NCBI GenBank assembly: GCA_963594125.1
Contig: CAVBCV010000002.1
Coordinates: forward strand, 42,211 to 106,210
Length of the DNA stretch: 64,000 nucleotides
Origin: Lachnospiraceae bacterium
Lineage (GTDB): Bacteria; Pseudomonadota; Alphaproteobacteria; RF32; CAG-239
Direction: 5' to 3'
Shown here: positions 1-64,000 of the stretch, piece by piece
Numbering within the stretch: position 1 is the stretch's first letter
Layout: each line of letters starts with the position of its first letter
Made by a program: the position numbers and the translations under genes
The notes under the pieces: generated by a model
What the model saw: the letters and a program-made list of their open reading frames with translations, nothing else
Told to the model about the DNA's origin: nothing
The model's database searches: none

Positions 1-868
1 TTGCTGATGTCGCCAGTCATCTCGGCAATACGGATAACGCCGCCGATGTCTTCACCACCGCGCTTGCCGGTAATCATTTGCCCAACGCCGCGCAAGGTGG
101 TAACGGTAACATCCCAAACCTCTTCAGCGCCCATAGCCAAAGCTTGAGGCAACGAAACTTTTTCATGCGACATTTCAATAGCCGAAACAGATTTAACGCC
201 AAGCATAAACTGTTTGTTTTTAGCGCCGGTATCGTCATCAGTCTCAAGCTCGGTGAGCGAAAAAGCAAAATTTAATATTTCATCGCCGCGTTTAACTTCC
301 AATTTAACCTCATGGTCAGCCGCCATGGCAACTTCACGCGAAATATCGGCGAATGAATTTATCTGTTCGCCATTAATGGTAACAATACGATCACCGGCAA
401 TAATACCCGCCTGCTCAGCCGCTCCTGAAGGCATAACCTCGCCCACAATCGGCGGAATCGTAATTTTGCCGAACGTAAAAAATAATCCGGCATAAAGCAA
501 CACGGCAAAAAGATAGTTAAACCCCGGTCCGGCAATAACGATTGCTAATTTTTTGAACGGATTTTGGAAAGGAAAAGCTTTCTTTTTTTCTTCATCGCTT
601 AATTCATGAACCGCGCCATCCGCTGTGCTTGAAGAAGCATCGGCATCGCCCAAGAACTGGCAGTAGCCGCCAAGCGGAATCGCGGAAATTTTCCAGTAAG
701 TGCCTTTTTTATCTTTGCGCCCCCATAGTTCTTTACCAAAACCGATTGAAAACGCGCTAACCTGCACGCCAACCATGCGGGCAACTAAAAAATGTCCGAA
801 CTCATGCACAAAAACCAAAATACCGAGTAAAATTAAAAACGGCACAATGTAGTAAATTGTATTAAGCA
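1..868 (-). CDS. rseP: RIP metalloprotease RseP (site-2 protease), 3' end truncated by window start
   Basis: Minus-strand translation from ATG at 866-868 gives MEWLLNTIYYIVPFLILLGILVFVHEFGHFLVARMVGV with the HEFGH zinc motif, a PDZ-like middle region and the conserved C-terminal GGxxIGGVIRIAEMTGDIS. The ORF runs off the window at position 1. The opposite-strand ORFs in the track (74-268, 78-275, 214-495) are shadows. Confidence 0.8.
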
Positions 869-896
869 ACCATTCCATAATCAATCACCACTCAAA

Positions 897-1766
897 TTAA
901 TAAGGCAACACACAGGCAAACAACAAATAAACAAACGGAGCAACAAAGATTAAGCCATCAACACGGTCAAACACACCGCCGTGCCCCGGAATAAGATTGC
1001 TGGAATCTTTTAAGCCTAAGTGGCGCTTAATAGCAGATTCAATCAAATCGCCGATTTGAGAAACACCGGCAATTAAACCGCCAAGACCGGCATAAAATTT
1101 GTATTCAGAACTTGCCACATCAATAGGCAATATGTAAAGATACAGCATACTTACCGCCATTGCCAACACTATGCCGCCAACCAGCCCCGACCATGTTTTA
1201 TTAGGACTGATTTTAGGAGCAAGTTTGGGACCTTTGAGATTACTGCCGACGATATAGCCGCCGATATCCATTGACCAAACCATTAAGAAAAACCACAAAG
1301 TCATATAAAAATTATACGGGCGCTCGCTAAAGATATTACTGTATATCCAAATTAACGAGCCCACGCCGATAGAAATATACGGCACGCCCAAAGTCAGCAA
1401 ATAGCGATGCTCTTCTTTACGAGCCTTAAACCAAACATATAAGGAGGCAAGCAAGATAGTCGCCGCAGTTACCGCCTCATTATAAATCAGCAACGATACC
1501 GCAACCGAGATAGCATAAGCGCTTAAATATGCGTCGGAAGTACGGTTAGGAACCATATTAGCCCATTCCCATGAAAGCAAAACGCCAACCATTAAAGCCA
1601 AAACATCAACATAAGGATAGCCTTGCCATAAAGCGCCGATAACCACCGGCAGCATCACTAACGCCGTTATGGTTCGTTTTACAAACGAGCCAAGTTTTTT
1701 AGGCTCCTTTGATGTTGATTTTTTAAGCTTTACCATATCTTCTCTCCCTCGTCTGGTAATTTTCAA
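897..1766 (-). CDS. cdsA: phosphatidate cytidylyltransferase
   Basis: 289-aa polytopic membrane protein. It contains KTWSGLVGG and the C-terminal GHGGVFDRVDG motif of CdsA. It follows uppS as in the conserved frr-uppS-cdsA-rseP order. The true start may be the internal MVKLKK at about 1736. Confidence 0.85.
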   Translation of the reverse strand: MKITRRGREDMVKLKKSTSKEPKKLGSFVKRTITALVMLPVVIGALWQGYPYVDVLALMVGVLLSWEWANMVPNRTSDAYLSAYAISVAVSLLIYNEAVTAATILLASLYVWFKARKEEHRYLLTLGVPYISIGVGSLIWIYSNIFSERPYNFYMTLWFFLMVWSMDIGGYIVGSNLKGPKLAPKISPNKTWSGLVGGIVLAMAVSMLYLYILPIDVASSEYKFYAGLGGLIAGVSQIGDLIESAIKRHLGLKDSSNLIPGHGGVFDRVDGLIFVAPFVYLLFACVLPY

Positions 1767-2427
1767 TTATACTTTCAAGCTCTTCTTTGGTAAAATCAGG
1801 CCACAGCGTTTTAGTAAAAAACAGTTCGCTGTACGCAATTTGCCACAATAAATAATTACTGATACGCTGCTCGCCGCTGGTGCGAATCAGCAAATCAGGA
1901 TCCGGCACACCGGCGGTGTAGAGCATATCAGAAAAAGCCTGCTCATCAATATCTTTTAACAGCATATCACCATTTTTTACGCGCTCCGCCACTCTTTTGA
2001 CAGCGCTGACAATTTCCTGACGAGAGCCGTAGCTTAAAGCAATTTGCAAAATAAGACTTTGATTTTCAGCTGTGTTTTGCTCAAGCTTTTCCATTTTGGC
2101 AACAATATCAGGCGCAAGCATGTATCTTTCGCCGATAAAGCGGATTTTAACATCATTTTGCTCAAGCTCTTTGAAGTTTTTATCAAGATATTGCCTCAGC
2201 AACTGCATTAAAGCGCCGACCTCTTCAGGACTGCGCTTCCAGTTTTCAGTAGAAAAAGCATAAAGAGTAAGGCATTTAACGCCCAACTCTTTGACCGCTT
2301 TGGCAATATCAACAACAACTTCCGCACCTTTTTTATGTCCGGCGGCACGCGGTAATCCGCGCCCTGTTGCCCAACGTCCGTTACCGTCCATAATGATGGC
2401 GATATGATTTAACTGATTACGCGTCAC
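1723..2427 (-). CDS. uppS: undecaprenyl pyrophosphate synthase
   Basis: HIAIIMDGNGRWA and the LTLYAFSTENWKR motifs characteristic of cis-prenyltransferases (UppS). Confidence 0.9.
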   Translation of the reverse strand: MTRNQLNHIAIIMDGNGRWATGRGLPRAAGHKKGAEVVVDIAKAVKELGVKCLTLYAFSTENWKRSPEEVGALMQLLRQYLDKNFKELEQNDVKIRFIGERYMLAPDIVAKMEKLEQNTAENQSLILQIALSYGSRQEIVSAVKRVAERVKNGDMLLKDIDEQAFSDMLYTAGVPDPDLLIRTSGEQRISNYLLWQIAYSELFFTKTLWPDFTKEELESIIENYQTRERRYGKA

Positions 2428-2436
2428 TGCCCATTC

Positions 2437-3000
2437 CTACACCTGCATGATGTCTTTTTCTTTGGCGGCAAGCATTTCATCAATCTTGCGAACCGATTCA
2501 TCGGTCAGTTTCTGCACTTCATTTTCAAATCTTTTTTCTTCATCTTCAGAAATCAGATTATCTTTTTTGAGCTTTTTAATTTCATCTAAAGTATCGCGGC
2601 GGATATTACGGATAGCAACTTTATTTTGCTCGCTGTATTTTCCGGCAATGCGACTCAACTCTTTGCGACGCTCTTCGCTGAGCGGCGGAATCGGAATACG
2701 GATTAAAGTTCCATCTGAAACCGGATTTAAACCCAAGTCAGATTCACGCAAAGCTTTTTCAACGCTTTTAGCCAAGCTTTTATCCCAAACGCTAACCGAC
2801 AACGTGCGCGGATCAGGCACATTAACCGTACCAACCTGAGAAATCGGGGTTAAGCTGCCATAAGCCTCAACCATAATGCCGTCAAGCAGGCTGGCATGAG
2901 CGCGTCCGGCACGCAAACCCGCAAAATCGGCGCGTAAAGATTCCAGAGTTTTATCCATTCTGGCCTTTGTATCATTTTTAATTGTGTTAAAATCAGACAT
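2437..3000 (-). CDS. frr: ribosome recycling factor
   Basis: 187 aa. Typical Frr length and charged helical sequence. Lies between pyrH and uppS. Confidence 0.9.
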   Translation of the reverse strand: MSDFNTIKNDTKARMDKTLESLRADFAGLRAGRAHASLLDGIMVEAYGSLTPISQVGTVNVPDPRTLSVSVWDKSLAKSVEKALRESDLGLNPVSDGTLIRIPIPPLSEERRKELSRIAGKYSEQNKVAIRNIRRDTLDEIKKLKKDNLISEDEEKRFENEVQKLTDESVRKIDEMLAAKEKDIMQV

Positions 3001-3015
3001 ATTTTCCTCTGTTTT

Positions 3016-3726
3016 CTATTTGATTATTGTAAACTTTCCTTGAGCGCACACCGCTTTCAGCAGGGCGCCGTCTTCATGTTGATTGAATATAATTATCGGC
3101 ACTTTATTTTCTTTAGCAAGCACAACCGCTGAAATATCCATAACTTTCAGCTCTTTTTTAATAACCTCATCATAAGTCAAGCTGTCAAAACGCTTAGCAT
3201 TCGGATTATCCCGCGGATCAGAATCATAAACGCCGTCAACTTGCGTGGACTTTAACAGCGCGTCGCAACCCATTTCAGATGCGCGCAAAGCCGCGCCGGT
3301 ATCAGTGGTAAAATACGGACTGCCGGTACCGGAGGCAAAAATCACCACCTCACGATTTTGCAAATACGACATCGCCTTGCGATAAGAATAATCTTCACAA
3401 ACCTGAGGCATACGCAAGCCTGAAACAACTTTAGTCGGCACACCGACCTTGATTAAGGCGTCTTGCAAAAAAAGCGAGTTCATAACCGTGGCGAGCATGC
3501 CGATTTGGTCAGCCACGCTTCTATCCATGCCTTTAGCCGCCTCTTTGGCGCCGCGGAAAATGTTGCCGCCGCCGATAACAATACAAACATCAGTACCAAG
3601 CTTATGAATTTGTTTTATTTGTTCTGCCAAACGCGATACAACCTCCGGCGAAACTCCGAACTCTTTATCGCCCATAAGCCCTTCGCCTGACAGTTTGAGC
3701 AAAACTCGTTTATATTGAGGCTTCAT
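3016..3726 (-). CDS. pyrH: UMP kinase
   Basis: 236 aa, begins KRVLLKLSGE, contains the GGGNIFRG motif of UMP kinases. Confidence 0.9.
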   Translation of the reverse strand: MKPQYKRVLLKLSGEGLMGDKEFGVSPEVVSRLAEQIKQIHKLGTDVCIVIGGGNIFRGAKEAAKGMDRSVADQIGMLATVMNSLFLQDALIKVGVPTKVVSGLRMPQVCEDYSYRKAMSYLQNREVVIFASGTGSPYFTTDTGAALRASEMGCDALLKSTQVDGVYDSDPRDNPNAKRFDSLTYDEVIKKELKVMDISAVVLAKENKVPIIIFNQHEDGALLKAVCAQGKFTIIK

Positions 3727-3895
3727 GAAACGTACCTTTCTTTATAAATTTGTTTTATATTGACCTAATTTAACGCATTTGTCACCACATTTTTGCAAGA
3801 GGTTAACAATTTATAGTAAAATTGATAAAATGATTGAAATTAAACTGATATTGTGTTTATAGTGACGATAATACTAAAAGCATAAGGAGAAAAAC

Positions 3896-4543
3896 ATGAG
3901 TTTTACCGTAATTTTTATTTTATGCGCCGTGGGCGGATATTTACTCGGCTCAATTCCGTTCGGTTTAGTTTTAACCCGCTTGGCCGGATACGGCGATATT
4001 CGCAAAATCGGTTCAGGCAACATCGGCGCCACCAATGTTTTGCGCACCGGCAATAAAACTCTGGCTCTTCTTACCGTTATTTTAGACGCATTTAAAGCCG
4101 GTTTCGCCGCATATTTGGCGGAAAAGTTGGTTCCGAATGAATTTTGCTTTATATTCGGCATGCCTGCTTCAACGGCTGTTTTAGCCGCCATGCTTGCCGG
4201 TTTGTGCGGAATTATCGGGCACATGTTTCCGGTCTGGCTCAAATTTAAGGGCGGCAAAGGCGTTTCATCTGCATTTGGCTTGCTGTTCATAATACATTGG
4301 CAACTTGCTTTATCCGCGTTAGGCATTTGGCTTGCTATGGCGATTATATTCCGTTATTCCTCGCTTTCAGCTTTAACCGCCGCGGTTGCCGTTCCGTTTA
4401 TTGCCTTTTTCACTCTGCCGCAAATTTATACCGTATTTTGCATTGTTATTGTGGTAATGGTAATTTTGAAGCATCATGCCAACATTGTTCGTTTGCTTAA
4501 AGGCGAAGAAAGCAAAATTTCATTTAAAAAAGCAAAGAAGTAA
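3896..4543 (+). CDS. plsY: glycerol-3-phosphate acyltransferase PlsY
   Basis: 215-aa membrane protein with GSGNIGATNVLRTG and HMFPVWLKFKGGKGV motifs of PlsY. Confidence 0.85.
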   Translation: MSFTVIFILCAVGGYLLGSIPFGLVLTRLAGYGDIRKIGSGNIGATNVLRTGNKTLALLTVILDAFKAGFAAYLAEKLVPNEFCFIFGMPASTAVLAAMLAGLCGIIGHMFPVWLKFKGGKGVSSAFGLLFIIHWQLALSALGIWLAMAIIFRYSSLSALTAAVAVPFIAFFTLPQIYTVFCIVIVVMVILKHHANIVRLLKGEESKISFKKAKK

Positions 4544-4549
4544 CGCGTC

Positions 4550-5692
4550 GTGAAACAGCAAGAGCTTATTGATTGGATTCAACTTATAAATTCTGACGGC
4601 ATCGGACCGGTCAGTTTTTATAAGCTCTTGAACAAGCACGGTTCGGCTGCTGACGCCTTAAAATATTTGTCGGCAAAACAAGCATTATTTTCTCGCAAAG
4701 ACGCGGACTATGTGCTTAAAAAAGCCGAACAGCTCAAAATTGCGATTATCGCCCGCACTGATGAGCTTTATCCGCAAAATATCGCCGAACTGAATGACGC
4801 ACCGCCGATATTATTTGTTAAAGGGCGCACGGATATTTTGAATTATCCTGCTATGATTTCAATCGTCGGCTCACGCAACGCTACGGTAAACGGGCGCAAA
4901 ATTGCCTCTAAAATTGCCTATGATTTAACTGAAAATGACGTGATTGTGGTATCCGGCATGGCGCGCGGTATTGACGCGGCAGCGCATAAAGGCGCGCTTT
5001 ACGCCAAAGAGCAGCAAGGCGTAACCATCGCGGTTTTAGGCACCGGCGTTGACGTTCCGTATCCGGCTGAAAATAAAGGCTTATATGAACAAATTTGCGA
5101 ACAAGGCACCATAATTTCAGAGTTTGTGCTCGGCACCACCCCGCAAGCCGCTAATTTTCCGCGCCGGAATCGTTTGGTATCTGCCCTAGGGATAGGGACT
5201 TTGGTAGTTGAAGCATCATTAAATTCAGGCTCATTAATCACCGCCCGCACCGCGCTTGAACAGGGCAAAGATATTTTTGCCGTTCCCGGTTCGCCGCTTG
5301 ACGGACGCTCCGCCGGAGCCAACAAACTTATTCGCGAGGGCGCGCTGTTAACCGAATCAGCCGATGATATTTTGCAAACTTTGCGCTTTACCCAAAATCA
5401 GCAGATTAAAACTTATTCTTTGCGCAAAGCAAAGGCAAACCCTCTTGACAAACCGCAAAAAAATGACAATATTTGCGCTCAAACCAACACGGCGGTTGTA
5501 ACGAGCGACACAACATCATTAACCGCGCTTATTCCGCCGGAAGGAATCGGCATTGACGAGCTTATCCGCACAGGCGGCGGCAACGCCGAACAAACCATGA
5601 TGATGATTACCGAACTGGAACTTGAGGGTGTGATTGAACGCATAAACGGCAGCACCTTAGTTTTGAAAAACAAAAGAAACAGGAAAAACTGA
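4550..5692 (+). CDS. dprA: DNA processing protein DprA (Smf)
   Basis: GTG start. Rossmann-like core with IVGSRNAT...VVSGMARGIDAAAHKGAL and FAVPGSPLD motifs. C-terminal winged-helix-like tail. plsY-dprA-topA synteny is common in alphaproteobacteria. Confidence 0.85.
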   Translation: MKQQELIDWIQLINSDGIGPVSFYKLLNKHGSAADALKYLSAKQALFSRKDADYVLKKAEQLKIAIIARTDELYPQNIAELNDAPPILFVKGRTDILNYPAMISIVGSRNATVNGRKIASKIAYDLTENDVIVVSGMARGIDAAAHKGALYAKEQQGVTIAVLGTGVDVPYPAENKGLYEQICEQGTIISEFVLGTTPQAANFPRRNRLVSALGIGTLVVEASLNSGSLITARTALEQGKDIFAVPGSPLDGRSAGANKLIREGALLTESADDILQTLRFTQNQQIKTYSLRKAKANPLDKPQKNDNICAQTNTAVVTSDTTSLTALIPPEGIGIDELIRTGGGNAEQTMMMITELELEGVIERINGSTLVLKNKRNRKN

Positions 5693-8148
5693 TGAAATTA
5701 GTTATTGTAGAATCTCCGGCAAAAGCCAAAACCATTAACAAATATTTGGGTTCAGACTACAAAGTTCTGGCCAGTTTCGGTCATATTCGCGACCTGCCGA
5801 GCAAAGACGGCTCGGTTAATCCCGAGCATGATTTTGATATGACATGGGAATTAAGCCCCGGCGGTAAAAAACGACTTAATGATATTATTGCGGCATTAAA
5901 AGACTGCGACACCGTTATTCTCGCATCCGACCCGGATAGAGAAGGAGAAGCGATTGCATGGCATATTTTGGAAGAACTCACTGCCCGCAAAAAAATTGCC
6001 GGTAAAAAAATTGAGCGCGTGGTTTTTCATGAAATTACCAAATCTGCCGTAACGGAAGCAATTAAAAATCCGCGTTCCATTGACGATAACTTGGTTTCAG
6101 CTTATATGGCGCGGCGCGCGCTTGATTATTTGGTGGGCTTTACTTTGTCGCCGGTGTTGTGGCGCAAGCTTCCGGGGTCAAAATCGGCAGGAAGAGTGCA
6201 GTCAGTGGCGCTGCGTTTAATCTGCGACCGCGAAAATGAAATTGAAAAATTTAAGCCGGAAGAATATTGGACGGTTGACGTTGATTTACAAACGTCTGAG
6301 AAAGCTTTAATCCCTTCACACCTGATTAATCTTGACGGCAAAAAGCTTGAAAAATTTGACTTAAACACGGAAGAAAAAGCCCTTGCCGCCAAAGCCAAAA
6401 TTGAAGCGCAAAACTTTACGGTTAGCAATGTTGAACGCAAAAAAGCCAATCGGTATCCGGCGCCGCCGTTTACCACCTCAACCCTGCAACAGGAAGCAGC
6501 GCGCAAGTTGCGTTTTTCAGCTAAAAAAACCATGCAGGTGGCGCAAAAACTTTATGAAGACGGTTTTATCACTTATATGCGTACTGACGCGGTCAACCTT
6601 TCAAAAGAGGCTATTGCCGCCTGCCGCAACGCTATTTTAAAATATTTCGGCGACGCTTATTTGCCTAAAGTTGCCAAAGAATATAAAACCAAGTCAAAGA
6701 ATGCGCAAGAAGCGCACGAGGCAATCCGTCCGTCTGATGTGATGAACACTCCGAAAAAGATGGAAATTAAATTAGACGCTGACGCGCACAAATTGTATGA
6801 GCTGATTTGGAAACGCACAGTCGCCTGCCAAATGAATCCGGCAGTGCTTGACCGCGTTACCATTGATTCAGAATCGGCTGACAAGCAAATTTTGCTCCGC
6901 GCCAACGGACAAGTTATTGCTTTTGACGGATTTTTGAAATTGTACCAAGAAAGCAAAGATGATTCTGATGACGATGATGACAATCAACTGCTGCCGAATG
7001 TTGAAAGCGGGCAAGCCGTTGACAAAGGCGAGATTAAGCCGGAACAGCACTTTACAACGCCGCCGCCGCGCTTTACTGAAGCGAGCTTAGTTAAAAAGCT
7101 TGAAGAACTTGGAATCGGGCGTCCATCAACTTACGCCACGATTATTGCGGTTTTGCAAGAGCGCAAATATGTTCGGGTTGAAAAATTGCGTTTTATACCG
7201 GAAGACCGCGGGCGAATCGTTACCGTATTTTTGGAAAACTACTTCAAAAAATATGTTGAATACGACTTTACCGCGCAATTGGAAGAATTTTTAGATGACG
7301 TTTCCGCCGGCGAAATGGATTGGAAAAAGCTGCTTGCCGGTTTTTGGGCAAAATTTATTAAAAACGTTGACGCCGTGCAGCCTTTGCAGGTTAAAGACGT
7401 TATTAATAAAATTGACGAGGTTTTGGCTTATCACCTGTTTCCGGCTAAAGCCGACGGCTCTGATCCGCGTTTATGTCCGGAATGCGGCAAAGGTCATTTA
7501 AGCGTAAAACTCGGCAAATTCGGCGCCTTTTTAGGTTGTTCAAATTATCCGGAATGCAAGTATACCAAGCCTTTGACCGATATTAAAGATGAAGAAGCTC
7601 AATCAGCGGAAGCACCAAAGCCGGAAAGACCGGAAGACAAGCTTTTAGGCGAATATAAAACCCTGAATGTTTATCTTAAAAAAGGCCCGTACGGTTGGTA
7701 TGTACAATGGGGCGAAGACGCCACCGCAACTACCGAAAAACCCAAACGCGCCTCGTTGCCGAAAAATATTAAACCGGAAGAGCTGACTTTTGAACAAGCG
7801 GTAACCTTAATCAGCCTGCCGAAAGATTTGGGCAACGGCATTGAAGTCAACATCGGTAAATTTGGTCCTTATATTAAGCAGGGAACAAAATCGCGCTCAT
7901 TAACCGGCAATGATAACATTTTTAACATTACCGCCGAACGCGCCGCCGCTATTTTGCAGGGCGTTGCCGCCAAACCGGAAGCCAAAGTTTTAGGCAAAAA
8001 TAAAGACGGTAACGACATTTTGCTCGCAAACGGCAGGTACGGACCGTATATTAAGTGCGGCAAAACCAATTACGCCTTGCCGAAAGAATTGCACGGCAAA
8101 GAAATTTCATTGGAAGATGCGCTCAAAATTATGGCGGCTAAAAAATAA
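5692..8148 (+). CDS. topA: DNA topoisomerase I
   Basis: 818 aa. N-terminal TOPRIM (KLVIVESPAKAKTI, ILASDPDREGEAIAWH), the active-site region YITYMRTD, a C4 zinc ribbon (CPECGKG...CSNYPECKY) and C-terminal repeats. Confidence 0.95.
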   Translation: MKLVIVESPAKAKTINKYLGSDYKVLASFGHIRDLPSKDGSVNPEHDFDMTWELSPGGKKRLNDIIAALKDCDTVILASDPDREGEAIAWHILEELTARKKIAGKKIERVVFHEITKSAVTEAIKNPRSIDDNLVSAYMARRALDYLVGFTLSPVLWRKLPGSKSAGRVQSVALRLICDRENEIEKFKPEEYWTVDVDLQTSEKALIPSHLINLDGKKLEKFDLNTEEKALAAKAKIEAQNFTVSNVERKKANRYPAPPFTTSTLQQEAARKLRFSAKKTMQVAQKLYEDGFITYMRTDAVNLSKEAIAACRNAILKYFGDAYLPKVAKEYKTKSKNAQEAHEAIRPSDVMNTPKKMEIKLDADAHKLYELIWKRTVACQMNPAVLDRVTIDSESADKQILLRANGQVIAFDGFLKLYQESKDDSDDDDDNQLLPNVESGQAVDKGEIKPEQHFTTPPPRFTEASLVKKLEELGIGRPSTYATIIAVLQERKYVRVEKLRFIPEDRGRIVTVFLENYFKKYVEYDFTAQLEEFLDDVSAGEMDWKKLLAGFWAKFIKNVDAVQPLQVKDVINKIDEVLAYHLFPAKADGSDPRLCPECGKGHLSVKLGKFGAFLGCSNYPECKYTKPLTDIKDEEAQSAEAPKPERPEDKLLGEYKTLNVYLKKGPYGWYVQWGEDATATTEKPKRASLPKNIKPEELTFEQAVTLISLPKDLGNGIEVNIGKFGPYIKQGTKSRSLTGNDNIFNITAERAAAILQGVAAKPEAKVLGKNKDGNDILLANGRYGPYIKCGKTNYALPKELHGKEISLEDALKIMAAKK

Positions 8149-8149
8149 A

Positions 8150-8186
8150 TGTTACAATCCCTGTTTTAAGCAGGGATTGTTTGTAA
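8150..8186 (+). terminator. putative rho-independent terminator after topA
   Basis: Hairpin caatccctg-tttta-agcagggattg followed by tttgt, immediately after the topA stop. Confidence 0.4.
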
Positions 8187-8197
8187 GTGAGGAAAAA

Positions 8198-8491
8198 ATG
8201 GAAAAAGAACATTTAACAGAAACACAACGCTTAGCAAAAATGGACACAGCTATTGAAATTATGGCGGCGAGAATCGGCATTTGCATGCAGCGTATATTTG
8301 CAGAAGAAGAAAAGCCGGAAGCCGAGCAAAATCAAGAACTGCTCTCACGCCTTAACAAAGAAATGGTTATTTTATACGCCGAAAGAGATCGTATGTACGG
8401 CGGCGATAAAGATATACAAGAAAAAATTTACGAACAATATGCCCCTGAAGTAAAAGAATATTATTTGGGGAAGAAAAAGAATGTACGATAA
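8198..8491 (+). CDS. small helical protein, putative epsilon-type antitoxin
   Basis: 97-aa charged helical ORF (MEKEHLTETQRLAKMDTAIE...) with an RBS (gaggaaaaaATG). It lies directly upstream of, and overlaps by 11 nt, a zeta-toxin-like gene. The call rests on position and size only. Confidence 0.4.
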   Translation: MEKEHLTETQRLAKMDTAIEIMAARIGICMQRIFAEEEKPEAEQNQELLSRLNKEMVILYAERDRMYGGDKDIQEKIYEQYAPEVKEYYLGKKKNVR

Positions 8492-9437
8492 ATATAAACT
8501 GAGCGATGAACAACATAATGCTGTCTTAAATAAAATTTGCCGCAATTTGTTTTATGGCAAAACTCCGGCAGCGAATCCGCAAATATTTATTTTAGGCGGA
8601 CAACCCGGCGCCGGAAAAAGCATTTTGACAGAAAGAAGTTATCATAAATTAGGTAATAGCAACTTTGTTGTTATTAACAGCGATGAATTTCGTACTCAAC
8701 ACCCTAACGCGCAAGAAATTTTTGATAACCATGATAAAGACTTTGCCGCTTATACCGACCCTGATGTCAGGGTATGGGGCTCTGAAGTTTTTGACGCCGC
8801 CATCAAAGGGCGCTATAATATTATTTTTGAGGGCACCATGCGTACCACGCAAATTTGCGAAACCATTAAACGCCTGCAAGCTGAAAAATACACGGTTAAT
8901 ATTTTGGCAATGGCAGTGCCTGAAATTAAAAGCCGTATTTCAATTTATGCCCGCTATCAAGAGCAACTTGAAAATTATCCGATTGCTCGCTTTACCAGTC
9001 GTTTTTCACACGATGCCGCCTATCATGGCATGCTTGACACTTTGCAAAAAATTGAAAATGAAAAACTTTATGACACCATTACAATTTGTAACCGTAACGG
9101 AGATGTATTATTTAAAACCGGTGATAAAAATGTTGTAAATGCGATAAAAAAAGAACGTGAAAAACCGTTATCAGCATCTGATGCTTCTGATTTATTGCAA
9201 GATTGCAATGTGTTGCTTAAAAAAATGACAGAGCGCGGCGAATCCTCTGAATATATTGAAGACCTGCAATCTTTACGGCAACAAGTCAGGCAAAAAAGCT
9301 TAAATGAACGCTGTGAAAACTGTTTTGCCAATATTCATAATATGATACAAGAAGTAAAAAACAGCGACACTTGCGCAGCGCCACATTCTAAAGAAACTCC
9401 TTATAAAACTCCTACTCCCCAAAATCACGAAAGATAG
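8481..9437 (+). CDS. zeta toxin family protein (UDP-GlcNAc kinase-type toxin) with C-terminal extension
   Basis: Walker A P-loop in the zeta context: FILGGQPGAGKSILTE. Zeta-like core follows (VINSDEFRTQHPN, NIIFEGTMRT). 318 aa, so about 40-50 aa longer than canonical zeta/PezT. Confidence 0.7.
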   Translation: MYDKYKLSDEQHNAVLNKICRNLFYGKTPAANPQIFILGGQPGAGKSILTERSYHKLGNSNFVVINSDEFRTQHPNAQEIFDNHDKDFAAYTDPDVRVWGSEVFDAAIKGRYNIIFEGTMRTTQICETIKRLQAEKYTVNILAMAVPEIKSRISIYARYQEQLENYPIARFTSRFSHDAAYHGMLDTLQKIENEKLYDTITICNRNGDVLFKTGDKNVVNAIKKEREKPLSASDASDLLQDCNVLLKKMTERGESSEYIEDLQSLRQQVRQKSLNERCENCFANIHNMIQEVKNSDTCAAPHSKETPYKTPTPQNHER

Positions 9438-9462
9438 ATTAACTTTGCATAAAGTTAAACAA

Positions 9463-9510
9463 GCTGAATTTCGGATTATGAACATTCAGTTTTATTTAAC
9501 TTTTTTATTT
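9463..9510 (+). terminator. putative terminator after zeta-like gene
   Basis: Hairpin gctgaat-ttcggattatgaac-attcag followed by a T-rich run. Confidence 0.35.
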
Positions 9511-9529
9511 TACTGTCTGTTTTAGGCGT

Positions 9530-9720
9530 AAAAATACGTCTAGGGCGTCAGAACCCTTTTCATAGATAGCCGCATTTGTGTATGGCGACTAAAAAATTAT
9601 GCACCGCTTCTGTTCTCACGGACGGATGTCGGTGAATAAGGCTCAGCCAAATAAGCCGAGCCGTCTTTATCTATGAACGGTTTCTGAACATCCGCCCACC
9701 TATATCGGTGGGTTTTGTTT
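9530..9720 (+). ncRNA. structured intergenic element (possible small RNA) ending in an intrinsic terminator
   Basis: About 190 nt with no ORF. A long-range stem pairs catagatagccg (9560s) with cgtctttatctatg (9660s). There is an internal hairpin ggctcagcc-aaataa-gccgagcc. The 3' end is cccacc-tatatc-ggtggg plus TTTTGTTT (9695-9719). The RNA class is not identified. Confidence 0.2.
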
Positions 9721-9743
9721 AACCATATACAAGGATGTTTAAT

Positions 9744-10166
9744 ATGAAAAAACTGTTTTTATTTTTAATCCTCAGCCTCTGTGCCGGTGTTCTATGCAGC
9801 TGTGCTACCATAATGAGAGAAAACAGCCAAATTGTGGCTGTTAAATCTAATGTTGAAAAGGTTGATATTAGAATTACCAACCGAAGCGGCGAACTAATAT
9901 TTGAAGGACAAACTCCAACAACATTACCTCTTAAAACATCGGTAAAAGGTGGATATTTCAGCCCCGAGCAATATACCATAACTGCGTCAAAAGATGGTTT
10001 TAAAACTCAAACCCATGTTATTGATTGGCATGTCAGCGGTTGGTATTGGGCAGGTAATTTTGTAATCGGCGGATTAATCGGATATTTGATTGTTGACCCA
10101 ATGACCGGCGATATGTTCTATCTTGATGAAGAAGCAAATTTAAGTTTAGTACCTGAAAAAAAATAA
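9744..10166 (+). CDS. lipoprotein, function unknown
   Basis: MKKLFLFLILSLCAGVLCSC signal peptide with a lipobox, about 140 aa. Followed by a clear terminator. Confidence 0.6.
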   Translation: MKKLFLFLILSLCAGVLCSCATIMRENSQIVAVKSNVEKVDIRITNRSGELIFEGQTPTTLPLKTSVKGGYFSPEQYTITASKDGFKTQTHVIDWHVSGWYWAGNFVIGGLIGYLIVDPMTGDMFYLDEEANLSLVPEKK

Positions 10167-10175
10167 TATAAGAGG

Positions 10176-10203
10176 CGGTCAAACACCGCCTTTTTATTAT
10201 ACC
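10176..10203 (+). terminator. rho-independent terminator
   Basis: aggcggtcaaacaccgcct hairpin followed by ttttatt. Confidence 0.5.
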
Positions 10204-10290
10204 AATATTTTCGCTATTCTGATGATTCATTATATTTTAATCAGAATCGTGTAATGTACTTTTAATAAAACATAGTAAAAGGTTTATACA

Positions 10291-11280
10291 ATGGAACAAC
10301 AAGGCGAAATTATCATTTATCAGTCGGCTGACGGCAAAAACAAACTGGATGTAAAATTAGAAAATGAAACAGTTTGGCTTTCTCAATCTCAATTAGTTGA
10401 CTTATACCAAACCAGTAAATCCAACATCAGCGAACATATAAAAAATATTTTTAATGAAGGAGAACTATCTGCTGATTCAGTTGTTCGGAAATTCCGAACA
10501 ACTGCCGCTGACGGTAAAAAATATGAAGTATCATATTACAATCTTGATATGATTATTTCCTTAGGATACCGCATAAAGTCTTCTATTGCCACCCAATTCC
10601 GCATTTGGGCAACTGAACGCATAAAGGAATATATCATCAAAGGATTTACCATTGATGACGAACGTTTAAAGCAAAACGGCGGTGGAAATTATTGGAAAGA
10701 ATTGTTAGACCGCATCAGAGATATCCGCTCCTCTGAAAAAGTTTTATACCGTCAGGTTTTGGATTTATACGCTACAAGTTATGATTATAATGCCAAAGCA
10801 CCGGAAACTATTGAATTTTTTAAGGTTGTCCAAAATAAATTACATTTTGCCGCACACGGTCATACAGCATCAGAAGTTATATATGAACGCGCAAATGCCG
10901 ATAAGCCTTTTATGGGATTGACCACATTTTCCGGCAACCTACCGACTAAAGCCGAAGCCAAAATTGCTAAGAATTATTTAAGCGAAAAAGAATTAAAAGT
11001 ACTGAACAATCTCGTTTCCGGATATTTTGACTTTGCAGAAATCTATGCCGTCCGTCACGAACATTTATATATGAAAGATTACCTTAAACAGTTAGACAGC
11101 ATTTTATCTGCAACCGGCGAAAATATCTTACAAGGCGCAGGTAAAATCAGTCATAAAAAAGCAATGGAAAAAGTTGAGGCTGAATATAAAAAATATCAAG
11201 AAAAGACCTTAACTCCGATAGAACAAGCATATCTTGAAAACTTGAAAAGTTTGGAAAAAAAGATAGAAGACAAAAAATAA
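10291..11280 (+). CDS. RhuM family virulence/DNA-binding protein
   Basis: N-terminus IIIYQSADGKNKLDVKLENETVWLSQSQLVDLYQTSKSNISEHIKNIFNEGEL is the hallmark opening of RhuM-family proteins. 329 aa. Confidence 0.75.
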   Translation: MEQQGEIIIYQSADGKNKLDVKLENETVWLSQSQLVDLYQTSKSNISEHIKNIFNEGELSADSVVRKFRTTAADGKKYEVSYYNLDMIISLGYRIKSSIATQFRIWATERIKEYIIKGFTIDDERLKQNGGGNYWKELLDRIRDIRSSEKVLYRQVLDLYATSYDYNAKAPETIEFFKVVQNKLHFAAHGHTASEVIYERANADKPFMGLTTFSGNLPTKAEAKIAKNYLSEKELKVLNNLVSGYFDFAEIYAVRHEHLYMKDYLKQLDSILSATGENILQGAGKISHKKAMEKVEAEYKKYQEKTLTPIEQAYLENLKSLEKKIEDKK

Positions 11281-11320
11281 CAGTTATGATGTATTTGAAA
11301 AATTAATATTTTTTATTTGA

Positions 11321-11418
11321 CAATACAACTTATGCACAGCACGGACTCGTAAATATTGCAAAAAAAAAACGCGAGCTAAAATCTTCTCAAATTTAACTTT
11401 TTGAGAGGATTTTAGCTC
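11321..11418 (+). promoter_or_regulatory. conserved pilin-gene 5' module, copy 1 (promoter/5'UTR; RBS-sequestering hairpin)
   Basis: The sequence caatacaacttatgcacagcacggactcgtaaatattgc-A10-cgcgagctaaaatcttctcaa-atttaacttt-ttgagaggattttagctc-ATG. The arms gagctaaaatcttctcaa and ttgagaggattttagctc form an 18-bp stem with one G-U pair. The GAGAGGA Shine-Dalgarno sits in the 3' arm, and the stem ends 1 nt before the ATG. Near-identical copies lie at 21724-21820 and 58938-59034. Confidence 0.6.
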
Positions 11419-12054
11419 ATGTATACACAATCGGGAAGAAGTATGGTAGAGATGCTCGGCGTCTTAGCGATAATTGGCGTCTTATCTGTTGGGGCGATAA
11501 GCGGCTATGGGAAAGCGATGTTTAAGTATAGACTTAATAAACAAACTGAACAGCTAAATCAGGTTATCGGCACGATTGTACGCTATAAAAGCAGCTTAAT
11601 GCTTAACCCCGCTTCTGCCGACGCGCCGGTTTCTGATTATAATATAGTTTCGTTACTTAAAAAGCTCGGTGAAATTCCAAAGGAAATGTATATCAATGAT
11701 GATAGATTTATCAAAGATGCTTTCGGAACCGAATATCAAATTTATCATCGCAATACCGATAAAAGCATTACTTTACGAACTGTAGATTTAGGCAGAAACG
11801 AAACTGGTTTTCAAATTTGCAAAAATTTATATTTAATTGCCAAAGAATGGCACCAAGAATTATACGTCATAATTGTTGCAGCTTATAAAGGTGATACGTA
11901 TTCATCAAAAGGCTGTTATTTGGGCGATAACAGCACATATCAAGGCTGCTCCTCTAAAAGATATATTAAAGACTTAAAGCTGAGCGAGCTTGACGATATT
12001 TGCCGGACTGCCGCCGATGAGCAAGGGCATTATTCGGTATCAATAGATTTTTAG
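11419..12054 (+). CDS. type IV pilin-like protein (prepilin, short leader), paralog 1
   Basis: MYTQSG|RSMVEMLGVLAIIGVLSVGAISGY has the class III signal: Gly at -1, Glu at +5 and a hydrophobic alpha1 helix. Four Cys in the C-terminal part. 211 aa. Confidence 0.7.
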   Translation: MYTQSGRSMVEMLGVLAIIGVLSVGAISGYGKAMFKYRLNKQTEQLNQVIGTIVRYKSSLMLNPASADAPVSDYNIVSLLKKLGEIPKEMYINDDRFIKDAFGTEYQIYHRNTDKSITLRTVDLGRNETGFQICKNLYLIAKEWHQELYVIIVAAYKGDTYSSKGCYLGDNSTYQGCSSKRYIKDLKLSELDDICRTAADEQGHYSVSIDF

Positions 12055-12061
12055 ATACATT

Positions 12062-12090
12062 AAAGGCTCCGATTGCTCGGAGCCTTTTTA
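12062..12090. terminator. bidirectional terminator between convergent genes
   Basis: aaaggctccgattgctcggagccttttta, a perfect hairpin flanked by A/T runs on both sides. Confidence 0.5.
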
Positions 12091-12104
12091 TAAGATTTCA
12101 GCAA

Positions 12105-12833
12105 TTATTTTCTATCGCCCATTAATCTTAACAAGTACAAGAACAAGTTAATAAAATCAAGGTACAATGAAAGCGCGCCTGAAACAGCTTTGCGGGTAAC
12201 CATATCATCGCTGTCGGCAGATGCATACATATTGCGAATCGTCTGAGTATCATATGCGGTTAAGCCGACAAAAATGGCAACCCCGATATAAGACAATGTG
12301 TAATACATAGCCTCACTTTGCATAAAAAAGTTTACAATCGTGGCGATAATCAAACCGATTAAACCCATGATTAAAAACGAACCAAAGCCTGTTAAATCGC
12401 GCTTAGTGGTATAGCCGTATAAGCTCATGGCGCCAAACATAGCGGCGGTAATCAAAAATACGCGGGTCATACTTGAAGCGGTGTACATTAAAAGAATCGG
12501 GGTTAAAGACGCGCCCATAACCGCCGAGAATAGCCAAAACACTCCATTAACCTGCGCCGGAGAGCCTTTAGCGACAACCCATTGAAACGCAAATATCATA
12601 ATCAACGGAGCAACTAACAAAAGCCAACCAAGACCGGACAAACTTACGGTTCCTGCCGCTTGATTAATATTGAAAAAAGCCTCAATTAAAGACGTGTTGG
12701 CAATTAAATAAGCAACCAAAGCCGTTAAGCATAAGCCTGCCGCCATATAGTTATAAACTTTAACCATAAAGCCGCGCAAACCTTCGTCTATGCCGCTCCG
12801 TTCAACTGCGGAAGTATAAGATTTAGTTTCCAT
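12105..12833 (-). CDS. Bax inhibitor-1/YccA family membrane protein
   Basis: 242 aa with 7 predicted TM helices. The BI-1/YccA-type C-terminal region carries conserved charged residues (GVAIFVGLTAYDTQ...). Confidence 0.75.
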   Translation of the reverse strand: METKSYTSAVERSGIDEGLRGFMVKVYNYMAAGLCLTALVAYLIANTSLIEAFFNINQAAGTVSLSGLGWLLLVAPLIMIFAFQWVVAKGSPAQVNGVFWLFSAVMGASLTPILLMYTASSMTRVFLITAAMFGAMSLYGYTTKRDLTGFGSFLIMGLIGLIIATIVNFFMQSEAMYYTLSYIGVAIFVGLTAYDTQTIRNMYASADSDDMVTRKAVSGALSLYLDFINLFLYLLRLMGDRK

Positions 12834-12907
12834 AATGTTCTCCTCAAAAAAATTCCTATTGAGTAATATAGAAATTTTTTACGCTGAAATCAACAGATAT
12901 ATAACAA

Positions 12908-12943
12908 AAATGCCCGCAAGTTTGCGGGCATTTTTGCAAAGTA
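12908..12943. terminator. bidirectional terminator
   Basis: aaaaatgcccgcaagtttgcgggcattttt hairpin with flanking A and T runs. Confidence 0.5.
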
Positions 12944-12951
12944 TTTGCGGC

Positions 12952-14112
12952 TTAAGCTGCTTTTGCAGAATATTTAGCGGCAAATTCATTCATTTTTTCA
13001 ATGATATATGACTGTTCATCGTGTTCCAAATACGGGTGCATCGGAATGCTCAATACGGTTTTGGAAAGTTTTTCACATACCGGAACCGAACGAGTGTTCC
13101 ATTTTGCATACGCGGTTTGAGTATTTACCGGACGCGGGTAATATGCTCCGCATGGAATACCGGCTTCACGCAGATAAGACATTAATTCATCGCGATGTTC
13201 GCAATTAATGGTGTACAAAGCATAAGCCGAACGGCAGTTATCTAAAATGCGCTGTTTTCCAAAGTAATCACTGAGTTCATTATCATAACGCTTAGCAATG
13301 GTGTAACGGTCAGCCAATTCTTTATCCAAAACAGTCATTTTCTGCAACAAAACAGCGGCTTGGAAAGTGTTCATACGACCGGTCATGCCCAAACGAACGT
13401 TATCATAGTGATCATCAGGGCTCATGCCGTGAACGCGTGAAGATTTAACCAACTCATTTTCTTCATTGCTGTTGGTAAATACGGCGCCGCCGTCACCATA
13501 GCCGCCTAACGGCTTGGTCGGATAAAATGAAGTTGCGGTCATATCTGAGATTGAACCGGCTCTTTTGCCATGATATACCGAGCCGAATGATTGGCAAGAG
13601 TCTGACAAAACTTTCATACCGTTTTCATGAGCGATTTTGATGATTTCATCAAGTTCGCACGGTGAGCCGAAAATATCAACCGGAATAACGGCTTTAAGGT
13701 TCAATTTGCCTTCTTTTTTAACTTCGGCAATAGCGCGCTTTAAGTCTTCAGGGTTCATATTGTAGGTATCCGGACGAGAATCTACAAAAACAGGAGTTGC
13801 GCCAAGCAAAACCGGAGCTTCGGCTGATGAAACGAAGGTAAATGATGAAACAAATACGGCATCGCCCGGCTTAACATCCCATGCCATCAAGGCTAAGGTT
13901 AAAGCATCGGTACCGGAACCGCAGGTTGCGCAATATTTGCTGCCGGCATATTCAGCCAATTTTTGATCCAATTCTTTAGTTTCAGGACCCTGGCAGTATG
14001 CGCCGTGAGTTAAAATTTTTTCAATGGCGGTCATAAATTTATCACGACCGATAATTTTTTGCGATGTTGCGCAATCAAACAAACAAATGTTTTTTTCAGG
14101 TTTATTTGTCAT
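12952..14112 (-). CDS. DegT/DnrJ/EryC1/StrS family PLP-dependent aminotransferase
   Basis: SGTDALTLAL, DIFGSPCELDEI and SFYPTKPLGGYGDGGAVFTN motifs of sugar aminotransferases. The start is taken at MTNKPEKN (ATG 14112, RBS aagga) rather than the longer ORF-track start at 14178. Confidence 0.85.
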   Translation of the reverse strand: MTNKPEKNICLFDCATSQKIIGRDKFMTAIEKILTHGAYCQGPETKELDQKLAEYAGSKYCATCGSGTDALTLALMAWDVKPGDAVFVSSFTFVSSAEAPVLLGATPVFVDSRPDTYNMNPEDLKRAIAEVKKEGKLNLKAVIPVDIFGSPCELDEIIKIAHENGMKVLSDSCQSFGSVYHGKRAGSISDMTATSFYPTKPLGGYGDGGAVFTNSNEENELVKSSRVHGMSPDDHYDNVRLGMTGRMNTFQAAVLLQKMTVLDKELADRYTIAKRYDNELSDYFGKQRILDNCRSAYALYTINCEHRDELMSYLREAGIPCGAYYPRPVNTQTAYAKWNTRSVPVCEKLSKTVLSIPMHPYLEHDEQSYIIEKMNEFAAKYSAKAA

Positions 14113-14306
14113 TTTCAATCCTTTTGTAAAATGTTCAACTGGGGCGATATTATGACACAACCAGCCTTGTTGCAACACACAAAACGTTTCTTGATTGTAA
14201 CAAAGCGACTTTTCATACCTTTATTTTAAATATTTTTGTTGATTAAATAAAGGGAATTGTTATATTTGAGATAATTGTACATTTTTTGATTATATAAGGA
14301 CAGGTT

Positions 14307-15089
14307 ATGAAAAAAATTGGTCTGACGGTTTTGTTGGCACTGGGGTTGACGGCATGCGCAACCGGCAAAAATATGTCTGATGACTCCGCTGACGACAACG
14401 CTCTTGAAACATATAACCGCGCAGTGTTTGAATTTAACTATAAATTAGACAAGGCGGTTATAAAACCGGTGGCAAAAGGCTATAAAAAGGTTACCAACCA
14501 ATTTGTGCGCGACAGAGTGAGCACTTTTTTTAACAATTTGGAAGAACCGGCTTACGCAATTAATAATTTGCTGCAGGGCAAAGTTAAAGACAGCGGCACT
14601 TCAGTCGGGCGCTTTGCCGTAAACTCCACGCTTGGCTTGCTCGGGTTGTTTGATGTTGCTGACGGTTGGGGCTTAAATAAAAAGAAAAATTCGTTTGACG
14701 CCACCTTGGCTTATTACTGCACACCGGACGGACCGTTTTTTATGGTTCCGGTGTTAGGTCCGGCAACTCCGCGCTACTTAGTCGGATGGGCGGGAGACGC
14801 TTACGCCAGCCCGATGTATTGGGCGTTGGTTGACGTTGATGACAGCGGAGTTGACGCCGCCGTTTGGGGCTCGGTCGCGCTTAAATACATTAATATCAGA
14901 GCTGAAAGTTTGGCTTTAACCGACAGCTTAGAAGAAGGCGCGGTTGATTTTTACGCCACCATGAAATCAGCCTTTATGCAAAATCGGCAAAAATTTACCG
15001 GTATTTGCGATGTGAAAAACAATCAAGACAATGTGCCAAGTTATGACTTTGACTTTGGGTACGATGATGTTGATGATGACTTTGAATAA
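14307..15089 (+). CDS. mlaA: MlaA/VacJ family lipoprotein
   Basis: Lipobox LTAC. NRAVFEFNYKLDKAVIKPVAKGY region typical of VacJ/MlaA. 260 aa. Confidence 0.8.
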   Translation: MKKIGLTVLLALGLTACATGKNMSDDSADDNALETYNRAVFEFNYKLDKAVIKPVAKGYKKVTNQFVRDRVSTFFNNLEEPAYAINNLLQGKVKDSGTSVGRFAVNSTLGLLGLFDVADGWGLNKKKNSFDATLAYYCTPDGPFFMVPVLGPATPRYLVGWAGDAYASPMYWALVDVDDSGVDAAVWGSVALKYINIRAESLALTDSLEEGAVDFYATMKSAFMQNRQKFTGICDVKNNQDNVPSYDFDFGYDDVDDDFE

Positions 15090-15110
15090 CTTTTAAATCG
15101 GGGAACTTTA

Positions 15111-15710
15111 ATGAAAAAAATTTTATTTACCTTTTTAACCGCTTTGTTGCTCGCCGCAAATTCAGCAAATGCCGAAATTAATGCGCAAAAAGCTGAGGAT
15201 TTTGTTAAAAATGTGACCAAACAAGGCATTGAAGAAATTATCAACTCAGATGTTTCGCAGGCTGAAAAAGATCAGCGCTTCGCAAAGCTTTTTAATGAAT
15301 ATCTTGACTTAGACTTTATCGGGCGGTTTGTTTTAGGGCGCTATTGGAAAACCGCGACACCTAAACAACGCACTGAGTTTGTTAACGTTTACCGCGAGTT
15401 AAACATTAAAACATGGTCAAAACGTTTTGATGAATTTAAGGGCAAAACCTTTGTTTTTAACGGCGCCTCGCCTTCATCCTCTGAGAATCAGATTTTTGTA
15501 AACTCGGTTGTTCCGATGGATCAGGGCGCACCGGCAAAAGTGGTATGGAGAGTTAAAGAAACTAACGGGCAATTTAAAGTGGTTGACATTATTATTGAAA
15601 ATGTAAGCTTAGCAATTACCGCCCGAAATGAATATACCGCTTATATTCGCAAGTCACCGAACGGGCTTGACGGATTAATCAGCGACCTTAAAAAGAAAAG
15701 CCAGCAATAA
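15111..15710 (+). CDS. mlaC: phospholipid-binding protein MlaC (Ttg2D family)
   Basis: Signal peptide. FIGRFVLGRYWKTATPKQRTEF motif of toluene-tolerance Ttg2D/MlaC proteins. Adjacent to mlaA. Confidence 0.75.
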   Translation: MKKILFTFLTALLLAANSANAEINAQKAEDFVKNVTKQGIEEIINSDVSQAEKDQRFAKLFNEYLDLDFIGRFVLGRYWKTATPKQRTEFVNVYRELNIKTWSKRFDEFKGKTFVFNGASPSSSENQIFVNSVVPMDQGAPAKVVWRVKETNGQFKVVDIIIENVSLAITARNEYTAYIRKSPNGLDGLISDLKKKSQQ

Positions 15711-15801
15711 CGCGGCTGATTTACCGATTTTAGAATGAAATAATTGACAATCGGCGAGATTTCAGCTATCATATTTGTATAATTATTTTCTGGGGGCAAA
15801 G

Positions 15802-16773
15802 ATGCAAAAGTTTAAAACATTTTTCATTTTGTTAGCGGGCATGTTATTTATGAGCTCAGCGGCAACAGCGCGAGTTTGCTTTTTAGCCAGTACGGACGAA
15901 GAAACCGGCTGTTTGGTCAGCGGTGATGAGTACAATTATGAAAACAGTGAAAGATGCCGCGGTATGGCTCCTTGCGAACACCCCAGTAAAGGCGCTCCAA
16001 CCTGTATTGATAACAGCATCAGCTATTTTTACGCTGATAACTGCTGCTCCAACACCGCGCTATATGAAAAATGCGAAGGCACCGGTAAAGTTTGCAAAGG
16101 TTCGGTCTGCGCAAGTTCAGTCAACGGCGTTAACTACAATTACTGCAAAATCGGAAACTGTGTTTGTGATTCTTCATATTCAAAAACTTGCGACGCATCA
16201 GAAGGCTTAATCGGCGTCGGTGAGCCTTGTGACGGCAAATATAAAAGCTGCCGTTGCGATTCAAGCTATCATACTTGTGACAAAAACGCAACATGCACCG
16301 GTAGTTCATGCACAGATGATGGCGGCACTAAGTTTCAATCTTGCGAATGTCCGGCTATCGGCGGCGATTGGGTATCTGACCCGAGCGCTTGTTGCGGCTC
16401 ATACACAACCAGTTGCACCAACCGACCGAGCGGAAAAAGAGTTTATAAATGCGCCCCGGCATTTACTCCGTCATGCGTTTGCGGCACGATTAATGATACC
16501 AATAAATCGCAATGCGTAAGCGGCTGCACCGATTCAAGATATGAATATGTCGGTAAGGTTCCGGCTAATGTTGAGTGCAATGACTTCACAAGAGGAATTT
16601 CAGGAGACTGCGGAAGCGCTTGTCATTGCAAATCAGGTTATTGGGATTACTCGTCAAGTTGCGATACGCAAAGCAGTAACGTTTGCGGCGAGTTGGGCTA
16701 TACTGACACCTCTTGCACGGGTGACTGGATTGCCTGCCCGTTTGACCCATCGGCTAAAAAATGCTTGAACTAA
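15802..16773 (+). CDS. secreted cysteine-rich repeat protein, unknown function
   Basis: MQKFKTFFILLAGMLFMSSAATA signal peptide. About 323 aa with roughly 55 Cys. Recurring CxCDSSYxxCD / CxGSxC modules. No recognised catalytic motifs. Confidence 0.6.
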   Translation: MQKFKTFFILLAGMLFMSSAATARVCFLASTDEETGCLVSGDEYNYENSERCRGMAPCEHPSKGAPTCIDNSISYFYADNCCSNTALYEKCEGTGKVCKGSVCASSVNGVNYNYCKIGNCVCDSSYSKTCDASEGLIGVGEPCDGKYKSCRCDSSYHTCDKNATCTGSSCTDDGGTKFQSCECPAIGGDWVSDPSACCGSYTTSCTNRPSGKRVYKCAPAFTPSCVCGTINDTNKSQCVSGCTDSRYEYVGKVPANVECNDFTRGISGDCGSACHCKSGYWDYSSSCDTQSSNVCGELGYTDTSCTGDWIACPFDPSAKKCLN

Positions 16774-16799
16774 CTTTTGTTCAATTTAATAAATGTATT

Positions 16800-16838
16800 T
16801 AACGGCAGGGCTTAAAGTTCTGCCGTTATTTTTATAAA
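16800..16838 (+). terminator. rho-independent terminator
   Basis: aacggcagggcttaaagttctgccgtt hairpin followed by atttttat. Confidence 0.5.
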
Positions 16839-16934
16839 CTTTTTGCGTTAACGCACAGGTTATAAAATGTTCTTGTGTTTTGCCTTGCGGCATGTTATAT
16901 ATTGGTTGTATTTGGAGGAGAATATTGGTTTGCC

Positions 16935-17294
16935 ATGATTATCAACAGTAATGATGTTTTGCAAAGAAATATTTTAACAAATAAATGCTTTTATCAAACG
17001 ACCGCTCAAATTATGCACGACTTTGAGCAGAAGGGTTATGCTAACTCCGCAGACGAAACGGCTAAAGTTATTGCCGCTTACCATAACATGGTGCAAAAAA
17101 AATCTAAAAATAATTACAGCAAAGATTATAACGAGGCATTCAGCAAAATTGACAACGCCATAAAAAGTATGGCGAACAAAGTTTTTTACACCTATGACAA
17201 ACAGAGCTTTGATTACGCTTATCGTTCATTTCAAAATTTTGATTACATTAACGCCATTATCGGGCGGCAACGCCTTAAAAAGAACTCTTGGTAA
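16935..17294 (+). CDS. hypothetical protein
   Basis: 120-aa ORF (MIINSNDVLQRN...) downstream of GGAGGAG. No recognisable domain. Confidence 0.4.
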   Translation: MIINSNDVLQRNILTNKCFYQTTAQIMHDFEQKGYANSADETAKVIAAYHNMVQKKSKNNYSKDYNEAFSKIDNAIKSMANKVFYTYDKQSFDYAYRSFQNFDYINAIIGRQRLKKNSW

Positions 17295-17388
17295 TACCGG
17301 TTGTTGACTTTTTTATTTTCATTATTGCAATCAAACACTCTTGAGGCTAAACTGTTGCTATAATATTAATTACAGCAACGAGGCTAAA

Positions 17389-18366
17389 ATGAAACAAATA
17401 TCAGTTATCGGCTGCGGCCGTTGGGGAACTTTTTTGGGTTGGTATGCCGCCAACTATTGCGTTGACAGCGTTATTTTATATGATATTCCGACCTCACCTA
17501 ACTTTATTGAACTGCAAGAAACCAGACAAAATCCATATTTGCAATTAAGCGATAATATGACCTTAACTCCGGATTTAAACAAAATTTTGCAAAATGATTA
17601 CATCATTATCTCAATCGGTTGCCAACACTTGCGCGAACTTGCCAAACAGCTGAACGGCTACAATCTTGACGGCAAATACTTTTTGCTTGCCATGAAAGGG
17701 CTTGAAGAACCGAGCGCCAAAATTTTGGTAGACGTGTTTAATGAAGAGATTAAACAAAATATTCATGTCGCCTGCTTGGGTGGTCCCGGACACGTGCAAG
17801 ATTATATGAAAAAAGTTCCGTCCTGCGCGGTTATTGACAGCTATGAAGAAGATACCAAAGACAAATGGATTAAGTTAATGCAAAGTAATTTAATTCGTTT
17901 TTACTATGGCGATGACGTTATCGGCAACCAAATCGGCGCCGCGCTTAAAAACGTTATCGGTATTGCCGCCGGAATTTTGGACGGCTTGGATTGGTACGGG
18001 CTTAAAGGCGCGTTAATGGCGCGGGCTCCGGTTGAAGTTGGGCGCCTGATTAAGCACTTTGGCGGCAACCCGTTTACCGCTTATGGTTTGGCGCATCTTG
18101 GCGATTATGAGGCAACATTGTTTTCAAAGCACAGCCACAACCGCATGTTTGGCGAAATGTTTGCCAAAGGCGAGCGCTTCGGCAAATTGGCAGAGGGCGT
18201 TGACACCTTAAAAGCCGTAAAAGCCATTGCCGATAAAGAAAATATTGATATGCCGATTTGTCAGGCTTTGTATAAAGTTATTTTTGAAGACGCTGACATT
18301 AAAGAAACTATCCGCGCGATGTTTGAACGCGGACTCAAAAAAGAATTTGAGTATATTTCAAAATAA
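17389..18366 (+). CDS. gpsA: NAD(P)H-dependent glycerol-3-phosphate dehydrogenase
   Basis: MKQISVIGCGRWGT N-terminal Rossmann motif. Central NVIGIAAGILDGL motif and C-terminal region of GpsA. Confidence 0.9.
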   Translation: MKQISVIGCGRWGTFLGWYAANYCVDSVILYDIPTSPNFIELQETRQNPYLQLSDNMTLTPDLNKILQNDYIIISIGCQHLRELAKQLNGYNLDGKYFLLAMKGLEEPSAKILVDVFNEEIKQNIHVACLGGPGHVQDYMKKVPSCAVIDSYEEDTKDKWIKLMQSNLIRFYYGDDVIGNQIGAALKNVIGIAAGILDGLDWYGLKGALMARAPVEVGRLIKHFGGNPFTAYGLAHLGDYEATLFSKHSHNRMFGEMFAKGERFGKLAEGVDTLKAVKAIADKENIDMPICQALYKVIFEDADIKETIRAMFERGLKKEFEYISK

Positions 18367-18411
18367 GTTATGTTTTTTATATAGATTAATTAAACAAAGA
18401 AAGGATTTAGC

Positions 18412-18969
18412 ATGTTAATTTTTATCGCCGCCGTGGTTGTTATCGGATTATATGTTATTGCGACTTATAACTGGTTAGTTAAATGCAACCAGCAAGTTAA
18501 AGAGGCGTGGAGCACTATTGACACCCAGTTAAAGCGCCGTTACGATTTAATTCCGAACTTGATTGAAACGGTTAAAGGTTACACCAAACATGAAAAATCA
18601 ACTTTGGAAAACATTGTTAAAGCTCGTAATTCGGCAATAAACGTAAGCGATGTGCAAGCCAAAGGCGAAGCGGAAAATATTTTATCCGGCGCGTTAAAAT
18701 CAGTTTTTGCTTTAAGTGAAAGTTATCCTGACTTAAAAGCTAATGAAAACTTTAAAGAACTACAAAAAGAGCTTGCGGAAACTGAAAACAAAATTCAGGC
18801 AAGCCGTCAGGTCTATAATGCCATGGTACTTGCATTAAACACCAAAGTTGAAACTTTTCCCAGCAACTTGATTGCCCGAAAATTTAACTTTAAGAAAGCG
18901 GATTTTTTCAAAATGACTGATGACGAATCAGCAAAAGCACAAAATGCTCCGAAAGTTAAATTTGAATAA
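18412..18969 (+). CDS. LemA family protein
   Basis: N-terminal TM followed by NWLVKCNQQVKEAWSTIDTQLKRRYDLIPNLIETVKGY, the LemA signature. Confidence 0.85.
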   Translation: MLIFIAAVVVIGLYVIATYNWLVKCNQQVKEAWSTIDTQLKRRYDLIPNLIETVKGYTKHEKSTLENIVKARNSAINVSDVQAKGEAENILSGALKSVFALSESYPDLKANENFKELQKELAETENKIQASRQVYNAMVLALNTKVETFPSNLIARKFNFKKADFFKMTDDESAKAQNAPKVKFE

Positions 18970-18983
18970 TTAAAGGATAAAAC

Positions 18984-19532
18984 ATGATTATTATCGGGAT
19001 TGTTGCCGCTTGCGCGCTCTTGAGTATATTTTATTTTAACCGCATTATAAAATCAGATAATATGTCAAAAGAGGCATGGGCTGATGTTAATGTGCAACTG
19101 AAAAGGCGGTATGACTTAATACCTAATTTAGTGACGGTGGTTAAAGGTTATATGGCGCATGAAAAAAGCACCTTAACTGAGTTGGTTACGCTTCGTAATT
19201 CGGCTATTAATAATAAGGCGCCGGAGCTGAAAGAAAACGATGAGAATCATATTACGGATAACTTAAAGCACATTATCGCCATTGCGGAAAAATATCCGGA
19301 ATTAAAAGCCAATGAGCAGTTTTTGGAATTACAGCGCAATTTGGCTGAGATTGAAGATAAATTGCAAATTGCCCGCCGCTATTACAATGCGACCATACGC
19401 GATTATAATATTGCGTTACACTCTTTTCCGAGCAACATAATTGCCGGTATGTTCAATTTTAAGGACAAGGCTTATTTTGAAATAAATGCCGGTGAAAGCA
19501 AAAACACTGAGGTAAAATTTAATGAAAAATAA
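18984..19532 (+). CDS. LemA family protein (tandem paralog)
   Basis: Same architecture and motif (WADVNVQLKRRYDLIPNLVTVVKGY) as the upstream gene. Confidence 0.85.
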   Translation: MIIIGIVAACALLSIFYFNRIIKSDNMSKEAWADVNVQLKRRYDLIPNLVTVVKGYMAHEKSTLTELVTLRNSAINNKAPELKENDENHITDNLKHIIAIAEKYPELKANEQFLELQRNLAEIEDKLQIARRYYNATIRDYNIALHSFPSNIIAGMFNFKDKAYFEINAGESKNTEVKFNEK

Positions 19533-21261
19533 GCTGGCGTATTTTTTAGTTTTCTGCCTTATGCTGATTTCAGGCGCAGTATTTGCAGAAGAAAGAATAA
19601 CCTCATTTGACAGTTTAATTCAGGCGCAATATGACGGCTCGCTGATTGTTACCGAAAAAATTACGGTATATCATGAAGGCAAAGAAATCCGCCGCGGCAT
19701 ATATCGTGATTTACCGACCGGTAAAGGCGAAAAATACAAACTGCTGGAAATTTTAAGAAACGGCAATCCTGAACCAGGGTTTGTTGAAACAGGATATGGT
19801 TACTATCGCATAAATACCGGAAATGATGACTATCTGCCGCAGCCCGCTTTATCAGAATTTACTGTTAAGTATAAAGTATGGAACATTCCGCAGGCTTATG
19901 ACGGATATGATGAAATATATTGGAATGTTACCGGTGACGGTTGGCAGTTTCCGATAGAAAAGGTTTCAGCTAAAGTTGAATTGCCGAAAGAGGCTTCCAT
20001 AATTCAGCAAGCAAGCTACATCGGACGGTACGGGAGCACGGAATCGGCTATTGAGACCGGAGCCGGAAGTTTCAAGGGGAGGCTCTTGCTGCCCAGAGAA
20101 CAGATGACTATTGCCGTGGCGTTTACCCCCGGAGTTATTTCAACAAAAAAGATGGCGGACTATAAAAATATTTTTATGCCGGCGGGTTATATAGTTTATT
20201 TAATCTGTTTATTATGGATATGGTATAAAAAAGGCAGAGACCCGACCCAAAAAGCAATTATGCCACAATACGAGCCGCCCAAAGAGTTAAGCGCGGCGCA
20301 AGCTTATTGTTTATACAACAAAGGCGCGGTAAAAGACATATTCCCGATTTCTGTTATTCAGATGATAATAAACGGATTTTTGAAACTTACCACCAAAGAG
20401 GAAGGCGCTTTTATTTTTAAGAGTACGGTTTATTTGGTGGAAAGAACCGGCAAAGAACCTTCCAATATGGAAGAAAAACTTTATGATGAATCCGGAGTTT
20501 TAAAATTTGACGGAGAATACAACCCCGCAGCCAGAAGCTTATTCATCAAATATCTAAATGCCGTTGAGGCTTCGGTCAGCCATTTGTATGCAAAAAATAC
20601 GATATGGGTATTTATGCCAACGCTGCTGTATATTTTTAGTTTGCTTTTTGCCTATAATAATTTGACAGATTTTTTTAATATTATTGCGCCGATGATTTTT
20701 ACAGCTTTTGTGCTTACTTATGTCAGTTCATTACGGTTTAGCACCTTATTACGGCAAGGAGTATTCGCATCCTTATTTCTTTTAGTCAGTGGTTATCTGA
20801 TGTTTCTGTTTATTATATCGCCAAATTACAGAAATGATATGTTACCGTTTATACTGGTAAGCTTAACATTGGGTACTTCTGCCATTTTTTCATATTTAGT
20901 TTACAAACCGTCAGAAAAAGGGGCGCGGCTGATTGAACATCTGGAAGGGTTAAAAATGTTTTTGAAAGCAACCAAAGACCCGGATCATATCAAAAAAAGT
21001 TTGGACGATAAATGTATGGAAAAATTATTTCCGTACGCAATGGCTATCGGTTTGGAAAAAGAATGGGAAACAAAATTCACCTCATTATTCGGAAAAGAGG
21101 CTTATCAAGAGTTTATGCTATATCACCCGTACACAAGCAACATTTTTGCCCATAGTGTTTTTACTACTGCGCGACCAACACGCAATAGCGGTGGAAGCGG
21201 CTCGTTCGGCGGCGGATTTTCCGGCGGCGGACATGGCGGAGGCGGCGGAGGCGGCCGATAA
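19522..21261 (+). CDS. DUF2207 family membrane protein with Gly-rich C-terminal tail
   Basis: Signal peptide, N-terminal extracytoplasmic domain (ITSFDSLIQAQYDGSLIVTEKITVYHEG), multiple TM helices, C-terminal GGSGSFGGGFSGGGHGGGGGGGR. LemA + DUF2207 is a recurrent gene pair. Confidence 0.8.
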   Translation: MKNKLAYFLVFCLMLISGAVFAEERITSFDSLIQAQYDGSLIVTEKITVYHEGKEIRRGIYRDLPTGKGEKYKLLEILRNGNPEPGFVETGYGYYRINTGNDDYLPQPALSEFTVKYKVWNIPQAYDGYDEIYWNVTGDGWQFPIEKVSAKVELPKEASIIQQASYIGRYGSTESAIETGAGSFKGRLLLPREQMTIAVAFTPGVISTKKMADYKNIFMPAGYIVYLICLLWIWYKKGRDPTQKAIMPQYEPPKELSAAQAYCLYNKGAVKDIFPISVIQMIINGFLKLTTKEEGAFIFKSTVYLVERTGKEPSNMEEKLYDESGVLKFDGEYNPAARSLFIKYLNAVEASVSHLYAKNTIWVFMPTLLYIFSLLFAYNNLTDFFNIIAPMIFTAFVLTYVSSLRFSTLLRQGVFASLFLLVSGYLMFLFIISPNYRNDMLPFILVSLTLGTSAIFSYLVYKPSEKGARLIEHLEGLKMFLKATKDPDHIKKSLDDKCMEKLFPYAMAIGLEKEWETKFTSLFGKEAYQEFMLYHPYTSNIFAHSVFTTARPTRNSGGSGSFGGGFSGGGHGGGGGGGR

Positions 21262-21317
21262 ATATTTTTGCCTATCAGATAGGATATTTACTTTTAAGAT
21301 ATTGTATATATAATATT

Positions 21318-21428
21318 AATATAAGGGCAATGAAGAGTGGAAAGGACAGCCGCCGCCATGTGTGTTTTTTAATTAGAACACCTTGAAGAGATGTATGACA
21401 GAGATGTTCGCCTGTCCATTGCCCTTAT
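21318..21428. repeat. intergenic palindromic element
   Basis: ataagggcaatgaagagtggaaaggacagccg at 21318-21350 is the inverted complement of gcctgtccattgcccttat at 21409-21428. Confidence 0.3.
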
Positions 21429-21434
21429 CTTTTG

Positions 21435-21456
21435 CACAATACAACTTATGCACAGC
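21435..21456 (+). repeat. partial extra copy of the 5' end of the pilin 5' module
   Basis: caatacaacttatgcacagcac is identical to the first 22 nt of the module at 11321. Followed by degenerate similarity (cggattttgcaacaaaaacaaac). Confidence 0.4.
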
Positions 21457-21606
21457 ACTATTAATTCCCATCCCGAGGAGGGGTGGCGGCGATAGCCGAC
21501 GGGGTGGTGAAAATATAAGGATAGAAATTAGACAGGGATGTTGTTTATGTTTCGGATTTTGCAACAAAAACAAACATTTAATTTATTGTTGAATAGTGAT
21601 GTGACC

Positions 21607-21720
21607 ACCCCGCCTTCGGCATCCCTCCATAGAGGGGAATTTTTATAGTACCGCATCCATAGAGGGGAATTTTAAAATGGGTGGCACCCTGACTTGAAAT
21701 GGGAATTTTAAAGTGCGGAT
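21607..21720 (+). repeat. short direct repeats upstream of pilin paralog 2
   Basis: catcc(c)tccatagaggggaatttt occurs twice (21607-21642, 21650-21676). A third partial copy, gggaattttaaag, follows. Located immediately upstream of the conserved module copy 2. Confidence 0.4.
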
Positions 21721-21723
21721 TTA

Positions 21724-21820
21724 AATACAACTTATGCACAGCATGGACTCGTAAATATTGCAAAAAAAAAACGCGAGCTAAAATTCTCTCAAAACTAACT
21801 TTTTGAGAGGATTTTAGCTC
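21724..21820 (+). promoter_or_regulatory. conserved pilin-gene 5' module, copy 2
   Basis: aatacaacttatgcacagcatggactcgtaaatattgc-A10-cgcgagctaaaattctctcaaaactaactttttgagaggattttagctc-ATG. Hairpin arms gagctaaaattctctcaaa and tttgagaggattttagctc. Confidence 0.6.
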
Positions 21821-22588
21821 ATGTATACATATTTTAGCCGCCTTTTACACCGCACGCCGTCACACTCCGACTTGATCGGAGTGTCCAGGTGGGGGAAATT
21901 TGCTAATTTGGTTGACCTGGACCATCGGGTCAAGCCCGATGGTGACAACATTGTGAATGCTGGTAGGTCTATGGTGGAAATGCTTGGCGTGCTCGCGATT
22001 ATCGGAGTGCTGAGTGTTGGTGCAATAAGCGGTTATAGCAAAGCCATGTACAAATATAAACTTAACAAACAAGCTGAACAGCTTAATACTGTAATAAATG
22101 CTGTTGCCCGCAATGCGCACAGCTTTGATAATTTGTTAGCCAATAAAGGCGCCTTTTATATAACTGATACTTTTGTTAAAATGGGTGAAATTCCAACTGA
22201 AATGCAATACAGCGAACATTATATCCGTGATGTGTTTAATCTTTTTTGGACAATAAGTATACTAAACTATGACACCGGCACTTCATTAAATTTATCAGCT
22301 AACGAAGAAGGCACTTTAAAAAATAAATCAGCAAATAATTTGGACATTTGCCGCAATATTATTACTGTTGCTAAGGAAAATTCAGACAGTATCGCTTCAG
22401 TCTCAAACGTGATTTATAATCAAGACAGCGATAACTATACCGCAACCTCTTTATATGGCGATGCGTACTGCCTATCGGGCAGACCTTGTTTAAGAAACTT
22501 GAGCCTTGACGATATTTATAACTTTTGCACAAAATTTACCGGCGGCGACAAGCTGCCTCAGCTTAAAATAACATGGTGGATTAAGTAA
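21821..22588 (+). CDS. type IV pilin-like protein, paralog 2 (long N-terminal extension)
   Basis: The ORF from the conserved ATG reads MYTYF...(about 47 aa)...NAG|RSMVEMLGVLAIIGVLSVGAISGYSKAMYKYKLNKQAEQL. The mature part is homologous to paralog 1. Four Cys in the C-terminal part. An alternative internal GTG/ATG start closer to the G|R site is possible. Confidence 0.65.
   Translation: MYTYFSRLLHRTPSHSDLIGVSRWGKFANLVDLDHRVKPDGDNIVNAGRSMVEMLGVLAIIGVLSVGAISGYSKAMYKYKLNKQAEQLNTVINAVARNAHSFDNLLANKGAFYITDTFVKMGEIPTEMQYSEHYIRDVFNLFWTISILNYDTGTSLNLSANEEGTLKNKSANNLDICRNIITVAKENSDSIASVSNVIYNQDSDNYTATSLYGDAYCLSGRPCLRNLSLDDIYNFCTKFTGGDKLPQLKITWWIK
21831..21961 (+). mobile_element. RPE-like palindromic insertion, in-frame in the pilin 5' region (copy A)
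   Basis: About 130 nt absent from paralog 1. It forms three consecutive hairpins: cactccga-cttga-tcggagtg, ccaggtggggg...ttgacctgg and ccatcggg-tcaagc-ccgatgg. The reading frame is preserved. Confidence 0.45.
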
Positions 22589-23552
22589 TTTCAGTAATCG
22601 CACGCAGGTTGCCATCGCGGTTAATTTGTACCACCCGTAGCTTATGGCGCATTTCTTCAATGGTTTTAACGCGGTCAATAGTCGGATAAGTATGCAAAAT
22701 ACGGTCGGTAAACGCCTGATACGCGGCTTCAGAGCTTTCAGCGTGAATAGTTGCCAAGCAGTTATCGTGACCGGAGCCCATCAGCTCCCACAAAGCGCCG
22801 GCGTTGCTGGTTGAAATTTCACCACCGATAATGGCGTCAGGCGTAAAACGCACTACAAGGTCAATAATTTTGGCATAGTCCATTTGGTTGGTTTGCTCAG
22901 TACGCGATAACACCAAATGCACGCGGTTAGGATGCGGAACCAAAAGCTCGCGCGTATCTTCAATGGTTACAATGCGCTTATGAATATCCAAAATTTTTAA
23001 CAAGTTGTTCAAAAAGGTGGTTTTACCGGTTGAAGTTGCGCCGCTGACTAAAATATGATCACCGCGCTTAATGCTTAACAACAAGCGTTCATACGGGTCT
23101 TCAGGGTCTTTAATCTGCTTTAAAGGGTTGATTTTGTGTAATCCATGTCCTTGCGACAAGCCGTAATCTTCAAGTCCGAAAGCAACCTCATCGCTATGAA
23201 CACGGATAGTTAAGGCCACGCCGCCGGTTAAGTCATCTTGGTCATACATGATGTTACGACCGGCAATGGCTGAAAAACGGTGATCGCCGGGGATTGTGGC
23301 GTACACTACCGGCGAGCCTTGAATCGGGTCAAACGGAAGCTCATAAGTGTTGGCAACAATATAAAGCAAGTCAGTTAAATACTCTTTTGAGAGCTTTTCA
23401 TCTTTGTACATTACCCACGGATAAGCCCTTTTACCGCGCAAGCGCAGCCAAATTTGACCGGAGCGGTTTATCGCCACCTCTTCAATGTTATCTTGATTAT
23501 ACCAATAAGAGAGCGGACGTAACACTGATTCTAAAACCGTAAATGTGCTCAT
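22581..23552 (-). CDS. virB11: type IV secretion ATPase VirB11
   Basis: ILVSGATSTGKTTFLNNLL P-loop (the GGTSTGKTTF-type Walker A typical of VirB11). TIEDTRELLVPHPNRVHLV (HPNRVHL as in VirB11). PDAIIGGEIS and CLATIHAESS His-box. 323 aa. Confidence 0.85.
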   Translation of the reverse strand: MSTFTVLESVLRPLSYWYNQDNIEEVAINRSGQIWLRLRGKRAYPWVMYKDEKLSKEYLTDLLYIVANTYELPFDPIQGSPVVYATIPGDHRFSAIAGRNIMYDQDDLTGGVALTIRVHSDEVAFGLEDYGLSQGHGLHKINPLKQIKDPEDPYERLLLSIKRGDHILVSGATSTGKTTFLNNLLKILDIHKRIVTIEDTRELLVPHPNRVHLVLSRTEQTNQMDYAKIIDLVVRFTPDAIIGGEISTSNAGALWELMGSGHDNCLATIHAESSEAAYQAFTDRILHTYPTIDRVKTIEEMRHKLRVVQINRDGNLRAITEIT

Positions 23553-23563
23553 GGGCTGTTCTC

Positions 23564-26500
23564 CTAGAATAACTGTGCCGAAGTGTTAGTGCTGCCGGCG
23601 GTTGACGACGGCGGAGGAGTTGCCCCCACTGAAGTTACCGGCGGAATTGCCTGTCGCTGCTGCTGTCTGCGCTTTTGCTTATTAGCCTCGGCATTATCAT
23701 CAATCAACGGAGTGGTCGGCTGAACATTATCAGCTTCATTATCCATATAAACAACGCCTTGAGTACCGCCGGAGGTTCCGGTACCGGAGCTGCCGCCACC
23801 GCTGCTCTTGCTTGAAGAACCTTGGTCACGGTCATCAATAAGAACCGTCGGCTTATTCAGAGCGTCAAGAGCTTCTTCATCGCTGCGGGCCGCAGTGCGT
23901 ATCCACAAATCTTCCTTAGGATAAATAATCAAACGAGTGCCGGCCGGAACATAAGTAATCGCCTCAATATTGGTTTTATCCTGCAAAATTTGATTAAACA
24001 TATCGTCCATGTTTTGCAAAAAGTTTTCACGGGCATCTTGCGCAGCCTCAGCGCGAGCATTTGAAGTAGTGCTGCCGTCAGATGAGGTTGAGGTTTCGCC
24101 ACTGGCGGCAATATACGCAACCGCGCTGCTCATCAAGGTGGTTACCATCGGCAAAGTATACTTTTTAAGCAACTGCTCATCAAGATAACCGATAGCTCCG
24201 CCGCGACCTTGAGCATCACCGGTTTGCGCCGATGAAAATTCAAACGCTGAGCCGTCAGGACGAATAAGCCGGTTCCAGGTAATAGAAACACGAACCGCGC
24301 CGCCGCTGTTACCGCCGCTTGAACCGCCGGAAGATGTGCCCATAACACGGCTACCGGCCGGAATAACGATATTGCGCCCTTGCTCGGCGTATACGTTGCG
24401 TTCAACAATCGCCGTTACCGGAGCGCTGTCTGAACCGTTGCTTGACATAATGGTACGAGCCAAAACAGCCGGAATCGGCTTATCAGCCAAAATCATTTCG
24501 CTCATATCAACACGCCAACTTGAAATTTGACGCGGAATACCGTCCCAATACGGCTGCATACCGTCAAAACTCTTGGTATCGGCATTGGTTGAAACTTTGC
24601 CGACCGTGATTTCCTGCCGACGAGCCGCCTGAGCCGCCGCTAACGCCGCCGCCCGAACCGGATCATATCTTTCTCCGGGACCAAAGCCGCCACCCGGACC
24701 TAAATTTGACGGATTGTTTCCGGTGCCGTAAGCGCCGCCCGAACCGAACGTGCCGGCCGGAATAAACATTTGTCCGCCTTTGTTGTCTTTAACTTCTTCA
24801 ATACCGATTAAGCCGCCTTCATTATCCACAATCAAGCCATCCGGCATTTTTTTACCGATTAAATTGCCAAGCTTATCAACAACATCATTGTTGATCAAAA
24901 TATCGCCAAGATAATTGCCGTCAGGCGTTAAGGCAATGCCGATGGTTTTAAGCCCGTATTTGCCGGTATCGTCCGTGGTGGAACCTTGCGGAACATCAAC
25001 AGCGCCGATATTGATTTTGCCGCTATCCGGTTTGCCGGTGCCATCGCGGCGGGGAGTGTTTGCCCAATCCGCCGGTTTAGGCTCGCTCGGTTTTACCACA
25101 TTATAATACTGCAGTTCTTTTGCTAATGCCAAAACTTTGCCGCTATCATCACTGATTTCACCGCTGCCGCTGATTTTACCGATAACTTTACCGTCATGAT
25201 TGATAACTTCGCCGTTTAAGCGCAGTTCGCCGATAACATTATTAGCGTCATCGCGGATAAAGTAATCACGGTTGCCGCGACCGATTAAAGTATAATCTTT
25301 GCTGACTAAAAAGCCTCTGTCGGCTTTGCCGATACGATTACCGGCAAAATTAAGCACTATTCCGTCACGGGTTAAATAACCAAGCGTGTTGCCTTCGTCA
25401 TCATAAACATAAAAATCATACAAGGCATAACCAATGTTTTTATTATCATTAACCACCGTACCGTCAGCCAAAACTTTACCTAAAATGTCGTTTTTATCGC
25501 TGATGACCGTGCCGTCTGAAGTTACACGACCTAAAAAGCTGTTATCATGGTTAAAGGCAACTTTATAGCGGAAAGCCATACCTAAAACCTCACCGCCTGA
25601 TGATAACGCCGTGTCATCAGGCTGCATATAACCGAGCTCTTTGTTAGTAGAGCTGATAATTTTGCCGCTGGTATTACTGCGACCAAGTATATTGTTTTCA
25701 AAGTCAATTACCGGGAATACTTCTGCCACCCGACCGATAAATTTACCGTCATTGTTATAATAGCGCCCATTCCAAGTAACACAGCCTAAATCTTCATGAT
25801 TGTAGTTAAGCAAATGTCCGAGCGGATTAACCGTGCCTAAGCCTTTACCGGCAAAGTCAGCAACCATGCCTGATTTTACGCCGAAGCCTATCATATTGCC
25901 AACCTCAGATACTGCCTGCCCATTGGTTAAAATTTTGCCAAGCACAACGCCGCGGCTGTTGCGGATTTCACCGCGCGGACCGATAACACCCAAAAATGAG
26001 CATTTGTTGTTAACCACGCTGCTCATATTGCTGATTTTACCGATTAATGATTTGTTGGTATCAGCAACAATATCACCACCTAAAACCGAACCGATTTTGT
26101 TACCGGCAAAATCTCGCACAGCGCCGAAAATATCAGCATAGCCAAGCATATCGCCACTGATTGAGGTTGCTAAAAATGATTGTCCGGCGCCGCCGATAAC
26201 CGGCATTTGCTTGTTATCAGGCGTTCCGGTTGCCGAAATGACTTTATAACCGGGGACAATTTTGCCGCTGATATTACCCTTTTCATCAGTGATTAAATTG
26301 GTTTCAGTTAACGAACCCAAACTCTGCCCATCAGCTGAAACGACAAAATACGGATTAAGCGTGCCGACAACAACTTTATTGGCTGCGTCAAGGGCTAAAC
26401 CGGTTGCAGTTAATTTATAATTTCTTTCAGCCGGAATGCCCTGCAATTCGGCATTAACACCGATATATCCGCTAAGCTCGCCCGCCTCAGTATACAAGGC

Positions 26501-27811
26501 TGAGAGCGGAACGGAATTTCCGACCAATAAATTATCGGCAGAATATACATATCCGAACGGCGAAACCTTAAATTTGTTAATGCCGTCTTCAGAAAAATCA
26601 GCTCCGATACCGCTTAAACCCACTAAATTGGAACTATTATCAAAAATCAGCGCTGTTTCAGGAGCGGCGCCGATAATGCGCCCGATATTATCATAAGCAA
26701 TTTTGCCTTTGGCATAACCAAGCGGCGTTCCGGTTACGGAAATAACCGCGCCGCTGCGCAAGATTTGAGCTTGCAGTTCAGCCAAATAATCAAACACCGG
26801 TCCCGATTTAATCACCTGACCGATAATTTTACCGTCAGGGTCTTTTACAAAACCGCGGGCAGTGATAGTACCTACGCTTTGCTGAGCCTTGTAAACGCTT
26901 CCGTCCGGCATAACGCGTCCTAAATATTTGCCTTTTAAATCCGTTGCCGTGGCGGCAATATCAATTTTAAAGCCGATAACCTCATTTTGATTGTTAATAA
27001 TTTTATCATCGGCGCGTAATTTGCCAACAACTTTACCCAAGCTGATAACCTCGCCGTTATAGGCAACCAAGCCAAGATATTTGCCGAAATTATCAAAAGC
27101 ATAACCGTTGGAAACCGCTTTACCGATAACTTTATTATTTTCATCATAAGCAAAACCGTTAGCATGAATTTTGCCGATAACTTTAGCCTCAAAATCCGTT
27201 ACTTTTCCGCCGGGGGCAATACTGCCGATAAAATCGCCGGTTGGCGAAACAACCATTTTGGCGGAAATTAATTTACCGTCTAACACATACCCGTTGCCGC
27301 TGTTACGATAAGCATAACCCATGGCGGAGATAAAACCGATATTTTGTCCTTCCATGCTGATATATTGCCCGTCGCCGGTTAAACGACCAATCGCGTCGCC
27401 TTTATCATTATAAACCAATCCCGGATATAAAACCGCGCCCAAAATATTGTACGAATCGTCAACCACTAAAGCATTCGGCAGCACTTTACCTACAATTTTG
27501 CCGGACGGAAGACGCACTGAGCCGTCATTATTTACTCGTCCTAAAAGTTTATTATCATTGCCGATAGCAATACCCTGAGGAATAATGCCGCCTTTAATCT
27601 CGCCTTTGTTATTTACAATAAAACTATCAGCGGTAATGTTGCCGATAACTTCATTGTCAAAGCTGACCACCGTACCGTCAGGAATAACCTTACCGATTAA
27701 ATCGCCGTTAAAATTAATGGCCGTAATTTCTTGCGCAAAAGCCGAACCGGCCGTCATACAAATGACCGCCGTTAACATGATTTTGCATAATTTCAGTAAT
27801 TTTCCTGCCAT
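23564..27811 (-). CDS. virB10: giant repeat protein with VirB10/TrbI C-terminal domain
   Basis: Start at MAGKLLKLCKIMLTAVICMTAGSAFA (signal or anchor; RBS ggagga upstream). About 1100 aa of about 11-residue tandem repeats (GxxIGxVxxDGxVxx). A Gly/Ser-rich linker follows. The C-terminus contains PAVLARTIMSSNGSDSAPVTAIVERNVYAE...RVSITWNRLIRPDGSAFEF...AITYVPAGTRLIIYPKEDLWI, matching the VirB10 beta-barrel domain. Confidence 0.7.
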   Translation of the reverse strand: MAGKLLKLCKIMLTAVICMTAGSAFAQEITAINFNGDLIGKVIPDGTVVSFDNEVIGNITADSFIVNNKGEIKGGIIPQGIAIGNDNKLLGRVNNDGSVRLPSGKIVGKVLPNALVVDDSYNILGAVLYPGLVYNDKGDAIGRLTGDGQYISMEGQNIGFISAMGYAYRNSGNGYVLDGKLISAKMVVSPTGDFIGSIAPGGKVTDFEAKVIGKIHANGFAYDENNKVIGKAVSNGYAFDNFGKYLGLVAYNGEVISLGKVVGKLRADDKIINNQNEVIGFKIDIAATATDLKGKYLGRVMPDGSVYKAQQSVGTITARGFVKDPDGKIIGQVIKSGPVFDYLAELQAQILRSGAVISVTGTPLGYAKGKIAYDNIGRIIGAAPETALIFDNSSNLVGLSGIGADFSEDGINKFKVSPFGYVYSADNLLVGNSVPLSALYTEAGELSGYIGVNAELQGIPAERNYKLTATGLALDAANKVVVGTLNPYFVVSADGQSLGSLTETNLITDEKGNISGKIVPGYKVISATGTPDNKQMPVIGGAGQSFLATSISGDMLGYADIFGAVRDFAGNKIGSVLGGDIVADTNKSLIGKISNMSSVVNNKCSFLGVIGPRGEIRNSRGVVLGKILTNGQAVSEVGNMIGFGVKSGMVADFAGKGLGTVNPLGHLLNYNHEDLGCVTWNGRYYNNDGKFIGRVAEVFPVIDFENNILGRSNTSGKIISSTNKELGYMQPDDTALSSGGEVLGMAFRYKVAFNHDNSFLGRVTSDGTVISDKNDILGKVLADGTVVNDNKNIGYALYDFYVYDDEGNTLGYLTRDGIVLNFAGNRIGKADRGFLVSKDYTLIGRGNRDYFIRDDANNVIGELRLNGEVINHDGKVIGKISGSGEISDDSGKVLALAKELQYYNVVKPSEPKPADWANTPRRDGTGKPDSGKINIGAVDVPQGSTTDDTGKYGLKTIGIALTPDGNYLGDILINNDVVDKLGNLIGKKMPDGLIVDNEGGLIGIEEVKDNKGGQMFIPAGTFGSGGAYGTGNNPSNLGPGGGFGPGERYDPVRAAALAAAQAARRQEITVGKVSTNADTKSFDGMQPYWDGIPRQISSWRVDMSEMILADKPIPAVLARTIMSSNGSDSAPVTAIVERNVYAEQGRNIVIPAGSRVMGTSSGGSSGGNSGGAVRVSITWNRLIRPDGSAFEFSSAQTGDAQGRGGAIGYLDEQLLKKYTLPMVTTLMSSAVAYIAASGETSTSSDGSTTSNARAEAAQDARENFLQNMDDMFNQILQDKTNIEAITYVPAGTRLIIYPKEDLWIRTAARSDEEALDALNKPTVLIDDRDQGSSSKSSGGGSSGTGTSGGTQGVVYMDNEADNVQPTTPLIDDNAEANKQKRRQQQRQAIPPVTSVGATPPPSSTAGSTNTSAQLF

Positions 27812-27821
27812 AGTTAACACT

Positions 27822-30800
27822 TTAATTCCTCCGATTTTGAGCAACTTCCTGCAATGCGTAACCTGATACATTTTTATCTAAGTCAACAAACGAGCCGTTG
27901 CTTTTTAAGTATCCGATGTCTTTACCGTTACCTGATATAACTCTGCCGGTTGCCGCCAAGCGTCCCAAATATTTACCGTCATTTGAAACTATCGCCGTTC
28001 CGGTTTTATAGGACATACCTAAAATAGCATTTTGATTATCAACCGCCAAGCGCCCTGATAAAACCCGTCCGATAACAGAATTATCAAACCCGCGAACCGT
28101 GCCGTCAAAGCCGACATAAGCCACAACTTTATCCTGATTGTTAATTACAATATCGGCATCGGCAATTTCACCTATTAAACGACCTTCTTTATTTACCGCT
28201 TTACCATCGGAATAAACTTTGCCGATAACCACATTTTTGGTATTGATTACCGCGCCGTCAGGCAATACGGAACCGATAATTTTGCCGCCGTAATTAATTA
28301 CAACGCCGCGTTTAAGCACACTTAAATTTTTATCGCTTGCGCCGCCGGGGAGTATAAAAGTTGTCCGTTTAGAATTTAAATCGCGCACTCCGCCGGAAGC
28401 ATCAGTGTATCCGGTATAATTTCCGAATAAGTCAGTTACCACCGATTCAGGCACAACCTCGCCGATTACATTGCCGTTATCAGCGTTTAAGATTAATCCG
28501 TCACTGTTTTCAAGACCGGCTTTTTTACCTTTTTTATCAATAACCGTGCCATCAGCTTTAACATAACCTAAATACGAACCGTCATAACCGATTGCGGCGC
28601 CGGTGCGAACAATGCCGCCCGCGTATTGGTGCTTATCATCAAACCAGCGACCTTTGGCATCAGCCTGCCCCAAGTGTTCGCCGAAACGAGTTACAACTCT
28701 GCCATCCGCATTAATAAAACCTACATTTTTGCCGTTAAAATCAACCACTTTACCAAACGGAAGCAGTTTGCCGATGTTGCCGATATAAAAGCTCATGCCA
28801 TCACCGTAAATGCGGTCAATCACAGCGCCTTTATTATCATAAACATTGCCGTCAGCAAACAGACGACCGATAATATTACCGTCTGAATTTAACAAAATAT
28901 TTTTTTCAGGCAACGCCACCCCGATTATCTTATTGTTTTTATCAGCAATGTATTTGTGCAAAAACAACTTGGCGTCAGGGTGAGCTTTAATTTGCAAGGA
29001 GCCGTCAGATTCAAACGTACCTAACAATTTTCCATTTAAATCAAAGGCATAAAACGGCTGCGAGATTTTACCCAAATAAATTCCGTCTGAGGTGAATACT
29101 TCATCGTCAGTATTAACACATCCCACCGGCAATAATGCCGCAGAAACAACGTTGCCGGTCGGCACTAATCTTCCGACTACCCCGCCTTCAGCATTAAACG
29201 CCACTTTATACCGCGCAACTTTGCCGATAATATCGCCGTTATCATTTAACACACTGCCATCAGGATTTACGCAGCCGACATATTTTTTATCTTCATTTTT
29301 AACAATACCCTGCTCATCGGCGTCGCCAAGATAATTGCAGCTATTGTCAAACACGCGACCGGTTTTTACAACATCGCCCATATAAATATTTTTTTCATTA
29401 TAAACACTGCCGTCAGCATACACATGATAAGGCATATCCTGCCCATCTTTGGTAATAACGCCGGTTTTATTTAAAACTCCGACATTAGAGCAGCCCCAAC
29501 CGATTATAGTACCGCCGCGAACACCTTTCGCCACAAATTTGGAGCCGTTAGCCTCTTTAACCAAAGTGTTCGGCAACATACGACCCAACACCTGACCGCG
29601 GGTATTAATAACTTCTCCGGTCGGCGAAACATTGCCTAAAACCTTGCCTTCCGGTGTTATCGGAATTAAATCTGCGCGAACAATAGCGCCGATTTTGACT
29701 GCTTTGTTACTGATGACATTGCCGTCTTTATCCACCCTGCCAACTATACCGCCGTCAGCGCCCACTACGGAACCGTCTTTTTTTACATAACCCAATACTT
29801 TGCCGTCATCACTGACTGCCAAATTATTATACTCTCCTACTCTGCCGACAATATTACCGCGCTCATCAATAATAGTGCCGTCAGGCTGCATTTTACCGAT
29901 AACCCGCCCGTTAGCGTCTAAAATAGTGCCATCTTCAAGCTTTTTCCCGATTTTGTTACCGTTAAAATCATAAATTGTGCCGTCTTCATCAATATAGCCG
30001 ACCGCATTTCCATCCGCGTCATAATATATCTGCCGCGACGCGCCGAGTTTACCGATTTTTTCATTGCTTAACTTATAGGCATCGCCGTTTTCATCAACAT
30101 AACCAACCACATTGCCATCCGTATCAACAATAGAGTTATCAGGCATAACCACGCCTAAAACATTGCCGCTTTCATCAACCGCGGTACGTCCGGGTTTGCT
30201 GACATAGCCGATAACATTGCCGTTCATATCAACAACTTCGCCATTAGAATTTAACCTGCCGATAACGTTACCTTCTTTATCTACCACCGTGCCGTCTTCA
30301 AGCACTCTGCCGATAACATTACCGTTGGAATCGTAAACATATCCGGCTTCTACCGATTTACCGATTTTTACCCCATTACGATCAACCACTGTACCATCAG
30401 ATATTTCTTTACCGATAACATTGCCGTTAAAATCAAAAGCTTTACCATCAGCGCTGACTTTACCAATAACATTGCCGTTATCGTCATAAATCAGTTTTTT
30501 ATTACCGGCGACACCGATAATATTGCCGTTTTCATCAACGATGAGTCCGTCTTCATTAACCCTGCCGATAACATTACCGTCTTCATCACGAACATAACCT
30601 TCATCATCAATATAACCGATGATTTTACCATCCGGACCATAGGCTATGCGGTTTTTGCCATCATCAGCCATGGCTTTGCCGATAGTTTTACCGCTTTTAT
30701 CCAAAACATTGCCTTTAGCATCCAAAGTGCCAAGTTTGTTACCGTTTAAGTCAACTACTTGCCCGTTCGGCGTAACATATCCGATAATATTGCCGCTTGT

Positions 30801-31937
30801 ATCTCTGACAATTCGGCTGTTTCCGGGCGCTGTTTTGCCAATTAAGCTACCATCTTTATCAACAACATTGCCATAAGCGTCAGCCGTGCCGATTTCGTTA
30901 CCGTTTAAATCAACAGCCTGTCCGTCAGGAGTGATATAGCCGATAATATTGCCGTCCGCATCTTTGATAACCATGGTGTCACCGGTTGAAACTTTACCGA
31001 TTACATCGCCGCTTTTATCTAAGACATTGCCATTAGAATCAACCGTACCAAGGCGTTCGCCTTTTAAGTCAACCGCTTTACCGTTCGGGGTAATGTAACC
31101 AATGATTTTTCCGTTAGAATCGCGGATAACCAAATTTTCACCGGAAACGGCTTTACCGATAACATTACCATTTTTATCAATAACATTGCCATTAGCGTCA
31201 AGATAGCCGATTTCATTGCCGTTTAAGTCAAACGCGCGTCCGTCAGGGGTGACATAGCCAATAATATTACCGTCAGCATCTTGGATAAGCATGCGTTCAG
31301 CGCCATCTGAAGCGCCGCCGGAAGGAGTGGTGGTGCAAAAGTTGCAATCGGCCTGCGTAACTGCTTTACCGTCAACCGGAACTTTTTCAGCTTTGGCATT
31401 TTGCGCACCGACATTAGTTTCATGCCATGAGATAATAAAATTATTCTGCACATTGCCGCCGGTGGTCGGGAACCATTGCATGGTAACATTACAAGTTTGA
31501 TTGCCGCGTAATTCTTTGCCGCTGCAATCATCATCATAGCGGAATCCCTCAAACGGAGGTTCGGCAAGCTTTACTGAAACAATGCGAATAGGCGTTTTGC
31601 CGGTGGTGCCGATAGTCAGCACGTTTTTAGCATCTGTGCCCAACACAACCTGCCCCATATTAACCGGGTTCGGCGTGGTGGTAATCGGGAGTTCGGTTTC
31701 CTCCACTTCTTCAAACTCAAGATTATTGATGAGAGGATTGGTGTTTTCATTAAAATCTATTACATTGTCATCAGCGGTAAATACCGGCTCTTGTGATTCT
31801 TCGGGAGCCGCCCCGCTTGAAAACAACAGCAACAAACCAAATAAAAACACCACAAAAGAAGTAATACCAACAATCAAAATTATTCGGTTGGTTTTACGAA
31901 CATATCTTTCAGAGTGTGTTAAAACTTCTTTACTCAT
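27822..31937 (-). CDS. giant repeat protein with VirB10-like N-terminal topology (cytoplasmic tail, single TM, Pro/acidic linker)
   Basis: MSKEVLTHSERYVRKTNRIILIVGITSFVVFLFGLLLLF gives a cytoplasmic N-terminus plus one TM. An acidic/Pro linker and a Cys-containing globular segment follow. Then about 1100 aa of the same 11-aa repeat family (DxNGNxIGxVxPDGxxVD...) organised in about 44-aa super-repeats. It ends 10 nt upstream of the VirB10-domain gene. Confidence 0.6.
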   Translation of the reverse strand: MSKEVLTHSERYVRKTNRIILIVGITSFVVFLFGLLLLFSSGAAPEESQEPVFTADDNVIDFNENTNPLINNLEFEEVEETELPITTTPNPVNMGQVVLGTDAKNVLTIGTTGKTPIRIVSVKLAEPPFEGFRYDDDCSGKELRGNQTCNVTMQWFPTTGGNVQNNFIISWHETNVGAQNAKAEKVPVDGKAVTQADCNFCTTTPSGGASDGAERMLIQDADGNIIGYVTPDGRAFDLNGNEIGYLDANGNVIDKNGNVIGKAVSGENLVIRDSNGKIIGYITPNGKAVDLKGERLGTVDSNGNVLDKSGDVIGKVSTGDTMVIKDADGNIIGYITPDGQAVDLNGNEIGTADAYGNVVDKDGSLIGKTAPGNSRIVRDTSGNIIGYVTPNGQVVDLNGNKLGTLDAKGNVLDKSGKTIGKAMADDGKNRIAYGPDGKIIGYIDDEGYVRDEDGNVIGRVNEDGLIVDENGNIIGVAGNKKLIYDDNGNVIGKVSADGKAFDFNGNVIGKEISDGTVVDRNGVKIGKSVEAGYVYDSNGNVIGRVLEDGTVVDKEGNVIGRLNSNGEVVDMNGNVIGYVSKPGRTAVDESGNVLGVVMPDNSIVDTDGNVVGYVDENGDAYKLSNEKIGKLGASRQIYYDADGNAVGYIDEDGTIYDFNGNKIGKKLEDGTILDANGRVIGKMQPDGTIIDERGNIVGRVGEYNNLAVSDDGKVLGYVKKDGSVVGADGGIVGRVDKDGNVISNKAVKIGAIVRADLIPITPEGKVLGNVSPTGEVINTRGQVLGRMLPNTLVKEANGSKFVAKGVRGGTIIGWGCSNVGVLNKTGVITKDGQDMPYHVYADGSVYNEKNIYMGDVVKTGRVFDNSCNYLGDADEQGIVKNEDKKYVGCVNPDGSVLNDNGDIIGKVARYKVAFNAEGGVVGRLVPTGNVVSAALLPVGCVNTDDEVFTSDGIYLGKISQPFYAFDLNGKLLGTFESDGSLQIKAHPDAKLFLHKYIADKNNKIIGVALPEKNILLNSDGNIIGRLFADGNVYDNKGAVIDRIYGDGMSFYIGNIGKLLPFGKVVDFNGKNVGFINADGRVVTRFGEHLGQADAKGRWFDDKHQYAGGIVRTGAAIGYDGSYLGYVKADGTVIDKKGKKAGLENSDGLILNADNGNVIGEVVPESVVTDLFGNYTGYTDASGGVRDLNSKRTTFILPGGASDKNLSVLKRGVVINYGGKIIGSVLPDGAVINTKNVVIGKVYSDGKAVNKEGRLIGEIADADIVINNQDKVVAYVGFDGTVRGFDNSVIGRVLSGRLAVDNQNAILGMSYKTGTAIVSNDGKYLGRLAATGRVISGNGKDIGYLKSNGSFVDLDKNVSGYALQEVAQNRRN

Positions 31938-31949
31938 CTTTCTTATGCT

Positions 31950-33626
31950 TTACTGAATACGAACCACACTGCAGAACACACCGTTACGACCGAGCTGGCT
32001 GCAAATTTCATCACCGGCATCTATGGATTGAACCGGTCCGATTCTTAAGTGGAACAGCTCGCGTCCTTGTCCGTCAGCCGGAGCGTCAACCGAATAAAAC
32101 GGCTGATAACCGCCAAGCGCCGATGAATATTTGCGCGAAAGTTCTCCCCACAAGTTTTCCAAATTGCCAACATCAGAATCGGTGCCAAGTTCTACGGAAA
32201 TGCTGGCGACATCATCGCCTTCAAAGCCACTGCCGTAACGATAATCAGCAAACGGATTTTTGCCTTCGGGCAGCTTGCTCTTGTTATCAATATGATGCAT
32301 TTTGCTGTAATCAAGGTTAAGAGCGCCTTTACCGCCAACACCGGCATTAAAGGACGAGCCTTTGCCGCCCGCGCTACCGCCGTTGTTACCGGCATTACCT
32401 GAAAGGGCGTTTACGTCAACACCGACAAAGGTTGCTCCGCCCATGTTGCCGCCCGCGCCGTTAGCGCCATTTGCTCCGGCACCATAGCCGTTATAATTAT
32501 CAGCGCCACCCGGTCCAAAGCCTTGAACTACACCGCCTTTACCGGAAACAGAAGCTTTTTTGCCTGACGGTAAAGCAGGCGGAACCTGCCAATCATCACT
32601 TTCGGCATATTCAACATATTCAAGTCCGGCATCATCGGCGCGGCGCAATTTTAAGCAAATTAAGCGTTTGCCGTTGCGCAAAACCATATCGCCGACACCT
32701 TCAACAATGATTAAACGGTTGTTAGGTCCGGCAGTACGGAAGCCGACCGGAGTTTCAACACGCTCAACAATTAAGGTTACAATCGGGCGCTGAACCATAT
32801 TTAAGGCTTTTTCGCCAAAATCAATATAGGTGAAAATATCGTCACGCCAAACGCGTTCCGGCGCAATAACCACATCATCAGGGTTAGGAACATAAACTTC
32901 AATATCAAAACGGAATTTGGTCGGGTCAAGCGGAATGCTCTGAATCCAATCTTCTTTTTGATTGCGCTTGGTAAACAATGAATCGGCCGATTTATTGCTG
33001 CCGCCGCGATATGCGCTGGCATTTACGCGACTACCGCCGGAACTACCACCTCCGATAGCGCCGACGGAACTCCCGTTTTTTTCCGCGTCCACAACCTCAA
33101 TATCAATAATTGAGTTAGTTAAGCGCTCAGTATTTACACCCTCACTGCGAGCATAAAACGCATATTTATTGCCTGAGCGACCAAAAACCATAATATTAGT
33201 ATCAACACCAACCATCGCGCCTGATTTAGGATACAATAGTAATGTGTTAGGTCCGGAAATACGGGCGTCAAAAGTTTTGCTATCGCCGATGTAAACATCT
33301 TCAACCAACTCCCATTCCGGAAAGTTTACAAGCGTTATCATACCTTCGCGCAGGCGTACCGGCAAAACCAAATCAGGCGACCAATAATAGCGGGAATATG
33401 CCGGCTTGCTTTGCCCTTCGCCCAAGTTTTGCAATGGGTCTAACCATGCGCTTTGCATCATACCCAAGGAGCTGATACCGGTATAACCCATGTTCATCGG
33501 CTGATACATGCCCTGACTTTGGTCGGCATTTTGGTTTAAGCTGTCAATGCTCGCTTGCGCGTGCGCTGTCAACGGCGCCGCCATTAATGCAAAAACTGAC
33601 AATATTTTACTAACACAATGTTTCAT
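31950..33626 (-). CDS. virB9: VirB9/TrbG-like protein fused to a C-terminal SPOR-like domain
   Basis: Signal peptide. VirB9 N-domain (MITLVNFPEWELVEDVYIGDSKTFDARISGPNTLLLYPKSGAMVGVDTNIMVFGRSGNKYAFYARSE). VirB9 C-domain (VVIAPERVWRDDIFTYIDFGEKALNMVQRPIVTLIVERVETPVGFRTAGPNNRLIIVEGVGDMVLRNGKRLICLKLR). Long Gly/Asn-rich linker. The C-terminal approximately 70 aa (ASISVELGTDSDVGNLENLWGELSRKYSSAL...ELFHLRIGPVQSIDAGDEICSQLGRNGVFCSVVRI) has the SPOR two-half pattern. Confidence 0.75.
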   Translation of the reverse strand: MKHCVSKILSVFALMAAPLTAHAQASIDSLNQNADQSQGMYQPMNMGYTGISSLGMMQSAWLDPLQNLGEGQSKPAYSRYYWSPDLVLPVRLREGMITLVNFPEWELVEDVYIGDSKTFDARISGPNTLLLYPKSGAMVGVDTNIMVFGRSGNKYAFYARSEGVNTERLTNSIIDIEVVDAEKNGSSVGAIGGGSSGGSRVNASAYRGGSNKSADSLFTKRNQKEDWIQSIPLDPTKFRFDIEVYVPNPDDVVIAPERVWRDDIFTYIDFGEKALNMVQRPIVTLIVERVETPVGFRTAGPNNRLIIVEGVGDMVLRNGKRLICLKLRRADDAGLEYVEYAESDDWQVPPALPSGKKASVSGKGGVVQGFGPGGADNYNGYGAGANGANGAGGNMGGATFVGVDVNALSGNAGNNGGSAGGKGSSFNAGVGGKGALNLDYSKMHHIDNKSKLPEGKNPFADYRYGSGFEGDDVASISVELGTDSDVGNLENLWGELSRKYSSALGGYQPFYSVDAPADGQGRELFHLRIGPVQSIDAGDEICSQLGRNGVFCSVVRIQ

Positions 33627-33644
33627 TTTTTAAACACCTTTTAT

Positions 33645-34391
33645 TTATTCGGCTTTATTACGTGAAAGCGAATATCTGGTAACAGTAAAGCCTACCGGAT
33701 TATTCAAACGTTCACCATATTTAACGGTCTTTTTACGATACATAATTCTTAAAGAAGCGGTCCAATAATTAATTTCCGGCGCGGAAGAATCAGGATACAT
33801 ATCACGAGTTTCATATTCAACCTGCCATAAACCGCGACCAAGCTCGTTTACGGTCATAATCCGCACCACTCTGATTAAACCGCGGTTACGAATTATATTT
33901 AATGCCGGTCTGGCGGTTTTTTCAACAAACGACTGATAAACAGCCGATGATGACATCTCCTGCAGCTGTCCGCCCGGCATCCAACGAGATTCCATTTCAG
34001 AAACATCGTTGGTAAAGGCGCTGCGCAACAACACATACTCGCGAACAAAAACTTCAGTTATGGCTTTGCGGTCTTCCATATTGCGCAGAGGAACGATGTC
34101 ATAAACCTGTTCCTGTTTGTTTTCAAACGTTAACAAAAACGGCTCAAGGCGGTACAGCGGCAAAAGCTGTGTAATTGCCAAAATTAAAACCAAGTTACAA
34201 CACAAGCTGATAGCAACGATAACCGCAAATGCGCGCGCCGTCCACAAATAGCGCTTTTCACTGGCGTTTACCACAATATCTTCAGCGCGGCGTCTTTGCG
34301 GCTGAGGGCGACGCACCGCCTGACGCGGCATTCCGCCCTGTCCGGTAATTAAACGCTGCTGCGTGTTGCCTATACCTAACCTATCTGCCAT
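33645..34391 (-). CDS. virB8: VirB8-like protein (paralog a)
   Basis: Cytoplasmic N-terminus, one TM (FAVIVAISLCCNLVLILAI), periplasmic NTF2-like domain ending in NPVGFTVTRYS (VirB8-type NPxGFxVTxY motif). Confidence 0.7.
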   Translation of the reverse strand: MADRLGIGNTQQRLITGQGGMPRQAVRRPQPQRRRAEDIVVNASEKRYLWTARAFAVIVAISLCCNLVLILAITQLLPLYRLEPFLLTFENKQEQVYDIVPLRNMEDRKAITEVFVREYVLLRSAFTNDVSEMESRWMPGGQLQEMSSSAVYQSFVEKTARPALNIIRNRGLIRVVRIMTVNELGRGLWQVEYETRDMYPDSSAPEINYWTASLRIMYRKKTVKYGERLNNPVGFTVTRYSLSRNKAE

Positions 34392-34404
34392 TTTATTTTA
34401 CCCG

Positions 34405-34593
34405 TTATATTGTTGCGACAAACCAATCCGGAAGGGTGTGCGGAAGCTCAACTTCAATGCAGGCGCACGGAGAAAGTTTAAGTTCGTTTACGTCTTTACC
34501 GACACCTACCGGCTCAGGCTCATAGTATGAACCGAACAAACTGCATGCCGACAAGACAACAATCACCAAAAATAGAATTATTTTTTTATACAT
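34405..34593 (-). CDS. virB7: small lipoprotein, VirB7-like
   Basis: 62 aa. MYKKIILFLVIVVLSAC lipobox. Located between two virB8 paralogs and upstream of virB9, as VirB7 is in rvh-type loci. The call is by position and size. Confidence 0.5.
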   Translation of the reverse strand: MYKKIILFLVIVVLSACSLFGSYYEPEPVGVGKDVNELKLSPCACIEVELPHTLPDWFVATI

Positions 34594-34733
34594 TGCCGTA
34601 TCCTTTTATCTCCAGATATTATCACATTAAACTTTTTATTTTAAAAAGTCTAATACGAACACTCCAAATCCCCAACTTATCAACAAGTTAGACGACTTTT
34701 GAGTATAGCATAAAGTAAAAAGATTAATATAAA

Positions 34734-35492
34734 TTAAAGAATTTCAACTTCTGTCTGAGAATATCGGGTTACGGTAAAGCCGAGCGGGTTCATCAAACGT
34801 TTAGCCATAAACATTCGCTCAGGAATAAACACCGCGGTAAGCGATGCCGTCCAATATTTGGTAACAAGCACCATACTGCCGTTTTCAGAATTGCGAACAT
34901 CAGGCGAAAGGTCATATGTGCGGAAGTCAATTTTCCACACGCGGCTTTTTTCACCGCCGACCCGACCGATTGAAATAATTTCAGCATCGCGAACCACTCT
35001 GGTTTTTAATAAATCGCCAAGGTCTTTGAGCTGTTTGGCCTTAAATTCGGCATAAACCGACGGCGACGAGAGGTATGAGACCATACCGCCCGCATACCAC
35101 CTGCTTTGCATTTCGCGCTCGTCATTTAAGACCGTATTGCGCAAAAGTACATATTGCCGAATAAAAAGATCCATAATTTGATTGGAAGAGGGCATATCGG
35201 GAGCGATGGTTTCATAACGCACCATGGTGTCGGAACTATCTTGTTTGATAATTAAAAACGGCTCCACCATAACCTCAGGGGCAAGCTTAAACAGCACCAA
35301 CGAGGCACTGGTAAAAAAGCCCAATGACAATATGGCAAACAACATTACCAACCGCGACAACCAGCAATAATAAAGCTCTTTGGCGCTTTTTACCGCTGAT
35401 TGTCGGTCGGTGATGTAATTAACCTGCCGCGGGGCGGCGTTTGCATCGGTTATAGATAAAGTTTCGTTTCCGTTTCCAAGTTGATTTACCAT
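34734..35492 (-). CDS. virB8: VirB8-like protein (paralog b)
   Basis: Same architecture as paralog a: TM (LVMLFAILSLGFFTSASLVLF), C-terminal NPLGFTVTRYS. Clearly homologous to 33645-34391. Confidence 0.7.
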   Translation of the reverse strand: MVNQLGNGNETLSITDANAAPRQVNYITDRQSAVKSAKELYYCWLSRLVMLFAILSLGFFTSASLVLFKLAPEVMVEPFLIIKQDSSDTMVRYETIAPDMPSSNQIMDLFIRQYVLLRNTVLNDEREMQSRWYAGGMVSYLSSPSVYAEFKAKQLKDLGDLLKTRVVRDAEIISIGRVGGEKSRVWKIDFRTYDLSPDVRNSENGSMVLVTKYWTASLTAVFIPERMFMAKRLMNPLGFTVTRYSQTEVEIL

Positions 35493-35504
35493 GGTTTATC
35501 CTGT

Positions 35505-38500
35505 TTACTCTTCACTTCCGCAATAGGGTTCTTCAAAGTTGTTCAAATTGTTCTGAAACTCTTTTTCAGCCTCGTCTTCATATTTTGAACGCGCCTGTTC
35601 ATCAGCCCGAGCGGTTTTGATTTTTTCAGATAGTTCGGAGTTCGGCTCGCTGTTATCGTCTAAGTCAACCAACTCTTCATTATCCATTTGCAAAGAGCCC
35701 ATTATGTTCTTTACCTTTTTAATTTTTTCTTCCAAGGCGTCATTTAACGGCTTAACCTCGGCAATTTGCTTTGCGCCCTCAGCGGTTAAAGCGTTTTTGC
35801 GACTGTCAAGCGCCGCGGAAATGGTGTTGAAAGTGCCCTCATCCGATAAGTCAAAATCAGCCGGAGGAGTATAGCCTATGTCAGCAAATTTCTTTACCAA
35901 GAACTCGCGAGTTTCATTCATTTTAACTTCAAGCTCATCTACCGAATCCTGATAATGAGTTTCCATTTCAACAAAGTTCAGATAATCGCCGAAAACGTTG
36001 CGGGTAAACAAAGCCTTGCGGTAAGTATTCATTTTATGAATATCCTCATCGCTGGTGTCGTCACTGTCATCAGCTTCAGCCTCGTCAAGATATTGCATGA
36101 TTTTTACAATAGTTTTGCTAAAGTCTAAGCCTCCGTTGGTTACCTTAGGCGGGAAGGTTATGACCGCATCGCCGGTATAGGACAAGATTTGCGCCAATTC
36201 GCTCCTACCTTCCGACTTATCGGTTGATTCATTTTCAACCGCGCCGGTCTTAAAATCAGCGCCATCATTAAAGGTGATATAACCTCTGCCCATAATTACC
36301 TTGACTGATTTAACATCAGTACATTTTTTGGTGGTAACCTTTTTGTGGTAGACTTTATATTCGCCGTTTTTAATATCAACCACATAATTGCCGTATGCAC
36401 ACGGGTATTTATCGCCGCGGAGCACTTCATCACCGGCATCGGTGTTGTTCATGCCGCCTAAAACCTCAGTAACATCAACATCGCGCTCAACAAAGCCGTT
36501 CGGCTCTAAAACAAGTTTCCAAATCGGCGGAATTTCTTGTCCGTAGGCTAAAAAGTCAGCGCGGGTGGTTTTCCATAAATCTGATTTAACAACATTGCCG
36601 AAATCAACTCCGTCAAAGTGAACAACCTCTCGCATCGGCGGAGTGTAGCTGATGGTTATGCCTTTCGGCGCCTGAAAATCAGCGAGTTTCGGGTCAAGTC
36701 CGACAAAGTAATTATCATCAGCCTGATAGCATTTTTCACCGCCGCACATTTGTTCAACAATAGCGGTTGCCGCCAATTTGGCTAAAGCTTTAACATCGCC
36801 GAACAGAAGCAAATCAGAACCGGCAAAGGTTGCGTTTACTTCTTGCATGCTTTGCATCATTTCGCGGTGAATTTGCAAAATTTGCTGATGTCCCGCCAAT
36901 GTGTAACGAGCATCACCTAAGCCTTGAATTTTGCCATAAGCCTCATCAACGCTGGCAAGAGCCGCGGTTTTAAAGGCGTCAATCGCATTATCGGTAACGC
37001 CAAGCACCGCCGACAAATAAGTTTGTTTAAGCTCAGCCTCTTCCGTTGCAAAGCCGGAAGCTTCCGAAACAAAGCTGCTGCCGGAAAGCGAGTGCTGCAC
37101 AATGCTATCTTGCTGCTGTTGCATTGCTTGCTTTAAGGCTTGCATATTTTGATATTCAAGAGCCGAAGCATTGGCGGCATAATCGCTCTTTAAACGGGCG
37201 ATTTTTTCATCCAGACTTTCAAGCTGAGAGCGCAACTTGTCTATTTGCTCGCGCTTAGCCTCAATGCCGTTCAAGGCTGTTTCTTCTTTAGCCTTGGCTT
37301 CCTCAGCCTTCTTTTGCATATAAGCAACGCCTTGTTCGCCGCGTTTTTCAAAGCTCTTGTCATAAGCAGATGATTCTTTGCTCTTTTCCTGTGAAATTTT
37401 AATAGTCTGCTTTTGATAATCAGCGTTTGCCTCCGCTTCCTGACGCTCTTTGACCGCGTCATTATATTTTTCCTTCATGCCGTTAAGCTCAAGGTTAGCG
37501 GCGTCAAGACTTGCGTAAACGGAGTTTTTCTGATTTTCAAGCACGGCTAAACTTGCCAGAAAATCATCACGCAATTTTTTAACCGCAGCATCGGCTTTTT
37601 GCTTAGCCGCCGCCAAGTTTGAAACCGGCGCATCTGCGGCAACAGCGGCTTCGGCAAACGGAAGCATATTAGTTAAAGCCTCAGCGTTAAATTCTTTAAC
37701 CGTATCAATGGTGAACTCTTCAGGCAATTCAGGCTCGCCGTTAAAATCAGTGATGGCGCCATTGATAGACATTGCCAAATTAACGGCGACAACTCTTAAA
37801 TCAGCGTTATTGATATATTTTTTGATATTTTCATACTTTAATTTAAGATACTGGTCATAAACATGTTTTTCATCGGTCCAAATCGGGTACGCGCCTTTCA
37901 TGCCGCCCCATTTAGGGCTGGCAGACGCCATATCCGCGCCGATTGCTTTCGCCATTTCAGCGCCAAGCTGCCAGGTCATCAGCTCCTCGCGGCGGTTTTC
38001 GGCTTCCGCTTTAGGCTCGTCGCTCGGGCGCAATAATGAACTGTCGCCCAAGCCGCTTGCATTTTCCTGCTTTAAGCGTTCGGTATTTTTTTCCATATTT
38101 TCAATATTGCCGTCACCGTCCGCTATTAAGCTGGTGGAGTAATCATCTGAGGTCAGCTCCAAGGTTTTTACCGCTTTGGCGGCTTTATAGGCTGAAATCA
38201 GCCAGCCGCTCATACCGGCGCGGTTTGAATATTTGTTAATGCCGTAGCTGCTGCAAATTTTGTTGCCGCAGAGAATATCGCCTTCCTGCAAATGTTTTAA
38301 GTTTTCAGGCGTTACCGGTTTGCCGCTGTCGCAGTAAAGGTTAGTGCCGGTATAGCTGCACCCCTCGCCTGCCCAAACATCAACCGGTGTTGCATAATAT
38401 TTATTTACAAATTTAACGGCGCACTGCTCTGATTTTAACAGTTGCTCAATGGCTTTTTCATGAAGTTTTTTCATTTTAGCATATTCTTCAAAGCCGCGCT

Positions 38501-39563
38501 TATATTCAGGCAACTGACGTTTGAGGTTATGCGCGGTTAAAGCAAGCTGCAAAGTTTGATAAGCGTTGTTGGCTTCCGCCGAGCTTTGAAACTGCTTAGC
38601 GGTGCCGGTAAACTGAGTTTTAACCTCATACGGCTTAGCATCGGTAACCGTAGGAACATTAGCGGCGCCCGTGGTGACCGGAGTAACCGTATAATCGCCG
38701 TAAGAAGTTTGCGCAAATGCCATTTGCGTGGTTTGAGTGTAGGTAAACACGTCATTATAACTTGTTTTTTCCTCTTCACCGGCATGATTTATTTCATCAT
38801 CGGTCGGCATACGCGGATTAATACCCGCCAAAATAGCCTGCGCGACTTCATATTGAGCTTTAACCGCCATTAATTCTTCCGTGATTTTAAGCATAGAATC
38901 GTAAATGGCATTCAGCTTATAATAGTTGGTCCATACGCCCAATTCCTCATCATTCGGAGAGGCGCTGTCGCAAGCGGTGCTGTCGCCATTTTCTTTGCCT
39001 TGAACATAACAGCCGCTTAAAGCGTCAAATTCTTCTTTAAGCTTAATCATGCGGGCTTCCAAGTCGCGAACGGCGATGTACATTTCAATCATAGAATCGT
39101 TGCCGAACTCCATACCCTTTTGGCGATAAGCTTTTTTAACCGCCTCTTGATATTTCGGGAATCTTTTCAGCATAGCGGGCGGATAAGTATAAAACAGCTC
39201 GTCCATTGCCGCTACGATAGACTCTTCATCGGTTATATCGGCAACTTCTGAGGTTTCAATAGTGCGAACCGAGGCAATAGCCGGATAACCTTTTTCTTTG
39301 TGCAAAACAGAAGTATCTATTTTGAACGGAATAATTCTGCCCGCTGATTTTAGAGCGTCAAGCACTTCCGCCTGTTTTTGATTGTAGGAGTCATAAACAG
39401 TTGAAAGCTTGGTGAACACGCCCTGCACTGCCGAGCCGACATCACCCGCCACATCAAGGGTCGGGGTAATCGGGGTCGGAGGAATCATCCACGCATCAGC
39501 CTTTAACGGCAGTAATGCGATAGTAAAGGTAAATAAACCTATATGTAAATATGATTTTTTCAT
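35505..39563 (-). CDS. giant secreted coiled-coil protein (1352 aa), unknown function
   Basis: MKKSYLHIGLFTFTIALLPLKADA signal peptide and no further TM. Long heptad-like, charged helical regions. A Cys-containing middle segment and an acidic tail. Lies in the T4SS operon between the secreted helical proteins and virB8b. Confidence 0.6.
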   Translation of the reverse strand: MKKSYLHIGLFTFTIALLPLKADAWMIPPTPITPTLDVAGDVGSAVQGVFTKLSTVYDSYNQKQAEVLDALKSAGRIIPFKIDTSVLHKEKGYPAIASVRTIETSEVADITDEESIVAAMDELFYTYPPAMLKRFPKYQEAVKKAYRQKGMEFGNDSMIEMYIAVRDLEARMIKLKEEFDALSGCYVQGKENGDSTACDSASPNDEELGVWTNYYKLNAIYDSMLKITEELMAVKAQYEVAQAILAGINPRMPTDDEINHAGEEEKTSYNDVFTYTQTTQMAFAQTSYGDYTVTPVTTGAANVPTVTDAKPYEVKTQFTGTAKQFQSSAEANNAYQTLQLALTAHNLKRQLPEYKRGFEEYAKMKKLHEKAIEQLLKSEQCAVKFVNKYYATPVDVWAGEGCSYTGTNLYCDSGKPVTPENLKHLQEGDILCGNKICSSYGINKYSNRAGMSGWLISAYKAAKAVKTLELTSDDYSTSLIADGDGNIENMEKNTERLKQENASGLGDSSLLRPSDEPKAEAENRREELMTWQLGAEMAKAIGADMASASPKWGGMKGAYPIWTDEKHVYDQYLKLKYENIKKYINNADLRVVAVNLAMSINGAITDFNGEPELPEEFTIDTVKEFNAEALTNMLPFAEAAVAADAPVSNLAAAKQKADAAVKKLRDDFLASLAVLENQKNSVYASLDAANLELNGMKEKYNDAVKERQEAEANADYQKQTIKISQEKSKESSAYDKSFEKRGEQGVAYMQKKAEEAKAKEETALNGIEAKREQIDKLRSQLESLDEKIARLKSDYAANASALEYQNMQALKQAMQQQQDSIVQHSLSGSSFVSEASGFATEEAELKQTYLSAVLGVTDNAIDAFKTAALASVDEAYGKIQGLGDARYTLAGHQQILQIHREMMQSMQEVNATFAGSDLLLFGDVKALAKLAATAIVEQMCGGEKCYQADDNYFVGLDPKLADFQAPKGITISYTPPMREVVHFDGVDFGNVVKSDLWKTTRADFLAYGQEIPPIWKLVLEPNGFVERDVDVTEVLGGMNNTDAGDEVLRGDKYPCAYGNYVVDIKNGEYKVYHKKVTTKKCTDVKSVKVIMGRGYITFNDGADFKTGAVENESTDKSEGRSELAQILSYTGDAVITFPPKVTNGGLDFSKTIVKIMQYLDEAEADDSDDTSDEDIHKMNTYRKALFTRNVFGDYLNFVEMETHYQDSVDELEVKMNETREFLVKKFADIGYTPPADFDLSDEGTFNTISAALDSRKNALTAEGAKQIAEVKPLNDALEEKIKKVKNIMGSLQMDNEELVDLDDNSEPNSELSEKIKTARADEQARSKYEDEAEKEFQNNLNNFEEPYCGSEE

Positions 39564-39576
39564 TGCTTATTACTCC

Positions 39577-40824
39577 TTACTTATCGGTTACGCCTGCCAA
39601 AATGCCGGTTTTGTCTTCATCAGTCGGCACATCTTTTACCGTAAACACGTAATTATCCAAATTGAGCTTAGCCGGATCTTTATCATAATTCAGCAAGCGA
39701 TACTTTTGGTTACGAATGTTTAATGATGTTTTTAAGCGCATATCGGCAATGATTAAATTGGTGTAGTTATACAAAATTTTAATATCTTCAATTCGCTGTT
39801 CAATCAGCAAATTACCGGCCGTTAACTTAGCGTCAACTGCGGCGATGTTATCTTTTTTACGCTCTAAGCGCTCCAGATCATCATCAAAATGCAATTTAAG
39901 TTCAGCCGCTGAGATAAACGCGTTTTTAACGTCCGCGGTTAAAACTTCTTCACGATGAGTGCGAATGCGCTTAACGTTAGGTTCGTTTTCAGGCTCATCA
40001 GGCAGCAAGAAGTTTTCCTTTATCATGGCGTTATATTCCGTGGTTTTTTCTTCCGGGCTCTTTTTAAGCATCGGGGCAAGCGCAGTTTGCAAAAACTGTT
40101 TACCGGTATCTATGCCAAATTCAGCAAGCTGTTTTTCAAGCAACTTTTTCTCTTCAAGCAGTTTTTGATAAGTTTCGTCATCTTTTAAGAAGCCGTCTTC
40201 ATCTTTGTCAAACTGCTCGGCTTGAGTGGTGTAATTTTGAGCCTCAAGCTCAGCCGCCGCAAGTTGCGTGGCAATCATATTGCGAACCTCATCATCGGTT
40301 GCTTCCGCAAGCATCTCTTGCAAAATTTTTACATTAGTGACCGCATTTTGCTGGTTAGCCAACAGCTGAGTTTCGGCATTCTTTTTATAATCGTCCATTT
40401 CTTTTTCTTTGTCGGTCAGCTGTTTGGTAATTTGCGAAACCTGTCCGGCGTCAGAACCGGTTAAACCCGCCACTTGTTCCTCATAAGTTTTAACCGTTTT
40501 ATCTTTTAAGCCTTCAACCGTGCCGGTAACTTCATCAATTTTTTTCTGAGTGTTTTCATAAGTATCCTGAACGGATGAAGCCGCCGCCGCAACATCTTCT
40601 TTAAGAGCTTTAACGCTTTCAACCGCGGTGTTGGCGCCGGTGTAAAATTCTTGCACTTTACCGGCGACGGTGTTTACAACCGTGCTCGCTTTTTCAGCGG
40701 TTTCCTCAACCACGGAAACAACTTTACCCGCGGTTGCCGCCACGTCAATTTTTAATCCGGCGCGAGCCTCTGCTCCAACACATGTCAGTGCCAAAAGCAA
40801 AATAACAAATCTATTTTTCTGCAT
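39577..40824 (-). CDS. secreted coiled-coil protein (415 aa)
   Basis: Start at MQKNRFVILLLALTCVGAEARA (ATG 40824, RBS AGGAGGG) rather than the longer ORF-track start. Entirely helical and charged. Confidence 0.55.
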   Translation of the reverse strand: MQKNRFVILLLALTCVGAEARAGLKIDVAATAGKVVSVVEETAEKASTVVNTVAGKVQEFYTGANTAVESVKALKEDVAAAASSVQDTYENTQKKIDEVTGTVEGLKDKTVKTYEEQVAGLTGSDAGQVSQITKQLTDKEKEMDDYKKNAETQLLANQQNAVTNVKILQEMLAEATDDEVRNMIATQLAAAELEAQNYTTQAEQFDKDEDGFLKDDETYQKLLEEKKLLEKQLAEFGIDTGKQFLQTALAPMLKKSPEEKTTEYNAMIKENFLLPDEPENEPNVKRIRTHREEVLTADVKNAFISAAELKLHFDDDLERLERKKDNIAAVDAKLTAGNLLIEQRIEDIKILYNYTNLIIADMRLKTSLNIRNQKYRLLNYDKDPAKLNLDNYVFTVKDVPTDEDKTGILAGVTDK

Positions 40825-41503
40825 TGTCACCCTCCTGTGTTTTTTCTTTTTCATTTTCATAGTTTTGAATAGCCATAGTGCTCTTGTAGGCATTTATAGC
40901 GTCTTGCATACCCATAATTCTCTCCCATCTGGCGAGCGAGCGCAACTGCATAGCATTGCTGGCGTTAAACGCCTCTTCAATGGTGTTGAGCGAATAATCG
41001 GGGTCTTCTTCTTCTAACAACTCTTGCCGCAAAATCAGCGCTCTGGCGTATAACTGCGCTGCCGCAACCTGATTTTCACGGTTAATTGATTCACGCAATT
41101 TGCGCGCGACCGTGTTGTTGTGGTCTTCGCCCCAAGTGCGGTTATAGGTTGATTTTACGGTTTCAATATTTTCATCCTCGTTGGGTTTTTCATCCAAACT
41201 GTTTTCCATACCGGAGAGCACCGCGGTTTTAACAATATCTTTGGGATCAAGCTCATCAAGCTTAAAATCTTTAATATTTTGAATATCCTTTTTGGCATCG
41301 CGGAAACCCTGCTTAACCTCAGAGGAAAGATTTTTAGCCTCGGTTAAAACATCTTGAACCTGTTTTTTAACCGCTTCATATTTGATGACAAAGGCGTTAA
41401 TAGCGGCCTCTATCGCCTCAATATCAGCCTTTGCCGGCACTGCGTAAAGCACACCGGCTAAAAGCATGACTGCAAATTTTAACCGCCTATTCATTGCCTT
41501 CAT
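40811..41503 (-). CDS. secreted alpha-helical protein, VirB5/TrbJ-like by size and position
   Basis: About 230 aa. MKAMNRRLKFAVMLLAGVLYAVPAKA signal peptide. All-helical sequence. Downstream of virB4 where virB5 normally sits. Confidence 0.45.
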   Translation of the reverse strand: MKAMNRRLKFAVMLLAGVLYAVPAKADIEAIEAAINAFVIKYEAVKKQVQDVLTEAKNLSSEVKQGFRDAKKDIQNIKDFKLDELDPKDIVKTAVLSGMENSLDEKPNEDENIETVKSTYNRTWGEDHNNTVARKLRESINRENQVAAAQLYARALILRQELLEEEDPDYSLNTIEEAFNASNAMQLRSLARWERIMGMQDAINAYKSTMAIQNYENEKEKTQEGDNAEK

Positions 41504-43052
41504 CCTTATTTTCGTTTTTGTAATAATCAGGATCAAGCATTTCAATCGTGCTTACGCTTTCAGTAACCAACTGTCCGGTTAAAGATTCCATTAAGCGGAT
41601 AATTATTTCTTGGTTAATCAAGCCGACATTACCTGAAAATGAAATTTCTTCACGCTCGTTGGTTAAAGCCTCAGATTTTTTCTCAAGATCTTCATTAACC
41701 TTTAAGAAGTTAGCGGAATAGTTTTTATGCGTTAAGGCAACCGCCAAATCATTTGCGATGTGGTCATGCTTGGCGATTTTGTAAATACGGAGCCATTCCG
41801 CGGCAACTTCCGCATTGGGGTCATGCAAATCAACCACCCATTTTTTAACGCATTCCGCAACTTTTTCCTCGGAAAGTTCATCAACGTTCATATCGCATTT
41901 TTTAGCGATTTCGTCTGAGTAAATAAACTTACCGTCATCATTGGTTCCGGTTTTGAATTTAGGATTTTTCTTAACAAACTGAGCGAACGCCGCAGGTTTG
42001 GTCATCATGGCATACGAGCTGATAATGTCCTCGGTTTTATCGGCGGCGGAAGTGTTATACTTAAAGCGACGCGCGCCGCCTGAGGCGCTGTCCTCATCAA
42101 AATCAGGTTTAAGGAGCGGTCTGTCATTAAAATCGGGCATAACTCCACCGAATCCGGAATCATCGCTGCTATCAAAGTCAGGAGTTACCGGAAGTTCAGA
42201 ATCGCTCGGTTCATCGGGCAAGCTCGGAACATGCGGATTGTCAGGCTCGCTCGGGGCTGACGGAGTGGTAGGTAATTGCGGCTTATCACTGCCCGGGGTC
42301 GGCTCAGGAACATCATCAAAACCGCCGTCATAGCCGAAGTCATCATCAAAGTTTTCATCAAACTCTTCATCGCCGGTATCCCAATCTTCACTGTCGGAGC
42401 CGTTACCGGTATCAGGGCGATATGATAATGAAACATCGTCAAATTTGCCTTTAGCGGTATTATATTTTTGCAGAGCCTCAAGATATTCGTCTTCAAGCGC
42501 GGCTCTTTCCGCTTCAGAGGCGTTTTCATAACGCTGTTTTATGCTCTCATACTCTGATTTAGCCCGCTCATAGTCAGCCTTGGCGGAGTCATAAGCTTTT
42601 TGACCATCGCTGTTATACTTATCGCCGTTACCTATAATGTCTTTGGTGGTAGCGGAAAGGTTATATTTGCCAAGTTGCAAATACGGGTCTTTGATATTGT
42701 TAATAATGCTGCCGATTTCAGCCTCCCACTGAGCGCGCAATTTTGCCAAGCGCTCGGCGCGGCGTTTTTTCTTTTCAAGACGCTGACTGAGTTTTTCAGC
42801 CTTTTCTTTTTCATCAACGAATTTAGACAGAGCGCCGACATTATCGCCGATTGCCTGCTGAATTTTGCCGACAGATAAGGTTGATTTAATGGTTGAGGCG
42901 GTTGATTTTGCCTTAGTGACATAGCCGGAGATGGTGTTAAGCACCTCGGCAATATCAAAAGTCGGCCATAAAAAAGCCTGACATGGGGTGGTGTGTAAAG
43001 CAACGCATATAAACGCCATTGCGGTTACGAGTGTAAGTGTTTTCTTTTTCAT
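41487..43052 (-). CDS. secreted coiled-coil/acidic protein (521 aa)
   Basis: MKKKTLTLVTAMAFICVALHTTPCQA signal. Coiled-coil block (KEKAEKLSQRLEKKKRRAERLAKLRAQWEAE). Acidic Pro/Asp-rich region and a C-terminal globular domain. No TM. Confidence 0.55.
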   Translation of the reverse strand: MKKKTLTLVTAMAFICVALHTTPCQAFLWPTFDIAEVLNTISGYVTKAKSTASTIKSTLSVGKIQQAIGDNVGALSKFVDEKEKAEKLSQRLEKKKRRAERLAKLRAQWEAEIGSIINNIKDPYLQLGKYNLSATTKDIIGNGDKYNSDGQKAYDSAKADYERAKSEYESIKQRYENASEAERAALEDEYLEALQKYNTAKGKFDDVSLSYRPDTGNGSDSEDWDTGDEEFDENFDDDFGYDGGFDDVPEPTPGSDKPQLPTTPSAPSEPDNPHVPSLPDEPSDSELPVTPDFDSSDDSGFGGVMPDFNDRPLLKPDFDEDSASGGARRFKYNTSAADKTEDIISSYAMMTKPAAFAQFVKKNPKFKTGTNDDGKFIYSDEIAKKCDMNVDELSEEKVAECVKKWVVDLHDPNAEVAAEWLRIYKIAKHDHIANDLAVALTHKNYSANFLKVNEDLEKKSEALTNEREEISFSGNVGLINQEIIIRLMESLTGQLVTESVSTIEMLDPDYYKNENKDEGNE

Positions 43053-43132
43053 GCCGGCCTCCTTTAATAGTCCGCTCTTAATATTAATATTTTACCATAA
43101 AAACTATATGTCACAAAGCATTTTCTGCAAAA

Positions 43133-45565
43133 TTACGCCATATTTAAATATTTTGTAACAAAGTTCTCTTCTCCGTATTCTTTAATCAACTGTTCAACCA
43201 ATAATACGTTTTTATTACCGGAGTTGTACAGTTTAAGATAAGGTCCTAACGCCCCTAAGTTGACGTCTAGCACCACTGACTCATCGGTGTCCGGTCGTTT
43301 AAGCAAAATAGCGTACGGAAAATCGCGATAAGTTTTACCAAATATAAAGTCAAGCTCGCTTTGCGTAAGGTTCCAGTTGGCATAATCCTCCGGCAAAGCC
43401 TGCGCATTACGGAAAAAGATCATTGTTTTACATTGTCCGCGGATAACCTCGCCGACGCCTAATTTATCAACAATATTCGGTTGTTGGAACGCGCACAAAT
43501 ACGCCTGACGTTTTTTACGACCTTCTTGCAAACCGATGATAAAGTAATCACGGAACATCGGGTGTTTTAACATCGGCGCGGTTTCATCAATCATAATCAA
43601 TGTAGGCGCACCGGTAGCGCTGGCTTCAGTTTGAATACGGTGCATGATGTAACTGATTACCGCCGGAGCCAAGGTTTCATCTTCAAAGATGTGGGTAAAG
43701 TCAAACGCCATAAAACGCTTAGACTTTAAGTCAAGGCTATCGGTATCGGAGTTAAAAATATTGCCGTATTGGTCAGGATTTACCCAGCGATAAAGTTCGC
43801 GGCGCATGGTTCCGGTCGGTGAAAAACAGCTTTTGTAAAGGTTTTTCATAATACGTTCTTCCGGACGCAAATAGTCAAACGCGGTAGTAACGGCGCGGGC
43901 AATTTCACGTTCAGATAAGGCATCGTCCGCCATGGTGATAGACTTCATCCAACGGCGCAAAAAGGCGCGGTTGTTGGGGGTATTGTCTGTGTCAAACGGG
44001 TTTAGAGTAACGTTCTTTTCATCACCGTCAAAGCCGACATAAGCGCCGCCGATAGAACGGGTGAAAATTTTGGCACCGTTAAGGCGGTCAAAGAAGAACA
44101 CTTTTAAGTCACCATGGCGCATCGCCTGCCCTGCCAAAAAGGTAAGCAAAGTGGTTTTACCTTGACCGGTAGGACCGATAATACAGCAGTGAGCAACGGC
44201 GTATTCATCAGATGTAATATGAAATTGGAAGCGGTACGCCGAACCTGACATGGTGCGGAACACCGTGATGGCTCCCGGACCCCAGTCACTTTTGCCGAAA
44301 CCTTCTGACGGTTTGTCAAACGAGATAGCAAGCGCAACCACGCGCGATAAGTAACGATAAGTTCTGGGATAAGTGTCATAAGTCGGGAACTGGCTGAAGA
44401 AAGTTGCCTGCGTAACCCAACCCTCGCGCACCGGCGTTACGCCATAGGTGCGGCAAATACGTTGAACTTCGCTCTCGCCAAAGTCAAGCTCTTCTTTGCT
44501 GGAGCCCTTGATTAAAATACTCATTGAATATTCGGTTAAAGCCTGATAATCGGCGTCGCTATCTTCAATGGTGGAAAGAGCTTGTCCGTATTGGTTAACC
44601 ACTTCAGATGAAAAGCTGGTTAAAGTTGCCATACGCTGTTGCTGAATAAGCATCATGCGGGCTTGCGGCTTAAAGATTGGGCGCACGTTATGCAAAAGAA
44701 CCAACTCGCAGTCTATGGAAAGGAGCGAAACTATCATGCTCTCGTCCATATAGTCGCCGGTGGTGCGAATACCCATTACAATTTCATATAATTCCTTATC
44801 GCCGCTGAAAAAGCGGATAATGCCGTCTTCACGCGTAAAGTGGATATGGTCGGCGGTGAGCATTTCATTAAGCTCGGCGCCTTTGGCGTTGCGAACCTTG
44901 GGCAGCGGCCTTGAAACCGGACTGCACAAGCGGCTGAAAACATAAAACGGGCTGTCGGTTGCCGGACCGTCGGGGCTTTCAAGCATCGGGGTAACCCCAT
45001 ATTCGCCAAGGGTGGCAATCAGCGATTGGCTGGCGTAGTTTAAGTCTTTGAGCGCGTCCTTGCGGTCAATAACCGATAATATAATATAGTGTTTATTGCT
45101 ATAAACACGGCTCATATTATCCATCCAAATTTCAGAAACTTTTTCCAAAATTTCGTTGTTGAAGTTGCCCTGCTCGTTATCAAGCGCGGTGCGTTCGCGG
45201 TCAGTGATAACGCGGCAAACAATTTGCAGCTCTGAAAGGTTGTCAATCCATGATTTGCGGGCTTCCATCATGGAATACATTTTTTCCGGAGTGGCGGAGC
45301 CTAAGTCAAGCCCGGTAACACGAAACACACGAGCGTACGAGCCGTTGGTGCAACGAATGGTCATGCCGTCTGACATAATTTCAGCAAACGGCAAAAAGTC
45401 TGACACGCGCGACTCACGCGGCTGAGGCAAAACCCACGAGCCGAACTTGGACGAGAGCAAAACCGCAAACGCCGCCGCTGAGATAAAACCGACAACAGCC
45501 ACCACAACTTCAGCGTTGGTGAGGCCGGAGACAAACATATTAAAAAAATCAAAATCAGGGCTCAA
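43133..45565 (-). CDS. virB4: type IV secretion ATPase VirB4
   Basis: 810 aa. Walker A CIIGPTGQGKTTLL, Walker B LIMIDETAPML. N-terminal membrane-associated segment. Immediately follows a VirB3-like gene with a 4-codon-scale overlap. Confidence 0.9.
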   Translation of the reverse strand: MSPDFDFFNMFVSGLTNAEVVVAVVGFISAAAFAVLLSSKFGSWVLPQPRESRVSDFLPFAEIMSDGMTIRCTNGSYARVFRVTGLDLGSATPEKMYSMMEARKSWIDNLSELQIVCRVITDRERTALDNEQGNFNNEILEKVSEIWMDNMSRVYSNKHYIILSVIDRKDALKDLNYASQSLIATLGEYGVTPMLESPDGPATDSPFYVFSRLCSPVSRPLPKVRNAKGAELNEMLTADHIHFTREDGIIRFFSGDKELYEIVMGIRTTGDYMDESMIVSLLSIDCELVLLHNVRPIFKPQARMMLIQQQRMATLTSFSSEVVNQYGQALSTIEDSDADYQALTEYSMSILIKGSSKEELDFGESEVQRICRTYGVTPVREGWVTQATFFSQFPTYDTYPRTYRYLSRVVALAISFDKPSEGFGKSDWGPGAITVFRTMSGSAYRFQFHITSDEYAVAHCCIIGPTGQGKTTLLTFLAGQAMRHGDLKVFFFDRLNGAKIFTRSIGGAYVGFDGDEKNVTLNPFDTDNTPNNRAFLRRWMKSITMADDALSEREIARAVTTAFDYLRPEERIMKNLYKSCFSPTGTMRRELYRWVNPDQYGNIFNSDTDSLDLKSKRFMAFDFTHIFEDETLAPAVISYIMHRIQTEASATGAPTLIMIDETAPMLKHPMFRDYFIIGLQEGRKKRQAYLCAFQQPNIVDKLGVGEVIRGQCKTMIFFRNAQALPEDYANWNLTQSELDFIFGKTYRDFPYAILLKRPDTDESVVLDVNLGALGPYLKLYNSGNKNVLLVEQLIKEYGEENFVTKYLNMA

Positions 45566-45845
45566 ATTTATTCCCCTTTTCCGGATACAAATTTTTTGAA
45601 ACTACGTTGGTTTGCCCGAAAGCCTGAATCATTGCCGAAAGATGAGGTTCCTTAACTCCGGCAAATACAATGGCGGCATGCACCAACACAAACGTGACCA
45701 CAAAAAGCAACGGGTTAATATCTGCTACACCGATTGCCATAAACATTACCGGAAACTGAATGCCGGCATTAAGCACCACAGGCAAAACCGGCCCCCAAAA
45801 TATTTTGGGCGGCTGAGCCACTGCTTTTAATATCATATCCTGCAT
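45555..45845 (-). CDS. virB3: VirB3-like membrane protein
   Basis: 96 aa with two hydrophobic helices. PVLPVVLNAGIQ...LVHAAIVFAGVKEPHLSAMIQAF resembles the VirB3/TrbD core. Overlaps the virB4 start. Confidence 0.6.
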   Translation of the reverse strand: MQDMILKAVAQPPKIFWGPVLPVVLNAGIQFPVMFMAIGVADINPLLFVVTFVLVHAAIVFAGVKEPHLSAMIQAFGQTNVVSKNLYPEKGNKFEP

Positions 45846-45972
45846 TTTATGCTTCCTCTAATAATTTATGTTTATATTTTTAAGCGGTATTTAAGCCGCG
45901 TCAACTGCTTTTAGCAAATAATCCACTTTTTAGCAAAACAGCAGGCGGAGTTTGCAGGCTCCGCCCGTTTAA

Positions 45973-47157
45973 TTAATTGCCGAAAAAGCCATCCATACGG
46001 TCGCCGAGTTCCTCAGCTCTTTTACCGGTTTGGTAAGTTTCTCTGCCTAAAACAGCAGCGCCACCTGCCGCATCAGCTCCACCCTGAATACCGCCGGTTA
46101 CAGTACCAACCGCCGTGCCAACACCGGAGTTAGCAATGCCTGACGATCCGGCGTTAGTGCCGCTGACGCCGTCAATCACATAGCCCAAATTAGCTAAAAA
46201 GTTTTGGAAATTACCGTTAAGTTGACCGCTGCTGGTGTAAATTTGGTCAGCGCTCATCCCAACCGACGCCGCCAACGCGCCCAATTTATCTAACGCCTTG
46301 CCGTCACCGGAGATAATATCGCCGATACGCACCGCGCCGTTTTCAGTGGCTTTTTTGAGTAATTTAGCGTATTCAACCGCGTTAAGAGCCTGATTGGCAC
46401 CGGCAATACCGGCATTGGCGATGCGAATAATATCCGCCATTACCTGCGCCGGATTTTTTTGGCATACACCGTTTTGAATTTTGCCGGAACAGCATTGACG
46501 CGCGCCGTTGTTATAACGACAGCCGTTGGAATCCCAGTCGGTAACCGTAGGAGCATTGCTACTGGTCGGCGGAATTATACCGCCGCCGTTAGCGCCTTCA
46601 GCGCCGCTGCTGACGCCGGGGATAGCCGGCAGATTAAAGCCGCCGGATTGTGTGCCAGGGTCATCTTTGCCGTCAGGATCTTTATCGCCGGGGGTTTTGT
46701 CAAGCTGGTCTTGCATTTCTTGGTTAGGATCTCGGTCAGGGTTGCCGTCCGGGCATTCTTGACCTTTACAATCTTTGCCGCCGTCGTCTGTTTCCGGAAT
46801 GTCGCTGCCTTGAATTGACGAGCCGCCGCGAATAAAGTTGCCGTAGCTGAACTGAGAATCTTCAAGATTAACTCCGGCAAAATAGTTAATAAACGGCATC
46901 ATTACCGCTAATAACGACAAACCAATCATGATATAAGCAAGGTGCTTAAAGCTGATTTTGTTAAAAATCGCCAGCGTGGTGAACATAATTAAGCCGAAAC
47001 CGGCAATAACATAAACAATACGGCGAACATCTATCACCGTGGTCATCATTTTTTGCGATATTACCTGAAAGATGTTATCCGCCGCCATGGCGCTTGCCGG
47101 AAGCAGCAGCACGCCCAAAAGCAGAGTTAAAAACAAATATTTAAATTGATGTTTCAT
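45973..47157 (-). CDS. VirB2/TrbC-like pilin core with about 280-aa Gly-rich, Cys-containing C-terminal extension
   Basis: Signal peptide MKHQFKYLFLTLLLGVLLLPASAMA. Two hydrophobic helices (IVYVIAGFGLIMFTTLAIF / AYIMIGLSLLAVMMPFINYF) as in T-pilins. A long G/D/P-rich tail with CxxxxC pairs follows. Confidence 0.5.
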   Translation of the reverse strand: MKHQFKYLFLTLLLGVLLLPASAMAADNIFQVISQKMMTTVIDVRRIVYVIAGFGLIMFTTLAIFNKISFKHLAYIMIGLSLLAVMMPFINYFAGVNLEDSQFSYGNFIRGGSSIQGSDIPETDDGGKDCKGQECPDGNPDRDPNQEMQDQLDKTPGDKDPDGKDDPGTQSGGFNLPAIPGVSSGAEGANGGGIIPPTSSNAPTVTDWDSNGCRYNNGARQCCSGKIQNGVCQKNPAQVMADIIRIANAGIAGANQALNAVEYAKLLKKATENGAVRIGDIISGDGKALDKLGALAASVGMSADQIYTSSGQLNGNFQNFLANLGYVIDGVSGTNAGSSGIANSGVGTAVGTVTGGIQGGADAAGGAAVLGRETYQTGKRAEELGDRMDGFFGN

Positions 47158-47179
47158 GACCGCCTCCGTTTAAGTTAAA

Positions 47180-47530
47180 TTATTCGCCGGTTTTTAAGGT
47201 GTCGGAAATGCCGCTGACACTGATATCCGCGCCGGTGCCCGCCGCTAAATAGTTAATAATGCCGGCGGTGGCGGCTATTACTATCAGACCGATAATAATG
47301 GCGCTGAGCCACTTCCAGTTAAGGGCGCCGAAAAAGCTGCCGATGGCGATGGCGATAATACCAAAACCGGCGGCGCCGTAAATAATGCCTTTCATGCCCT
47401 CAAAAATTTCACCGCCGGTTCGGGTTAAATCTTCAAACACGGCGTAAGAATCAGTTGCGCATAAAATTGAAGAAAGCGCAAAAACCAGCAAACCAAAGCT
47501 GAGGTATTTCTTTAAATTTATAAGCAACAT
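47180..47530 (-). CDS. virB2: VirB2/TrbC-like T-pilin
   Basis: 116 aa. Signal peptide plus two TM helices (GIIYGAAGFGIIAIAIGSFFGAL / LSAIIIGLIVIAATAGIINYL). Confidence 0.6.
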   Translation of the reverse strand: MLLINLKKYLSFGLLVFALSSILCATDSYAVFEDLTRTGGEIFEGMKGIIYGAAGFGIIAIAIGSFFGALNWKWLSAIIIGLIVIAATAGIINYLAAGTGADISVSGISDTLKTGE

Positions 47531-47539
47531 TGTTTAATT

Positions 47540-47572
47540 CTCCTTAAAATAATTTAAGCGCAGGGGAAAGCG
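47540..47572 (-). terminator. possible attenuator/terminator between virB2 paralogs
   Basis: GC-rich hairpin caggggaaagc-gcga-ggctttcccc with a flanking T-run on the plus strand and an A-run on the other side. Confidence 0.3.
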
Positions 47573-47602
47573 CGAGGCTTTCCCCTTTTTTGATGGCACA
47601 AA

Positions 47603-47979
47603 TTAGAAGCCATTACCTGTTGATTGTTTGAAGGTATCATCAAATCCGGTTGAACCTTCTTGAATTTTCTTTTGACCGGTTGCGTAATCAACAATCGCAC
47701 CGGCAGCGGCAAGCACCGCCAAACCAACGGCTAAACCTGCGAACCATGCCCATTTTACTTTACCGAAAATAGCTTGGAACGCCAAGCCGACTAAACCGAA
47801 ACCGCCGACTACGAAAATAATGGTTTTAACGGCTTTGAACACGTTAAGAGCTTTATTAGTAGCAATATCCATAACCGTCGTACCACCAACAGTTTGAGCA
47901 CTTGCATCGCCGACCAAAGACATCGTAAAGACTAAGCCTAAGGCGAACAATGTGAATAAATTGTTTTTAAGAAACTTCA
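47603..47979 (-). CDS. virB2: VirB2/TrbC-like T-pilin (first gene of operon)
   Basis: Start at MKFLKNNLFTLFALGLVFTMSLVGDASA (ATG 47979, RBS AAGGAG). Two TM helices (IIFVVGGFGLVGLAFQAIF / AWFAGLAVGLAVLAAAGAIV). Confidence 0.6.
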
Positions 47980-48389
47980 TTGTTTTTCTCCTTAAATATC
48001 GTGACAAAACTTCTTATACACTTATAGAATACCAGATTTGAGAACATTTTGCCAGTTTTTTATAGTCTGCGCAATTTTTGTTAACACTTTGTTTTTAATA
48101 CAAAAACATGCCGTGTAACAAAAAATTCATATTCACCTTCGGCATTCAATACGGGCTTTAGTATATTTTTAAAAGGTAAAAAAATCTCTAATTTTTTAAA
48201 ACAGCTTTTGGTTTAAAAATTTGCAAAACGCTTGCGGCAGAAAAAATTTCCGCAACTTCATTATATTAACGCAATTTTAAGGTTATCAGTTGTATCTTTT
48301 TTATAACCGGAAGGGCGATTTGCGCCCAAATTGTATGCAAACGCATTGATTTGGCGTGATAAATTGCCGTATTAGGAGTTTGGAATTTT

Positions 48390-50177
48390 ATGCAGAAAAA
48401 AGCAGTTAAAAACTTTGTTTACAGCTTTTTATTCTCTTTACTGGCGGTTGCCGCCGTCGGTAAAGTGTTTTTCCGCGCGCCGGAAGCTCCGAAAAACCAA
48501 ACCGGAAATAAAGTTATTAAAACGCAGGATATATCGCTGTTTTCAAAGCCGAAAGACTTAACGGTTCGGCAGATTGCCGCCGCGCCCGCGGTTGACGTGA
48601 GCGCGATTGAGGCTTTAACCGCTCCCGCTCCGGCGGCGGAAATTGCCGCGCCGGAAGAGGCTTTAGAGCCAAAGCCGGAAGTTTTGGCGGAAAACATTAA
48701 TAATATTACAACAGATACTATTACCGCGGAAAGCAACATAATTACCAAGCCTGAACTTAGCACTGACCTTGCCGCCGCGCAGGAAATTGTGTTAGAGCCG
48801 GAAGAGATAGCTTCCGCGCAGGCTGCCGCGCCCGCTTATGAGCAAAGCGGTATTGTGTATGCCGACATCAGCGACACGCTGCAAGATGAAAAAATACAAA
48901 ATATTATGTTAAGCAAACCTTCTGAGCCGCTCAAAATTTTGTACGCGCCGGAAGATGAAGATATTAGCGCTGAAAATATTGTGGTGGCGGAAAATACGGC
49001 AACCGATAACGCCGCTTTAAGCGTTGCCCAGATTGAAGACGACGAAATTCCGCTGGTGGAAACATCCGGCACACTGCATAAGCAAATTGAAGTGCAAAAC
49101 TCCGCGTCAGGTTCTGAAATTGCGATGTTGGAGCCGAATATTTTGGTTAACACCATTGAGGAAGCGGACGCTCCGGAAGAAAAAACTTTAGCGGAAGCCG
49201 ACTTAAAGCAAAACGAATGGCAGCAGATGTCGGAAAAACAGCCGGAAGAAAGCCCGTGGGTGGTGGCTAAAGGCAATCGGTTTGCTAAAAACAAGGCGGT
49301 AGTGGAGCAATTTGCGCAAAGCGAACAAACTTTGGCGGAAACTCCGGCTCCGGCAGAAGAAGAGGTTGACGAATCTCAATCTGAGCCGGAAGAACAAACA
49401 AGCCTTTTGCGCCCCGCCGCGGAAGATGAAAACATCAGTTTGGCGCTTAAAGAAGAGGACAGTAACATTTCAGGCGGCGAAACCAAAGTGGCTTACCAGA
49501 TGGTGCCCAACCTTTTGATTCCGATACCGGACGATATTGCCAACGACCCGAATTTAACGCCGCAGCTCTCATATTCGCCCGATGACAAACCGGCTAAAAA
49601 AGACGAGGCTAAAGAAACCGCCGCGGCAACTCCGAACGATGAGGGCGGTTTAAATGAAGATGAAAAGAAAACCGGCTTATTTAAAAGTATAACCTCATGG
49701 TTTGCCGGTAACAAAGATAAAAGTAAAGATGAAAACCCGCAGACCGAAATCAGCCAATCGTCAGGGCAAAGCCGCAGCACTTTTGACTTTTTCGGCGTGG
49801 GAAGCAAGTTTCCGGGGCAGAGCAAACCGGCAAAAATTCTGCCGGCGGAGCTGAGACTTTCGTTTCAGCCCAACAGAGCGGAAATTTCAGGGCAGACTTT
49901 GCGCTGGATTCACGCTTTTGCCGATAACGCGCGCGACAATGACGATTTGTATATTGAAATCAGAATTGACGGCACCAGCTCATTTGCCCTGCAAAAGAAA
50001 AGGCTTAACCTGTTAAGCACTATTTTAGCAAACCGCGGAGTGGATTACAGAAAAATTAATATTGTGTTCACCTCGCGCGAGCCAAATTCATTTATTATTA
50101 GGAATATTCGGTTTAACAATAATGAAGAGGTTGTGATAAGCAAAGACAATGACAACTCTTATTACCGCCCATGGTAA
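48390..50177 (+). CDS. membrane-anchored acidic low-complexity protein with possible C-terminal OmpA/MotB-like domain
   Basis: N-terminal TM (FVYSFLFSLLAVAAVGKVFF). About 450 aa E/A/P-rich acidic region. The C-terminal approximately 110 aa (LRLSFQPNRAEISGQTLRWIHAFADNA...YIEIRIDGTSSFALQKKRLNLLSTILANRGVDYRKINI) loosely matches the OmpA-like peptidoglycan-binding pattern. Divergently transcribed from virB2. Confidence 0.45.
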   Translation: MQKKAVKNFVYSFLFSLLAVAAVGKVFFRAPEAPKNQTGNKVIKTQDISLFSKPKDLTVRQIAAAPAVDVSAIEALTAPAPAAEIAAPEEALEPKPEVLAENINNITTDTITAESNIITKPELSTDLAAAQEIVLEPEEIASAQAAAPAYEQSGIVYADISDTLQDEKIQNIMLSKPSEPLKILYAPEDEDISAENIVVAENTATDNAALSVAQIEDDEIPLVETSGTLHKQIEVQNSASGSEIAMLEPNILVNTIEEADAPEEKTLAEADLKQNEWQQMSEKQPEESPWVVAKGNRFAKNKAVVEQFAQSEQTLAETPAPAEEEVDESQSEPEEQTSLLRPAAEDENISLALKEEDSNISGGETKVAYQMVPNLLIPIPDDIANDPNLTPQLSYSPDDKPAKKDEAKETAAATPNDEGGLNEDEKKTGLFKSITSWFAGNKDKSKDENPQTEISQSSGQSRSTFDFFGVGSKFPGQSKPAKILPAELRLSFQPNRAEISGQTLRWIHAFADNARDNDDLYIEIRIDGTSSFALQKKRLNLLSTILANRGVDYRKINIVFTSREPNSFIIRNIRFNNNEEVVISKDNDNSYYRPW

Positions 50178-50264
50178 TAAGTTTTGCGCGGCGCTTGATT
50201 ATTTGAAATTCAACCTGTATGATGGAACAACAATGTAATGAAGTATGACATAGGGGAATTAAAT

Positions 50265-51020
50265 ATGAATAATAAATTACTCTTATCCGCCTGCCTGTTG
50301 TGTTTGGGTATGGCCGGCTGTGTGCGCTATAATTCAGCTTACACGGCTCAATGCAACGGTCCTGAGTGCCCGATGGACGTGTATATTGATGAAACATACG
50401 CCGCCATTCCGCCGGAGGGATATATCTGCCAAAATGCGGCAGACCCCAATATGTGTCCGAACGACCCGTATGTGAACTACACCCGCACCGCCGCCGATTT
50501 TAGAGAATACGGCGAAAGAACTCCCCGCGACAGATTAGTCTCGCAGGCCGGCGCAGGCAATAACCTCTCGGCGTCTATTCCCCCGTCAGTTGAAGATGAG
50601 GTTATTGAGTATGAAGAACAAGCAGGCGTTGCCGCTGAACCTGAAGTGCCAGAAGAAGAAAAAGTTGCTCCTGAGGACATAAAAGTTGATGAAACTATTG
50701 TTGCCGATACAGAAAATGATTCTGATGAAAATTCAGATGATGTGGAAGATCCGGTTCAGGATTGGCTTGCTGAAGAAGGTCAAAACCTTAAAGCTTTGCT
50801 TACTGAATGGAGCGAGCAGTCTGGCTGGCGCTTGGTTTGGAACACCAACCGCAATTATGTTTTGAACGCCGGAGCTATGTTTAGAGGACGCTTTGCCGAT
50901 GTCAGCTCGGCTTTAATCAGAGCTTTCGCCCGCGCCCGTCCGGCTCCGATTGCAACATTTTATAAAGGAAACCGCGTATTAGTCGTTGAAACGATGGAGG
51001 ATGAAAATGCGTATGAATAA
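50265..51020 (+). CDS. lipoprotein with TcpQ/PilL-like C-terminal domain
   Basis: MNNKLLLSACLLCLGMAGC lipobox. Acidic middle region. C-terminal LKALLTEWSEQSGWRLVWNTNRNYVLNAGAMFRGRFADVSSALIRAF resembles TcpQ/PilL-type pilotin-like domains that accompany type IVb secretins. Translationally coupled to the secretin gene. Confidence 0.5.
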   Translation: MNNKLLLSACLLCLGMAGCVRYNSAYTAQCNGPECPMDVYIDETYAAIPPEGYICQNAADPNMCPNDPYVNYTRTAADFREYGERTPRDRLVSQAGAGNNLSASIPPSVEDEVIEYEEQAGVAAEPEVPEEEKVAPEDIKVDETIVADTENDSDENSDDVEDPVQDWLAEEGQNLKALLTEWSEQSGWRLVWNTNRNYVLNAGAMFRGRFADVSSALIRAFARARPAPIATFYKGNRVLVVETMEDENAYE

Positions 51021-52626
51021 GTTTTTTAATTTAGCTCTTGGTACGGCAGTTGCCGCTTTGGTTGCGGCGTGCTCCGTTTCAACCGACCTGGACGCAACTT
51101 TGGACCGCGAAGTTGAAAACACCGTGGCTTTGAAAGAAAAAGCCAAGGCTCCGGTTACTCCGGCGGTTACTGATGTTATCAGAGTTAATGACGATATTTG
51201 GCTCGGCGACACCAGTGAAGTTGAGTATGAGGGCGATCCGGTTCCGAGTTATTTGGAAACTCCGGACGGCGTTACCTTAATCAGCAACCGCCCGATTACG
51301 TTATATGAAATCGGCGATATGCTGAACAAAATTACTTCACTTTCAGTCAGATACGATCCGACTTTGGAAGAAACTTCAAAGCAGCAGGCTGACGGCAACG
51401 CGCCTAACTTGGAATCTATCGGCGCGCAGTGGACCGACAGCACCAAAATGCTTGTTTCATACAAAGGTCCTTTGAGCGGCTTGCTTGATGAAGTTTGCAA
51501 CCGTTTCGGCATTTGGTGGAAATATGAAAAGAAACAAATTTATTTTTATAAATTTATCACCAAAACCTTTGTGTTATACACCTTGCCTACCAAACCGACC
51601 TTGTCGGTTAACGTCGGCGGCTCGTCTACCGACGGCAGCGCGGGTTCATCATCTGTTTCACTCAGCAACACCGCAAATATTGACTTGTGGGCTAATATTG
51701 AATCATCAATTAAATCAATGATTAGCAATGAGGCTCAGTTGACGATGGATCAGTCAAACGGCACCATCACTTTGACCGGCACTCCGACCGATATTCGCAA
51801 AGTGGCAAAATTTGTTAATGAACAAAACATCCGCCTTTCACGGCAAGTTGCCATCAGCGTTAAGGTTTTGCAGGTTAATGTTTCAGATTCAGACCAATAT
51901 GGTCTTAACCTTTCCGCCGCGTTTAAGGGCAACAACCACATCACTGATTTAGGTTTGGCAAGTCCGGGCGGTTTGGGCGCTGAGGTTACCAACAACCTGT
52001 CTATGACAATTTTATCCGGTCAGTGGACTTTGGCAGGCGCTATTCAAGCCCTTTCAGAGCAAGGCACCACCAACTTAATCACCAGTGGTACGGTTACAAC
52101 CTTGAACAACAAACCGGCTCCTATTCAGGTGGTTAAAACTCAGAACTATATTTCTGAAATTACTAAAACCAACTCCGGCAGCGACGGCAGCTATTATGAC
52201 CTTTCCACCACTACGGAGGAAATTGAAACCGGCTTTACGCTTGATGTTTTGCCGCGTATTTTGGAGCACGGCCGCTTGATGTTGATGTTTAACCTAACCT
52301 TGTCTGACCTTATTGAACTTGAAAGAGTTGATTTGGGCAGCGGCTCAAGCACCGAGGGCGAAACCAGCGGTCAATACATTCAAAACCCGATTATTGAAAC
52401 CCGCGGCTTTACGCAGGAAGTTGCCTTGAAATCAGGCGAAACCTTAATCTTGAGCGGTTATGAACGTGTTGAAAACACCGCTAAAAAAACCGGCGTAGGT
52501 TCGGCTGAAAACTCACTCTTGGGCGGCACCGCAACGGCTGAAAAAACTCGCAGTATCTTGGTTATTATGTTAACCCCTGTGGTTTTGGACTCCCCGCTTG
52601 TGCCCGAATCCAGAATGAAATACTAA
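51007..52626 (+). CDS. pilN: type IVb pilus secretin lipoprotein (PilN/TcpC-like)
   Basis: Lipobox ALVAAC. Secretin N-domain (ITLTGTPTDIRKVAKFVNEQNIRLSRQVAISVKVLQVNVSD) and C-terminal secretin domain (IIETRGFTQEVALKSGETLILSGYERVENT...RSILVIMLTPVVL). The exact start (51001/51007/51013) is uncertain. Confidence 0.8.
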   Translation: MRMNKFFNLALGTAVAALVAACSVSTDLDATLDREVENTVALKEKAKAPVTPAVTDVIRVNDDIWLGDTSEVEYEGDPVPSYLETPDGVTLISNRPITLYEIGDMLNKITSLSVRYDPTLEETSKQQADGNAPNLESIGAQWTDSTKMLVSYKGPLSGLLDEVCNRFGIWWKYEKKQIYFYKFITKTFVLYTLPTKPTLSVNVGGSSTDGSAGSSSVSLSNTANIDLWANIESSIKSMISNEAQLTMDQSNGTITLTGTPTDIRKVAKFVNEQNIRLSRQVAISVKVLQVNVSDSDQYGLNLSAAFKGNNHITDLGLASPGGLGAEVTNNLSMTILSGQWTLAGAIQALSEQGTTNLITSGTVTTLNNKPAPIQVVKTQNYISEITKTNSGSDGSYYDLSTTTEEIETGFTLDVLPRILEHGRLMLMFNLTLSDLIELERVDLGSGSSTEGETSGQYIQNPIIETRGFTQEVALKSGETLILSGYERVENTAKKTGVGSAENSLLGGTATAEKTRSILVIMLTPVVLDSPLVPESRMKY

Positions 52627-52644
52627 CAGTAAAGGAATAATACC

Positions 52645-53937
52645 GTGTTAGAGGATGCTAATTTAGATGAAAACTATTCCGGCGAAGTTAATTCGGCGGA
52701 ACGAGACGAAACCAAGGCTTGGGGTACCAGCTTTGATATAGGCGGCGTGACTTATGCCGCAAGCTTGTTCTGGCAGCCTCTGCAAAATCGGGACGACCCG
52801 TTTGTTGAAATTATTGAGGCTTCCGAAAACGTTTTGGAAGGCGCCGACCTCTTCTGCTTAAAACCCGGTAAATCGCCGCAATTCGGTTTGTGCGTTTCAT
52901 ATCAGGGCTATAAAAAGAAAATGTCGGCGGCGGCGGTCTCGGTTTCAACCGCGCTTTCTGACCGCTCGTCATTTTTGGCAGTGTTTAAGGTTAGCAATGG
53001 ATGGTGGTATGTCTGCGCTCGTAACGATATAATCCTGTCCGATGGCGATATGCTCTTTTTAAATGAAGAGGACGCCAAAGAACAGTTTATGTCAATGCTC
53101 GCGGTTCCGGATTGGGGTCGCAAAATCGCGCCGGAAGAGTGGGGCTTGGACGATATTGAAAATATATCGCTTGAAAGCCTGCTTGAAAAAGGCGCCGACG
53201 CAAAACTGCAAAAAATCAGAGCATTGCGCGGACCAAAACTGTTTGCCGTGGTGGCAGCAGTCGGCGTTGCCGCAATTTGGCTCGTTTCAACCTTAATCAA
53301 CTCGGTATTTTTGGCGCCGCCGAAAAAGCCGATTGTTACTCCGGTGCCCATCAGGCAAATTGAAAAAGCGCCTCCTCCGCCGGAGCCTAAGCCATGGGAA
53401 AACCTGCAAGACCCGCAAGCCGTTTTAATCGGTTGCTTAAAAGCTACGCAAGACGTGGTCGGCATTGTTACTCCGGGATGGAAAATTGAGGGTATTACCT
53501 GCACTCCGACCGGCTTGGTTACCTCATGGAAACGCGAAATCGGGCGTATTTCATGGATTGATAAAGCGCTTAATAAATCAGGCGTTACGTTTTCAAGCCG
53601 CTCTATTGCCGCTAACGGTAACAGCGTGATTGTTTCAGTGCCGATTACGGGCGTTAACACCTTTAATTCGCCACCGGAAATGAACGGTGTTGATTTGGTT
53701 AACACCTTAAACGATTTGTTCCAAGGATTGCAAATGCCTATCAGTATGAATACTGAGACTTGGACATCTCCGCAGAAAAATGTTTATCGTTCGGTAAAAT
53801 TCAGCTTTACTTCCAACCATGATCCTAAACAATGGTTAGGTTTGTTAATGAAATTTTCAGGACTTAAGATTAATACTATTAAATATGATATAAACAGCCA
53901 TAACTGGTATTACGAAGGAGCAATATATGTATTATAA
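52645..53937 (+). CDS. bitopic assembly protein, PilO2/GspL-like
   Basis: GTG start. About 190-aa cytoplasmic N-domain, single TM (LFAVVAAVGVAAIWLVSTLI), Pro-rich linker and about 200-aa periplasmic domain. The size and position match PilO of R64/PAPI-1-type clusters. Confidence 0.45.
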   Translation: MLEDANLDENYSGEVNSAERDETKAWGTSFDIGGVTYAASLFWQPLQNRDDPFVEIIEASENVLEGADLFCLKPGKSPQFGLCVSYQGYKKKMSAAAVSVSTALSDRSSFLAVFKVSNGWWYVCARNDIILSDGDMLFLNEEDAKEQFMSMLAVPDWGRKIAPEEWGLDDIENISLESLLEKGADAKLQKIRALRGPKLFAVVAAVGVAAIWLVSTLINSVFLAPPKKPIVTPVPIRQIEKAPPPPEPKPWENLQDPQAVLIGCLKATQDVVGIVTPGWKIEGITCTPTGLVTSWKREIGRISWIDKALNKSGVTFSSRSIAANGNSVIVSVPITGVNTFNSPPEMNGVDLVNTLNDLFQGLQMPISMNTETWTSPQKNVYRSVKFSFTSNHDPKQWLGLLMKFSGLKINTIKYDINSHNWYYEGAIYVL

Positions 53938-55495
53938 GCTTTTAAATAAAAATTTACTCACTGCCGCTTTGGTTTCTCTTATTACTTTAAGCGTTGCCAA
54001 AACCTGTGAGGCTCAGGGCGTTGTTTCATTGGTTGAAGACAACAACGCGGTTGCGCCGCAGAAAAATACCGAAAAGGCTGCTAAACCAAGCGCAGATTTA
54101 ATGAGCCCGGAAGTGCCCGACGTTTTGGACGATGATGTTATTCCGCTTGACAGCGGGTTAATCTCACCGGCTCCGGCAACCGTTCCGGCTCCGAAGGCTA
54201 TGGCTCCTAAACCGGCTCCGGCAGCAAATGCCGCTCCGAAAGCGGACATTGCTCCGGCTCCGAAAGCTGACGCTAAAAATCCGGCGCCGGAAGCTTTTGA
54301 CGCCGATATGGATTTTTCACTCGGTATGGAAAACGTTGAAAACAACGATGTTCCGGCTCCCGCTCCGGCAAACGGCGTTGCTCCGACCACTTCACCGCTC
54401 GGCGCGCCTGCCGCGTCATCGCCTTTGATGGCTCAGCCTGAAGCTCCGAAACCGGCTCCGGCTAATAAAGAGTTTGGCGACAGCGTGCTTGAAAAAGTAA
54501 ATAACGACCTGTTTAACCAGATGTCGGATATTGAAAAACAAACCACATTGCTTACTTTGGAACTGCGCCGCGAAAAGGTCAGAAACGAAATTGAGGCGAT
54601 TAAGGCTCAGCGCGCTAAGGCTATGGAAGAAAAACTTGCCGCTGAAGAAGAAAAGAAACGTCAGGAATTTGAGTGGAAAAAAGAACAAGAAGCTAAAGTT
54701 TTAAGAGAACAACAGCTTTTGAAAGAAAAAGAAATTGAACTTGAAAAATTAAAGCAGAAAAAGGCTCTGACCGCTTATATGAACCAGATGTTGGAGCAGA
54801 ATCAGCAGTGGATTGCCGAAAATGCTAAAATTTACAAGCAAATGCAGCAGGTTGAAGAAGATCGCAAAAACCTGGCTGACAACTTCAAGAAAAAACTTGA
54901 AGAGCTGACAACCGTTTCAAACAAAACCGTTCAAGCCGCCAATACTGCCAAAAGCAATCACGACCGTACGGTTGCAAGCTTGACCGCGCAGAATATTCAG
55001 CTTAAAAAACGTATTGAAGCTGACGCTTTGGCGGCAAAGAATCGGCAGCAAAATCCGTTTGCGGCGGATGGCAAAGACGGCGACAAGCAAGGAGTTTCAA
55101 CCTCGGTTGACGCTAAAATCGCGCCGGTTAACATTGCTAAAGAATACGCCATTATGGAAATTATCGGCAAAGGCGAAAATTTAACCGCCAAACTGATTAA
55201 CAAAGAAGGCGAATCGTTCCTCGCTCGCAAAGGCACTCTGTTGCACACCGGTCACACCATTGAAGACATTACGCAAAACTATATTCAGTTTGACCGTAAC
55301 GGCTTGAAAGATTATCTGTATACCAGCAGCAGCACCATGACGGCTGAGCCTGATAAAATGGACGGCACCGCCACTACCGATAAAGCTCCGCAACCGCAGC
55401 AGGCTCCGGCGCAACAACCGGCTCAGCAGCAGAGCTCAGGTATTTCCTCAGACAGAGGCATCCCTTCATTGGGAACAGGTATGTTTATTAAGTAA
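53927..55495 (+). CDS. PilP-like periplasmic protein with Ala/Pro-rich and coiled-coil regions
   Basis: Signal peptide. AP-rich low-complexity region. Long coiled coil. C-terminal beta-domain (YAIMEIIGKGENLTAKLINKEGESFLARKGTLLHTGHTIEDITQNYIQF) resembling PilP/GspC HR domains. Confidence 0.45.
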   Translation: MYYKLLNKNLLTAALVSLITLSVAKTCEAQGVVSLVEDNNAVAPQKNTEKAAKPSADLMSPEVPDVLDDDVIPLDSGLISPAPATVPAPKAMAPKPAPAANAAPKADIAPAPKADAKNPAPEAFDADMDFSLGMENVENNDVPAPAPANGVAPTTSPLGAPAASSPLMAQPEAPKPAPANKEFGDSVLEKVNNDLFNQMSDIEKQTTLLTLELRREKVRNEIEAIKAQRAKAMEEKLAAEEEKKRQEFEWKKEQEAKVLREQQLLKEKEIELEKLKQKKALTAYMNQMLEQNQQWIAENAKIYKQMQQVEEDRKNLADNFKKKLEELTTVSNKTVQAANTAKSNHDRTVASLTAQNIQLKKRIEADALAAKNRQQNPFAADGKDGDKQGVSTSVDAKIAPVNIAKEYAIMEIIGKGENLTAKLINKEGESFLARKGTLLHTGHTIEDITQNYIQFDRNGLKDYLYTSSSTMTAEPDKMDGTATTDKAPQPQQAPAQQPAQQQSSGISSDRGIPSLGTGMFIK

Positions 55496-55509
55496 TAAGG
55501 GTACGCTCA

Positions 55510-64000: not shown

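Follow-up and report, generated by a model that had tools for sequence, protein, structure and literature searches.

Three pilin-like genes that lie in unrelated parts of the window (the whole stretch of 64,000 nucleotides analysed here) are each preceded by almost the same 100 or so base pairs of non-coding DNA, which run up to the start codon and contain an inverted repeat capable of burying the Shine-Dalgarno sequence (SD). What kind of element is this, and how could it govern the genes that it precedes? A preliminary description proposed that translation of all three genes is gated by melting of the hairpin or, alternatively, that the palindrome is a DNA operator. In this report, we find that the block is real, strongly conserved and previously undescribed; the last of these adjectives is used because no Rfam family was found at gathering score in the window and a search of the literature on the module and on the pilin family returned no papers. 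With an E-value threshold, positions 11300-11450 gave only sub-threshold matches to generic hairpins in Rfam. Judged by sequence comparison, the module is a promoter-plus-leader cassette that stands ahead of dozens of pilin genes in uncultured gut Alphaproteobacteria. It joins principles that are known singly: the promoter cassette of a multigene family of surface proteins, the homopolymer spacer and the anti-SD fold-back.

Sequence reading and alignment place the three modules on the forward strand, each ending at the ATG of an ORF (Table 1). Their pairwise identity is 92-95%, which bears out the near-identity first described, and a 39-nt core, GACTCGTAAATATTGC-A10-CGCGAGCTAAAAT, has the same letters in all three copies; the rest of the window lacks it, and shuffled sequences are expected to give no match. 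At the third codon positions of the conserved N-terminal coding region, identity among the paralogs is only 26-49%. Thus, the non-coding block is held far more tightly than the synonymous sites of the genes that follow it. The partial fourth copy that had been noticed is also present: the 19-mer at the 5' end of the module recurs at 21439-21457, and by eye the match extends over 22 nt (21435-21456). The surroundings of the three genes (an islet, the T4SS and a thin-pilus cluster) had been named correctly, and we located the T4SS at 22581-47157 on the reverse strand and a type IVb pilus cluster at 48390-58899 on the forward strand. The window is chromosomal, carrying topA, dprA, gpsA and mlaA. 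A search of a plasmid collection returned no similar DNA.

Table 1. Positions in the window of the module copies, their parts and the genes that follow them.
Feature	Position	Strand	Remarks
Module copy 1, promoter-like half and leader, ending at the ATG of pilin-like gene 1	11323..11418	+	Sequence, alignment
Box 1, TTATGCACA, copy 1	11330..11338	+	Kept in clade A; other clades have a TTATCCACA-like form
Box 2, GACTCGTAAATA, GANTC motif then A/T-rich stretch directly 5' of TTGC	11344..11355	+	
TTGCAA, -35-like element, copy 1	11356..11361	+	
A10 tract, most of the 15-bp spacer, copy 1	11360..11369	+	
TAAAAT, -10-like hexamer inside the 5' arm, copy 1	11377..11382	+	Predicted transcription start near 11389
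Hairpin 5' arm, GAGCTAAAATCTTCTCAAA, copy 1	11373..11391	+	Anti-SD is CTTCTC
Hairpin 3' arm, copy 1	11400..11418	+	SD GAGAGGA at 11403-11409
Pilin-like gene 1	11419..12054	+	Leader MYTQSG; cleavage-type motif G/RSMVEMLGVLAIIGVL
Partial module copy, 5' end, Box 1 only	21435..21457	+	About 265 bp of GC-rich repeat DNA before copy 2
Module copy 2	21725..21820	+	TTGC 21758-21761, A10 21762-21771, TAAAAT 21779-21784, arms 21775-21794 and 21801-21820
Pilin-like gene 2	21821..22588	+	47-residue leader
Module copy 3	58939..59034	+	TTGC 58972-58975, A10 58976-58985, TAAAAT 58993-58998
Hairpin arms, copy 3	58989-59008 and 59015-59034	+	One C.A mismatch
Pilin-like gene 3	59035..59832	+	66-residue leader

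The proteins encoded by these genes are type IV pilin-like by the features of a class III signal peptide. The motif G/RSMVEMLGVLAIIGVLSVGAI is present in all three, and an alignment of 16 diverse members shows G6 (position -1), E11 (position +5), the LGVLAIIGVL helix, C134 and C195 to be invariant. A Pfam search of the pilin ORFs matched no family, curated pilin models gave only sub-threshold matches at the N-terminus (GspH, prepilin-dependent protein and TcpA), and exact-protein look-ups of pilin 1 and of two relatives (P0001 and P0020) returned no match. The family is nevertheless very large, with more than 7,700 database matches; all of its genome matches are MAGs of uncultured gut Alphaproteobacteria from human or other animal gut samples, in which many paralogs are found per genome, at dozens of loci.

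To what extent does the module accompany these genes? A survey of the regions upstream of 80 genome loci and in 86 metagenome stretches recovered more than 100 distinct modules from gut Alphaproteobacteria MAGs and metagenomes, with dozens per genome; the earlier suggestion that the module travels with the gene thus holds well beyond the window. The unit kept across all clades is TTGC-A(8-13)-CG-N3-TAnnAT. When the hexamer was left unconstrained, its profile over 101 distinct modules was T99 A100 n n A100 T100, and the information content falls on either flank. This is the profile of a -10 element, in agreement with the sigma-70 pattern TAnnnT, in which positions 1, 2 and 6 are invariant. On its 5' side, TTGC conforms to the -35 pattern TTGnnn, with a single TTGT variant seen by eye (locus L052); TTGC followed by A was the anchor used to search for the modules, and its constancy is therefore partly built in.

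The distance between these two elements is the unusual part of the arrangement. In 42 of 65 modules, 15 bp separate TTGCAA from the hexamer; this modal value lies outside the 16-18 bp of sigma-70 promoters. Clade A, the lineage of the window, reaches its total with A10 and CGCGAGC (7 nt), and the other clades reach the same total with A12 and CGGTT (5 nt); these equal sums by two routes indicate that the spacing is constrained. Among other pairs of -35-like and -10-like elements in about 832 kb from the same MAGs, spacers peak at 17 bp (36 pairs, against a background of about 16). The module thus falls 2 bp short of this preference, which suggests that its promoter would be weak unless assisted by an activator or by a change in the length of the A tract. 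A simple consensus promoter scan left the module unflagged, because that scan demands spacers of 16-18 bp. Candidate sites for such assistance lie upstream: Box 1, which reads TTATACACA in copy 3, bears what we take to be a resemblance to the DnaA box (consensus TTATNCACA), and Box 2 starts with GACTC, an instance of GANTC, presumably the CcrM methylation site of Alphaproteobacteria.

Other readings of the promoter-like half were tried and set aside. TTGCA resembles a sigma-54 -12 box, but a GG would be wanted 12 nt upstream, and the nearest one lies at 15 nt and is missing from the other clades. The motifs of sigma-28, sigma-32 and the CtrA box fit poorly by eye, and an ECF-like AAC-N18-CGT pattern in clade A is not conserved in the other clades. 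An antisense promoter on the reverse strand of the palindrome was also considered, and a reading of the sequence showed no suitably spaced -35 element for it.

In sum, the upstream two-thirds of the module read as a promoter of the sigma-70 type, unusual in its spacer, a 15-bp stretch made up mostly of the A tract. This reading gains from genes that do not encode pilins. A glycosyltransferase gene, genes for Cys-rich secreted proteins and genes for signal-peptide proteins are preceded by the module up to the last T of the hexamer, after which their sequences diverge (sites at L062, +943; L131, -1533; L158, -178; L016, -1524; L029, -3863; and L077, -4205 and -5025); the glycosyltransferase is family-2-like, and the small signal-peptide proteins start MRKYFLL...ANA. 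Such sharing suggests a regulon of surface proteins with one common promoter type. The hexamer also evolves as a promoter element would: in variants such as L166, with TATAAT, and a TAATAT subclade, it comes nearer to the -10 consensus and the hairpin pairing is lost. Taken with the -10-profile hexamer and with TTGCAA 15 bp upstream of it, the sharing up to the hexamer leads us to predict that the module has its own transcription start site (TSS) about 7 nt past TAAAAT, inside the 5' arm of the hairpin. Because the -10 box itself lies within that arm, the pilin's own mRNA probably lacks the 5' arm.

This prediction changes the meaning of the hairpin, which is stronger than had been described when the leader is folded in silico. 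The stem has 19 bp in copy 1, 20 bp in copy 2 and 19 pairs around one C.A mismatch in copy 3, rather than the 18 bp first given, and minimum free energies are -30.0, -29.8 and -24.6 kcal/mol, respectively (z -7.4 to -9.9 against shuffles). Nor does the stem stop one nucleotide before the AUG: the last base of the main stem directly precedes the AUG, and a 3-bp extension pairs its U and G. The SD lies in the 3' arm of the minimum-energy structure in all three copies, as GAGAGGA in the first two, as claimed, and as GAGAGAA in the third; this bears on the mRNA only if the 5' arm is transcribed. The stem is not an intrinsic terminator, as no U tract follows it and a scan of 11200-11500 around copy 1 found no terminator-like site.

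An RNA thermometer, one of the means of melting that had been envisaged, finds no favour in these predictions. The probability that the SD is unpaired is 0.001 from 25 to 50 C in copies 1 and 2 (37 C included), and even at 80 C none of the three stems has opened. The module does share with FourU and ROSE elements a U-rich or pyrimidine anti-SD (CUUCUC, CUUUUC) that pairs with GGAG-type SDs through G.U pairs. It differs from them in a stem of 14-22 bp with -13 to -30 kcal/mol, in having no predicted opening below 80 C and in matching no Rfam family at gathering score.

Is the palindrome then a feature of the DNA or of the RNA? The relatives bear on this point. The long hairpin is a trait of clade A. 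Almost all of 75 distinct sequences retain pairing in its upper stem of 14-15 bp, which is formed by AAAAUCUUCUCAAA and UUUGAGGAGAUUUU and sets the CUUCUC anti-SD across from the SD, so that this part of the hairpin first described stands; the lower GAGCU/AGCUC stem is found in a minority of them (about 35-40%) and shows no covariation, changes of GAGC to GGAG going uncompensated. One compensatory pair was found, pair 23-32, which alternates between A-U (35) and U-A (19). In 82 of 83 copies the more stable fold is that of the sense strand (means of -16.7 kcal/mol for the sense and -10.9 kcal/mol for the antisense strand), about 230 G.U pairs stand against very few C.A mismatches, and the distance between the arms, or loop length, varies among relatives. 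This bias toward the sense strand, the tolerance of G.U, the switch between U-A and A-U and the variable arm distance argue that the hairpin is under an RNA-type constraint on the single-stranded sense strand, and against an operator or a cruciform.

It is true that the palindrome overlaps both the -10-like box and the ribosome-binding site (RBS), and that its arms are perfect in copies 1 and 2, as might be wanted of an operator for a dimeric repressor or of a cruciform that occludes the -10 box. We nonetheless regard a DNA-level element as very improbable. The arm-to-arm distance shifts by several nucleotides among relatives; the imperfections are nearly always T opposite G on the forward strand, hence A.C on the reverse strand, whose hairpin is on average about 6 kcal/mol weaker; and arms of 19 bp are far longer than the half-sites of proteins.

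If the pairing matters in RNA, the question becomes which RNA carries it. In silico, folding energies are -25 to -30 kcal/mol for the full leader, which would render the mRNA essentially untranslatable, whereas the short leader that would begin at the predicted internal TSS is open (-2.7 to -5.9 kcal/mol, likewise in silico). We favor, with a confidence just short of even, a mechanism in which a promoter limited by an activator or by its spacer is combined with an anti-SD that folds back on the SD and silences transcripts only when they come in from upstream. Under such a mechanism, the upstream boxes would presumably serve as contacts for an activator or as UP-like contacts, TTGCAA would serve as the -35 element and TAAAAT as the -10 element, and the mostly A-tract spacer of 15 bp between them would be rigid. 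The promoter's own transcription would start about 7 nt past TAAAAT and yield a leader of some 30 nt with its SD free. The 5' arm, which holds the -10 box, the CTTCTC anti-SD and AAA, would lie upstream of or across this start. With the arm at or before the predicted TSS, the complete hairpin would form only in read-through transcripts, in which it would lock the SD and the AUG. Each pilin copy would thus be translated only upon the firing of its own promoter. Read-through is plausible: when ORFs are called crudely, with a minimum of 120 codons, 36 of 51 loci, all three window copies included, have a co-oriented ORF as their nearest upstream neighbour, and the scanned interval around copy 1 is free of terminator-like sites.

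This logic is that of the fold-back inhibition of IS10/Tn10, which Davis, Simons and Kleckner are said to have described in 1985 and which reportedly protects the element against external promoters. If the predicted TSS is right, the two are alike in that a sequence complementary to the RBS region lies upstream of the element's own TSS, the promoter sits in or next to the 5' arm, and the hairpin that sequesters the RBS would form only in transcripts from outside. The differences are that the gene of the module encodes a pilin, not a transposase, that each genome carries dozens of copies of the cassette, that the TSS of the module is a predicted one, and that an equivalent of the antisense RNA-OUT was not found.

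A role in insulating the genes from read-through hangs, as we infer it, on the predicted TSS, and several observations sit uneasily with it. At least 90% of copies keep UAAC in the loop, a conservation for which a pure insulator would have no need. Hairpin strength does not correlate with the orientation of the upstream gene (mean -15.2 kcal/mol after co-oriented and -16.1 kcal/mol after divergent genes), and several of the strongest hairpins sit after divergent genes. In clade C and in L036, the stems that sequester the RBS have 5' arms largely downstream of the hexamer. The atypical 15-bp spacer is a further such point, and the ECF-like pattern of clade A could be a second promoter whose transcript would contain both arms.

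These same observations, apart from the spacer, lend weight to a gate in the native leader, much as first proposed, in which transcription would begin upstream of the 5' arm (for instance in or near the A tract, from a promoter that the upstream boxes would form) and every pilin mRNA would carry the hairpin, to be opened by RNase III acting on the duplex of about 20 bp, by a helicase, or by an RNA or protein that captures the 5' arm or the UAAC loop in trans. The G.U signature of the sense strand and the compensatory pair are also in its favor. Candidate promoter elements for it exist: a -10-like TAAAAT or AAATAT adjoins TTGC, and the ECF-like pattern of clade A can be written as AACTT-N16-CGTAA. 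There is also a precedent, in that the 5' untranslated region of IS200 tnpA has a stem-loop that constitutively sequesters the SD and represses 30S binding (PMC4513863). The module resembles that leader in having a stable stem-loop over the SD; the IS200 stem lies wholly within the mapped mRNA, whereas the 5' arm of the module holds a -10-like box.

Other evidence makes the gate in the native leader doubtful, in our estimation, though it is the chief rival. The -10-like hexamer upstream fails in about 8 of 27 modules from outside clade A and has no -35 partner, whereas the downstream hexamer keeps its invariant, -10-like form throughout the 101 modules. The heterologous genes keep the TAnnAT block in the absence of a pairing partner. 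The incomplete and non-covarying lower stem likewise speaks against it, and a leader so stable, with its SD so rarely unpaired, would shut off a structural protein that is ordinarily abundant. The start site that the preliminary description had named as incompatible with such gating, one inside or downstream of the 5' arm, is the one predicted here.

The pairing of the -10 region with the RBS was also considered as a rule for the whole family and does not hold as such: it is present in clade A, takes a different form in clade C, and is absent in clades B and D (z of about 0 to +1). The clade C form (L007, L028, L049 and L078) is a long-range stem of UUUCGUUUAAAGCC with GGUUUUAAAUGAAA that begins directly 3' of the -10-like hexamer. 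It takes in the AUG, the first codon and a portion of the SD, and its folding energies are about -12 kcal/mol for the sense strand and about -3 kcal/mol for the antisense strand. Sequestration of the RBS in the native mRNA may therefore be a theme of the family.

Returning to the promoter with its fold-back anti-SD, we note that its spacer is mostly a homopolymer, which raises the possibility of phase variation. The tract had been given as A10-11; it is exactly A10 in all three window copies. Elsewhere it ranges from A7 to A13 between TTGC and the CG-N3-TAnnAT block, and in clade A the lengths are A10 (n=69), A9 (n=16), A11 (n=3) and A7, A8 and A12 (once each). Slippage could shift each paralog independently from a spacer of 15 bp (weak or off) to one of 16-17 bp (on), and such switching would be compatible with either account of the hairpin. 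In favor of this, the boxes that resemble -35 and -10 elements have the homopolymer exactly between them, other promoter-like pairs prefer a spacer 2 bp longer than the modal one of the module, a single A separates the alleles in two of three nearly identical pairs, and in the MAG HGM16767 one of 13 copies has A12 and hence a 17-bp spacer. Conserved promoters in which a homopolymer sets the spacing are known from genes of variable surface structures, namely Neisseria porA and opc, Mycoplasma vlp and Bordetella fim. The module shares with them the surface-structure paralogs, the conserved promoter and a homopolymer that sets the geometry of its elements; its tract length, in contrast, is strongly modal, and switching is here a possibility raised by sequence.

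We consider phase variation improbable on balance. The tract is exactly A10 in 76% of clade A copies, and both groups of clades keep one total spacing, as expected of stabilising selection on length. Identical alleles from separate samples have the same tract length (L001-L003; L004-L006). Among near-identical pairs, 11 of 13 agree in length, and the two that differ carry 5-6 mismatches in their flanks. The lengths come from assemblies, and differences among them may be homopolymer assembly errors. The tract thus appears to be mainly a spacer of fixed length, phase variation being possible. The idea that the cassette as a whole is a switch for antigenic or adhesive variation, one for each of dozens of pilin paralogs, strikes us as unlikely to be correct. 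In it, the A tract would hold every promoter 2 bp below optimal spacing, slippage or a limiting activator bound to the upstream boxes would fire one or a few copies, and the fold-back anti-SD would silence the others even where they are transcribed through. Were it true, expression would be strictly one promoter, one pilin.

Whichever account proves right, the upstream boxes, the A-tract spacer and the anti-SD that overlaps the -10 box make up a compact and testable regulatory unit. It bears on whether pilins are expressed one at a time, on phase variability and on whether ordinary genes for surface proteins can be insulated by a fold-back like that of insertion sequences. There are practical consequences as well, in that metagenome assemblies break at pilin genes because of the repeat, whose consensus can be used to find and count members of the family. 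In assembly ERZ1034928, 49 matches are spread over 46 contigs, many at contig ends, and many pilin genes and modules in the wider set lie 10-250 nt from contig ends (loci L088-L167 and L010-L083). This placement indicates that the repeated module and the leader repeats interrupt short-read assemblies, and the numbers of pilin copies in these MAGs are likely underestimated.

The leader repeats just mentioned are GC-rich palindromic units that occupy the prepilin leaders of copies 2 and 3 (21830-21961 and 59044-59229). One of them, gacctggaccatcgggtcaagcccgatggtgac, is translated as DLDHRVKPDGD, and related loci are L011, L098, L125 and L127. Among 38 distinct long leaders (25-91 codons), the ATG of the module is in frame with the pilin, with no stop between, in 37, and the two remaining frames are open in none of 76 cases. 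Judging from this bias, the insertions are translated, giving leaders that are unusually long for class III signal peptides.

A second kind of repeat DNA separates the partial from the full copy of the module's 5' end before pilin-like gene 2. This GC-rich, repeat-laden segment of about 265 bp (21458-21723) has imperfect inverted ends, AATTCCCATCCCGAGGAGGGGTGG and CCACCCCGCC...GAGGGGAATT, and similar ends (...GGGGTGGT or ...GTGCGGATTTAA) adjoin many modules of other MAGs at their ATACAAC boundary. This recurrence suggests a MITE-like element that targets the upstream edge of the module.

Finally, the T4SS cluster of the window contains two giant ORFs on the reverse strand, of 1435 aa (23564-27871) and 1371 aa (27822-31937), both packed with beta-flower repeats (PF21785/PF21784). 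The former is fused to a TrbI/VirB10 domain and the latter carries DUF3659 repeats; by these domain assignments, the VirB10 architecture is an unusual one.

Follow-up and report, generated by a model that had tools for sequence, protein, structure and literature searches.

Can a VirB-type type IV secretion system (T4SS) work if neither the polytopic VirB6 nor the coupling ATPase VirD4 is found with it, and which function might such a machine have? This question is raised by a single 25-kb operon on the minus strand (22581-48007) of a 64,000-nucleotide stretch of DNA, here called the window. On the basis of gene content we consider it on balance probable that the locus is a Trw-like adhesion organelle, chromosomal and vertically inherited from a conjugative P-type/VirB-like T4SS lineage, which most likely would build a variable attachment pilus rather than inject cargo. 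An effector-less surface or attachment organelle had been one of the options in the original prediction, and gene content together with the analogy to Trw leads us to favour it as well.

The operon encodes, in this order, VirB2 (three copies), VirB3, VirB4, four helical proteins, each with a signal peptide, VirB8, VirB7, a second VirB8, VirB9, a giant repeat protein, VirB10 and VirB11; all of these genes lie on the minus strand. An ORF check recovered 16/16 predicted ORFs in place, all of them intact, and these coordinates, combined with the HMM matches, bear out a VirB-type T4SS encoded as one operon. HMM-library searches, covering the ORFs of the window except about six small ones, uphold the original assignments of VirB11, the VirB10 C-domain, VirB9, both VirB8 copies, VirB4 and VirB2, and those of VirB3 and VirB7 stand via blastp to sister-clade proteins, in the case of VirB3 only transitively. 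Signal peptides and transmembrane (TM) segments were called by hydropathy and by eye. The locus comprises VirB4, the VirB7/VirB9/VirB10 core, VirB8, VirB3, VirB2 and VirB11, all expected of a P-type (VirB/MPF-T-like) T4SS; the polytopic VirB6/TrbL, which belongs to the same set, was not found in the 64-kb window.

VirB3, VirB4, VirB11, both VirB8 copies, VirB7 and VirB9 form a complete envelope machine, kept by selection and with intact ATPase motifs. The VirB4 ATPase (43133..45565; 810 aa; TIGR00929 1.7e-111; PF03135) carries the Walker A motif GPTGQGKT and the Walker B-like motif LIMIDE, and as its TIGR00929 score is under the NCBIfam cut-off it is a divergent member of the family. The VirB11 ATPase (22581..23552; 323 aa; TIGR02788 1.6e-41; Walker A GATSTGKT) shares 41-42% identity with its sister-clade counterparts. 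VirB8 paralog a (33645..34391; 248 aa) matches PF04335 (5.3e-21) and NF010439 (1.1e-14), its top PDB matches being VirB8 from Bartonella (7e-9), followed by the Agrobacterium protein and R388 TrwG, whereas paralog b (34734..35492; 252 aa; PF04335 1.7e-14) is the more divergent copy, 31% identical to paralog a and with weak PDB matches to Brucella and Bartonella VirB8. Between them lies the gene of a VirB7-type lipoprotein (34405..34593; 62 aa) with the lipobox LSAC and the motif LKLSPCAC; in blastp it matches the small lipoproteins encoded upstream of virB8 in Erythrobacter (3.5e-12) and Microvirga (1.9e-9), which contain the motif SLKRTPCAC. VirB9 (31950..33626; 558 aa; PF03524 1.3e-12; TIGR02781 9e-9), 35-38% identical to sister-clade VirB9, has a Gly-rich linker and, at its C-terminus, a SPOR-like domain, the SPOR match being weak (0.0019). 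VirB3 (45555..45845; 96 aa, 2 TM), whose gene overlaps the start of virB4 with its end, is without direct match in Pfam or NCBIfam in the HMM search; in a 25-protein blastp set it matches Microvirga VirB3 at 1.7e-6, which itself passes PF05101, and its identity is 55-99% in 78 of 80 related loci.

Three VirB2-like pilins had been predicted. Two of them exceed the Pfam threshold for PF04956 (TrbC), i.e. paralog 1 (47603..48007; 134 aa; 1.1e-8, 35.6 bits), which consists of a signal peptide and two hydrophobic helices, and, barely, paralog 2 (47180..47530; 116 aa; 2.3e-6, 28.2 bits), which also matches Microvirga VirB2 at 1.5e-12 in blastp. The third copy (45973..47157; 394 aa) stands as a weak N-terminal match only (18.5 bits, residues 2-83) and reaches Microvirga VirB2 at 1.7e-5 in blastp; its signal peptide and two TM segments are fused to a Gly/Pro/Asp-rich tail of ~300 aa, and among its orthologs the shortest has 135 aa, the longest 934 aa.

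At the other end of the operon VirB10 departs from the usual format. Its ORF (23564..27871; 1435 aa) probably starts at Met21 (27811), the N-terminus is signal-peptide-like (...AGSAFA-QE), and the TrbI/VirB10 C-domain (PF03743 3.1e-32; residues 1127-1323) follows about 1000 aa of beta-flower repeats (Bflower_2 6.6e-51, 8 stretches); the protein also matches NF038091 and NF038092 and is conserved in a relative (L088). The repeat giant encoded next to it (27822..31937; 1371 aa) starts with a short cytoplasmic tail, a single strong TM segment (residues 19-37, hydropathy 2.93) and an ASH/Ig-like domain, for which the ASH match is weak, and continues with arrays of beta-flower (Bflower_2 6.2e-89, 11 stretches) and DUF3659 (1.5e-52, 4 stretches) repeats, the repeat unit being 17 aa with a periodicity of 51 nt. 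It is likewise conserved in a relative. Its N-terminal 215 aa align to the N-terminus of VirB10 from Microvirga and Erythrobacter (z 6.2 and 7.1; 0/300 shuffles), while the alignment with VirB10 of two other relatives is not significant. Thus, judged by two of four pairwise comparisons, the giant, originally listed as an extra component, probably corresponds to the N-terminal half of VirB10, now encoded separately. VirB10, expanded by beta-flower repeats, has apparently been split in two, one half being anchored in the inner membrane and the other belonging to the outer membrane.

The slots after virB4 had been described as filled by secreted, non-membrane helical proteins, and hydropathy over 35505-43052 agrees: the proteins of 521, 227, 415 and 1352 aa each have an N-terminal signal-peptide-like segment and no further hydrophobic segment. 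A Sec signal peptide, an all-helical composition and a gene position straight after virB4 are marks of VirB5, and all four proteins show them. PF07996 is absent from the four proteins, from 27-34 orthologs of each of three families (the scan left out orthologs of the 415-aa family) and from 146 representatives of the 227-aa family. In HHalign comparisons with a VirB5 reference family that passes PF07996 and matches R388 TrwJ, for which reversed controls gave 1.6% or less, the 227-aa protein (40811..41494; from Met18 of a 244-aa ORF) aligns over its full length at 94.8% (E 5e-8; reversed control 0.5%) and, when a 110-sequence alignment is used, at 95.9% (E 5.5e-9), again over its full length; the default run gave 71% on a 38-column motif. 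Its AF2 model is all helical and, at a pLDDT of 37.6, unusable. For the 521-aa protein (41487..43052), which has a signal peptide ending in CQA and a long acidic/Pro-rich insert, the N-terminal 80 residues reach 92.7% (reversed control 0.1%) and the C-terminal part aligns collinearly and weakly (8%). The 415-aa protein (39577..40824; from Met24 of a 438-aa ORF; signal peptide ending in ARA) gives 46% and 32%, collinear over its full length (control 0.6%), and the HMM of its family matches Erythrobacter VirB5 at both ends. The four helical proteins thus appear to be remote VirB5 (pilus-tip) paralogs, an assignment that is solid for the 227-aa protein and moderate for the other three. The original view that they are not known VirB5 or VirB6 variants holds only in part, as one strong and three weaker HHalign results make them VirB5-like.

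The largest of them, the giant secreted protein of 1352 aa (35505..39563), is encoded next to virB8/virB7, i.e. in the VirB6 slot of canonical operons. Its VirB5-like N-domain (about residues 1-260) scores 81.6% against the 227-aa superfamily and 34-37% directly against the VirB5 family, compared with 3% or less for its middle and C-terminal segments, which served as controls. Beyond this domain follows a helical rod with two small Cys-containing beta domains; residues 300-1352 were modelled by AF2 with a pLDDT of 81.8 and a pTM of 0.70. Sequence searches of the protein yielded zero Pfam or PDB matches, the fold search matched the model only to generic helical hairpins, and many residues are invariant among relatives. 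Such proteins could have another role if the machine were, like Bordetella Ptl, an exporter that works in two steps and depends on Sec: one or more of the signal-peptide proteins of the operon, e.g. the rod protein, would be periplasmic substrates that pass the outer membrane and end up soluble or bound to the surface. The lack of VirD4, the presence of four fast-evolving operon proteins with Sec-type signal peptides and a weak resemblance of the rod to the alpha-pore-forming toxins AhlB/SmhB and XaxA/YaxB are in line with this, but the toxin likeness lacks significance (Foldseek E>=0.03, TM about 0.33) and is usual for long helical hairpins, and VirB5-likeness makes the proteins structural tip/stalk subunits. 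Moreover, Ptl is not known to have a VirB5 and keeps VirB6, and we regard an exporter of this kind as improbable.

The polytopic VirB6/TrbL, with 4-6 hydrophobic helices, is highly conserved among all T4SSs (PMC12857230). By hydropathy, the only ORFs of the 64-kb window with at least five TM segments are the housekeeping genes for CdsA, PlsY, Bax1-I and DUF2207, and a polytopic VirB6 was found neither in the operon and the window nor, in the relatives inspected, up to 10 kb from virB4, although the same approach, applied to an outgroup plasmid, picks out a 6-TM VirB6 where one would be expected. VirD4 and relaxase have zero tblastn matches in the window and in 80 related loci, searched 10 kb either side of virB4, and an SLT motif (VirB1) was not found. 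The absence of VirB6, VirD4 and VirB1 from locus and window, as first predicted, is therefore borne out by hydropathy, tblastn and motif search, and the ancestral relaxase and coupling ATPase VirD4 have been lost from the locus. That the machine would need completion in trans becomes less compelling, because conjugative plasmid relatives with relaxase and VirD4 share the VirB6-less state.

One might ask whether the operon is simply a decaying, functionless remnant of an integrated conjugative element, a notion to which the loss of relaxase, VirD4 and VirB6 lends itself. Relatives of VirB4 are present in 292 species-level genomes; the 80 that were retrieved, all uncultured gut or rumen Alphaproteobacteria, have a VirB4 identity of 76-96%. 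Gene order is identical in 7/7 related loci inspected in detail and individual operon genes are present in most of the 80 genomes (tblastn), which places the locus far beyond chance. Against the closest relative, dN/dS lies at 0.02-0.09 in core genes and those of the VirB5-like proteins, compared with 0.17-0.28 in the pilins (0.17 for VirB2 paralog 1, 0.24 for paralog 2 and 0.28, the maximum of the operon, for the third copy), i.e. every operon gene is under purifying selection. Hence, all operon genes are functional, with the highest rates of evolution in the surface parts, although gene-wide values below 0.3 do not prove positive selection. Similarly, VirB4 holds ~77% identity across genomes, whereas the four helical proteins drop to 26-34% and vary in number, with four VirB5-like genes here and four to six in relatives. 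These data, the 16 intact ORFs, the housekeeping nature of the flanking genes and the lack of any GC anomaly over the locus make a remnant extremely improbable; selection and conservation effectively refute it.

Both borders of the operon are occupied by genes related to type IV pili. Divergently upstream, beyond an intergenic region (48008..48389) with five promoter-like sites on both strands versus 2.2 expected (weak evidence), lies a type IVb pilus operon (48390..59832, plus strand), recognised by Pfam and NCBIfam matches. Its first five genes encode a 595-aa protein, a TcpQ-like protein, a secretin, PilO and a PilP-like protein, its last four an assembly ATPase, a platform protein, a bundlin/PilS-type pilin and a 265-aa protein, and among the 64 related loci whose flanks are long enough, 51 have it in the same divergent position. 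A PilT-like ATPase (59904..60863, minus strand; 319 aa; TIGR01420 2.3e-32, under the family cut-off) is encoded farther on. On the opposite side a type IV pilin-like ORF (21821..22588, plus strand) converges on virB11, with an overlap of 8 nt; it has zero Pfam matches and the prepilin-type N-terminus GRSMVEMLGVLAIIGVLSVGAISGY, also present in the ORF at 11419-12054. The window further contains dprA (4550-5692), beside topA and 17 kb from the T4SS locus.

The adjoining type IV pilus operon, dprA in the window and the fact that the best-scoring model for the VirB10 C-domain is ComB10 (NF038092 1.2e-31, below cut-off) would suit a system for DNA uptake or release that, in the manner of ComB or the gonococcal genetic island, operates with neither relaxase nor coupling protein encoded in the locus. 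We consider this very improbable: the distant dprA forms a common housekeeping pair with topA, DNA release requires a relaxase and a T4CP, both absent from the window and the 80 loci, and ComB systems, which retain VirB6, are not known to have VirB11 or VirB5, the reverse of what is encoded here.

In the adhesion organelle that we favour, function would follow from the parts that have been multiplied or enlarged, namely three VirB2 (one long-tailed), four VirB5-like tip/stalk proteins and a beta-flower-expanded VirB10. VirB5-like proteins and pilins would be exported by Sec, VirB4 and VirB11 may power the assembly of a VirB2 polymer under a VirB5-type cap, and the platform role of VirB6 might have passed to a VirB5-like paralog or be supplied from elsewhere in the genome. 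The machine could then present variable pili/adhesins that attach to a host or partner surface alongside the neighbouring type IVb pilus, without translocation of cytoplasmic substrates, by the logic of Bartonella Trw. Arguing against a non-secreting machine, Brucella VirB and Bordetella Ptl secrete although they are VirD4-less.

Judged by sequence, the closest relatives found are rare conjugative plasmid systems of Alphaproteobacteria (Microvirga pMVF16-3, Sphingosinicella p1, an Erythrobacter aureus plasmid and the metagenomic contigs L084-L087) rather than rvh loci. They share with the locus VirB4 (35-39% identity), VirB11 (41-42%) and VirB9 (35-38%), the small lipoprotein with a PCAC motif, the order B2-B3-B4-B5...B7-B8-B9-B10-B11 and an Ig-like domain in the VirB10 N-terminus, and they, too, are without polytopic VirB6, its slot being taken by a VirB5-like protein that is secreted and 420-480 aa long (HHalign 98.1% to VirB5). 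In contrast, they have their own MobA/MobL relaxase, DnaB-like helicase and VirD4, which marks them as conjugative elements, and virD4 follows virB11 where here the convergent pilin-like gene abuts it. Their VirB2 and VirB8 are single-copy, their VirB5-like genes number only two, their VirB10 measures 530-590 aa and has no beta-flower arrays, and no type IVb pilus is linked to them.

The original prediction had likened the locus to rvh, and the gene order does agree: R. typhi rvh, whose genes lie dispersed across several loci, has B8-B7-B8-B9-B10-B11 (PMC4676284). In the present locus a further giant gene separates virB9 and virB10; the alphaproteobacterial host and the absence of VirB1 are further common traits. 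Gillespie and co-workers (2009-2016) are said to have described 4-5 extended polytopic VirB6 paralogs after virB4, absence of VirB5 and a duplicated VirB4 in rvh; virD4 follows virB11, and VirB9 is duplicated. It is in these traits that the likeness fails, as the window holds neither a VirB6 array nor virD4 after virB11, one VirB4 and one VirB9, and VirB5-like genes instead of none. Moreover, neither VirB8 copy matches the Rickettsia VirB8 in the PDB at E<=0.01, the matches being Bartonella, Agrobacterium, R388 and Brucella proteins. This bears on the reading as an effector-translocating T4SS, rvh-like or Brucella-like and aimed at host or protist cells, whose coupling protein and VirB6 would have their genes at other chromosomal sites, or whose VirD4 would be dispensable, the helical proteins being accessory or tip parts. 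Two intact ATPases, VirB11 included, the shared and in R. typhi dispersed gene order and the gut-associated host lineage count for it, but the absence of VirD4 from the 64 kb and the 80 related loci, the lack of a VirB6 array in the window, the VirB5-like genes and the failure of either VirB8 to match the Rickettsia VirB8 of the PDB render it unlikely, if still to be reckoned with.

Enlarged components are also known from Helicobacter Cag, with its greatly enlarged, repeat-rich VirB10 (CagY), its VirB9 (CagX) and VirB5-like adhesins (CagL, CagI). However, Cag, whose effector is known, also includes VirB6 (CagW) and VirD4 (Cag-beta), its repeats are unrelated and no sequence relationship was seen.

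The adhesion organelle proposed here thus finds its model in Bartonella Trw, which lacks the coupling protein, has amplified, fast-diverging VirB2 and VirB5 and functions in adhesion (PMC2883598, PMC4676284), its variant pili having a proposed or shown role in this process (PMC2883598). The two are not closely related in sequence, R388 TrwG and TrwJ being distant matches only. Trw retains VirB6 (TrwI), co-amplified with TrwJ and TrwH, and its VirB5 paralogs are tandem near-copies, whereas this locus has no VirB6 and very unequal VirB5 paralogs (227 to 1352 aa), and adds a duplicated VirB8, a repeat-expanded and apparently split VirB10 and the linked type IVb pilus operon; its host belongs to a gut commensal lineage, that of Trw is a blood-borne pathogen. 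Nevertheless, both are chromosomal T4SSs descended from a conjugation machine (IncW R388 in the case of Trw), both are without coupling protein (here in the window and the 80 related loci), and in both several VirB2 and VirB5 copies, here three VirB2 and four VirB5-like proteins, diverge faster than the core.

Between 22581 and 48007 lie sixteen ORFs on the minus strand, which are spaced by at most 140 nt or overlap slightly and thus form one operon of ~25.4 kb. HMM searches bear out most of the VirB assignments of the original prediction, i.e. VirB11 (TIGR02788, 1.6e-41), the C-domain of VirB10/TrbI (PF03743, 3.1e-32), VirB9 (31950-33626; PF03524, 1.3e-12), two copies of VirB8 on either side of a 62-aa lipoprotein (PF04335, 5.3e-21 and 1.7e-14), VirB4 (TIGR00929, 1.7e-111) and two VirB2 pilins, both exceeding the Pfam threshold, all encoded on the minus strand. 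Both VirB4 and VirB11 retain intact Walker motifs. VirB3 (96 aa, two TM segments, minus strand), whose gene overlaps virB4 at its end, had no match in HMM searches and was recognised by its match to the Pfam-positive VirB3 of a Microvirga plasmid. As all scores miss the NCBIfam family cut-offs, the system is divergent. A third VirB2-like protein (45973-47157, minus strand) has a VirB2-like N-terminus joined to a 300-aa tail, and its orthologs range from 135 to 934 aa (e.g. 6720-9524 and 6683-9433 in the gut relatives L025 and L067, respectively), so this pilin-anchored extension of variable size may be a displayed surface module. VirB9 carries a weak SPOR-like, i.e. peptidoglycan-binding, domain at its C-terminus (residues ~484-556), following a long Gly/Asn-rich linker, which could tie the core complex to the cell wall in a locus that is devoid of VirB1.

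Relatives of VirB4 occur in 292 species-level genomes. The 80 best show 76-96% identity, are nearly all titled uncultured Alphaproteobacteria or Proteobacteria, and all stem from gut metagenomes of human, primate, ruminant, rabbit, mouse or chicken. Examples among these 80 are Ca. Scatocola (Rhodospirillales according to NCBI), 'Proteobacteria bacterium CAG:495' and 'Azospirillum sp. UMGS63', which we take to belong to the GTDB order RF32. Individual operon genes were recovered by tblastn in most of the 80 loci, and the gene order (VirB2 copies, B3, B4, helical proteins, B8, B7, B8, B9) is identical in all seven loci checked gene by gene. Between virB4 and virB8 there are four to six genes, the number being four in 34 loci and five or six in another 27, and the pair just before virB8 always encodes a protein of ~400-480 aa and then one of ~1220-1650 aa. 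Median identity across the loci is 77% for VirB4, 72% for VirB7, 64% for VirB3, 41-57% for the pilins and 26-34% for the four helical proteins, and dN/dS relative to the closest relative, L001, is 0.02-0.06 in the core, 0.06-0.09 in the helical proteins and 0.17-0.28 in the pilins. Purifying selection acts on every gene, with the surface parts evolving fastest, and the dN/dS values of 0.02-0.28 rule out a pseudogenised ICE or a decaying remnant. Literature searches found no described T4SS in this gut lineage, and the locus is a real, conserved and previously undescribed T4SS variant.

In the plasmid collection the closest VirB4s are those of conjugative systems from Microvirga (39%), Sphingosinicella (35.5%) and Erythrobacter aureus (35.4%). 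These sister plasmids share the order MobA/MobL, DnaB-like, B2, B3, B4, a ~250-aa protein, a 420-480-aa protein (X), a small lipoprotein, B8, B9, B10, B11 and VirD4, which is also present on four metagenomic contigs. On one of the latter, L084, VirD4 (17564-20728) has 1054 aa and contains an intein with Hom_end_hint and LAGLIDADG matches, as compared to 699 aa in otherwise similar contigs.

It was these relatives that provided the clue to the identity of the four helical proteins between virB4 and virB8, which comprise 521 (41487..43052), 227 (40811..41494), 415 (39577..40824) and 1352 aa (35505..39563) once their starts are corrected. Just as originally described, they are non-membrane proteins with signal-peptide-like N-termini (ending CQA, AKA, ARA and ADA, respectively), beyond which we found no hydrophobic segment. 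When the four proteins, together with 27-34 orthologs from three of their families, were scanned against Pfam and NCBIfam, the outcome was coiled-coil noise only, PDB sequence and profile searches retrieved only SMC, tropomyosin and similar coiled coils, and in the 521-aa family 5 of 34 members matched DUF4141 (best 1.3e-4). The AF2 model of the 227-aa protein is unusable (pLDDT 37.6). In the sister operons, the Erythrobacter 251-aa protein passes the Pfam VirB5 model (PF07996, 6.8e-7, 30.3 bits vs. a cut-off of 24.7), and its 35 homologs, many of them PF07996-positive, served as VirB5 reference alignment; a profile of 27 of them matches R388 TrwJ in the PDB (2e-4). When each ortholog family was compared with the alignment of all 35 by HHalign, the 227-aa family matched over its full length with a probability of 94.8% (E 5e-8), rising to 95.9% (E 5.5e-9) with a 110-sequence alignment, while default hhalign with a shallower alignment gave 71% on a 38-column core motif. 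The 521-aa family reached 92.7% over the N-terminal 80 columns, a second piece being collinear but weak, the 415-aa family 46% and 32% in a collinear full-length match, and the N-terminal 250 residues of the 1352-aa protein 34-37%. This N-domain scores 81.6% against the 227-aa superfamily, as opposed to at most 3% for the middle and C-terminal segments, and reversed-alignment controls of the VirB5 comparisons stayed at or below 1.6%. HMMER, run exhaustively with the profile of the 227-aa family, yielded only 172 cluster representatives among 1.84 billion, some of which are 450-580-aa proteins with the 227-aa module at one end; Pfam VirB5 recognised none of the 146 representatives of this family that were scanned. 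Based on these profile comparisons, the assignment of the 227-aa protein as a remote VirB5 homolog is well supported, and the 521-, 415- and 1352-aa proteins are probably its paralogs. The original prediction would have been refuted had the four proteins proved to be known VirB5 or VirB6 variants, and this is partly the case, as they are VirB5-like, yet too remote for current models to detect.

The absence of VirB6, VirD4 and VirB1 holds throughout the 64-kb window. Its only ORFs with at least five hydrophobic segments encode CdsA, PlsY, a Bax1-I protein and a DUF2207 protein, tblastn detected neither VirD4 nor a relaxase or DnaB-like gene, whether in the window or among the 80 related loci, and no SLT-type motif was seen. 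The giant 1352-aa protein was considered as a cryptic VirB6 and rejected, its sole hydrophobic peak (residues 918-936, hydropathy 1.65) being a buried helix in the model. The sister plasmids likewise lack a polytopic protein between relaxase and VirD4, with the exception of a protein of 228 aa and about four TM segments located between both VirB5-like genes of Microvirga pMVF16-3 (23216-23902). This protein has no Pfam match, is missing from the other sister elements and has no counterpart in the gut loci by tblastn; it might represent a relic or a minimal VirB6. In the sister plasmids, the slot adjoining virB7/virB8 is occupied by X, which has a signal peptide and is VirB5-like in its first 250 residues (HHalign 98.1%, E 1e-13), and among 72,556 plasmids only 2 carry X-type proteins. 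HHalign gives only 0.2-1.7% for orthology of X and the giant, which is suggested solely by their position and a Pro-rich mature N-terminus. The next-nearest plasmid group, Ca. Paracaedimonas (VirB4 29.7%), has the order B2-B3-B4-B5, a 348-aa six-TM protein, B8-B9-B10, one further gene and B11, and its six-TM protein served as positive control for the TM scan. This arrangement would also place the VirB6 loss at the root of the clade uniting the gut locus and the conjugative plasmids. Either all these replicons obtain VirB6 from another part of the genome, or its place was taken by a protein derived from VirB5. In current T4SS models VirB6 is the platform for the assembly of VirB5 and VirB2. We only tentatively suggest, and regard as rather unlikely, that the whole lineage, i.e. 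the gut chromosomal system and its rare plasmid relatives, is truly VirB6-free, with VirB5-derived paralogs forming the central stalk and pilus-assembly platform and the slot protein (420-480 aa in the plasmids, 1352 aa here) being the stalk/platform component. Such a lineage would be at odds with VirB6 being regarded as universal among T4SSs. Literature searches found no account of VirB6-less T4SSs, and the locus and its conjugative relatives amount to a natural experiment on whether VirB6 can be dispensed with.

The 1371-aa repeat giant (27822-31937) and VirB10 both contain arrays of 17-residue repeats (51-nt period) that match the β-flower families PF21785 and PF21784, and DUF3659. The β-flower, a fold related to the Tubby clan, is described from AlphaFold models only and is not known to have a function (PMC10584680). 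Here, we find a first functional context for such arrays, which amount to ~2000 residues of a VirB10-type envelope-spanning subunit. That the repeats are substrates for recombination or phase variation was dismissed, the DNA identity between copies being merely 60-75%. VirB10 probably starts at Met21, from where its N-terminus resembles a cleavable signal peptide (...AGSAFA-QE) instead of the usual membrane anchor. At the start of the repeat giant, a short basic tail is followed by a TM segment of very high hydrophobicity, an 'EPVF' motif and then an Ig-like (ASH) domain, a pattern also found at the N-termini of the sister-plasmid VirB10s. In local alignments the first 215 residues of the repeat giant match the VirB10 N-termini of Microvirga (z = 6.2) and Erythrobacter (z = 7.1), with none of 300 shuffles reaching the score; two other VirB10 N-termini gave no significant match, and HHalign with two sequences gave 3%. 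From these N-terminal patterns and alignments we suggest with moderate confidence that an ancestral VirB10 was expanded by repeats and split into an inner-membrane half (27822-31937) and an outer-membrane half (23564-27811). One relative has kept both the repeat giant and the giant VirB10.

Divergently upstream of the T4SS operon lies a type IVb pilus operon (48390-59832) encoding a TcpQ-like protein, secretin, PilO, a PilP-like protein, assembly ATPase, platform protein and a bundlin/PilS-type pilin, followed on the opposite strand by a PilT-like ATPase, and this arrangement recurs in 51 of the 64 related loci with enough flank. Having two ATPases, for assembly (55510-57174, plus strand) and PilT-like (59904-60863, minus strand), the cluster suggests a retractile pilus, and retractile pili are uncommon among type IVb systems. 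Two paralogous plus-strand ORFs, 11419-12054 and 21821-22588, the latter overlapping the virB11 end convergently by 8 nt, have in common the prepilin-type N-terminus GRSMVEMLGVLAIIGVLSVGAISGY, in which Glu occupies position +5 after the Gly, and have no Pfam match; they probably encode type IV pilins or minor pilins outside the pilus operon. The flanking genes are housekeeping genes (uppS, cdsA, pyrH, plsY, dprA, topA, mlaA, gpsA, lemA), GC content is unremarkable across the T4SS locus, and the window contains neither tRNA genes nor Rfam matches. Positions 8000-12000, with a GC content of 0.35-0.38 vs. about 0.44, look like a small inserted island beside topA, carrying genes for a zeta-toxin (8481-9437), a small lipoprotein-like ORF (9735-10166) and a RhuM-family protein (10291-11280). 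A secreted 332-aa protein (15775-16773, plus strand) without Pfam match contains dozens of Cys residues in C-x-C and C-x3-C patterns.

Taken together, the locus encodes a complete envelope machine under selection, with neither coupling protein nor relaxase nearby, with amplified and fast-diverging VirB2 and VirB5-like genes, and with an ancestry in common with conjugative systems. The machine most likely builds variant pili or adhesive structures with VirB5-like caps and would serve attachment jointly with the type IVb pilus. Rival readings, each with less support, are that it translocates effectors with some components provided in trans, exports periplasmic substrates in the manner of Ptl, or takes up DNA. 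To our knowledge, almost nothing is known about the host interactions of these uncultured Alphaproteobacteria, and a 25-kb operon that is under purifying selection, recurs lineage-wide and lies alongside type IVb pilus genes is a leading candidate for their colonisation apparatus.

The rvh T4SS of Rickettsiales is characterised by a VirB6 array, the absence of VirB5, virD4 following virB11, and duplicated VirB4 and VirB9, none of which is found in the gut locus. What remains of the rvh arrangement originally proposed is the order B8-B7-B8-B9-B10-B11, which matches that of R. typhi (PMC4676284). However, neither VirB8 copy retrieved Rickettsia VirB8 from the PDB at E<=0.01, and the sister plasmids have one VirB8 whereas the gut locus has two; the duplication may well be independent of rvh. 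Unusual features are the lack of VirB6 throughout the clade, the rod protein of 1352 aa with its VirB5-like head and the putatively split VirB10 with its β-flower repeats. Nevertheless, much of the apparent mystery follows a known evolutionary pattern, the amplification of VirB5 and VirB2 as in Trw: the adhesion T4SS of Bartonella, in which TrwB is missing and both trwL and trwJ are amplified, attaches the bacteria to erythrocytes (PMC2883598), and the gut locus likewise has no coupling protein nearby and amplified VirB2/VirB5-type genes.

What the first reader, a model, noticed from the sequence alone, without database searches (positions are those of the whole stretch)
21831..21961. RPE-like palindromic element inserted in-frame between the start codon and the prepilin cleavage site of pilin paralog 2
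Relative to paralog 1 (MYTQSG|RSMVEML) this gene has about 130 extra nt right after codon 3. The insert folds into three consecutive hairpins (cactccga/tcggagtg, ccaggt.../...acctgg, ccatcggg/cccgatgg). It keeps the reading frame, so the conserved ATG reads through into the pilin with a leader of about 50 aa. Rickettsia palindromic elements behave this way, inserting in-frame into coding sequences. The insertion may instead mark an extended structured 5' UTR, with the real start at an internal GTG/ATG near the G|R site. Either way a palindromic element is embedded in the translation-initiation region of a regulated surface-protein gene.
Basis: seen in the sequence. Interest (0 to 1): 0.75.

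Follow-up and report, generated by a model that had tools for sequence, protein, structure and literature searches.

The report
Palindromic cassette inside a prepilin leader
A 127-base, hairpin-forming repeat sits in frame between the start codon and the signal-cleavage site of a pilus-subunit gene, and the same arrangement recurs in dozens of related pilin genes of uncultured gut Alphaproteobacteria, so a repeat of the kind that is normally intergenic has been kept inside the disposable part of a coding sequence.

Summary
Window 21833-21959 is extra DNA compared with a syntenic relative of 95% identity. It holds an 88-nt core (21859-21946) of three hairpins closed by GTCA/TGAC, and it keeps the frame, giving a 48-aa leader.

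The insert is not a one-off. Paralog 3 carries a second copy (59112-59199). In 958 kb of related gut Alphaproteobacteria MAGs, 74 of 75 such hairpin modules lie in pilin leaders. All 30 distinct cores are exactly 88 nt and 99.5% paired, with 10 covarying pairs.

Across the family the conserved ATG is in frame in 25 of 25 long leaders, which come in 15 different lengths. About half of the leaders have no internal start codon. Read-through translation is therefore favoured over a structured 5' UTR.

The 28-nt module (GTCA, 8-bp stem, CTTGA loop, TCC), arranged as an inverted doublet, is a widespread repeat. It is multicopy and intergenic in Rhizobiaceae. No match to Rickettsia RPEs was found, and unlike RPEs this element is not dispersed in this lineage.

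Two unrelated palindromic cassettes occupy the same leader site in other paralogs. The function is unknown. My best guess is a captured REP-like doublet that is tolerated because the leader is cleaved off, is exchanged between paralogs by recombination, and has hairpins under selection.

The parts
21821..22588 (+). Pilin paralog 2: a type IVb-like prepilin of 255 aa with a 48-aa leader. The mature protein starts at R49, codon 21965-21967.
21775..21820 (+). Conserved 20-bp hairpin that contains the Shine-Dalgarno-like GAGAGGA in its 3' arm and ends right at the ATG. All three paralogs share it (paralog 1 at 11373-11418, paralog 3 at 58989-59034).
   Evidence: It is used as a frame-independent anchor for the start codon.
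21821..21823 (+). Conserved ATG start codon, shared by short-leader and long-leader paralogs.
   Evidence: Alignment A3. This ATG is in frame with the cleavage site in 38 of 38 family members where the anchor is found.
21833..21959 (+). The insert itself: 127 nt present here and replaced by 7 nt (ACACAAT) at the orthologous site of a relative with 95% identity.
   Evidence: L199 3902-4012 = window 21722-21832; L199 4020-8645 = window 21960-26588.
21859..21946 (+). 88-nt palindromic core: GTCA, HP1 (21863-21883), HP2 (21884-21921), HP3 (21922-21942), TGAC. HP1 and HP3 are the same 28-nt module in opposite orientation, with different stem sequences.
   Evidence: All 30 distinct homologous cores are exactly 88 nt. 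They are 99.5% paired, 10 pairs show changes on both sides, and 0 of 500 shuffles reach the observed score.
21947..21964 (+). Tail between the core and the cleavage site (NIVNAG). It holds an in-frame GTG at 21953-21955 that could act as an internal start in this gene only.
   Evidence: Tails across the family are 15, 18, 27, 30, 33 or 72 nt, all multiples of three. About 20 of about 35 distinct tails have no start codon.
59035..59832 (+). Pilin paralog 3, with a 66-aa leader. It lies directly after a type IVb pilus gene cluster.
59112..59199 (+). Second copy of the 88-nt core (HP1 TATTCGGG/CCCGAATA, HP3 CACTCCGG/CCGGAGTG). It is preceded by a truncated extra module (GTCACACTCCGA, 59073-59084).
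   Evidence: (family D13).
11419..12054 (+). Pilin paralog 1. It has the short 6-aa leader (MYTQSG), the same promoter, hairpin and ATG, and no cassette.

Best explanation
The insert is a palindromic repeat cassette held in frame inside the leader-coding part of a type IVb-like prepilin gene.

Anatomy (shown). The 88-nt core is an inverted doublet of a 28-nt hairpin module (GTCA, 8-bp stem, CTTGA loop, TCC) around a 32-nt spacer. It folds into three hairpins.

Translation (shown by comparison, not by experiment). The cassette is translated from the conserved ATG as part of a 48-aa leader that is predicted to be disordered. Leaders in the family range from 47 to 92 aa. Removal of the leader by the prepilin peptidase at G|R is inferred.

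Selection and specificity (shown). The hairpins are conserved as nucleic-acid structure. Stems switch between a few fully complementary variants, which changes the encoded residues. In this lineage the cassette is specific to pilin leaders.

Origin (inferred). A REP/RIME-like intergenic palindromic doublet, of a family common in other Alphaproteobacteria, was captured at the one place in a pilin gene where extra residues are harmless, because the leader is cleaved off.

Spread (inferred). The cassette has since been gained, lost and exchanged between paralogs by homologous recombination. The recombination would run through the conserved flanks: promoter, hairpin and ATG on one side, and the alpha-1 helix coding region on the other.

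Function (inferred, weakest step). Pairing is maintained far better than neighbouring sequence, and two unrelated palindromic cassettes occupy the same site in other paralogs. The structure therefore probably acts in cis on expression of the accessory pilin genes, through mRNA stability or translation rate.
For: Structure and covariation.

Second copy in the window.

Family-wide occurrence: about 95 of the 120 best homologs carry the long leader. Of 104 pilin N-termini from species-representative genomes, 41 are short, 42 carry this cassette in full or half form, and 19 carry other palindromic cassettes.

Pilin specificity: 74 of 75 modules in 958 kb.

Translation: 38 of 38 conserved ATGs are in frame. 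All 25 long leaders, in 15 distinct lengths, are in frame, and 24 of them are free of stops. Tails are all multiples of three, and half have no internal start. R and S of RSMVEML use synonymous codons. Third-position diversity is highest in the unpaired HP2 interior.

Leader is disordered and the mature part has a type IVb pilin fold.

Widespread module and doublet architecture: more than 120 metagenome contigs of GC 36-72%. About 136 of 141 matches are perfect hairpins, by my reading of the list. Sixty-one have an inverted partner, and only 2 of those 61 share the stem. The doublet is multicopy, with no coding sequence listed under any shown match, in Rhizobium, Sinorhizobium and Shinella replicons.

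Presence/absence at an orthologous site at 95% identity, without a target-site duplication.

The two stems of a cassette are never identical: 0 of 115 against 8.3 expected.

Other long leaders are unrelated hairpins of about 100 nt, in frame, with z from -4 to -10.
Against: - There is no experimental evidence of translation, processing or any regulatory effect.
- In paralogs 2 and 3 specifically, in-frame GTG (21953) and ATG (59203) codons sit downstream of SD-like sequence in the 3' arm of HP3, so internal initiation is not excluded for these two genes.
- The link to the rhizobial and metagenomic repeats rests on a 28-nt signature plus the architecture. BLAST with the whole core finds only weak matches at module level.
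- The sample used for pilin specificity consists of flanks of pilin genes, not whole genomes.
- Some outer modules have decayed while staying in frame (for example VKFEND), as expected for a passenger with no function of its own.
- Short-leader paralogs, and the ortholog in L199, do without the cassette.
- No prepilin peptidase gene was found among the window ORFs scanned.
Confidence: 0.6

Rival explanations
1. Neutral passenger. The cassette has no function for the host. It persists because the cleaved leader tolerates any in-frame, stop-free insert, and it spreads with pilin gene duplication and gene conversion.
For: The cassette is dispensable: there are short-leader paralogs, and an ortholog with 91% aa identity lacks it. 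Three unrelated palindromic cassettes occupy the same permissive site. Decayed but in-frame modules exist. The leader is predicted to be disordered. The same module family is an intergenic repeat elsewhere.
Against: Stems are paired in 99.5% of cells, and the core length is invariant in 30 distinct copies from several host species. Meanwhile the HP2 interior and the tails diverge. Spread by recombination does not need hairpins, so their maintenance needs another cause. Identical stems in the two arms are avoided.
Confidence: 0.25
2. Structured 5' UTR. The conserved ATG is not used, and translation starts at an internal GTG or ATG just before G|R.
For: Paralog 2 has GTG at 21953-21955 after GGTGA. 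Paralog 3 has ATG at 59203-59205, 9 nt after GGAG in the 3' arm of HP3.
Against: About 20 of about 35 distinct tails in the family have no ATG/GTG/TTG. The distance from the hairpin-anchored ATG to the cleavage site is a multiple of three in 25 of 25 long leaders of 15 lengths, and 24 of them are stop-free. The same ATG is the only possible start in the short-leader paralogs.
Confidence: 0.08
3. DNA-level recombination device. Hairpin or cruciform extrusion in the leader region promotes exchange of promoter-leader and pilin-body segments among the many paralogs, which would be a form of adhesin or antigenic variation.
For: Each genome holds many paralogs (at least 12-15) with conserved 5' flanks and divergent bodies. 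Stem variants combine freely among paralogs. The L199 leader MYTYTQSG looks like a hybrid between a long-leader and a short-leader 5' end. The core folds stably as single-stranded DNA. Many contigs break inside the cassette.
Against: No recombinase or breakpoint map was obtained. The exchange can be explained by the flanking homology alone. Contig breaks are expected for any repeat.
Confidence: 0.1
4. A true member of the Rickettsia palindromic element (RPE) families: a dispersed mobile element that happens to have landed in this gene.
For: It is palindromic, of similar size, and inserted in frame in a coding sequence. RPE properties are taken from PMC10969869 and PMC3184786.
Against: It is not dispersed: 74 of 75 modules are in one gene family at one site. 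There was no hit in NCBIfam or Rfam. There is no target-site duplication. The host is an uncultured gut alphaproteobacterium, not Rickettsia.
Confidence: 0.03

Closest known systems
Rickettsia palindromic elements (RPE-1 to RPE-10)
   Same: Palindromic repeats of about 105-150 bp found in frame inside protein-coding genes and translated as extra peptide (PMC10969869, PMC3184786). This cassette works like an RPE in that respect.
   Different: RPEs are dispersed over many unrelated genes and intergenic regions of one genome. This cassette is confined to a single site, the prepilin leader, of a single gene family. No sequence or peptide similarity was found. It sits in a segment that is cleaved off, not in the mature protein.
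REP elements and REPIN doublets (RAYT-associated) of Enterobacteria and Pseudomonas
   Same: Short hairpin modules with a conserved 5' tetranucleotide, arranged as inverted doublets around a short spacer.
   Different: The conserved tetranucleotide here is GTCA, not GTAG. REPs are extragenic and present in hundreds of copies. No RAYT gene was looked for. The two stems of a doublet here are systematically different.
Unnamed intergenic palindromic doublets of Rhizobiaceae and environmental bacteria. They may correspond to the RIME or Sm-repeat classes of Sinorhizobium, but I could not verify the name because Osteras 1995 is not held.
   Same: The same 28-nt module signature, the same inverted-doublet architecture with TCAAG and TGAC in the partner, different stems in the two arms, and spacers in the same length range.
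   Different: In those bacteria the doublets are multicopy and lie between genes. Here they are in frame in a coding sequence. The spacer sequence is unrelated, and whole-element BLAST similarity is not significant.
Type IVb prepilins (TcpA, CofA, BfpA, PilS of R64 and Salmonella)
   Same: G(-1)/E(+5) cleavage motif, long N-terminal helix, type IVb fold, and a neighbouring TcpQ, secretin, PilO, ATPase and platform-protein cluster.
   Different: Type IVb leaders are about 15-30 aa (PMC3927602). Here they are either 6 aa or 47-92 aa, and the extra length is encoded by a palindromic repeat.

Membership tests
Rickettsia palindromic elements (RPE) | Palindromic element of about 105-150 bp that folds into a stable hairpin structure | tested here: met
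   127-nt insert with an 88-nt core. RNA z -3.6, DNA z -5.3.
Rickettsia palindromic elements (RPE) | Inserted in frame in protein-coding genes and read through | tested here: met
   By comparison only: 25 of 25 long leaders are in frame, and half of the tails have no internal start. There are no expression data.
Rickettsia palindromic elements (RPE) | Many copies dispersed in unrelated genes and intergenic regions of the same genome | tested here: not met
   74 of 75 modules in 958 kb are in pilin leaders. The sample consists of pilin-gene flanks.
Rickettsia palindromic elements (RPE) | Sequence or peptide similarity to an RPE family consensus | tested here: inconclusive
   No NCBIfam hit at E<=10 for three leader peptides, but I could not confirm that the library still holds RPE models. 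A recalled Rickettsia-type module found no Rickettsia plasmid.
REP / REPIN | Short hairpin with a conserved 5' GTAG tetranucleotide | tested here: not met
   The invariant flank is GTCA in 30 of 30 copies.
REP / REPIN | Two modules in inverted orientation separated by a short spacer | tested here: met
   HP1 and HP3 are the same module inverted, separated by a 32-nt spacer.
REP / REPIN | Extragenic location, tens to hundreds of copies | tested here: not met
   In this lineage the element is intragenic and pilin-specific. Related doublets in Rhizobiaceae do meet this feature.
REP / REPIN | A cognate RAYT (Y1 transposase) gene in the genome | not tested
MITE | Terminal inverted repeats flanked by a target-site duplication | tested here: not met
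   Inverted terminal modules are present, but the filled-versus-empty comparison shows no direct repeat at the junctions.
Widespread GTCA-hairpin-TCC doublet (unnamed) | Module GTCA-N3-TCSGR-CTTGA-YCSGA-N3-TCC with N3 complementary | tested here: met
   Both arms of both window copies fit the pattern. About 136 of 141 metagenome matches are perfect hairpins.
Widespread GTCA-hairpin-TCC doublet (unnamed) | Inverted partner GGA-stem-TCAAG-stem-TGAC within about 120 nt, with a stem different from the first | tested here: met
   61 of 141 metagenome copies have such a partner, and 2 of 61 share the stem. Among pilin cassettes, 0 of 115 share the stem.
Widespread GTCA-hairpin-TCC doublet (unnamed) | Intergenic, multicopy | tested here: not met
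   against (14 places in a 620-kb Shinella plasmid, with no coding sequence under the matches).
Type IV prepilin, type IVb | G at -1, E at +5, hydrophobic N-terminal helix | tested here: met
   Invariant G48, E53 and the helix residues in alignment A1. Helix at 50-98.
Type IV prepilin, type IVb | Type IVb pilin fold | tested here: met
Type IV prepilin, type IVb | Leader peptide of about 15-30 aa | tested here: not met
   Leaders are 6 aa (paralog 1), 48 aa (paralog 2) and 66 aa (paralog 3). The usual range is from PMC3927602.
Curated cis-regulatory RNA families (Rfam) | Match to a covariance model | tested here: not met
   No hit at gathering score in the window. Only generic hairpin noise at E<=10 in 21250-22050. 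Nothing for the metagenome doublets.

The most novel reading that the evidence does not exclude
The palindromic leader cassettes are not passengers. They are the cis-acting part of a pilin or adhesin variation system in gut Alphaproteobacteria. In this reading, structured modules placed between a shared promoter, hairpin and ATG and the conserved alpha-1 helix coding region set which of the 12-15 or more paralogs is expressed, through effects on mRNA stability or translation. They would also serve as junctions for swapping pilin bodies between loci. Such a system would be an alternative to the R64 shufflon and to Neisseria pilE/pilS conversion, and would have been built by repeatedly capturing unrelated palindromic repeats at the same site.
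Probability: 0.2. Interest if true: 0.8.

Novelty: new variant of a known kind. Interest (0 to 1): 0.6.

Why it matters
In-frame palindromic repeats in genes are textbook only for Rickettsia. Here the same phenomenon appears in a different bacterial lineage with a clear rationale. The repeat sits in the one segment of a secreted protein that is cut off before the protein is used, so nucleic-acid structure and coding capacity can coexist without cost to the mature protein.

It also yields prepilin leaders of 47-92 aa, two to three times the type IVb norm. That is a direct test case for what a prepilin peptidase can accept.

There are thousands of homologs in gut metagenomes and three unrelated cassettes at the same site. 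This makes the family a natural experiment on whether REP-like elements are co-opted for gene control or merely tolerated.

It is also a practical warning. These repeats break MAG assemblies at pilin genes and inflate predicted proteins.

Tried and rejected
- Pfam on the three pilin paralogs gave no family.
- NCBIfam on the leader peptides gave nothing, and only weak pseudopilin hits for the whole proteins.
- Rfam gave nothing relevant at gathering or E-value thresholds. One search failed because too much sequence was submitted.
- The exact-sequence look-up of the window protein found no record.
- Literature searches for the hairpin sequence, for peptides typical of its translation, for RIME or Sm-repeat consensus sequences, and for palindromic repeats in prepilin leaders found nothing usable. 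Osteras 1995 (PMC177356) and the Giltner pilin review (PMC3510520) are not held.
- A Rickettsia-type hairpin recalled from memory matched only Rhizobium plasmids, and weakly. I therefore dropped the idea that RPEs share this module.
- BLAST of the whole core against plasmids and phages gave only module-length matches at E 0.2-0.9.
- The G:U versus A:C asymmetry test for RNA-level versus DNA-level selection had too few mismatches to decide: 4 T:G against 1 A:C.
- My first generic-module scan had a coding error and returned zero. It was corrected.
- A sigma-54 or sigma-70 promoter reading of the conserved upstream region was considered by eye only and not pursued.

Full report
**What is at the coordinates**

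The window holds three paralogous genes on the + strand that share the invariant motif G|RSMVEMLGVLAIIGVLSVGAI:
- Paralog 1, 11419-12054, leader MYTQSG.
- Paralog 2, 21821-22588.
- Paralog 3, 59035-59832.

All three share about 100 nt of upstream sequence. This includes a 20-bp hairpin that contains the Shine-Dalgarno-like GAGAGGA and ends exactly at the ATG.

After ATG TAT ACA, paralog 2 carries 44 more codons than paralog 1 before the G|R site. As RNA it folds at -44.9 kcal/mol (z -3.6). As single-stranded DNA it folds at -25.1 kcal/mol (z -5.3).

**Exact boundaries and polymorphism**

The closest homolog of paralog 2 is P0002, with 91% aa identity. Its leader is short, MYTYTQSG. Its contig (L199) is syntenic with the window (LemA, DUF2207, pilin, VirB11-like ATPase) and 95% identical in DNA.

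Homology stops at window 21832 and resumes at 21960. The insert is therefore 21833-21959, 127 nt, against 7 nt in the relative, with no direct repeat at the junctions. The cassette is present in one and absent from the other of two orthologous genes in very close genomes.

**Not a one-off**

Paralog 3 has a second copy (59112-59199, 76% identical). Its HP1 and HP3 stems differ from those of paralog 2 by 4 and 3 compensatory pair changes.

A protein search returned 7722 homologs, at the cap, all from metagenome assemblies and annotated at most as 'Alphaproteobacteria bacterium'. About 95 of the best 120 carry a long N-terminal extension built from the same pieces.

A scan of species-representative genomes returned 77 loci. 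All come from gut or faecal MAGs of uncultured Alphaproteobacteria (human, horse, roe deer and others). Each genome has many paralogs, and many contigs end inside the cassette.

Among 104 pilin N-termini in these loci and the window:
- 41 have the short leader.
- 31 have the full cassette.
- 11 have a half or contig-truncated cassette.
- 19 have other long leaders (types B and C).

**Structure is selected**

All 30 distinct cores are exactly 88 nt, with no indels. On their alignment 99.5% of cells pair. Ten pairs (five in HP1, five in HP3) change on both sides, 121 cells carry such changes, and no shuffle or slid control comes close. RNAalifold predicts the same structure on its own.

The stems occur as a few discrete, fully complementary variants: CACTCCGA, CACTCCGG, TATTCGGG, CCATCGGG, TTATCGGG and CTCTCCGA. 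Switching variants changes the peptide in lockstep (H..V, Y..I, P..W, L..E), so the constraint is on base pairing and not on the residues.

HP1 and HP3 are the same module in opposite orientation. Even so, the two arms of a cassette never carry the same variant: 0 of 115 distinct leaders against 8.3 expected. This would prevent a single long perfect palindrome. These sequences are related to each other, so the counts are not independent events.

**Is it translated?**

I anchored the start codon without reference to reading frame, as an ATG that abuts an upstream hairpin of at least 15 of 18 pairs. The distance from this ATG to the R(+1) codon is a multiple of three in 38 of 38 genes. That includes 25 of 25 long leaders with 15 different lengths (90-333 nt), and 24 of them are stop-free.

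The tails between the last hairpin and G|R are 15, 18, 27, 30, 33 or 72 nt. About 20 of about 35 distinct tails contain no ATG, GTG or TTG. R and S of RSMVEML are encoded by different synonymous codons in the three paralogs, so translation certainly starts upstream of the cleavage site.

In the unpaired interior of HP2, diversity is highest at third codon positions (0.17/0.24/0.39). The mature N-terminus gives 0.13/0.05/0.53 as a control.

Taken together, the family-wide evidence favours read-through from the conserved ATG. For paralogs 2 and 3 alone, an internal GTG (21953) or ATG (59203) preceded by SD-like sequence cannot be excluded.

**Where else the element occurs**

In 958 kb of the lineage (77 loci plus the window), 75 modules of the general form GTCA-hairpin-TCC were found. 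Of these, 72 are within 450 nt upstream of a recognised pilin cleavage site. Two more belong to a pilin that my pattern missed (L034). One is elsewhere (L027). In this lineage the element is therefore specific to pilin leaders. The sample is made of pilin-gene flanks, which limits this conclusion.

By my reading of the list, about 136 of the 141 matches were perfect hairpins in the unspecified positions too; chance would give 1 in 64. Only one of these contigs is a pilin gene.

Sixty-one of the 141 have an inverted partner hairpin followed by TGAC. Most partners have loop TCAAG and a preceding GGA, spacers range from 11 to 123 nt, and the stems differ in 59 of 61. A typical doublet found 149 plasmid or chromid records of Rhizobium, Sinorhizobium, Shinella and relatives. 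Some records have many copies (14 in 620 kb; 39 or more in 4.6 Mb), and no coding sequence lay under any of the 40 listed matches.

The module and the doublet architecture therefore belong to a widespread repeat that is mostly intergenic. I could not establish its published name. The similarity of the pilin cassette to these repeats is confined to the 28-nt module and the architecture.

**Other cassettes at the same site**

The type B leaders (for example L066, L020, L012, L017) and the type C leaders (L048, L033) are unrelated in sequence to the cassette. They are also long palindromic hairpins of about 100 nt, in frame, with z from -4 to -10. Type B also occurs just 3' of pilin stop codons (L008, L015 and others). 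The leader-coding segment is thus a repeated landing or retention site for palindromic elements.

**Interpretation**

The points above are shown. What follows is inferred. A REP/RIME-like doublet was captured in the only part of a pilin gene where extra residues are harmless. It then spread, was lost and was exchanged among paralogs through the conserved flanks. The hybrid leader MYTYTQSG in L199 fits a crossover between a long-leader and a short-leader 5' end.

Because pairing and length are kept so strictly while neighbouring positions drift, I think the structure has a cis role in expression. The neutral-passenger reading remains a serious rival, and a DNA-level recombination role is possible.

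Membership in the Rickettsia RPE families is not supported. The element works like an RPE, as an in-frame translated palindrome (PMC10969869, PMC3184786). It fails the dispersal criterion, and no sequence link was found.

**Verdict**

This is a real, conserved and unusual feature. It is a new variant of the known phenomenon of palindromic repeats inside coding sequences, with a specific niche in the cleavable prepilin leader. Its function is unproven.

Noticed in passing
window 11373-11418, 21775-21820, 58989-59034: A conserved 20-bp hairpin lies immediately upstream of the ATG of all three pilin paralogs and holds the Shine-Dalgarno-like GAGAGGA in its 3' arm. It is also conserved in related MAGs, where its translation reads NLLKxNFLRRFLM. 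It looks like a shared translational control element for the whole pilin family.
   Followed up: partly
window 21831-21842 versus 21771-21784: The first codons of the insert (ATTTTAGCCGC) nearly repeat the 3' arm of the upstream hairpin (ATTTTAGCTC). They could pair with its 5' arm (GCGAGCTAAAAT) and free the ribosome-binding site. This 5' leader segment is conserved at all three codon positions.
   Followed up: no
window 21271-21721: A repeat-rich intergenic block of about 450 nt lies upstream of paralog 2. In the relative with 95% identity (L199 2125-3901) it is replaced by 1.78 kb holding two genes. The block repeats the promoter-proximal CAATACAACTTATGCACAGCA (around 21437 and 21727) and holds CCATAGAGGGGAATTTT repeats. 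Pieces of it recur upstream of other pilin genes.
   Followed up: partly
L066, L020, L012, L017, L011, L061 (type B); L048, L033, L071 (type C); L008 10826-10926; L015 10687-10781: Two further palindromic cassettes of about 100 nt, unrelated in sequence to the one studied, sit in frame in the leaders of other pilin paralogs. Type B also lies just downstream of pilin stop codons.
   Followed up: partly
L094 3552-4868; L129 721-1761: Tandem arrays of five or six copies of the GTCA-hairpin-TCC doublet within 1-1.3 kb, on long (0.6-0.8 Mb) metagenome contigs of 60% GC. In these copies the doublets are flanked by CT-rich and GA-rich inverted repeats (…CCTCTCC GTCA…TGAC GGAGAGG…).
   Followed up: no
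window 23564-31937 and 35505-39563 (- strand): Three giant ORFs (1435, 1371 and 1352 aa) lie inside a VirB-type type IV secretion cluster (VirB11-like, VirB8 x2, VirB4-like). They are built from dozens of 51-nt (17-aa) repeats (repeat finder families D1-D12).
   Followed up: no
window 50238-58899: A type IVb pilus gene cluster (TcpQ, secretin, PilO, T2SSE ATPase, T2SSF platform protein, bundlin/PilS-like ORF) ends just before paralog 3. No prepilin peptidase was recognised among the ORFs I scanned.
   Followed up: partly
window 21326-21423: Sub-threshold Rfam match to skipping-rope RNA (22.1 bits against a gathering score of 36.7, E 0.017 for the 801-nt search), in the repeat-rich block upstream of paralog 2.
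   Followed up: no
L001-L077 (for example L003, L004, L009, L026, L029, L044, L050, L053, L068): Many MAG contigs end inside the leader cassette or the conserved pilin 5' region. These repeats therefore fragment short-read assemblies, and gene callers produce truncated or extended pilin proteins (for example P0030, P0061).
   Followed up: partly
window 8481-9437 and 10291-11280: A zeta-toxin family gene and a RhuM-family gene lie just upstream of paralog 1, which suggests that this stretch is accessory or mobile DNA.
   Followed up: no

What the first reader, a model, noticed from the sequence alone, without database searches (positions are those of the whole stretch)
23564..31937. VirB10 apparently split into two about 1400-aa genes, both expanded by about 11-residue tandem repeats
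The upstream gene (27822-31937) has the VirB10 N-terminal topology: a short cytoplasmic tail, one TM, a Pro/acidic linker. It has no VirB10 barrel. The downstream gene (23564-27811) starts with its own signal/anchor peptide and ends in a clear VirB10/TrbI beta-barrel domain (RVSITWNRLIRPDGS...TYVPAGTRLIIYP). Both are filled with more than 1000 aa of the same repeat family. Examples are DxNGNxIGxVxPDGxAVDLNGNEIG and GDLIGKVIPDGTVVSFDNEVIG, organised in about 44-aa super-repeats. I do not recognise this repeat family. The genes are separated by only about 10 nt and carry a GGAGGA RBS. Canonical VirB10 is about 380-480 aa and spans both membranes. Here that function seems distributed over two repeat-extended polypeptides totalling about 2800 aa. 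This may be an adaptation to a very wide periplasm or an extended envelope structure, or a surface-exposed repeat fibre.
Basis: partly seen in the sequence, partly recalled or inferred. Interest (0 to 1): 0.85.

Follow-up and report, generated by a model that had tools for sequence, protein, structure and literature searches.

The report
VirB10 secretion scaffold split in two
In a group of uncultured gut Alphaproteobacteria, VirB10, the type IV secretion protein that normally links the inner and outer membranes as one chain, has been enlarged by over 2,000 residues of beta-hairpin repeats and split into two adjacent, conserved genes, giving a natural test of whether that link must be one chain.

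Summary
The two minus-strand ORFs are real and lie between virB9 and virB11. The upstream gene (27822-31937) encodes a cytoplasmic tail, one TM segment, an Ig-like domain and about 1,150 aa of repeats. The downstream gene (23564-27811, or 27820) encodes a signal peptide, about 970 aa of repeats, a Gly-rich linker and a complete TrbI/VirB10 barrel (Pfam E 3e-32).

The split is not an artefact. Of 77 related loci holding both parts, none has them in one ORF, and 73 have an intact upstream ORF abutting the barrel ORF. The relative reading frame differs between species. Both genes are under strong purifying selection (dN/dS 0.06-0.08).

Single-chain relatives exist in the same virB8-virB8-virB9-X-virB11 position (P0380, 2,350 aa). 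They carry the same N-terminal module, the repeats and the barrel, so a gene fission is well supported.

- The repeat period is 17 aa, not 11. The super-repeat is 53 aa, not 44, and only local.
- The repeat is a named Pfam family (beta-flower, DUF3659).

Length varies only in arrays next to the two membrane-proximal modules. The 690-aa and 900-aa bodies flanking the break keep a fixed length. How the halves rejoin is inferred, not shown.

Verdict: a new variant of a known kind (repeat-expanded VirB10, as in CagY and DotG).

The parts
27822..31937 (-). Upstream gene, 'VirB10N' (1,371 aa). It is the inner-membrane-anchored N-terminal half of a split giant VirB10.
   Evidence: ORF. Pfam Bflower_2 E 6e-89, DUF3659 E 1.5e-52, Bflower E 1.9e-42, and no TrbI hit. 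dN/dS 0.057 against L009.
31815..31937 (-). Cytoplasmic tail with the conserved S-E-x-Y-V-(K/R)-K-T-N motif, plus the single TM segment (aa 1-41).
   Evidence: Hydrophobic segment at aa 16-46. K15, T16 and N17 are invariant in 23 orthologues. A K-x-T-N motif is also present before the TM of the unsplit P0167, P0171 and P0173.
31413..31685 (-). ASH-like Ig domain with a conserved Cys pair (aa about 85-175). It is periplasmic.
   Evidence: Weak Pfam ASH hit at aa 90-165, E 0.002. C138 and C149 are conserved. It aligns to the same module of unsplit VirB10s. The domain type is widespread in giant proteins.
29898..31319 (-). Variable-number array of regular 17-aa beta-hairpin units (aa about 207-680). 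It includes the 53-aa super-repeat.
   Evidence: Nearly all interspecies length differences of the upstream protein map here; gap lengths vary, and 17, 34 and 51 aa recur. TRF period 159 nt. Lag-17 autocorrelation.
27825..29897 (-). Fixed-length, position-specifically conserved hairpin body of VirB10N (aa about 681-1371). It ends ...GYALQEVAQNRRN.
   Evidence: Colinear with almost no indels down to 45% identity. An ungapped consensus is conserved over the last 150-260 aa in 73 orthologues.
27827..27832 (-). GGAGGA Shine-Dalgarno of the downstream gene. It is embedded in the codons for the C-terminal R-R-N of the upstream gene, which suggests translational coupling.
   Evidence: Sequence. The CGGAGGAA(T/C)TAA context recurs in most orthologous loci.
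23564..27820 (-). Downstream gene, 'VirB10C' (1,415 aa from ATG 27811, 1,418 aa from the better-spaced GTG 27820). It is the Sec-exported C-terminal half carrying the outer-membrane barrel.
   Evidence: ORF. Pfam Bflower_2 E 5.6e-51 and TrbI E 3e-32. dN/dS 0.077. Full-length homologues of 1,383-1,570 aa.
27734..27811 (-). Signal peptide (aa 1-26, ...SAFA|QE).
   Evidence: The sequence varies freely between species, while the small-x-small site (AFA in the window) and the mature N-terminus QEITAI(D/N)FNG stay nearly constant. dN/dS is 0.81 here against 0.06 in the body.
25034..27733 (-). Fixed-length conserved hairpin body of VirB10C (mature aa 1 to about 900).
24494..25033 (-). Short variable array followed by the Gly/Pro-rich linker (aa about 927-1106).
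   Evidence: The large interspecies length differences of the downstream protein map to aa about 854-955, with up to about +670 aa in L028; smaller indels of 8-23 aa lie in the C-terminal tail. The linker sequence is seen.
23903..24493 (-). TrbI/VirB10 beta-barrel domain (aa 1107-1303).
   Evidence: PF03743 E 3e-32, 112.5 bits against a cut-off of 35, covering 2-187 of 188 profile positions. dN/dS 0.025.
31950..33626 (-). virB9 (CagX domain plus a C-terminal SPOR domain), immediately upstream.
   Evidence: Pfam CagX E 1.3e-12 and SPOR E 0.0019. NCBIfam VirB9 E 9e-9.
22581..23552 (-). virB11 ATPase, immediately downstream.
   Evidence: Pfam T2SSE E 4.4e-22.

Best explanation
The two genes are the N-terminal and C-terminal halves of a single ancestral giant VirB10. 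That ancestor had already been expanded by arrays of 17-residue beta-hairpins of the beta-flower/DUF3659 family. It was then broken inside the repeat region into two translationally coupled genes.

VirB10N is predicted to sit in the inner membrane, N-terminus in. It has a short conserved cytoplasmic tail and one TM segment. It projects an Ig-like domain, a variable-length hairpin array and a fixed 690-aa hairpin body into the periplasm.

VirB10C is exported on its own through Sec and is probably cleaved at AFA|QE. It consists of a fixed 900-aa hairpin body, a short variable array, a Gly-rich linker and the TrbI barrel, which inserts into the outer-membrane core with VirB9.

The two fixed bodies flank the break point. 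They are inferred to bind each other non-covalently and so restore the inner-to-outer-membrane bridge that VirB10 normally provides as one chain. The variable arrays next to each membrane module would act as spacers.

Shown: gene structure, domain content, conservation, purifying selection, the existence of unsplit orthologues, and a rigid all-beta model for part of the body.

Inferred: signal-peptide cleavage, periplasmic location of the arrays, association of the two halves, and stoichiometry.
For: Domains: (TrbI E 3e-32; Bflower_2 E 6e-89 and 5.6e-51).

Locus: virB2 x2, virB4, virB8 x2, virB9, virB11, plus a candidate virB3 that has no Pfam hit and is named by position only.

The split is conserved:
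- 77 loci hold both parts and none has them fused. 73 have an intact upstream ORF (1,037-2,362 aa) abutting the barrel ORF (1,393-2,118 aa).
- The junction peptides ...EVAKNRRN* and QEITAIDFNG are nearly invariant, while the signal peptide and the relative frame vary.

Homology of the upstream N-terminus to VirB10 N-termini:
- hhalign probability 96.2%, E 2.6e-9, against unsplit proteins of 704-739 aa. BLASTP E 7e-7.
- The profile search retrieves unsplit giants P0341, P0380, P0382 and P0397, each with module, arrays and TrbI in one chain.
- Their alignments run across the junction of the concatenated window proteins, E 3e-135 and 8e-152.
- P0380 occupies the same slot between virB9 and virB11 on two independent contigs. 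L007 shows the short unsplit form directly after virB9 (CagX+SPOR).

Functional constraint: dN/dS 0.057 and 0.077. There are no indels between 95%- and 84-88%-identical relatives.

Architecture: indels are confined to upstream aa about 207-722 and downstream aa about 854-955. The junction-flanking regions are colinear and conserved. The AF2 model has pLDDT 90.5 and pTM 0.88.
Against: - No direct evidence shows that the two proteins bind each other. The only attempt (a single-sequence model of a fused junction) gave pLDDT 38.8 and says nothing.
- About 2,100 residues of hairpins per pair of chains is far more than is needed to cross a normal periplasm, so simple bridging may be too simple an account.
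- Signal-peptide cleavage is inferred from sequence only.
- The Ig-like part of the N-terminal module is a widespread domain, so that part alone is not VirB10-specific.
- The lengths of the two halves do not clearly compensate across species (Spearman -0.39, Pearson -0.02; not corrected for phylogeny).
- No virD4 or relaxase is seen in the window, so the substrate and role of the system are unknown.
Confidence: 0.75

Rival explanations
1. The upstream gene is VirB10-derived but no longer works as part of VirB10. In this view it is an independent periplasmic or cell-wall-associated repeat protein, for example an accessory scaffold or a binding protein. The downstream protein alone would act as an outer-membrane-only VirB10 that has lost the inner-membrane link.
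For: - The downstream protein has its own export signal and a complete barrel.
- VirB9 carries a SPOR peptidoglycan-binding domain here, so anchoring could be achieved in other ways.
Against: - The two genes are adjacent in every locus examined, and their stop and start are tightly spaced.
- The cytoplasmic tail motif is invariant, and dN/dS of the N-terminal module is 0.04.
- The regions flanking the break have a fixed length and are highly conserved in both proteins.
Confidence: 0.15
2. The hairpin arrays are not periplasmic spacers. They would be displayed on or beyond the cell surface as a fibre or sheath that contacts target cells, as has been proposed for the CagY repeats.
For: - The arrays are far longer than a periplasm requires.
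- CagY and DotG repeats have been argued to be host-exposed (PMC6761968).
- The hairpins locally resemble Rhs/YD and teneurin repeats, which are extracellular or secreted.
Against: - The repeats are under strong purifying selection (dN/dS 0.05-0.07) and show no copy-number change within a species. This is unlike surface-exposed, immune-selected repeats.
- By standard VirB10 topology (established knowledge), everything N-terminal of the barrel is periplasmic.
- VirB10N is anchored in the inner membrane.
Confidence: 0.1
3. A single full-length VirB10 is still made, by programmed stop-codon readthrough or ribosomal frameshifting at the junction.
For: In about 14 related species the two ORFs are in the same frame, separated by a single stop codon.
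Against: - The relative frame differs between species (0, +1 or +2). In the window it is not in frame.
- Every species keeps a signal-peptide-like segment after the junction, and most (the window included) keep a GGAGGA-type Shine-Dalgarno sequence before the start.
- A fused product would carry an internal signal peptide.
Confidence: 0.04
4. The split is a sequencing or assembly error in one long gene.
For: The region is repetitive. Some related assemblies do break or frameshift inside the upstream gene (L001, L003, L024).
Against: The same stop plus a new start occurs in 73 independent species-level assemblies with different junction lengths. The DNA repeats are old and diverged.
Confidence: 0.01

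Closest known systems
Canonical VirB10/TrbI of P-type type IV secretion systems (Agrobacterium VirB10, pKM101 TraF, R388 TrwE)
   Same: C-terminal TrbI barrel (PF03743, full-length match). Gene position between virB9 and virB11. An N-terminal cytoplasmic tail, one TM segment, a periplasmic linker and a barrel, when the two window proteins are read together.
   Different: The canonical protein is one chain of about 380-480 aa. Here the anchor and the barrel are on separate polypeptides of 1,371 and about 1,415 aa. The barrel-bearing half has its own cleavable-type signal peptide. About 2,100 aa of beta-hairpin arrays and an Ig-like domain are inserted.
Helicobacter pylori CagY (VirB10 orthologue with large repeat regions)
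   Same: It is a VirB10 homologue enlarged several-fold by internal repeats lying N-terminal of the barrel (PMC5954226, PMC3585145).
   Different: CagY is one chain. Its repeats are a different sequence type. They recombine in frame within strains to tune secretion. Here the repeats are diverged at the DNA level. Copy number does not change among 84-95%-identical relatives, nor among the near-identical (99.9-100%) variants sampled from one species.
Legionella/Coxiella DotG (IcmE), the type IVB VirB10 homologue
   Same: A TrbI C-terminus, an N-terminal membrane anchor, and a central repeat region whose length varies between species (1,000 to over 1,500 aa). It is reported to form the periplasmic cylinder or central channel (PMC6761968).
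   Different: DotG repeats are pentapeptide repeats, not 17-aa beta-flower hairpins. DotG is a single chain. The locus here is P-type (virB) in gene content.
Beta-flower fold proteins (Pfam PF21784, PF21785, PF21786 and DUF3659 PF12396; Durairaj et al. 2023)
   Same: Strong HMM matches. The hairpin unit carries a [DNEQ]xxG turn motif. The secondary structure is all-beta with short strands. There is no solved structural neighbour.
   Different: The described beta-flowers are small single domains of about 96 aa and unknown function. Here about 65 and about 55 hairpins are concatenated (counts estimated from array length divided by 17 aa) and embedded in a secretion-system scaffold. A 520-aa stretch is predicted as one rigid body (pTM 0.88).
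Rhs/YD-repeat shell proteins (T6SS Rhs effectors, Tc toxin BC subunits, teneurins)
   Same: Local hairpin geometry: the best Foldseek hit is 7q97 RhsA at E 1.4e-14. There is a weak Pfam RHS_repeat hit at E 1e-5.

Membership tests
VirB10/TrbI (PF03743) | C-terminal TrbI beta-barrel domain | tested here: met
   Downstream protein aa 1107-1303, covering 2-187 of 188 profile positions, E 3e-32, 112.5 bits against a cut-off of 35.
VirB10/TrbI (PF03743) | One polypeptide carrying both the N-terminal inner-membrane anchor and the outer-membrane barrel | tested here: not met
   The anchor is on the upstream protein and the barrel on the downstream protein. A stop codon and a new signal peptide lie between them, conserved in 73 of 77 loci.
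VirB10/TrbI (PF03743) | Gene located in a virB-type locus between virB9 and virB11 | tested here: met
   virB9 at 31950-33626 and virB11 at 22581-23552 flank the gene pair. The synteny is the same in 70+ loci.
VirB10/TrbI (PF03743) | N-terminal module of the upstream protein homologous to the N-terminus of bona fide single-chain VirB10 proteins | tested here: met
   hhalign probability 96.2%, E 2.6e-9. The profile search retrieves four single-chain proteins with this module plus TrbI. One of them sits in the same locus slot.
VirB10/TrbI (PF03743) | Assembly with VirB9/VirB7 into the outer-membrane core, and ATP-dependent energy sensing | not testable with these tools
   This needs biochemistry or in situ structure determination.
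Beta-flower / DUF3659 repeats (Pfam clan CL0395) | HMM match above the curated threshold | tested here: met
   Upstream: Bflower_2 293.8 bits (cut-off 38), DUF3659 175.8 bits (cut-off 24.8), Bflower 144.7 bits (cut-off 25). Downstream: Bflower_2 171.6 bits.
Beta-flower / DUF3659 repeats (Pfam clan CL0395) | Beta-hairpin 'petal' unit with a [DNEQ]xxG turn motif | tested here: met
   The 17-aa unit D-x-N-G-x-x-I-G-x-V-x-x-D-G-x-x-V is read directly from the sequence. Lag-17 z is 21 and 12. The model shows paired short strands every 17 residues. The motif is defined in PMC10584680.
Beta-flower / DUF3659 repeats (Pfam clan CL0395) | Closure into small four-, five- or six-fold barrels | tested here: inconclusive
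   The model is confident (pLDDT 90.5, pTM 0.88), but no coordinates were returned and the AFDB library was unavailable. Solved structures give no global match.
CagY-type recombining repeat VirB10 | Near-identical DNA repeats that recombine and give copy-number variation within a species | tested here: not met
   TRF finds only one weak array, 67% match. There are no indels against L009 (95% aa identity) and only 1-4 aa against L010. Near-identical (99.9-100%) variants sampled from one species differ only by start-codon call and one Ser.
Rhs/YD-repeat shell proteins | Closed YD-repeat cocoon with an Rhs core motif and an encapsulated C-terminal toxin | tested here: not met

The most novel reading that the evidence does not exclude
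Covalent continuity of VirB10 between the two membranes would be dispensable. In this lineage the bridge would be re-made by two fixed beta-hairpin bodies (690 aa and 900 aa per pair of chains, presumably in many copies). These would assemble into a very large periplasmic all-beta structure with no solved counterpart. That would amount to a new architectural class of type IV secretion machine in common but uncultured human and animal gut Alphaproteobacteria. It would also give the first functional setting for the beta-flower fold.
Probability: 0.4. Interest if true: 0.8.

Novelty: new variant of a known kind. Interest (0 to 1): 0.66.

Why it matters
VirB10 is the textbook example of a bacterial protein that spans both membranes. 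It is thought to transmit ATP-driven conformational signals from the inner-membrane ATPases to the outer-membrane gate. A lineage in which selection has kept the anchor and the gate on separate chains is a natural experiment. It asks whether that signalling needs a continuous polypeptide, and it points to the interface (the two fixed hairpin bodies) that would have to carry the signal.

The finding also places the beta-flower fold in a defined machine. That fold was described only computationally in 2023 and has no known function or solved structure. The window case comes with a graded evolutionary series: a short unsplit form, a giant unsplit form, and the split form.

The carriers are uncultured gut Alphaproteobacteria (source names include 'Azospirillum sp. 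CAG:239' and 'Candidatus Scatocola'), whose biology is almost unknown. One homologue was seen on more than 260 contigs. The secretion system is found in every related species-level genome sampled and is under strong purifying selection (window versus L009), so it is probably central to their lifestyle.

Tried and rejected
- Exact-sequence look-ups of both window proteins found nothing on record.
- A PDB sequence search with the repeats found nothing significant.
- A single-sequence AlphaFold2 model of an artificial fusion (last 260 aa of the upstream protein plus first 300 aa of the mature downstream protein) was meant to test co-folding at the break. It gave pLDDT 38.8 and is uninformative.
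- The AFDB Foldseek library was not available, so the model could not be compared with predicted beta-flower structures.
- An apparent 17-aa length polymorphism within one species (1,553 against 1,570 aa) turned out to be alternative start-codon calls, not a repeat-number change.
- The test for compensation between the lengths of the two halves was inconclusive: Spearman -0.39, Pearson -0.02, uncorrected for phylogeny.
- The Ig-like part of the N-terminal module proved to be a widespread tandem domain. It was therefore not used alone as evidence of VirB10 ancestry. The argument rests on full-length single-stretch hits that also carry TrbI.
- Literature searches for VirB10 with DUF3659, VirB10 with 'gene fission', and CAG-239 with type IV secretion found no paper.
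- Pfam and NCBIfam gave no assignment for the other large proteins of the locus.

Full report
**1. Observation**

The window holds two long minus-strand ORFs, 27822-31937 (1,371 aa) and 23564-27871. The first ATG after the upstream stop is at 27811, giving 1,415 aa.

The upstream stop TAA is at 27824-27822. GGAGGA lies at 27832-27827, inside the last codons of the upstream gene. ATG 27811 is 10 nt after the stop, and GTG 27820 is 1 nt after it and 6 nt after GGAGGA. Most orthologue starts picked lie 0-3 nt after the stop, so GTG 27820 is the more likely start.

Pfam results:
- The upstream protein has Bflower_2 (E 6e-89, 11 stretches), DUF3659 (E 1.5e-52), Bflower (E 1.9e-42), a weak ASH-type Ig hit at aa 90-165, and no TrbI hit.
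- The downstream protein has Bflower_2 (E 5.6e-51) and a full-length TrbI/VirB10 match at aa 1107-1303 (E 3e-32).

The upstream protein has one hydrophobic segment at aa 16-46, preceded by basic residues. The downstream protein has only an N-terminal signal-like segment ending AFA|QE.

The repeats are real, but their period is 17 aa. Identity at lag 17 is 0.24 (upstream) and 0.18 (downstream), against 0.08 in shuffles (z = 21 and 12). Lags 11, 22 and 44 show nothing. A 53-aa super-repeat (17+17+19) exists only at the start of the upstream array (TRF period 159 nt, 2.8 copies, 67% match).

The repeat family is known. It is the beta-flower fold, described computationally by Durairaj et al. 2023, with hairpin 'petals', a [DNEQ]xxG turn motif, no solved structure and no known function (PMC10584680).

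**2. Genomic setting**

The pair lies in a virB-type locus on the minus strand:
- two TrbC/VirB2 pilin genes (47603-48007 and 47180-47530);
- a 3-TM protein (45973-47157);
- a small membrane protein in the VirB3 position (45555-45845);
- VirB4 (43133-45565);
- four secreted proteins with no family match, one of them 1,352 aa;
- two VirB8 genes;
- VirB9 with a C-terminal SPOR domain (31950-33626);
- the two genes in question;
- VirB11 (22581-23552).

No virD4 or relaxase was seen in the window.

**3. The split is real and conserved**

Homologues of either half come from gut and rumen metagenome-assembled Alphaproteobacteria. Source names include 'Azospirillum sp. CAG:239' and 'Candidatus Scatocola faecigallinarum', which NCBI taxonomy places in Rhodospirillales. 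Automated annotations read 'TrbI/VirB10 family protein' or '5-fold beta-flower protein'.

A scan of one genome per species with the barrel alignment found 577 relatives. The best 80 loci were fetched. Together with the loci fetched earlier and the window itself, 77 hold both the upstream N-terminal module and the barrel.
- None of the 77 has the two parts in one ORF.
- 73 have an intact upstream ORF (1,037-2,362 aa) directly abutting the barrel ORF (1,393-2,118 aa), always between virB9 and virB11.
- The relative frame differs between species: the same frame with one stop in about 14 species, and +1 or +2 elsewhere. This rules out a shared sequencing error and argues against a conserved recoding signal.

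The upstream proteins end in the nearly invariant ...LDKKV(S/A)GY(V/A)LQEVAKNRRN. The codons for RRN carry the GGAGGA. The downstream proteins begin with a signal peptide that varies freely, followed by a conserved small-x-small site (AFA in the window) and the mature N-terminus QEITAI(D/N)FNGDL(I/L)GKV.

Against the 95%-identical relative L009, dN/dS is 0.057 (upstream) and 0.077 (downstream). It is 0.81 in the signal peptide and 0.025 in the barrel. Both are therefore functional genes.

**4. The two genes are halves of one VirB10**

Distant relatives of 704-739 aa (P0167, P0171, P0173) are single chains. Each has a cytoplasmic tail with a K-x-T-N motif, one TM segment, an Ig-like domain with a Cys pair, an acidic linker, about four hairpin-like units and a TrbI barrel. 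In L007 such a gene directly follows virB9 (CagX+SPOR). The upstream N-terminal module aligns to theirs: BLASTP E 7e-7, and hhalign probability 96.2%, E 2.6e-9 over 152 columns including the tail and TM.

A stronger test used a profile of the module built only from split-family sequences (A2). It was searched against 1.84 billion representative proteins. The Ig-like part alone matches many unrelated giant proteins, so it is not specific. The hits that match the whole module once, at their N-terminus, are more telling. They include P0341 (2,201 aa), P0380 (2,350 aa), P0382 (1,930 aa) and P0397 (1,498 aa), at E 8e-25 to 1e-19. Pfam shows each to carry beta-flower arrays and a C-terminal TrbI barrel in the same chain.

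BLASTP alignments of these proteins with the concatenated window proteins run straight across the junction: P0380 residues 7-1861 against 6-1937 (E 3e-135), and P0341 residues 171-2081 against 588-2672 (E 8e-152). P0380 is encoded on two independent contigs in the order virB8, small ORF, virB8, virB9, P0380, virB11. That is the window's arrangement with one gene in place of two.

Barrel identity to the window falls in steps:
- at least 53% in the split loci;
- 48% (P0380) and 36% (P0397) in the two unsplit giants with a separate barrel alignment;
- 27-31% in the short unsplit forms.

This pattern fits one fission after the repeat expansion, but no tree was built.

**5. Anatomy of the arrays**

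Pairwise alignments across species show that the large length changes are confined to two places. One is upstream aa about 207-722, the array just after the Ig-like domain, where gap lengths vary and 17, 34 and 51 aa recur. The other is downstream aa about 854-955, just before the Gly-rich linker and barrel, with up to about +670 aa in L028. Smaller indels of 8-23 aa also occur in the downstream C-terminal tail.

Upstream aa about 681-1371 and mature downstream aa 1 to about 900 are colinear down to 45% identity. An ungapped consensus stays conserved for 150-260 residues on either side of the break. The window shows no indels against L009 and only 1-4 aa against L010. Near-identical (99.9-100%) variants sampled from one abundant species, individual variants of which were seen on up to 262 contigs, differ only by start-codon call and a single Ser. 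The copy number is therefore stable, unlike CagY.

**6. Mechanism**

*Shown:* an inner-membrane-type anchor and an outer-membrane barrel on separate, tightly linked, co-conserved genes. Fixed-length conserved bodies flank the break. Variable arrays lie next to the membrane-proximal modules.

*Inferred:*
- VirB10N inserts N-terminus in, by the positive-inside rule. The conserved Cys pair in the Ig-like domain fits a periplasmic location.
- VirB10C is exported by Sec and cleaved.
- The two fixed bodies bind each other and re-form the bridge between the membranes.
- The variable arrays act as spacers.
- Translation is coupled through the embedded Shine-Dalgarno sequence.

*Unknown:* why the gene was split. 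A plausible but untested advantage is separate export of a very long periplasmic polypeptide.

The total of about 2,100 hairpin residues per pair is more than bridging needs. A large ring or cage, as proposed for the DotG cylinder (PMC6761968), or partial surface exposure is therefore not excluded.

**7. Comparison with known systems and novelty**

Repeat-expanded VirB10 homologues are known: CagY (PMC5954226, PMC3585145) and DotG (PMC6761968). The present case differs in three ways:
- the repeat type (17-aa beta-flower hairpins);
- the stability of copy number;
- above all, the split into two genes.

I found no description of a split VirB10, and I know of none from memory. The proteins themselves are present in public databases under automated names.

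Verdict: a new variant of a known kind.

Noticed in passing
window 31950-33626 (-): VirB9 (CagX domain) carries a C-terminal SPOR peptidoglycan-binding domain (aa 484-556, E 0.0019). The same combination occurs in the distant unsplit relative (L007).
   Followed up: partly
window 33645-34391 and 34734-35492 (-): There are two VirB8 paralogues in tandem. In related loci a conserved small ORF of about 60 aa lies between them (L001, L003, L006, L089). The duplication recalls the Rickettsiales vir homologue systems (from memory).
   Followed up: no
window 35505-43052 (-): Four genes inside the virB locus have no Pfam or NCBIfam family. They encode proteins of 1,352, 438, 244 and 521 aa with signal-peptide-like N-termini. 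The 521-aa protein is highly acidic. No recognisable VirB6 was found.
   Followed up: partly
window 47180-47530 and 47603-48007 (-): Two TrbC/VirB2 pilin paralogues (E 2e-6 and 1e-8) lie at the head of the locus. A 96-aa membrane protein at 45555-45845 sits in the VirB3 position.
   Followed up: partly
window 48390-58307 (+): A type IVb pilus-like cluster lies divergently next to the type IV secretion locus. It comprises a TcpQ-like gene (50238-51020), a secretin (50986-52626), R64-type PilO (52645-53937), an ATPase (55510-57174) and a T2SSF platform gene (57186-58307). A pseudopilin-like gene at 21821-22588 flanks the other side.
   Followed up: partly
window 23564-23902 (-): After the barrel, VirB10C has a Ser/Gly/Pro-rich tail of about 110 aa that ends in ...AQLF. 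A terminal L-F (or L-Y) is kept in nearly all homologues, including distant ones. Its role is unknown.
   Followed up: no
P0298 and other hits: The Ig-like (ASH-type) domain of the upstream protein belongs to a very large family. It occurs in tandem in giant proteins, for example 36 copies in a 4,358-aa protein.
   Followed up: no
L001 10001-14707, L003 10001-13336, L024 3139-6750: In three related assemblies the upstream gene is broken into two or three ORFs. L001 has a run of N in that stretch. These are probably assembly problems in the repeats, but pseudogenes are not excluded.
   Followed up: partly
P0198, P0244: Some source annotations of full-length homologues are clearly wrong or odd: 'ribosomal protein L27' from JGI, and 'cOMB3' for Azospirillum sp. 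CAG:239.
   Followed up: no
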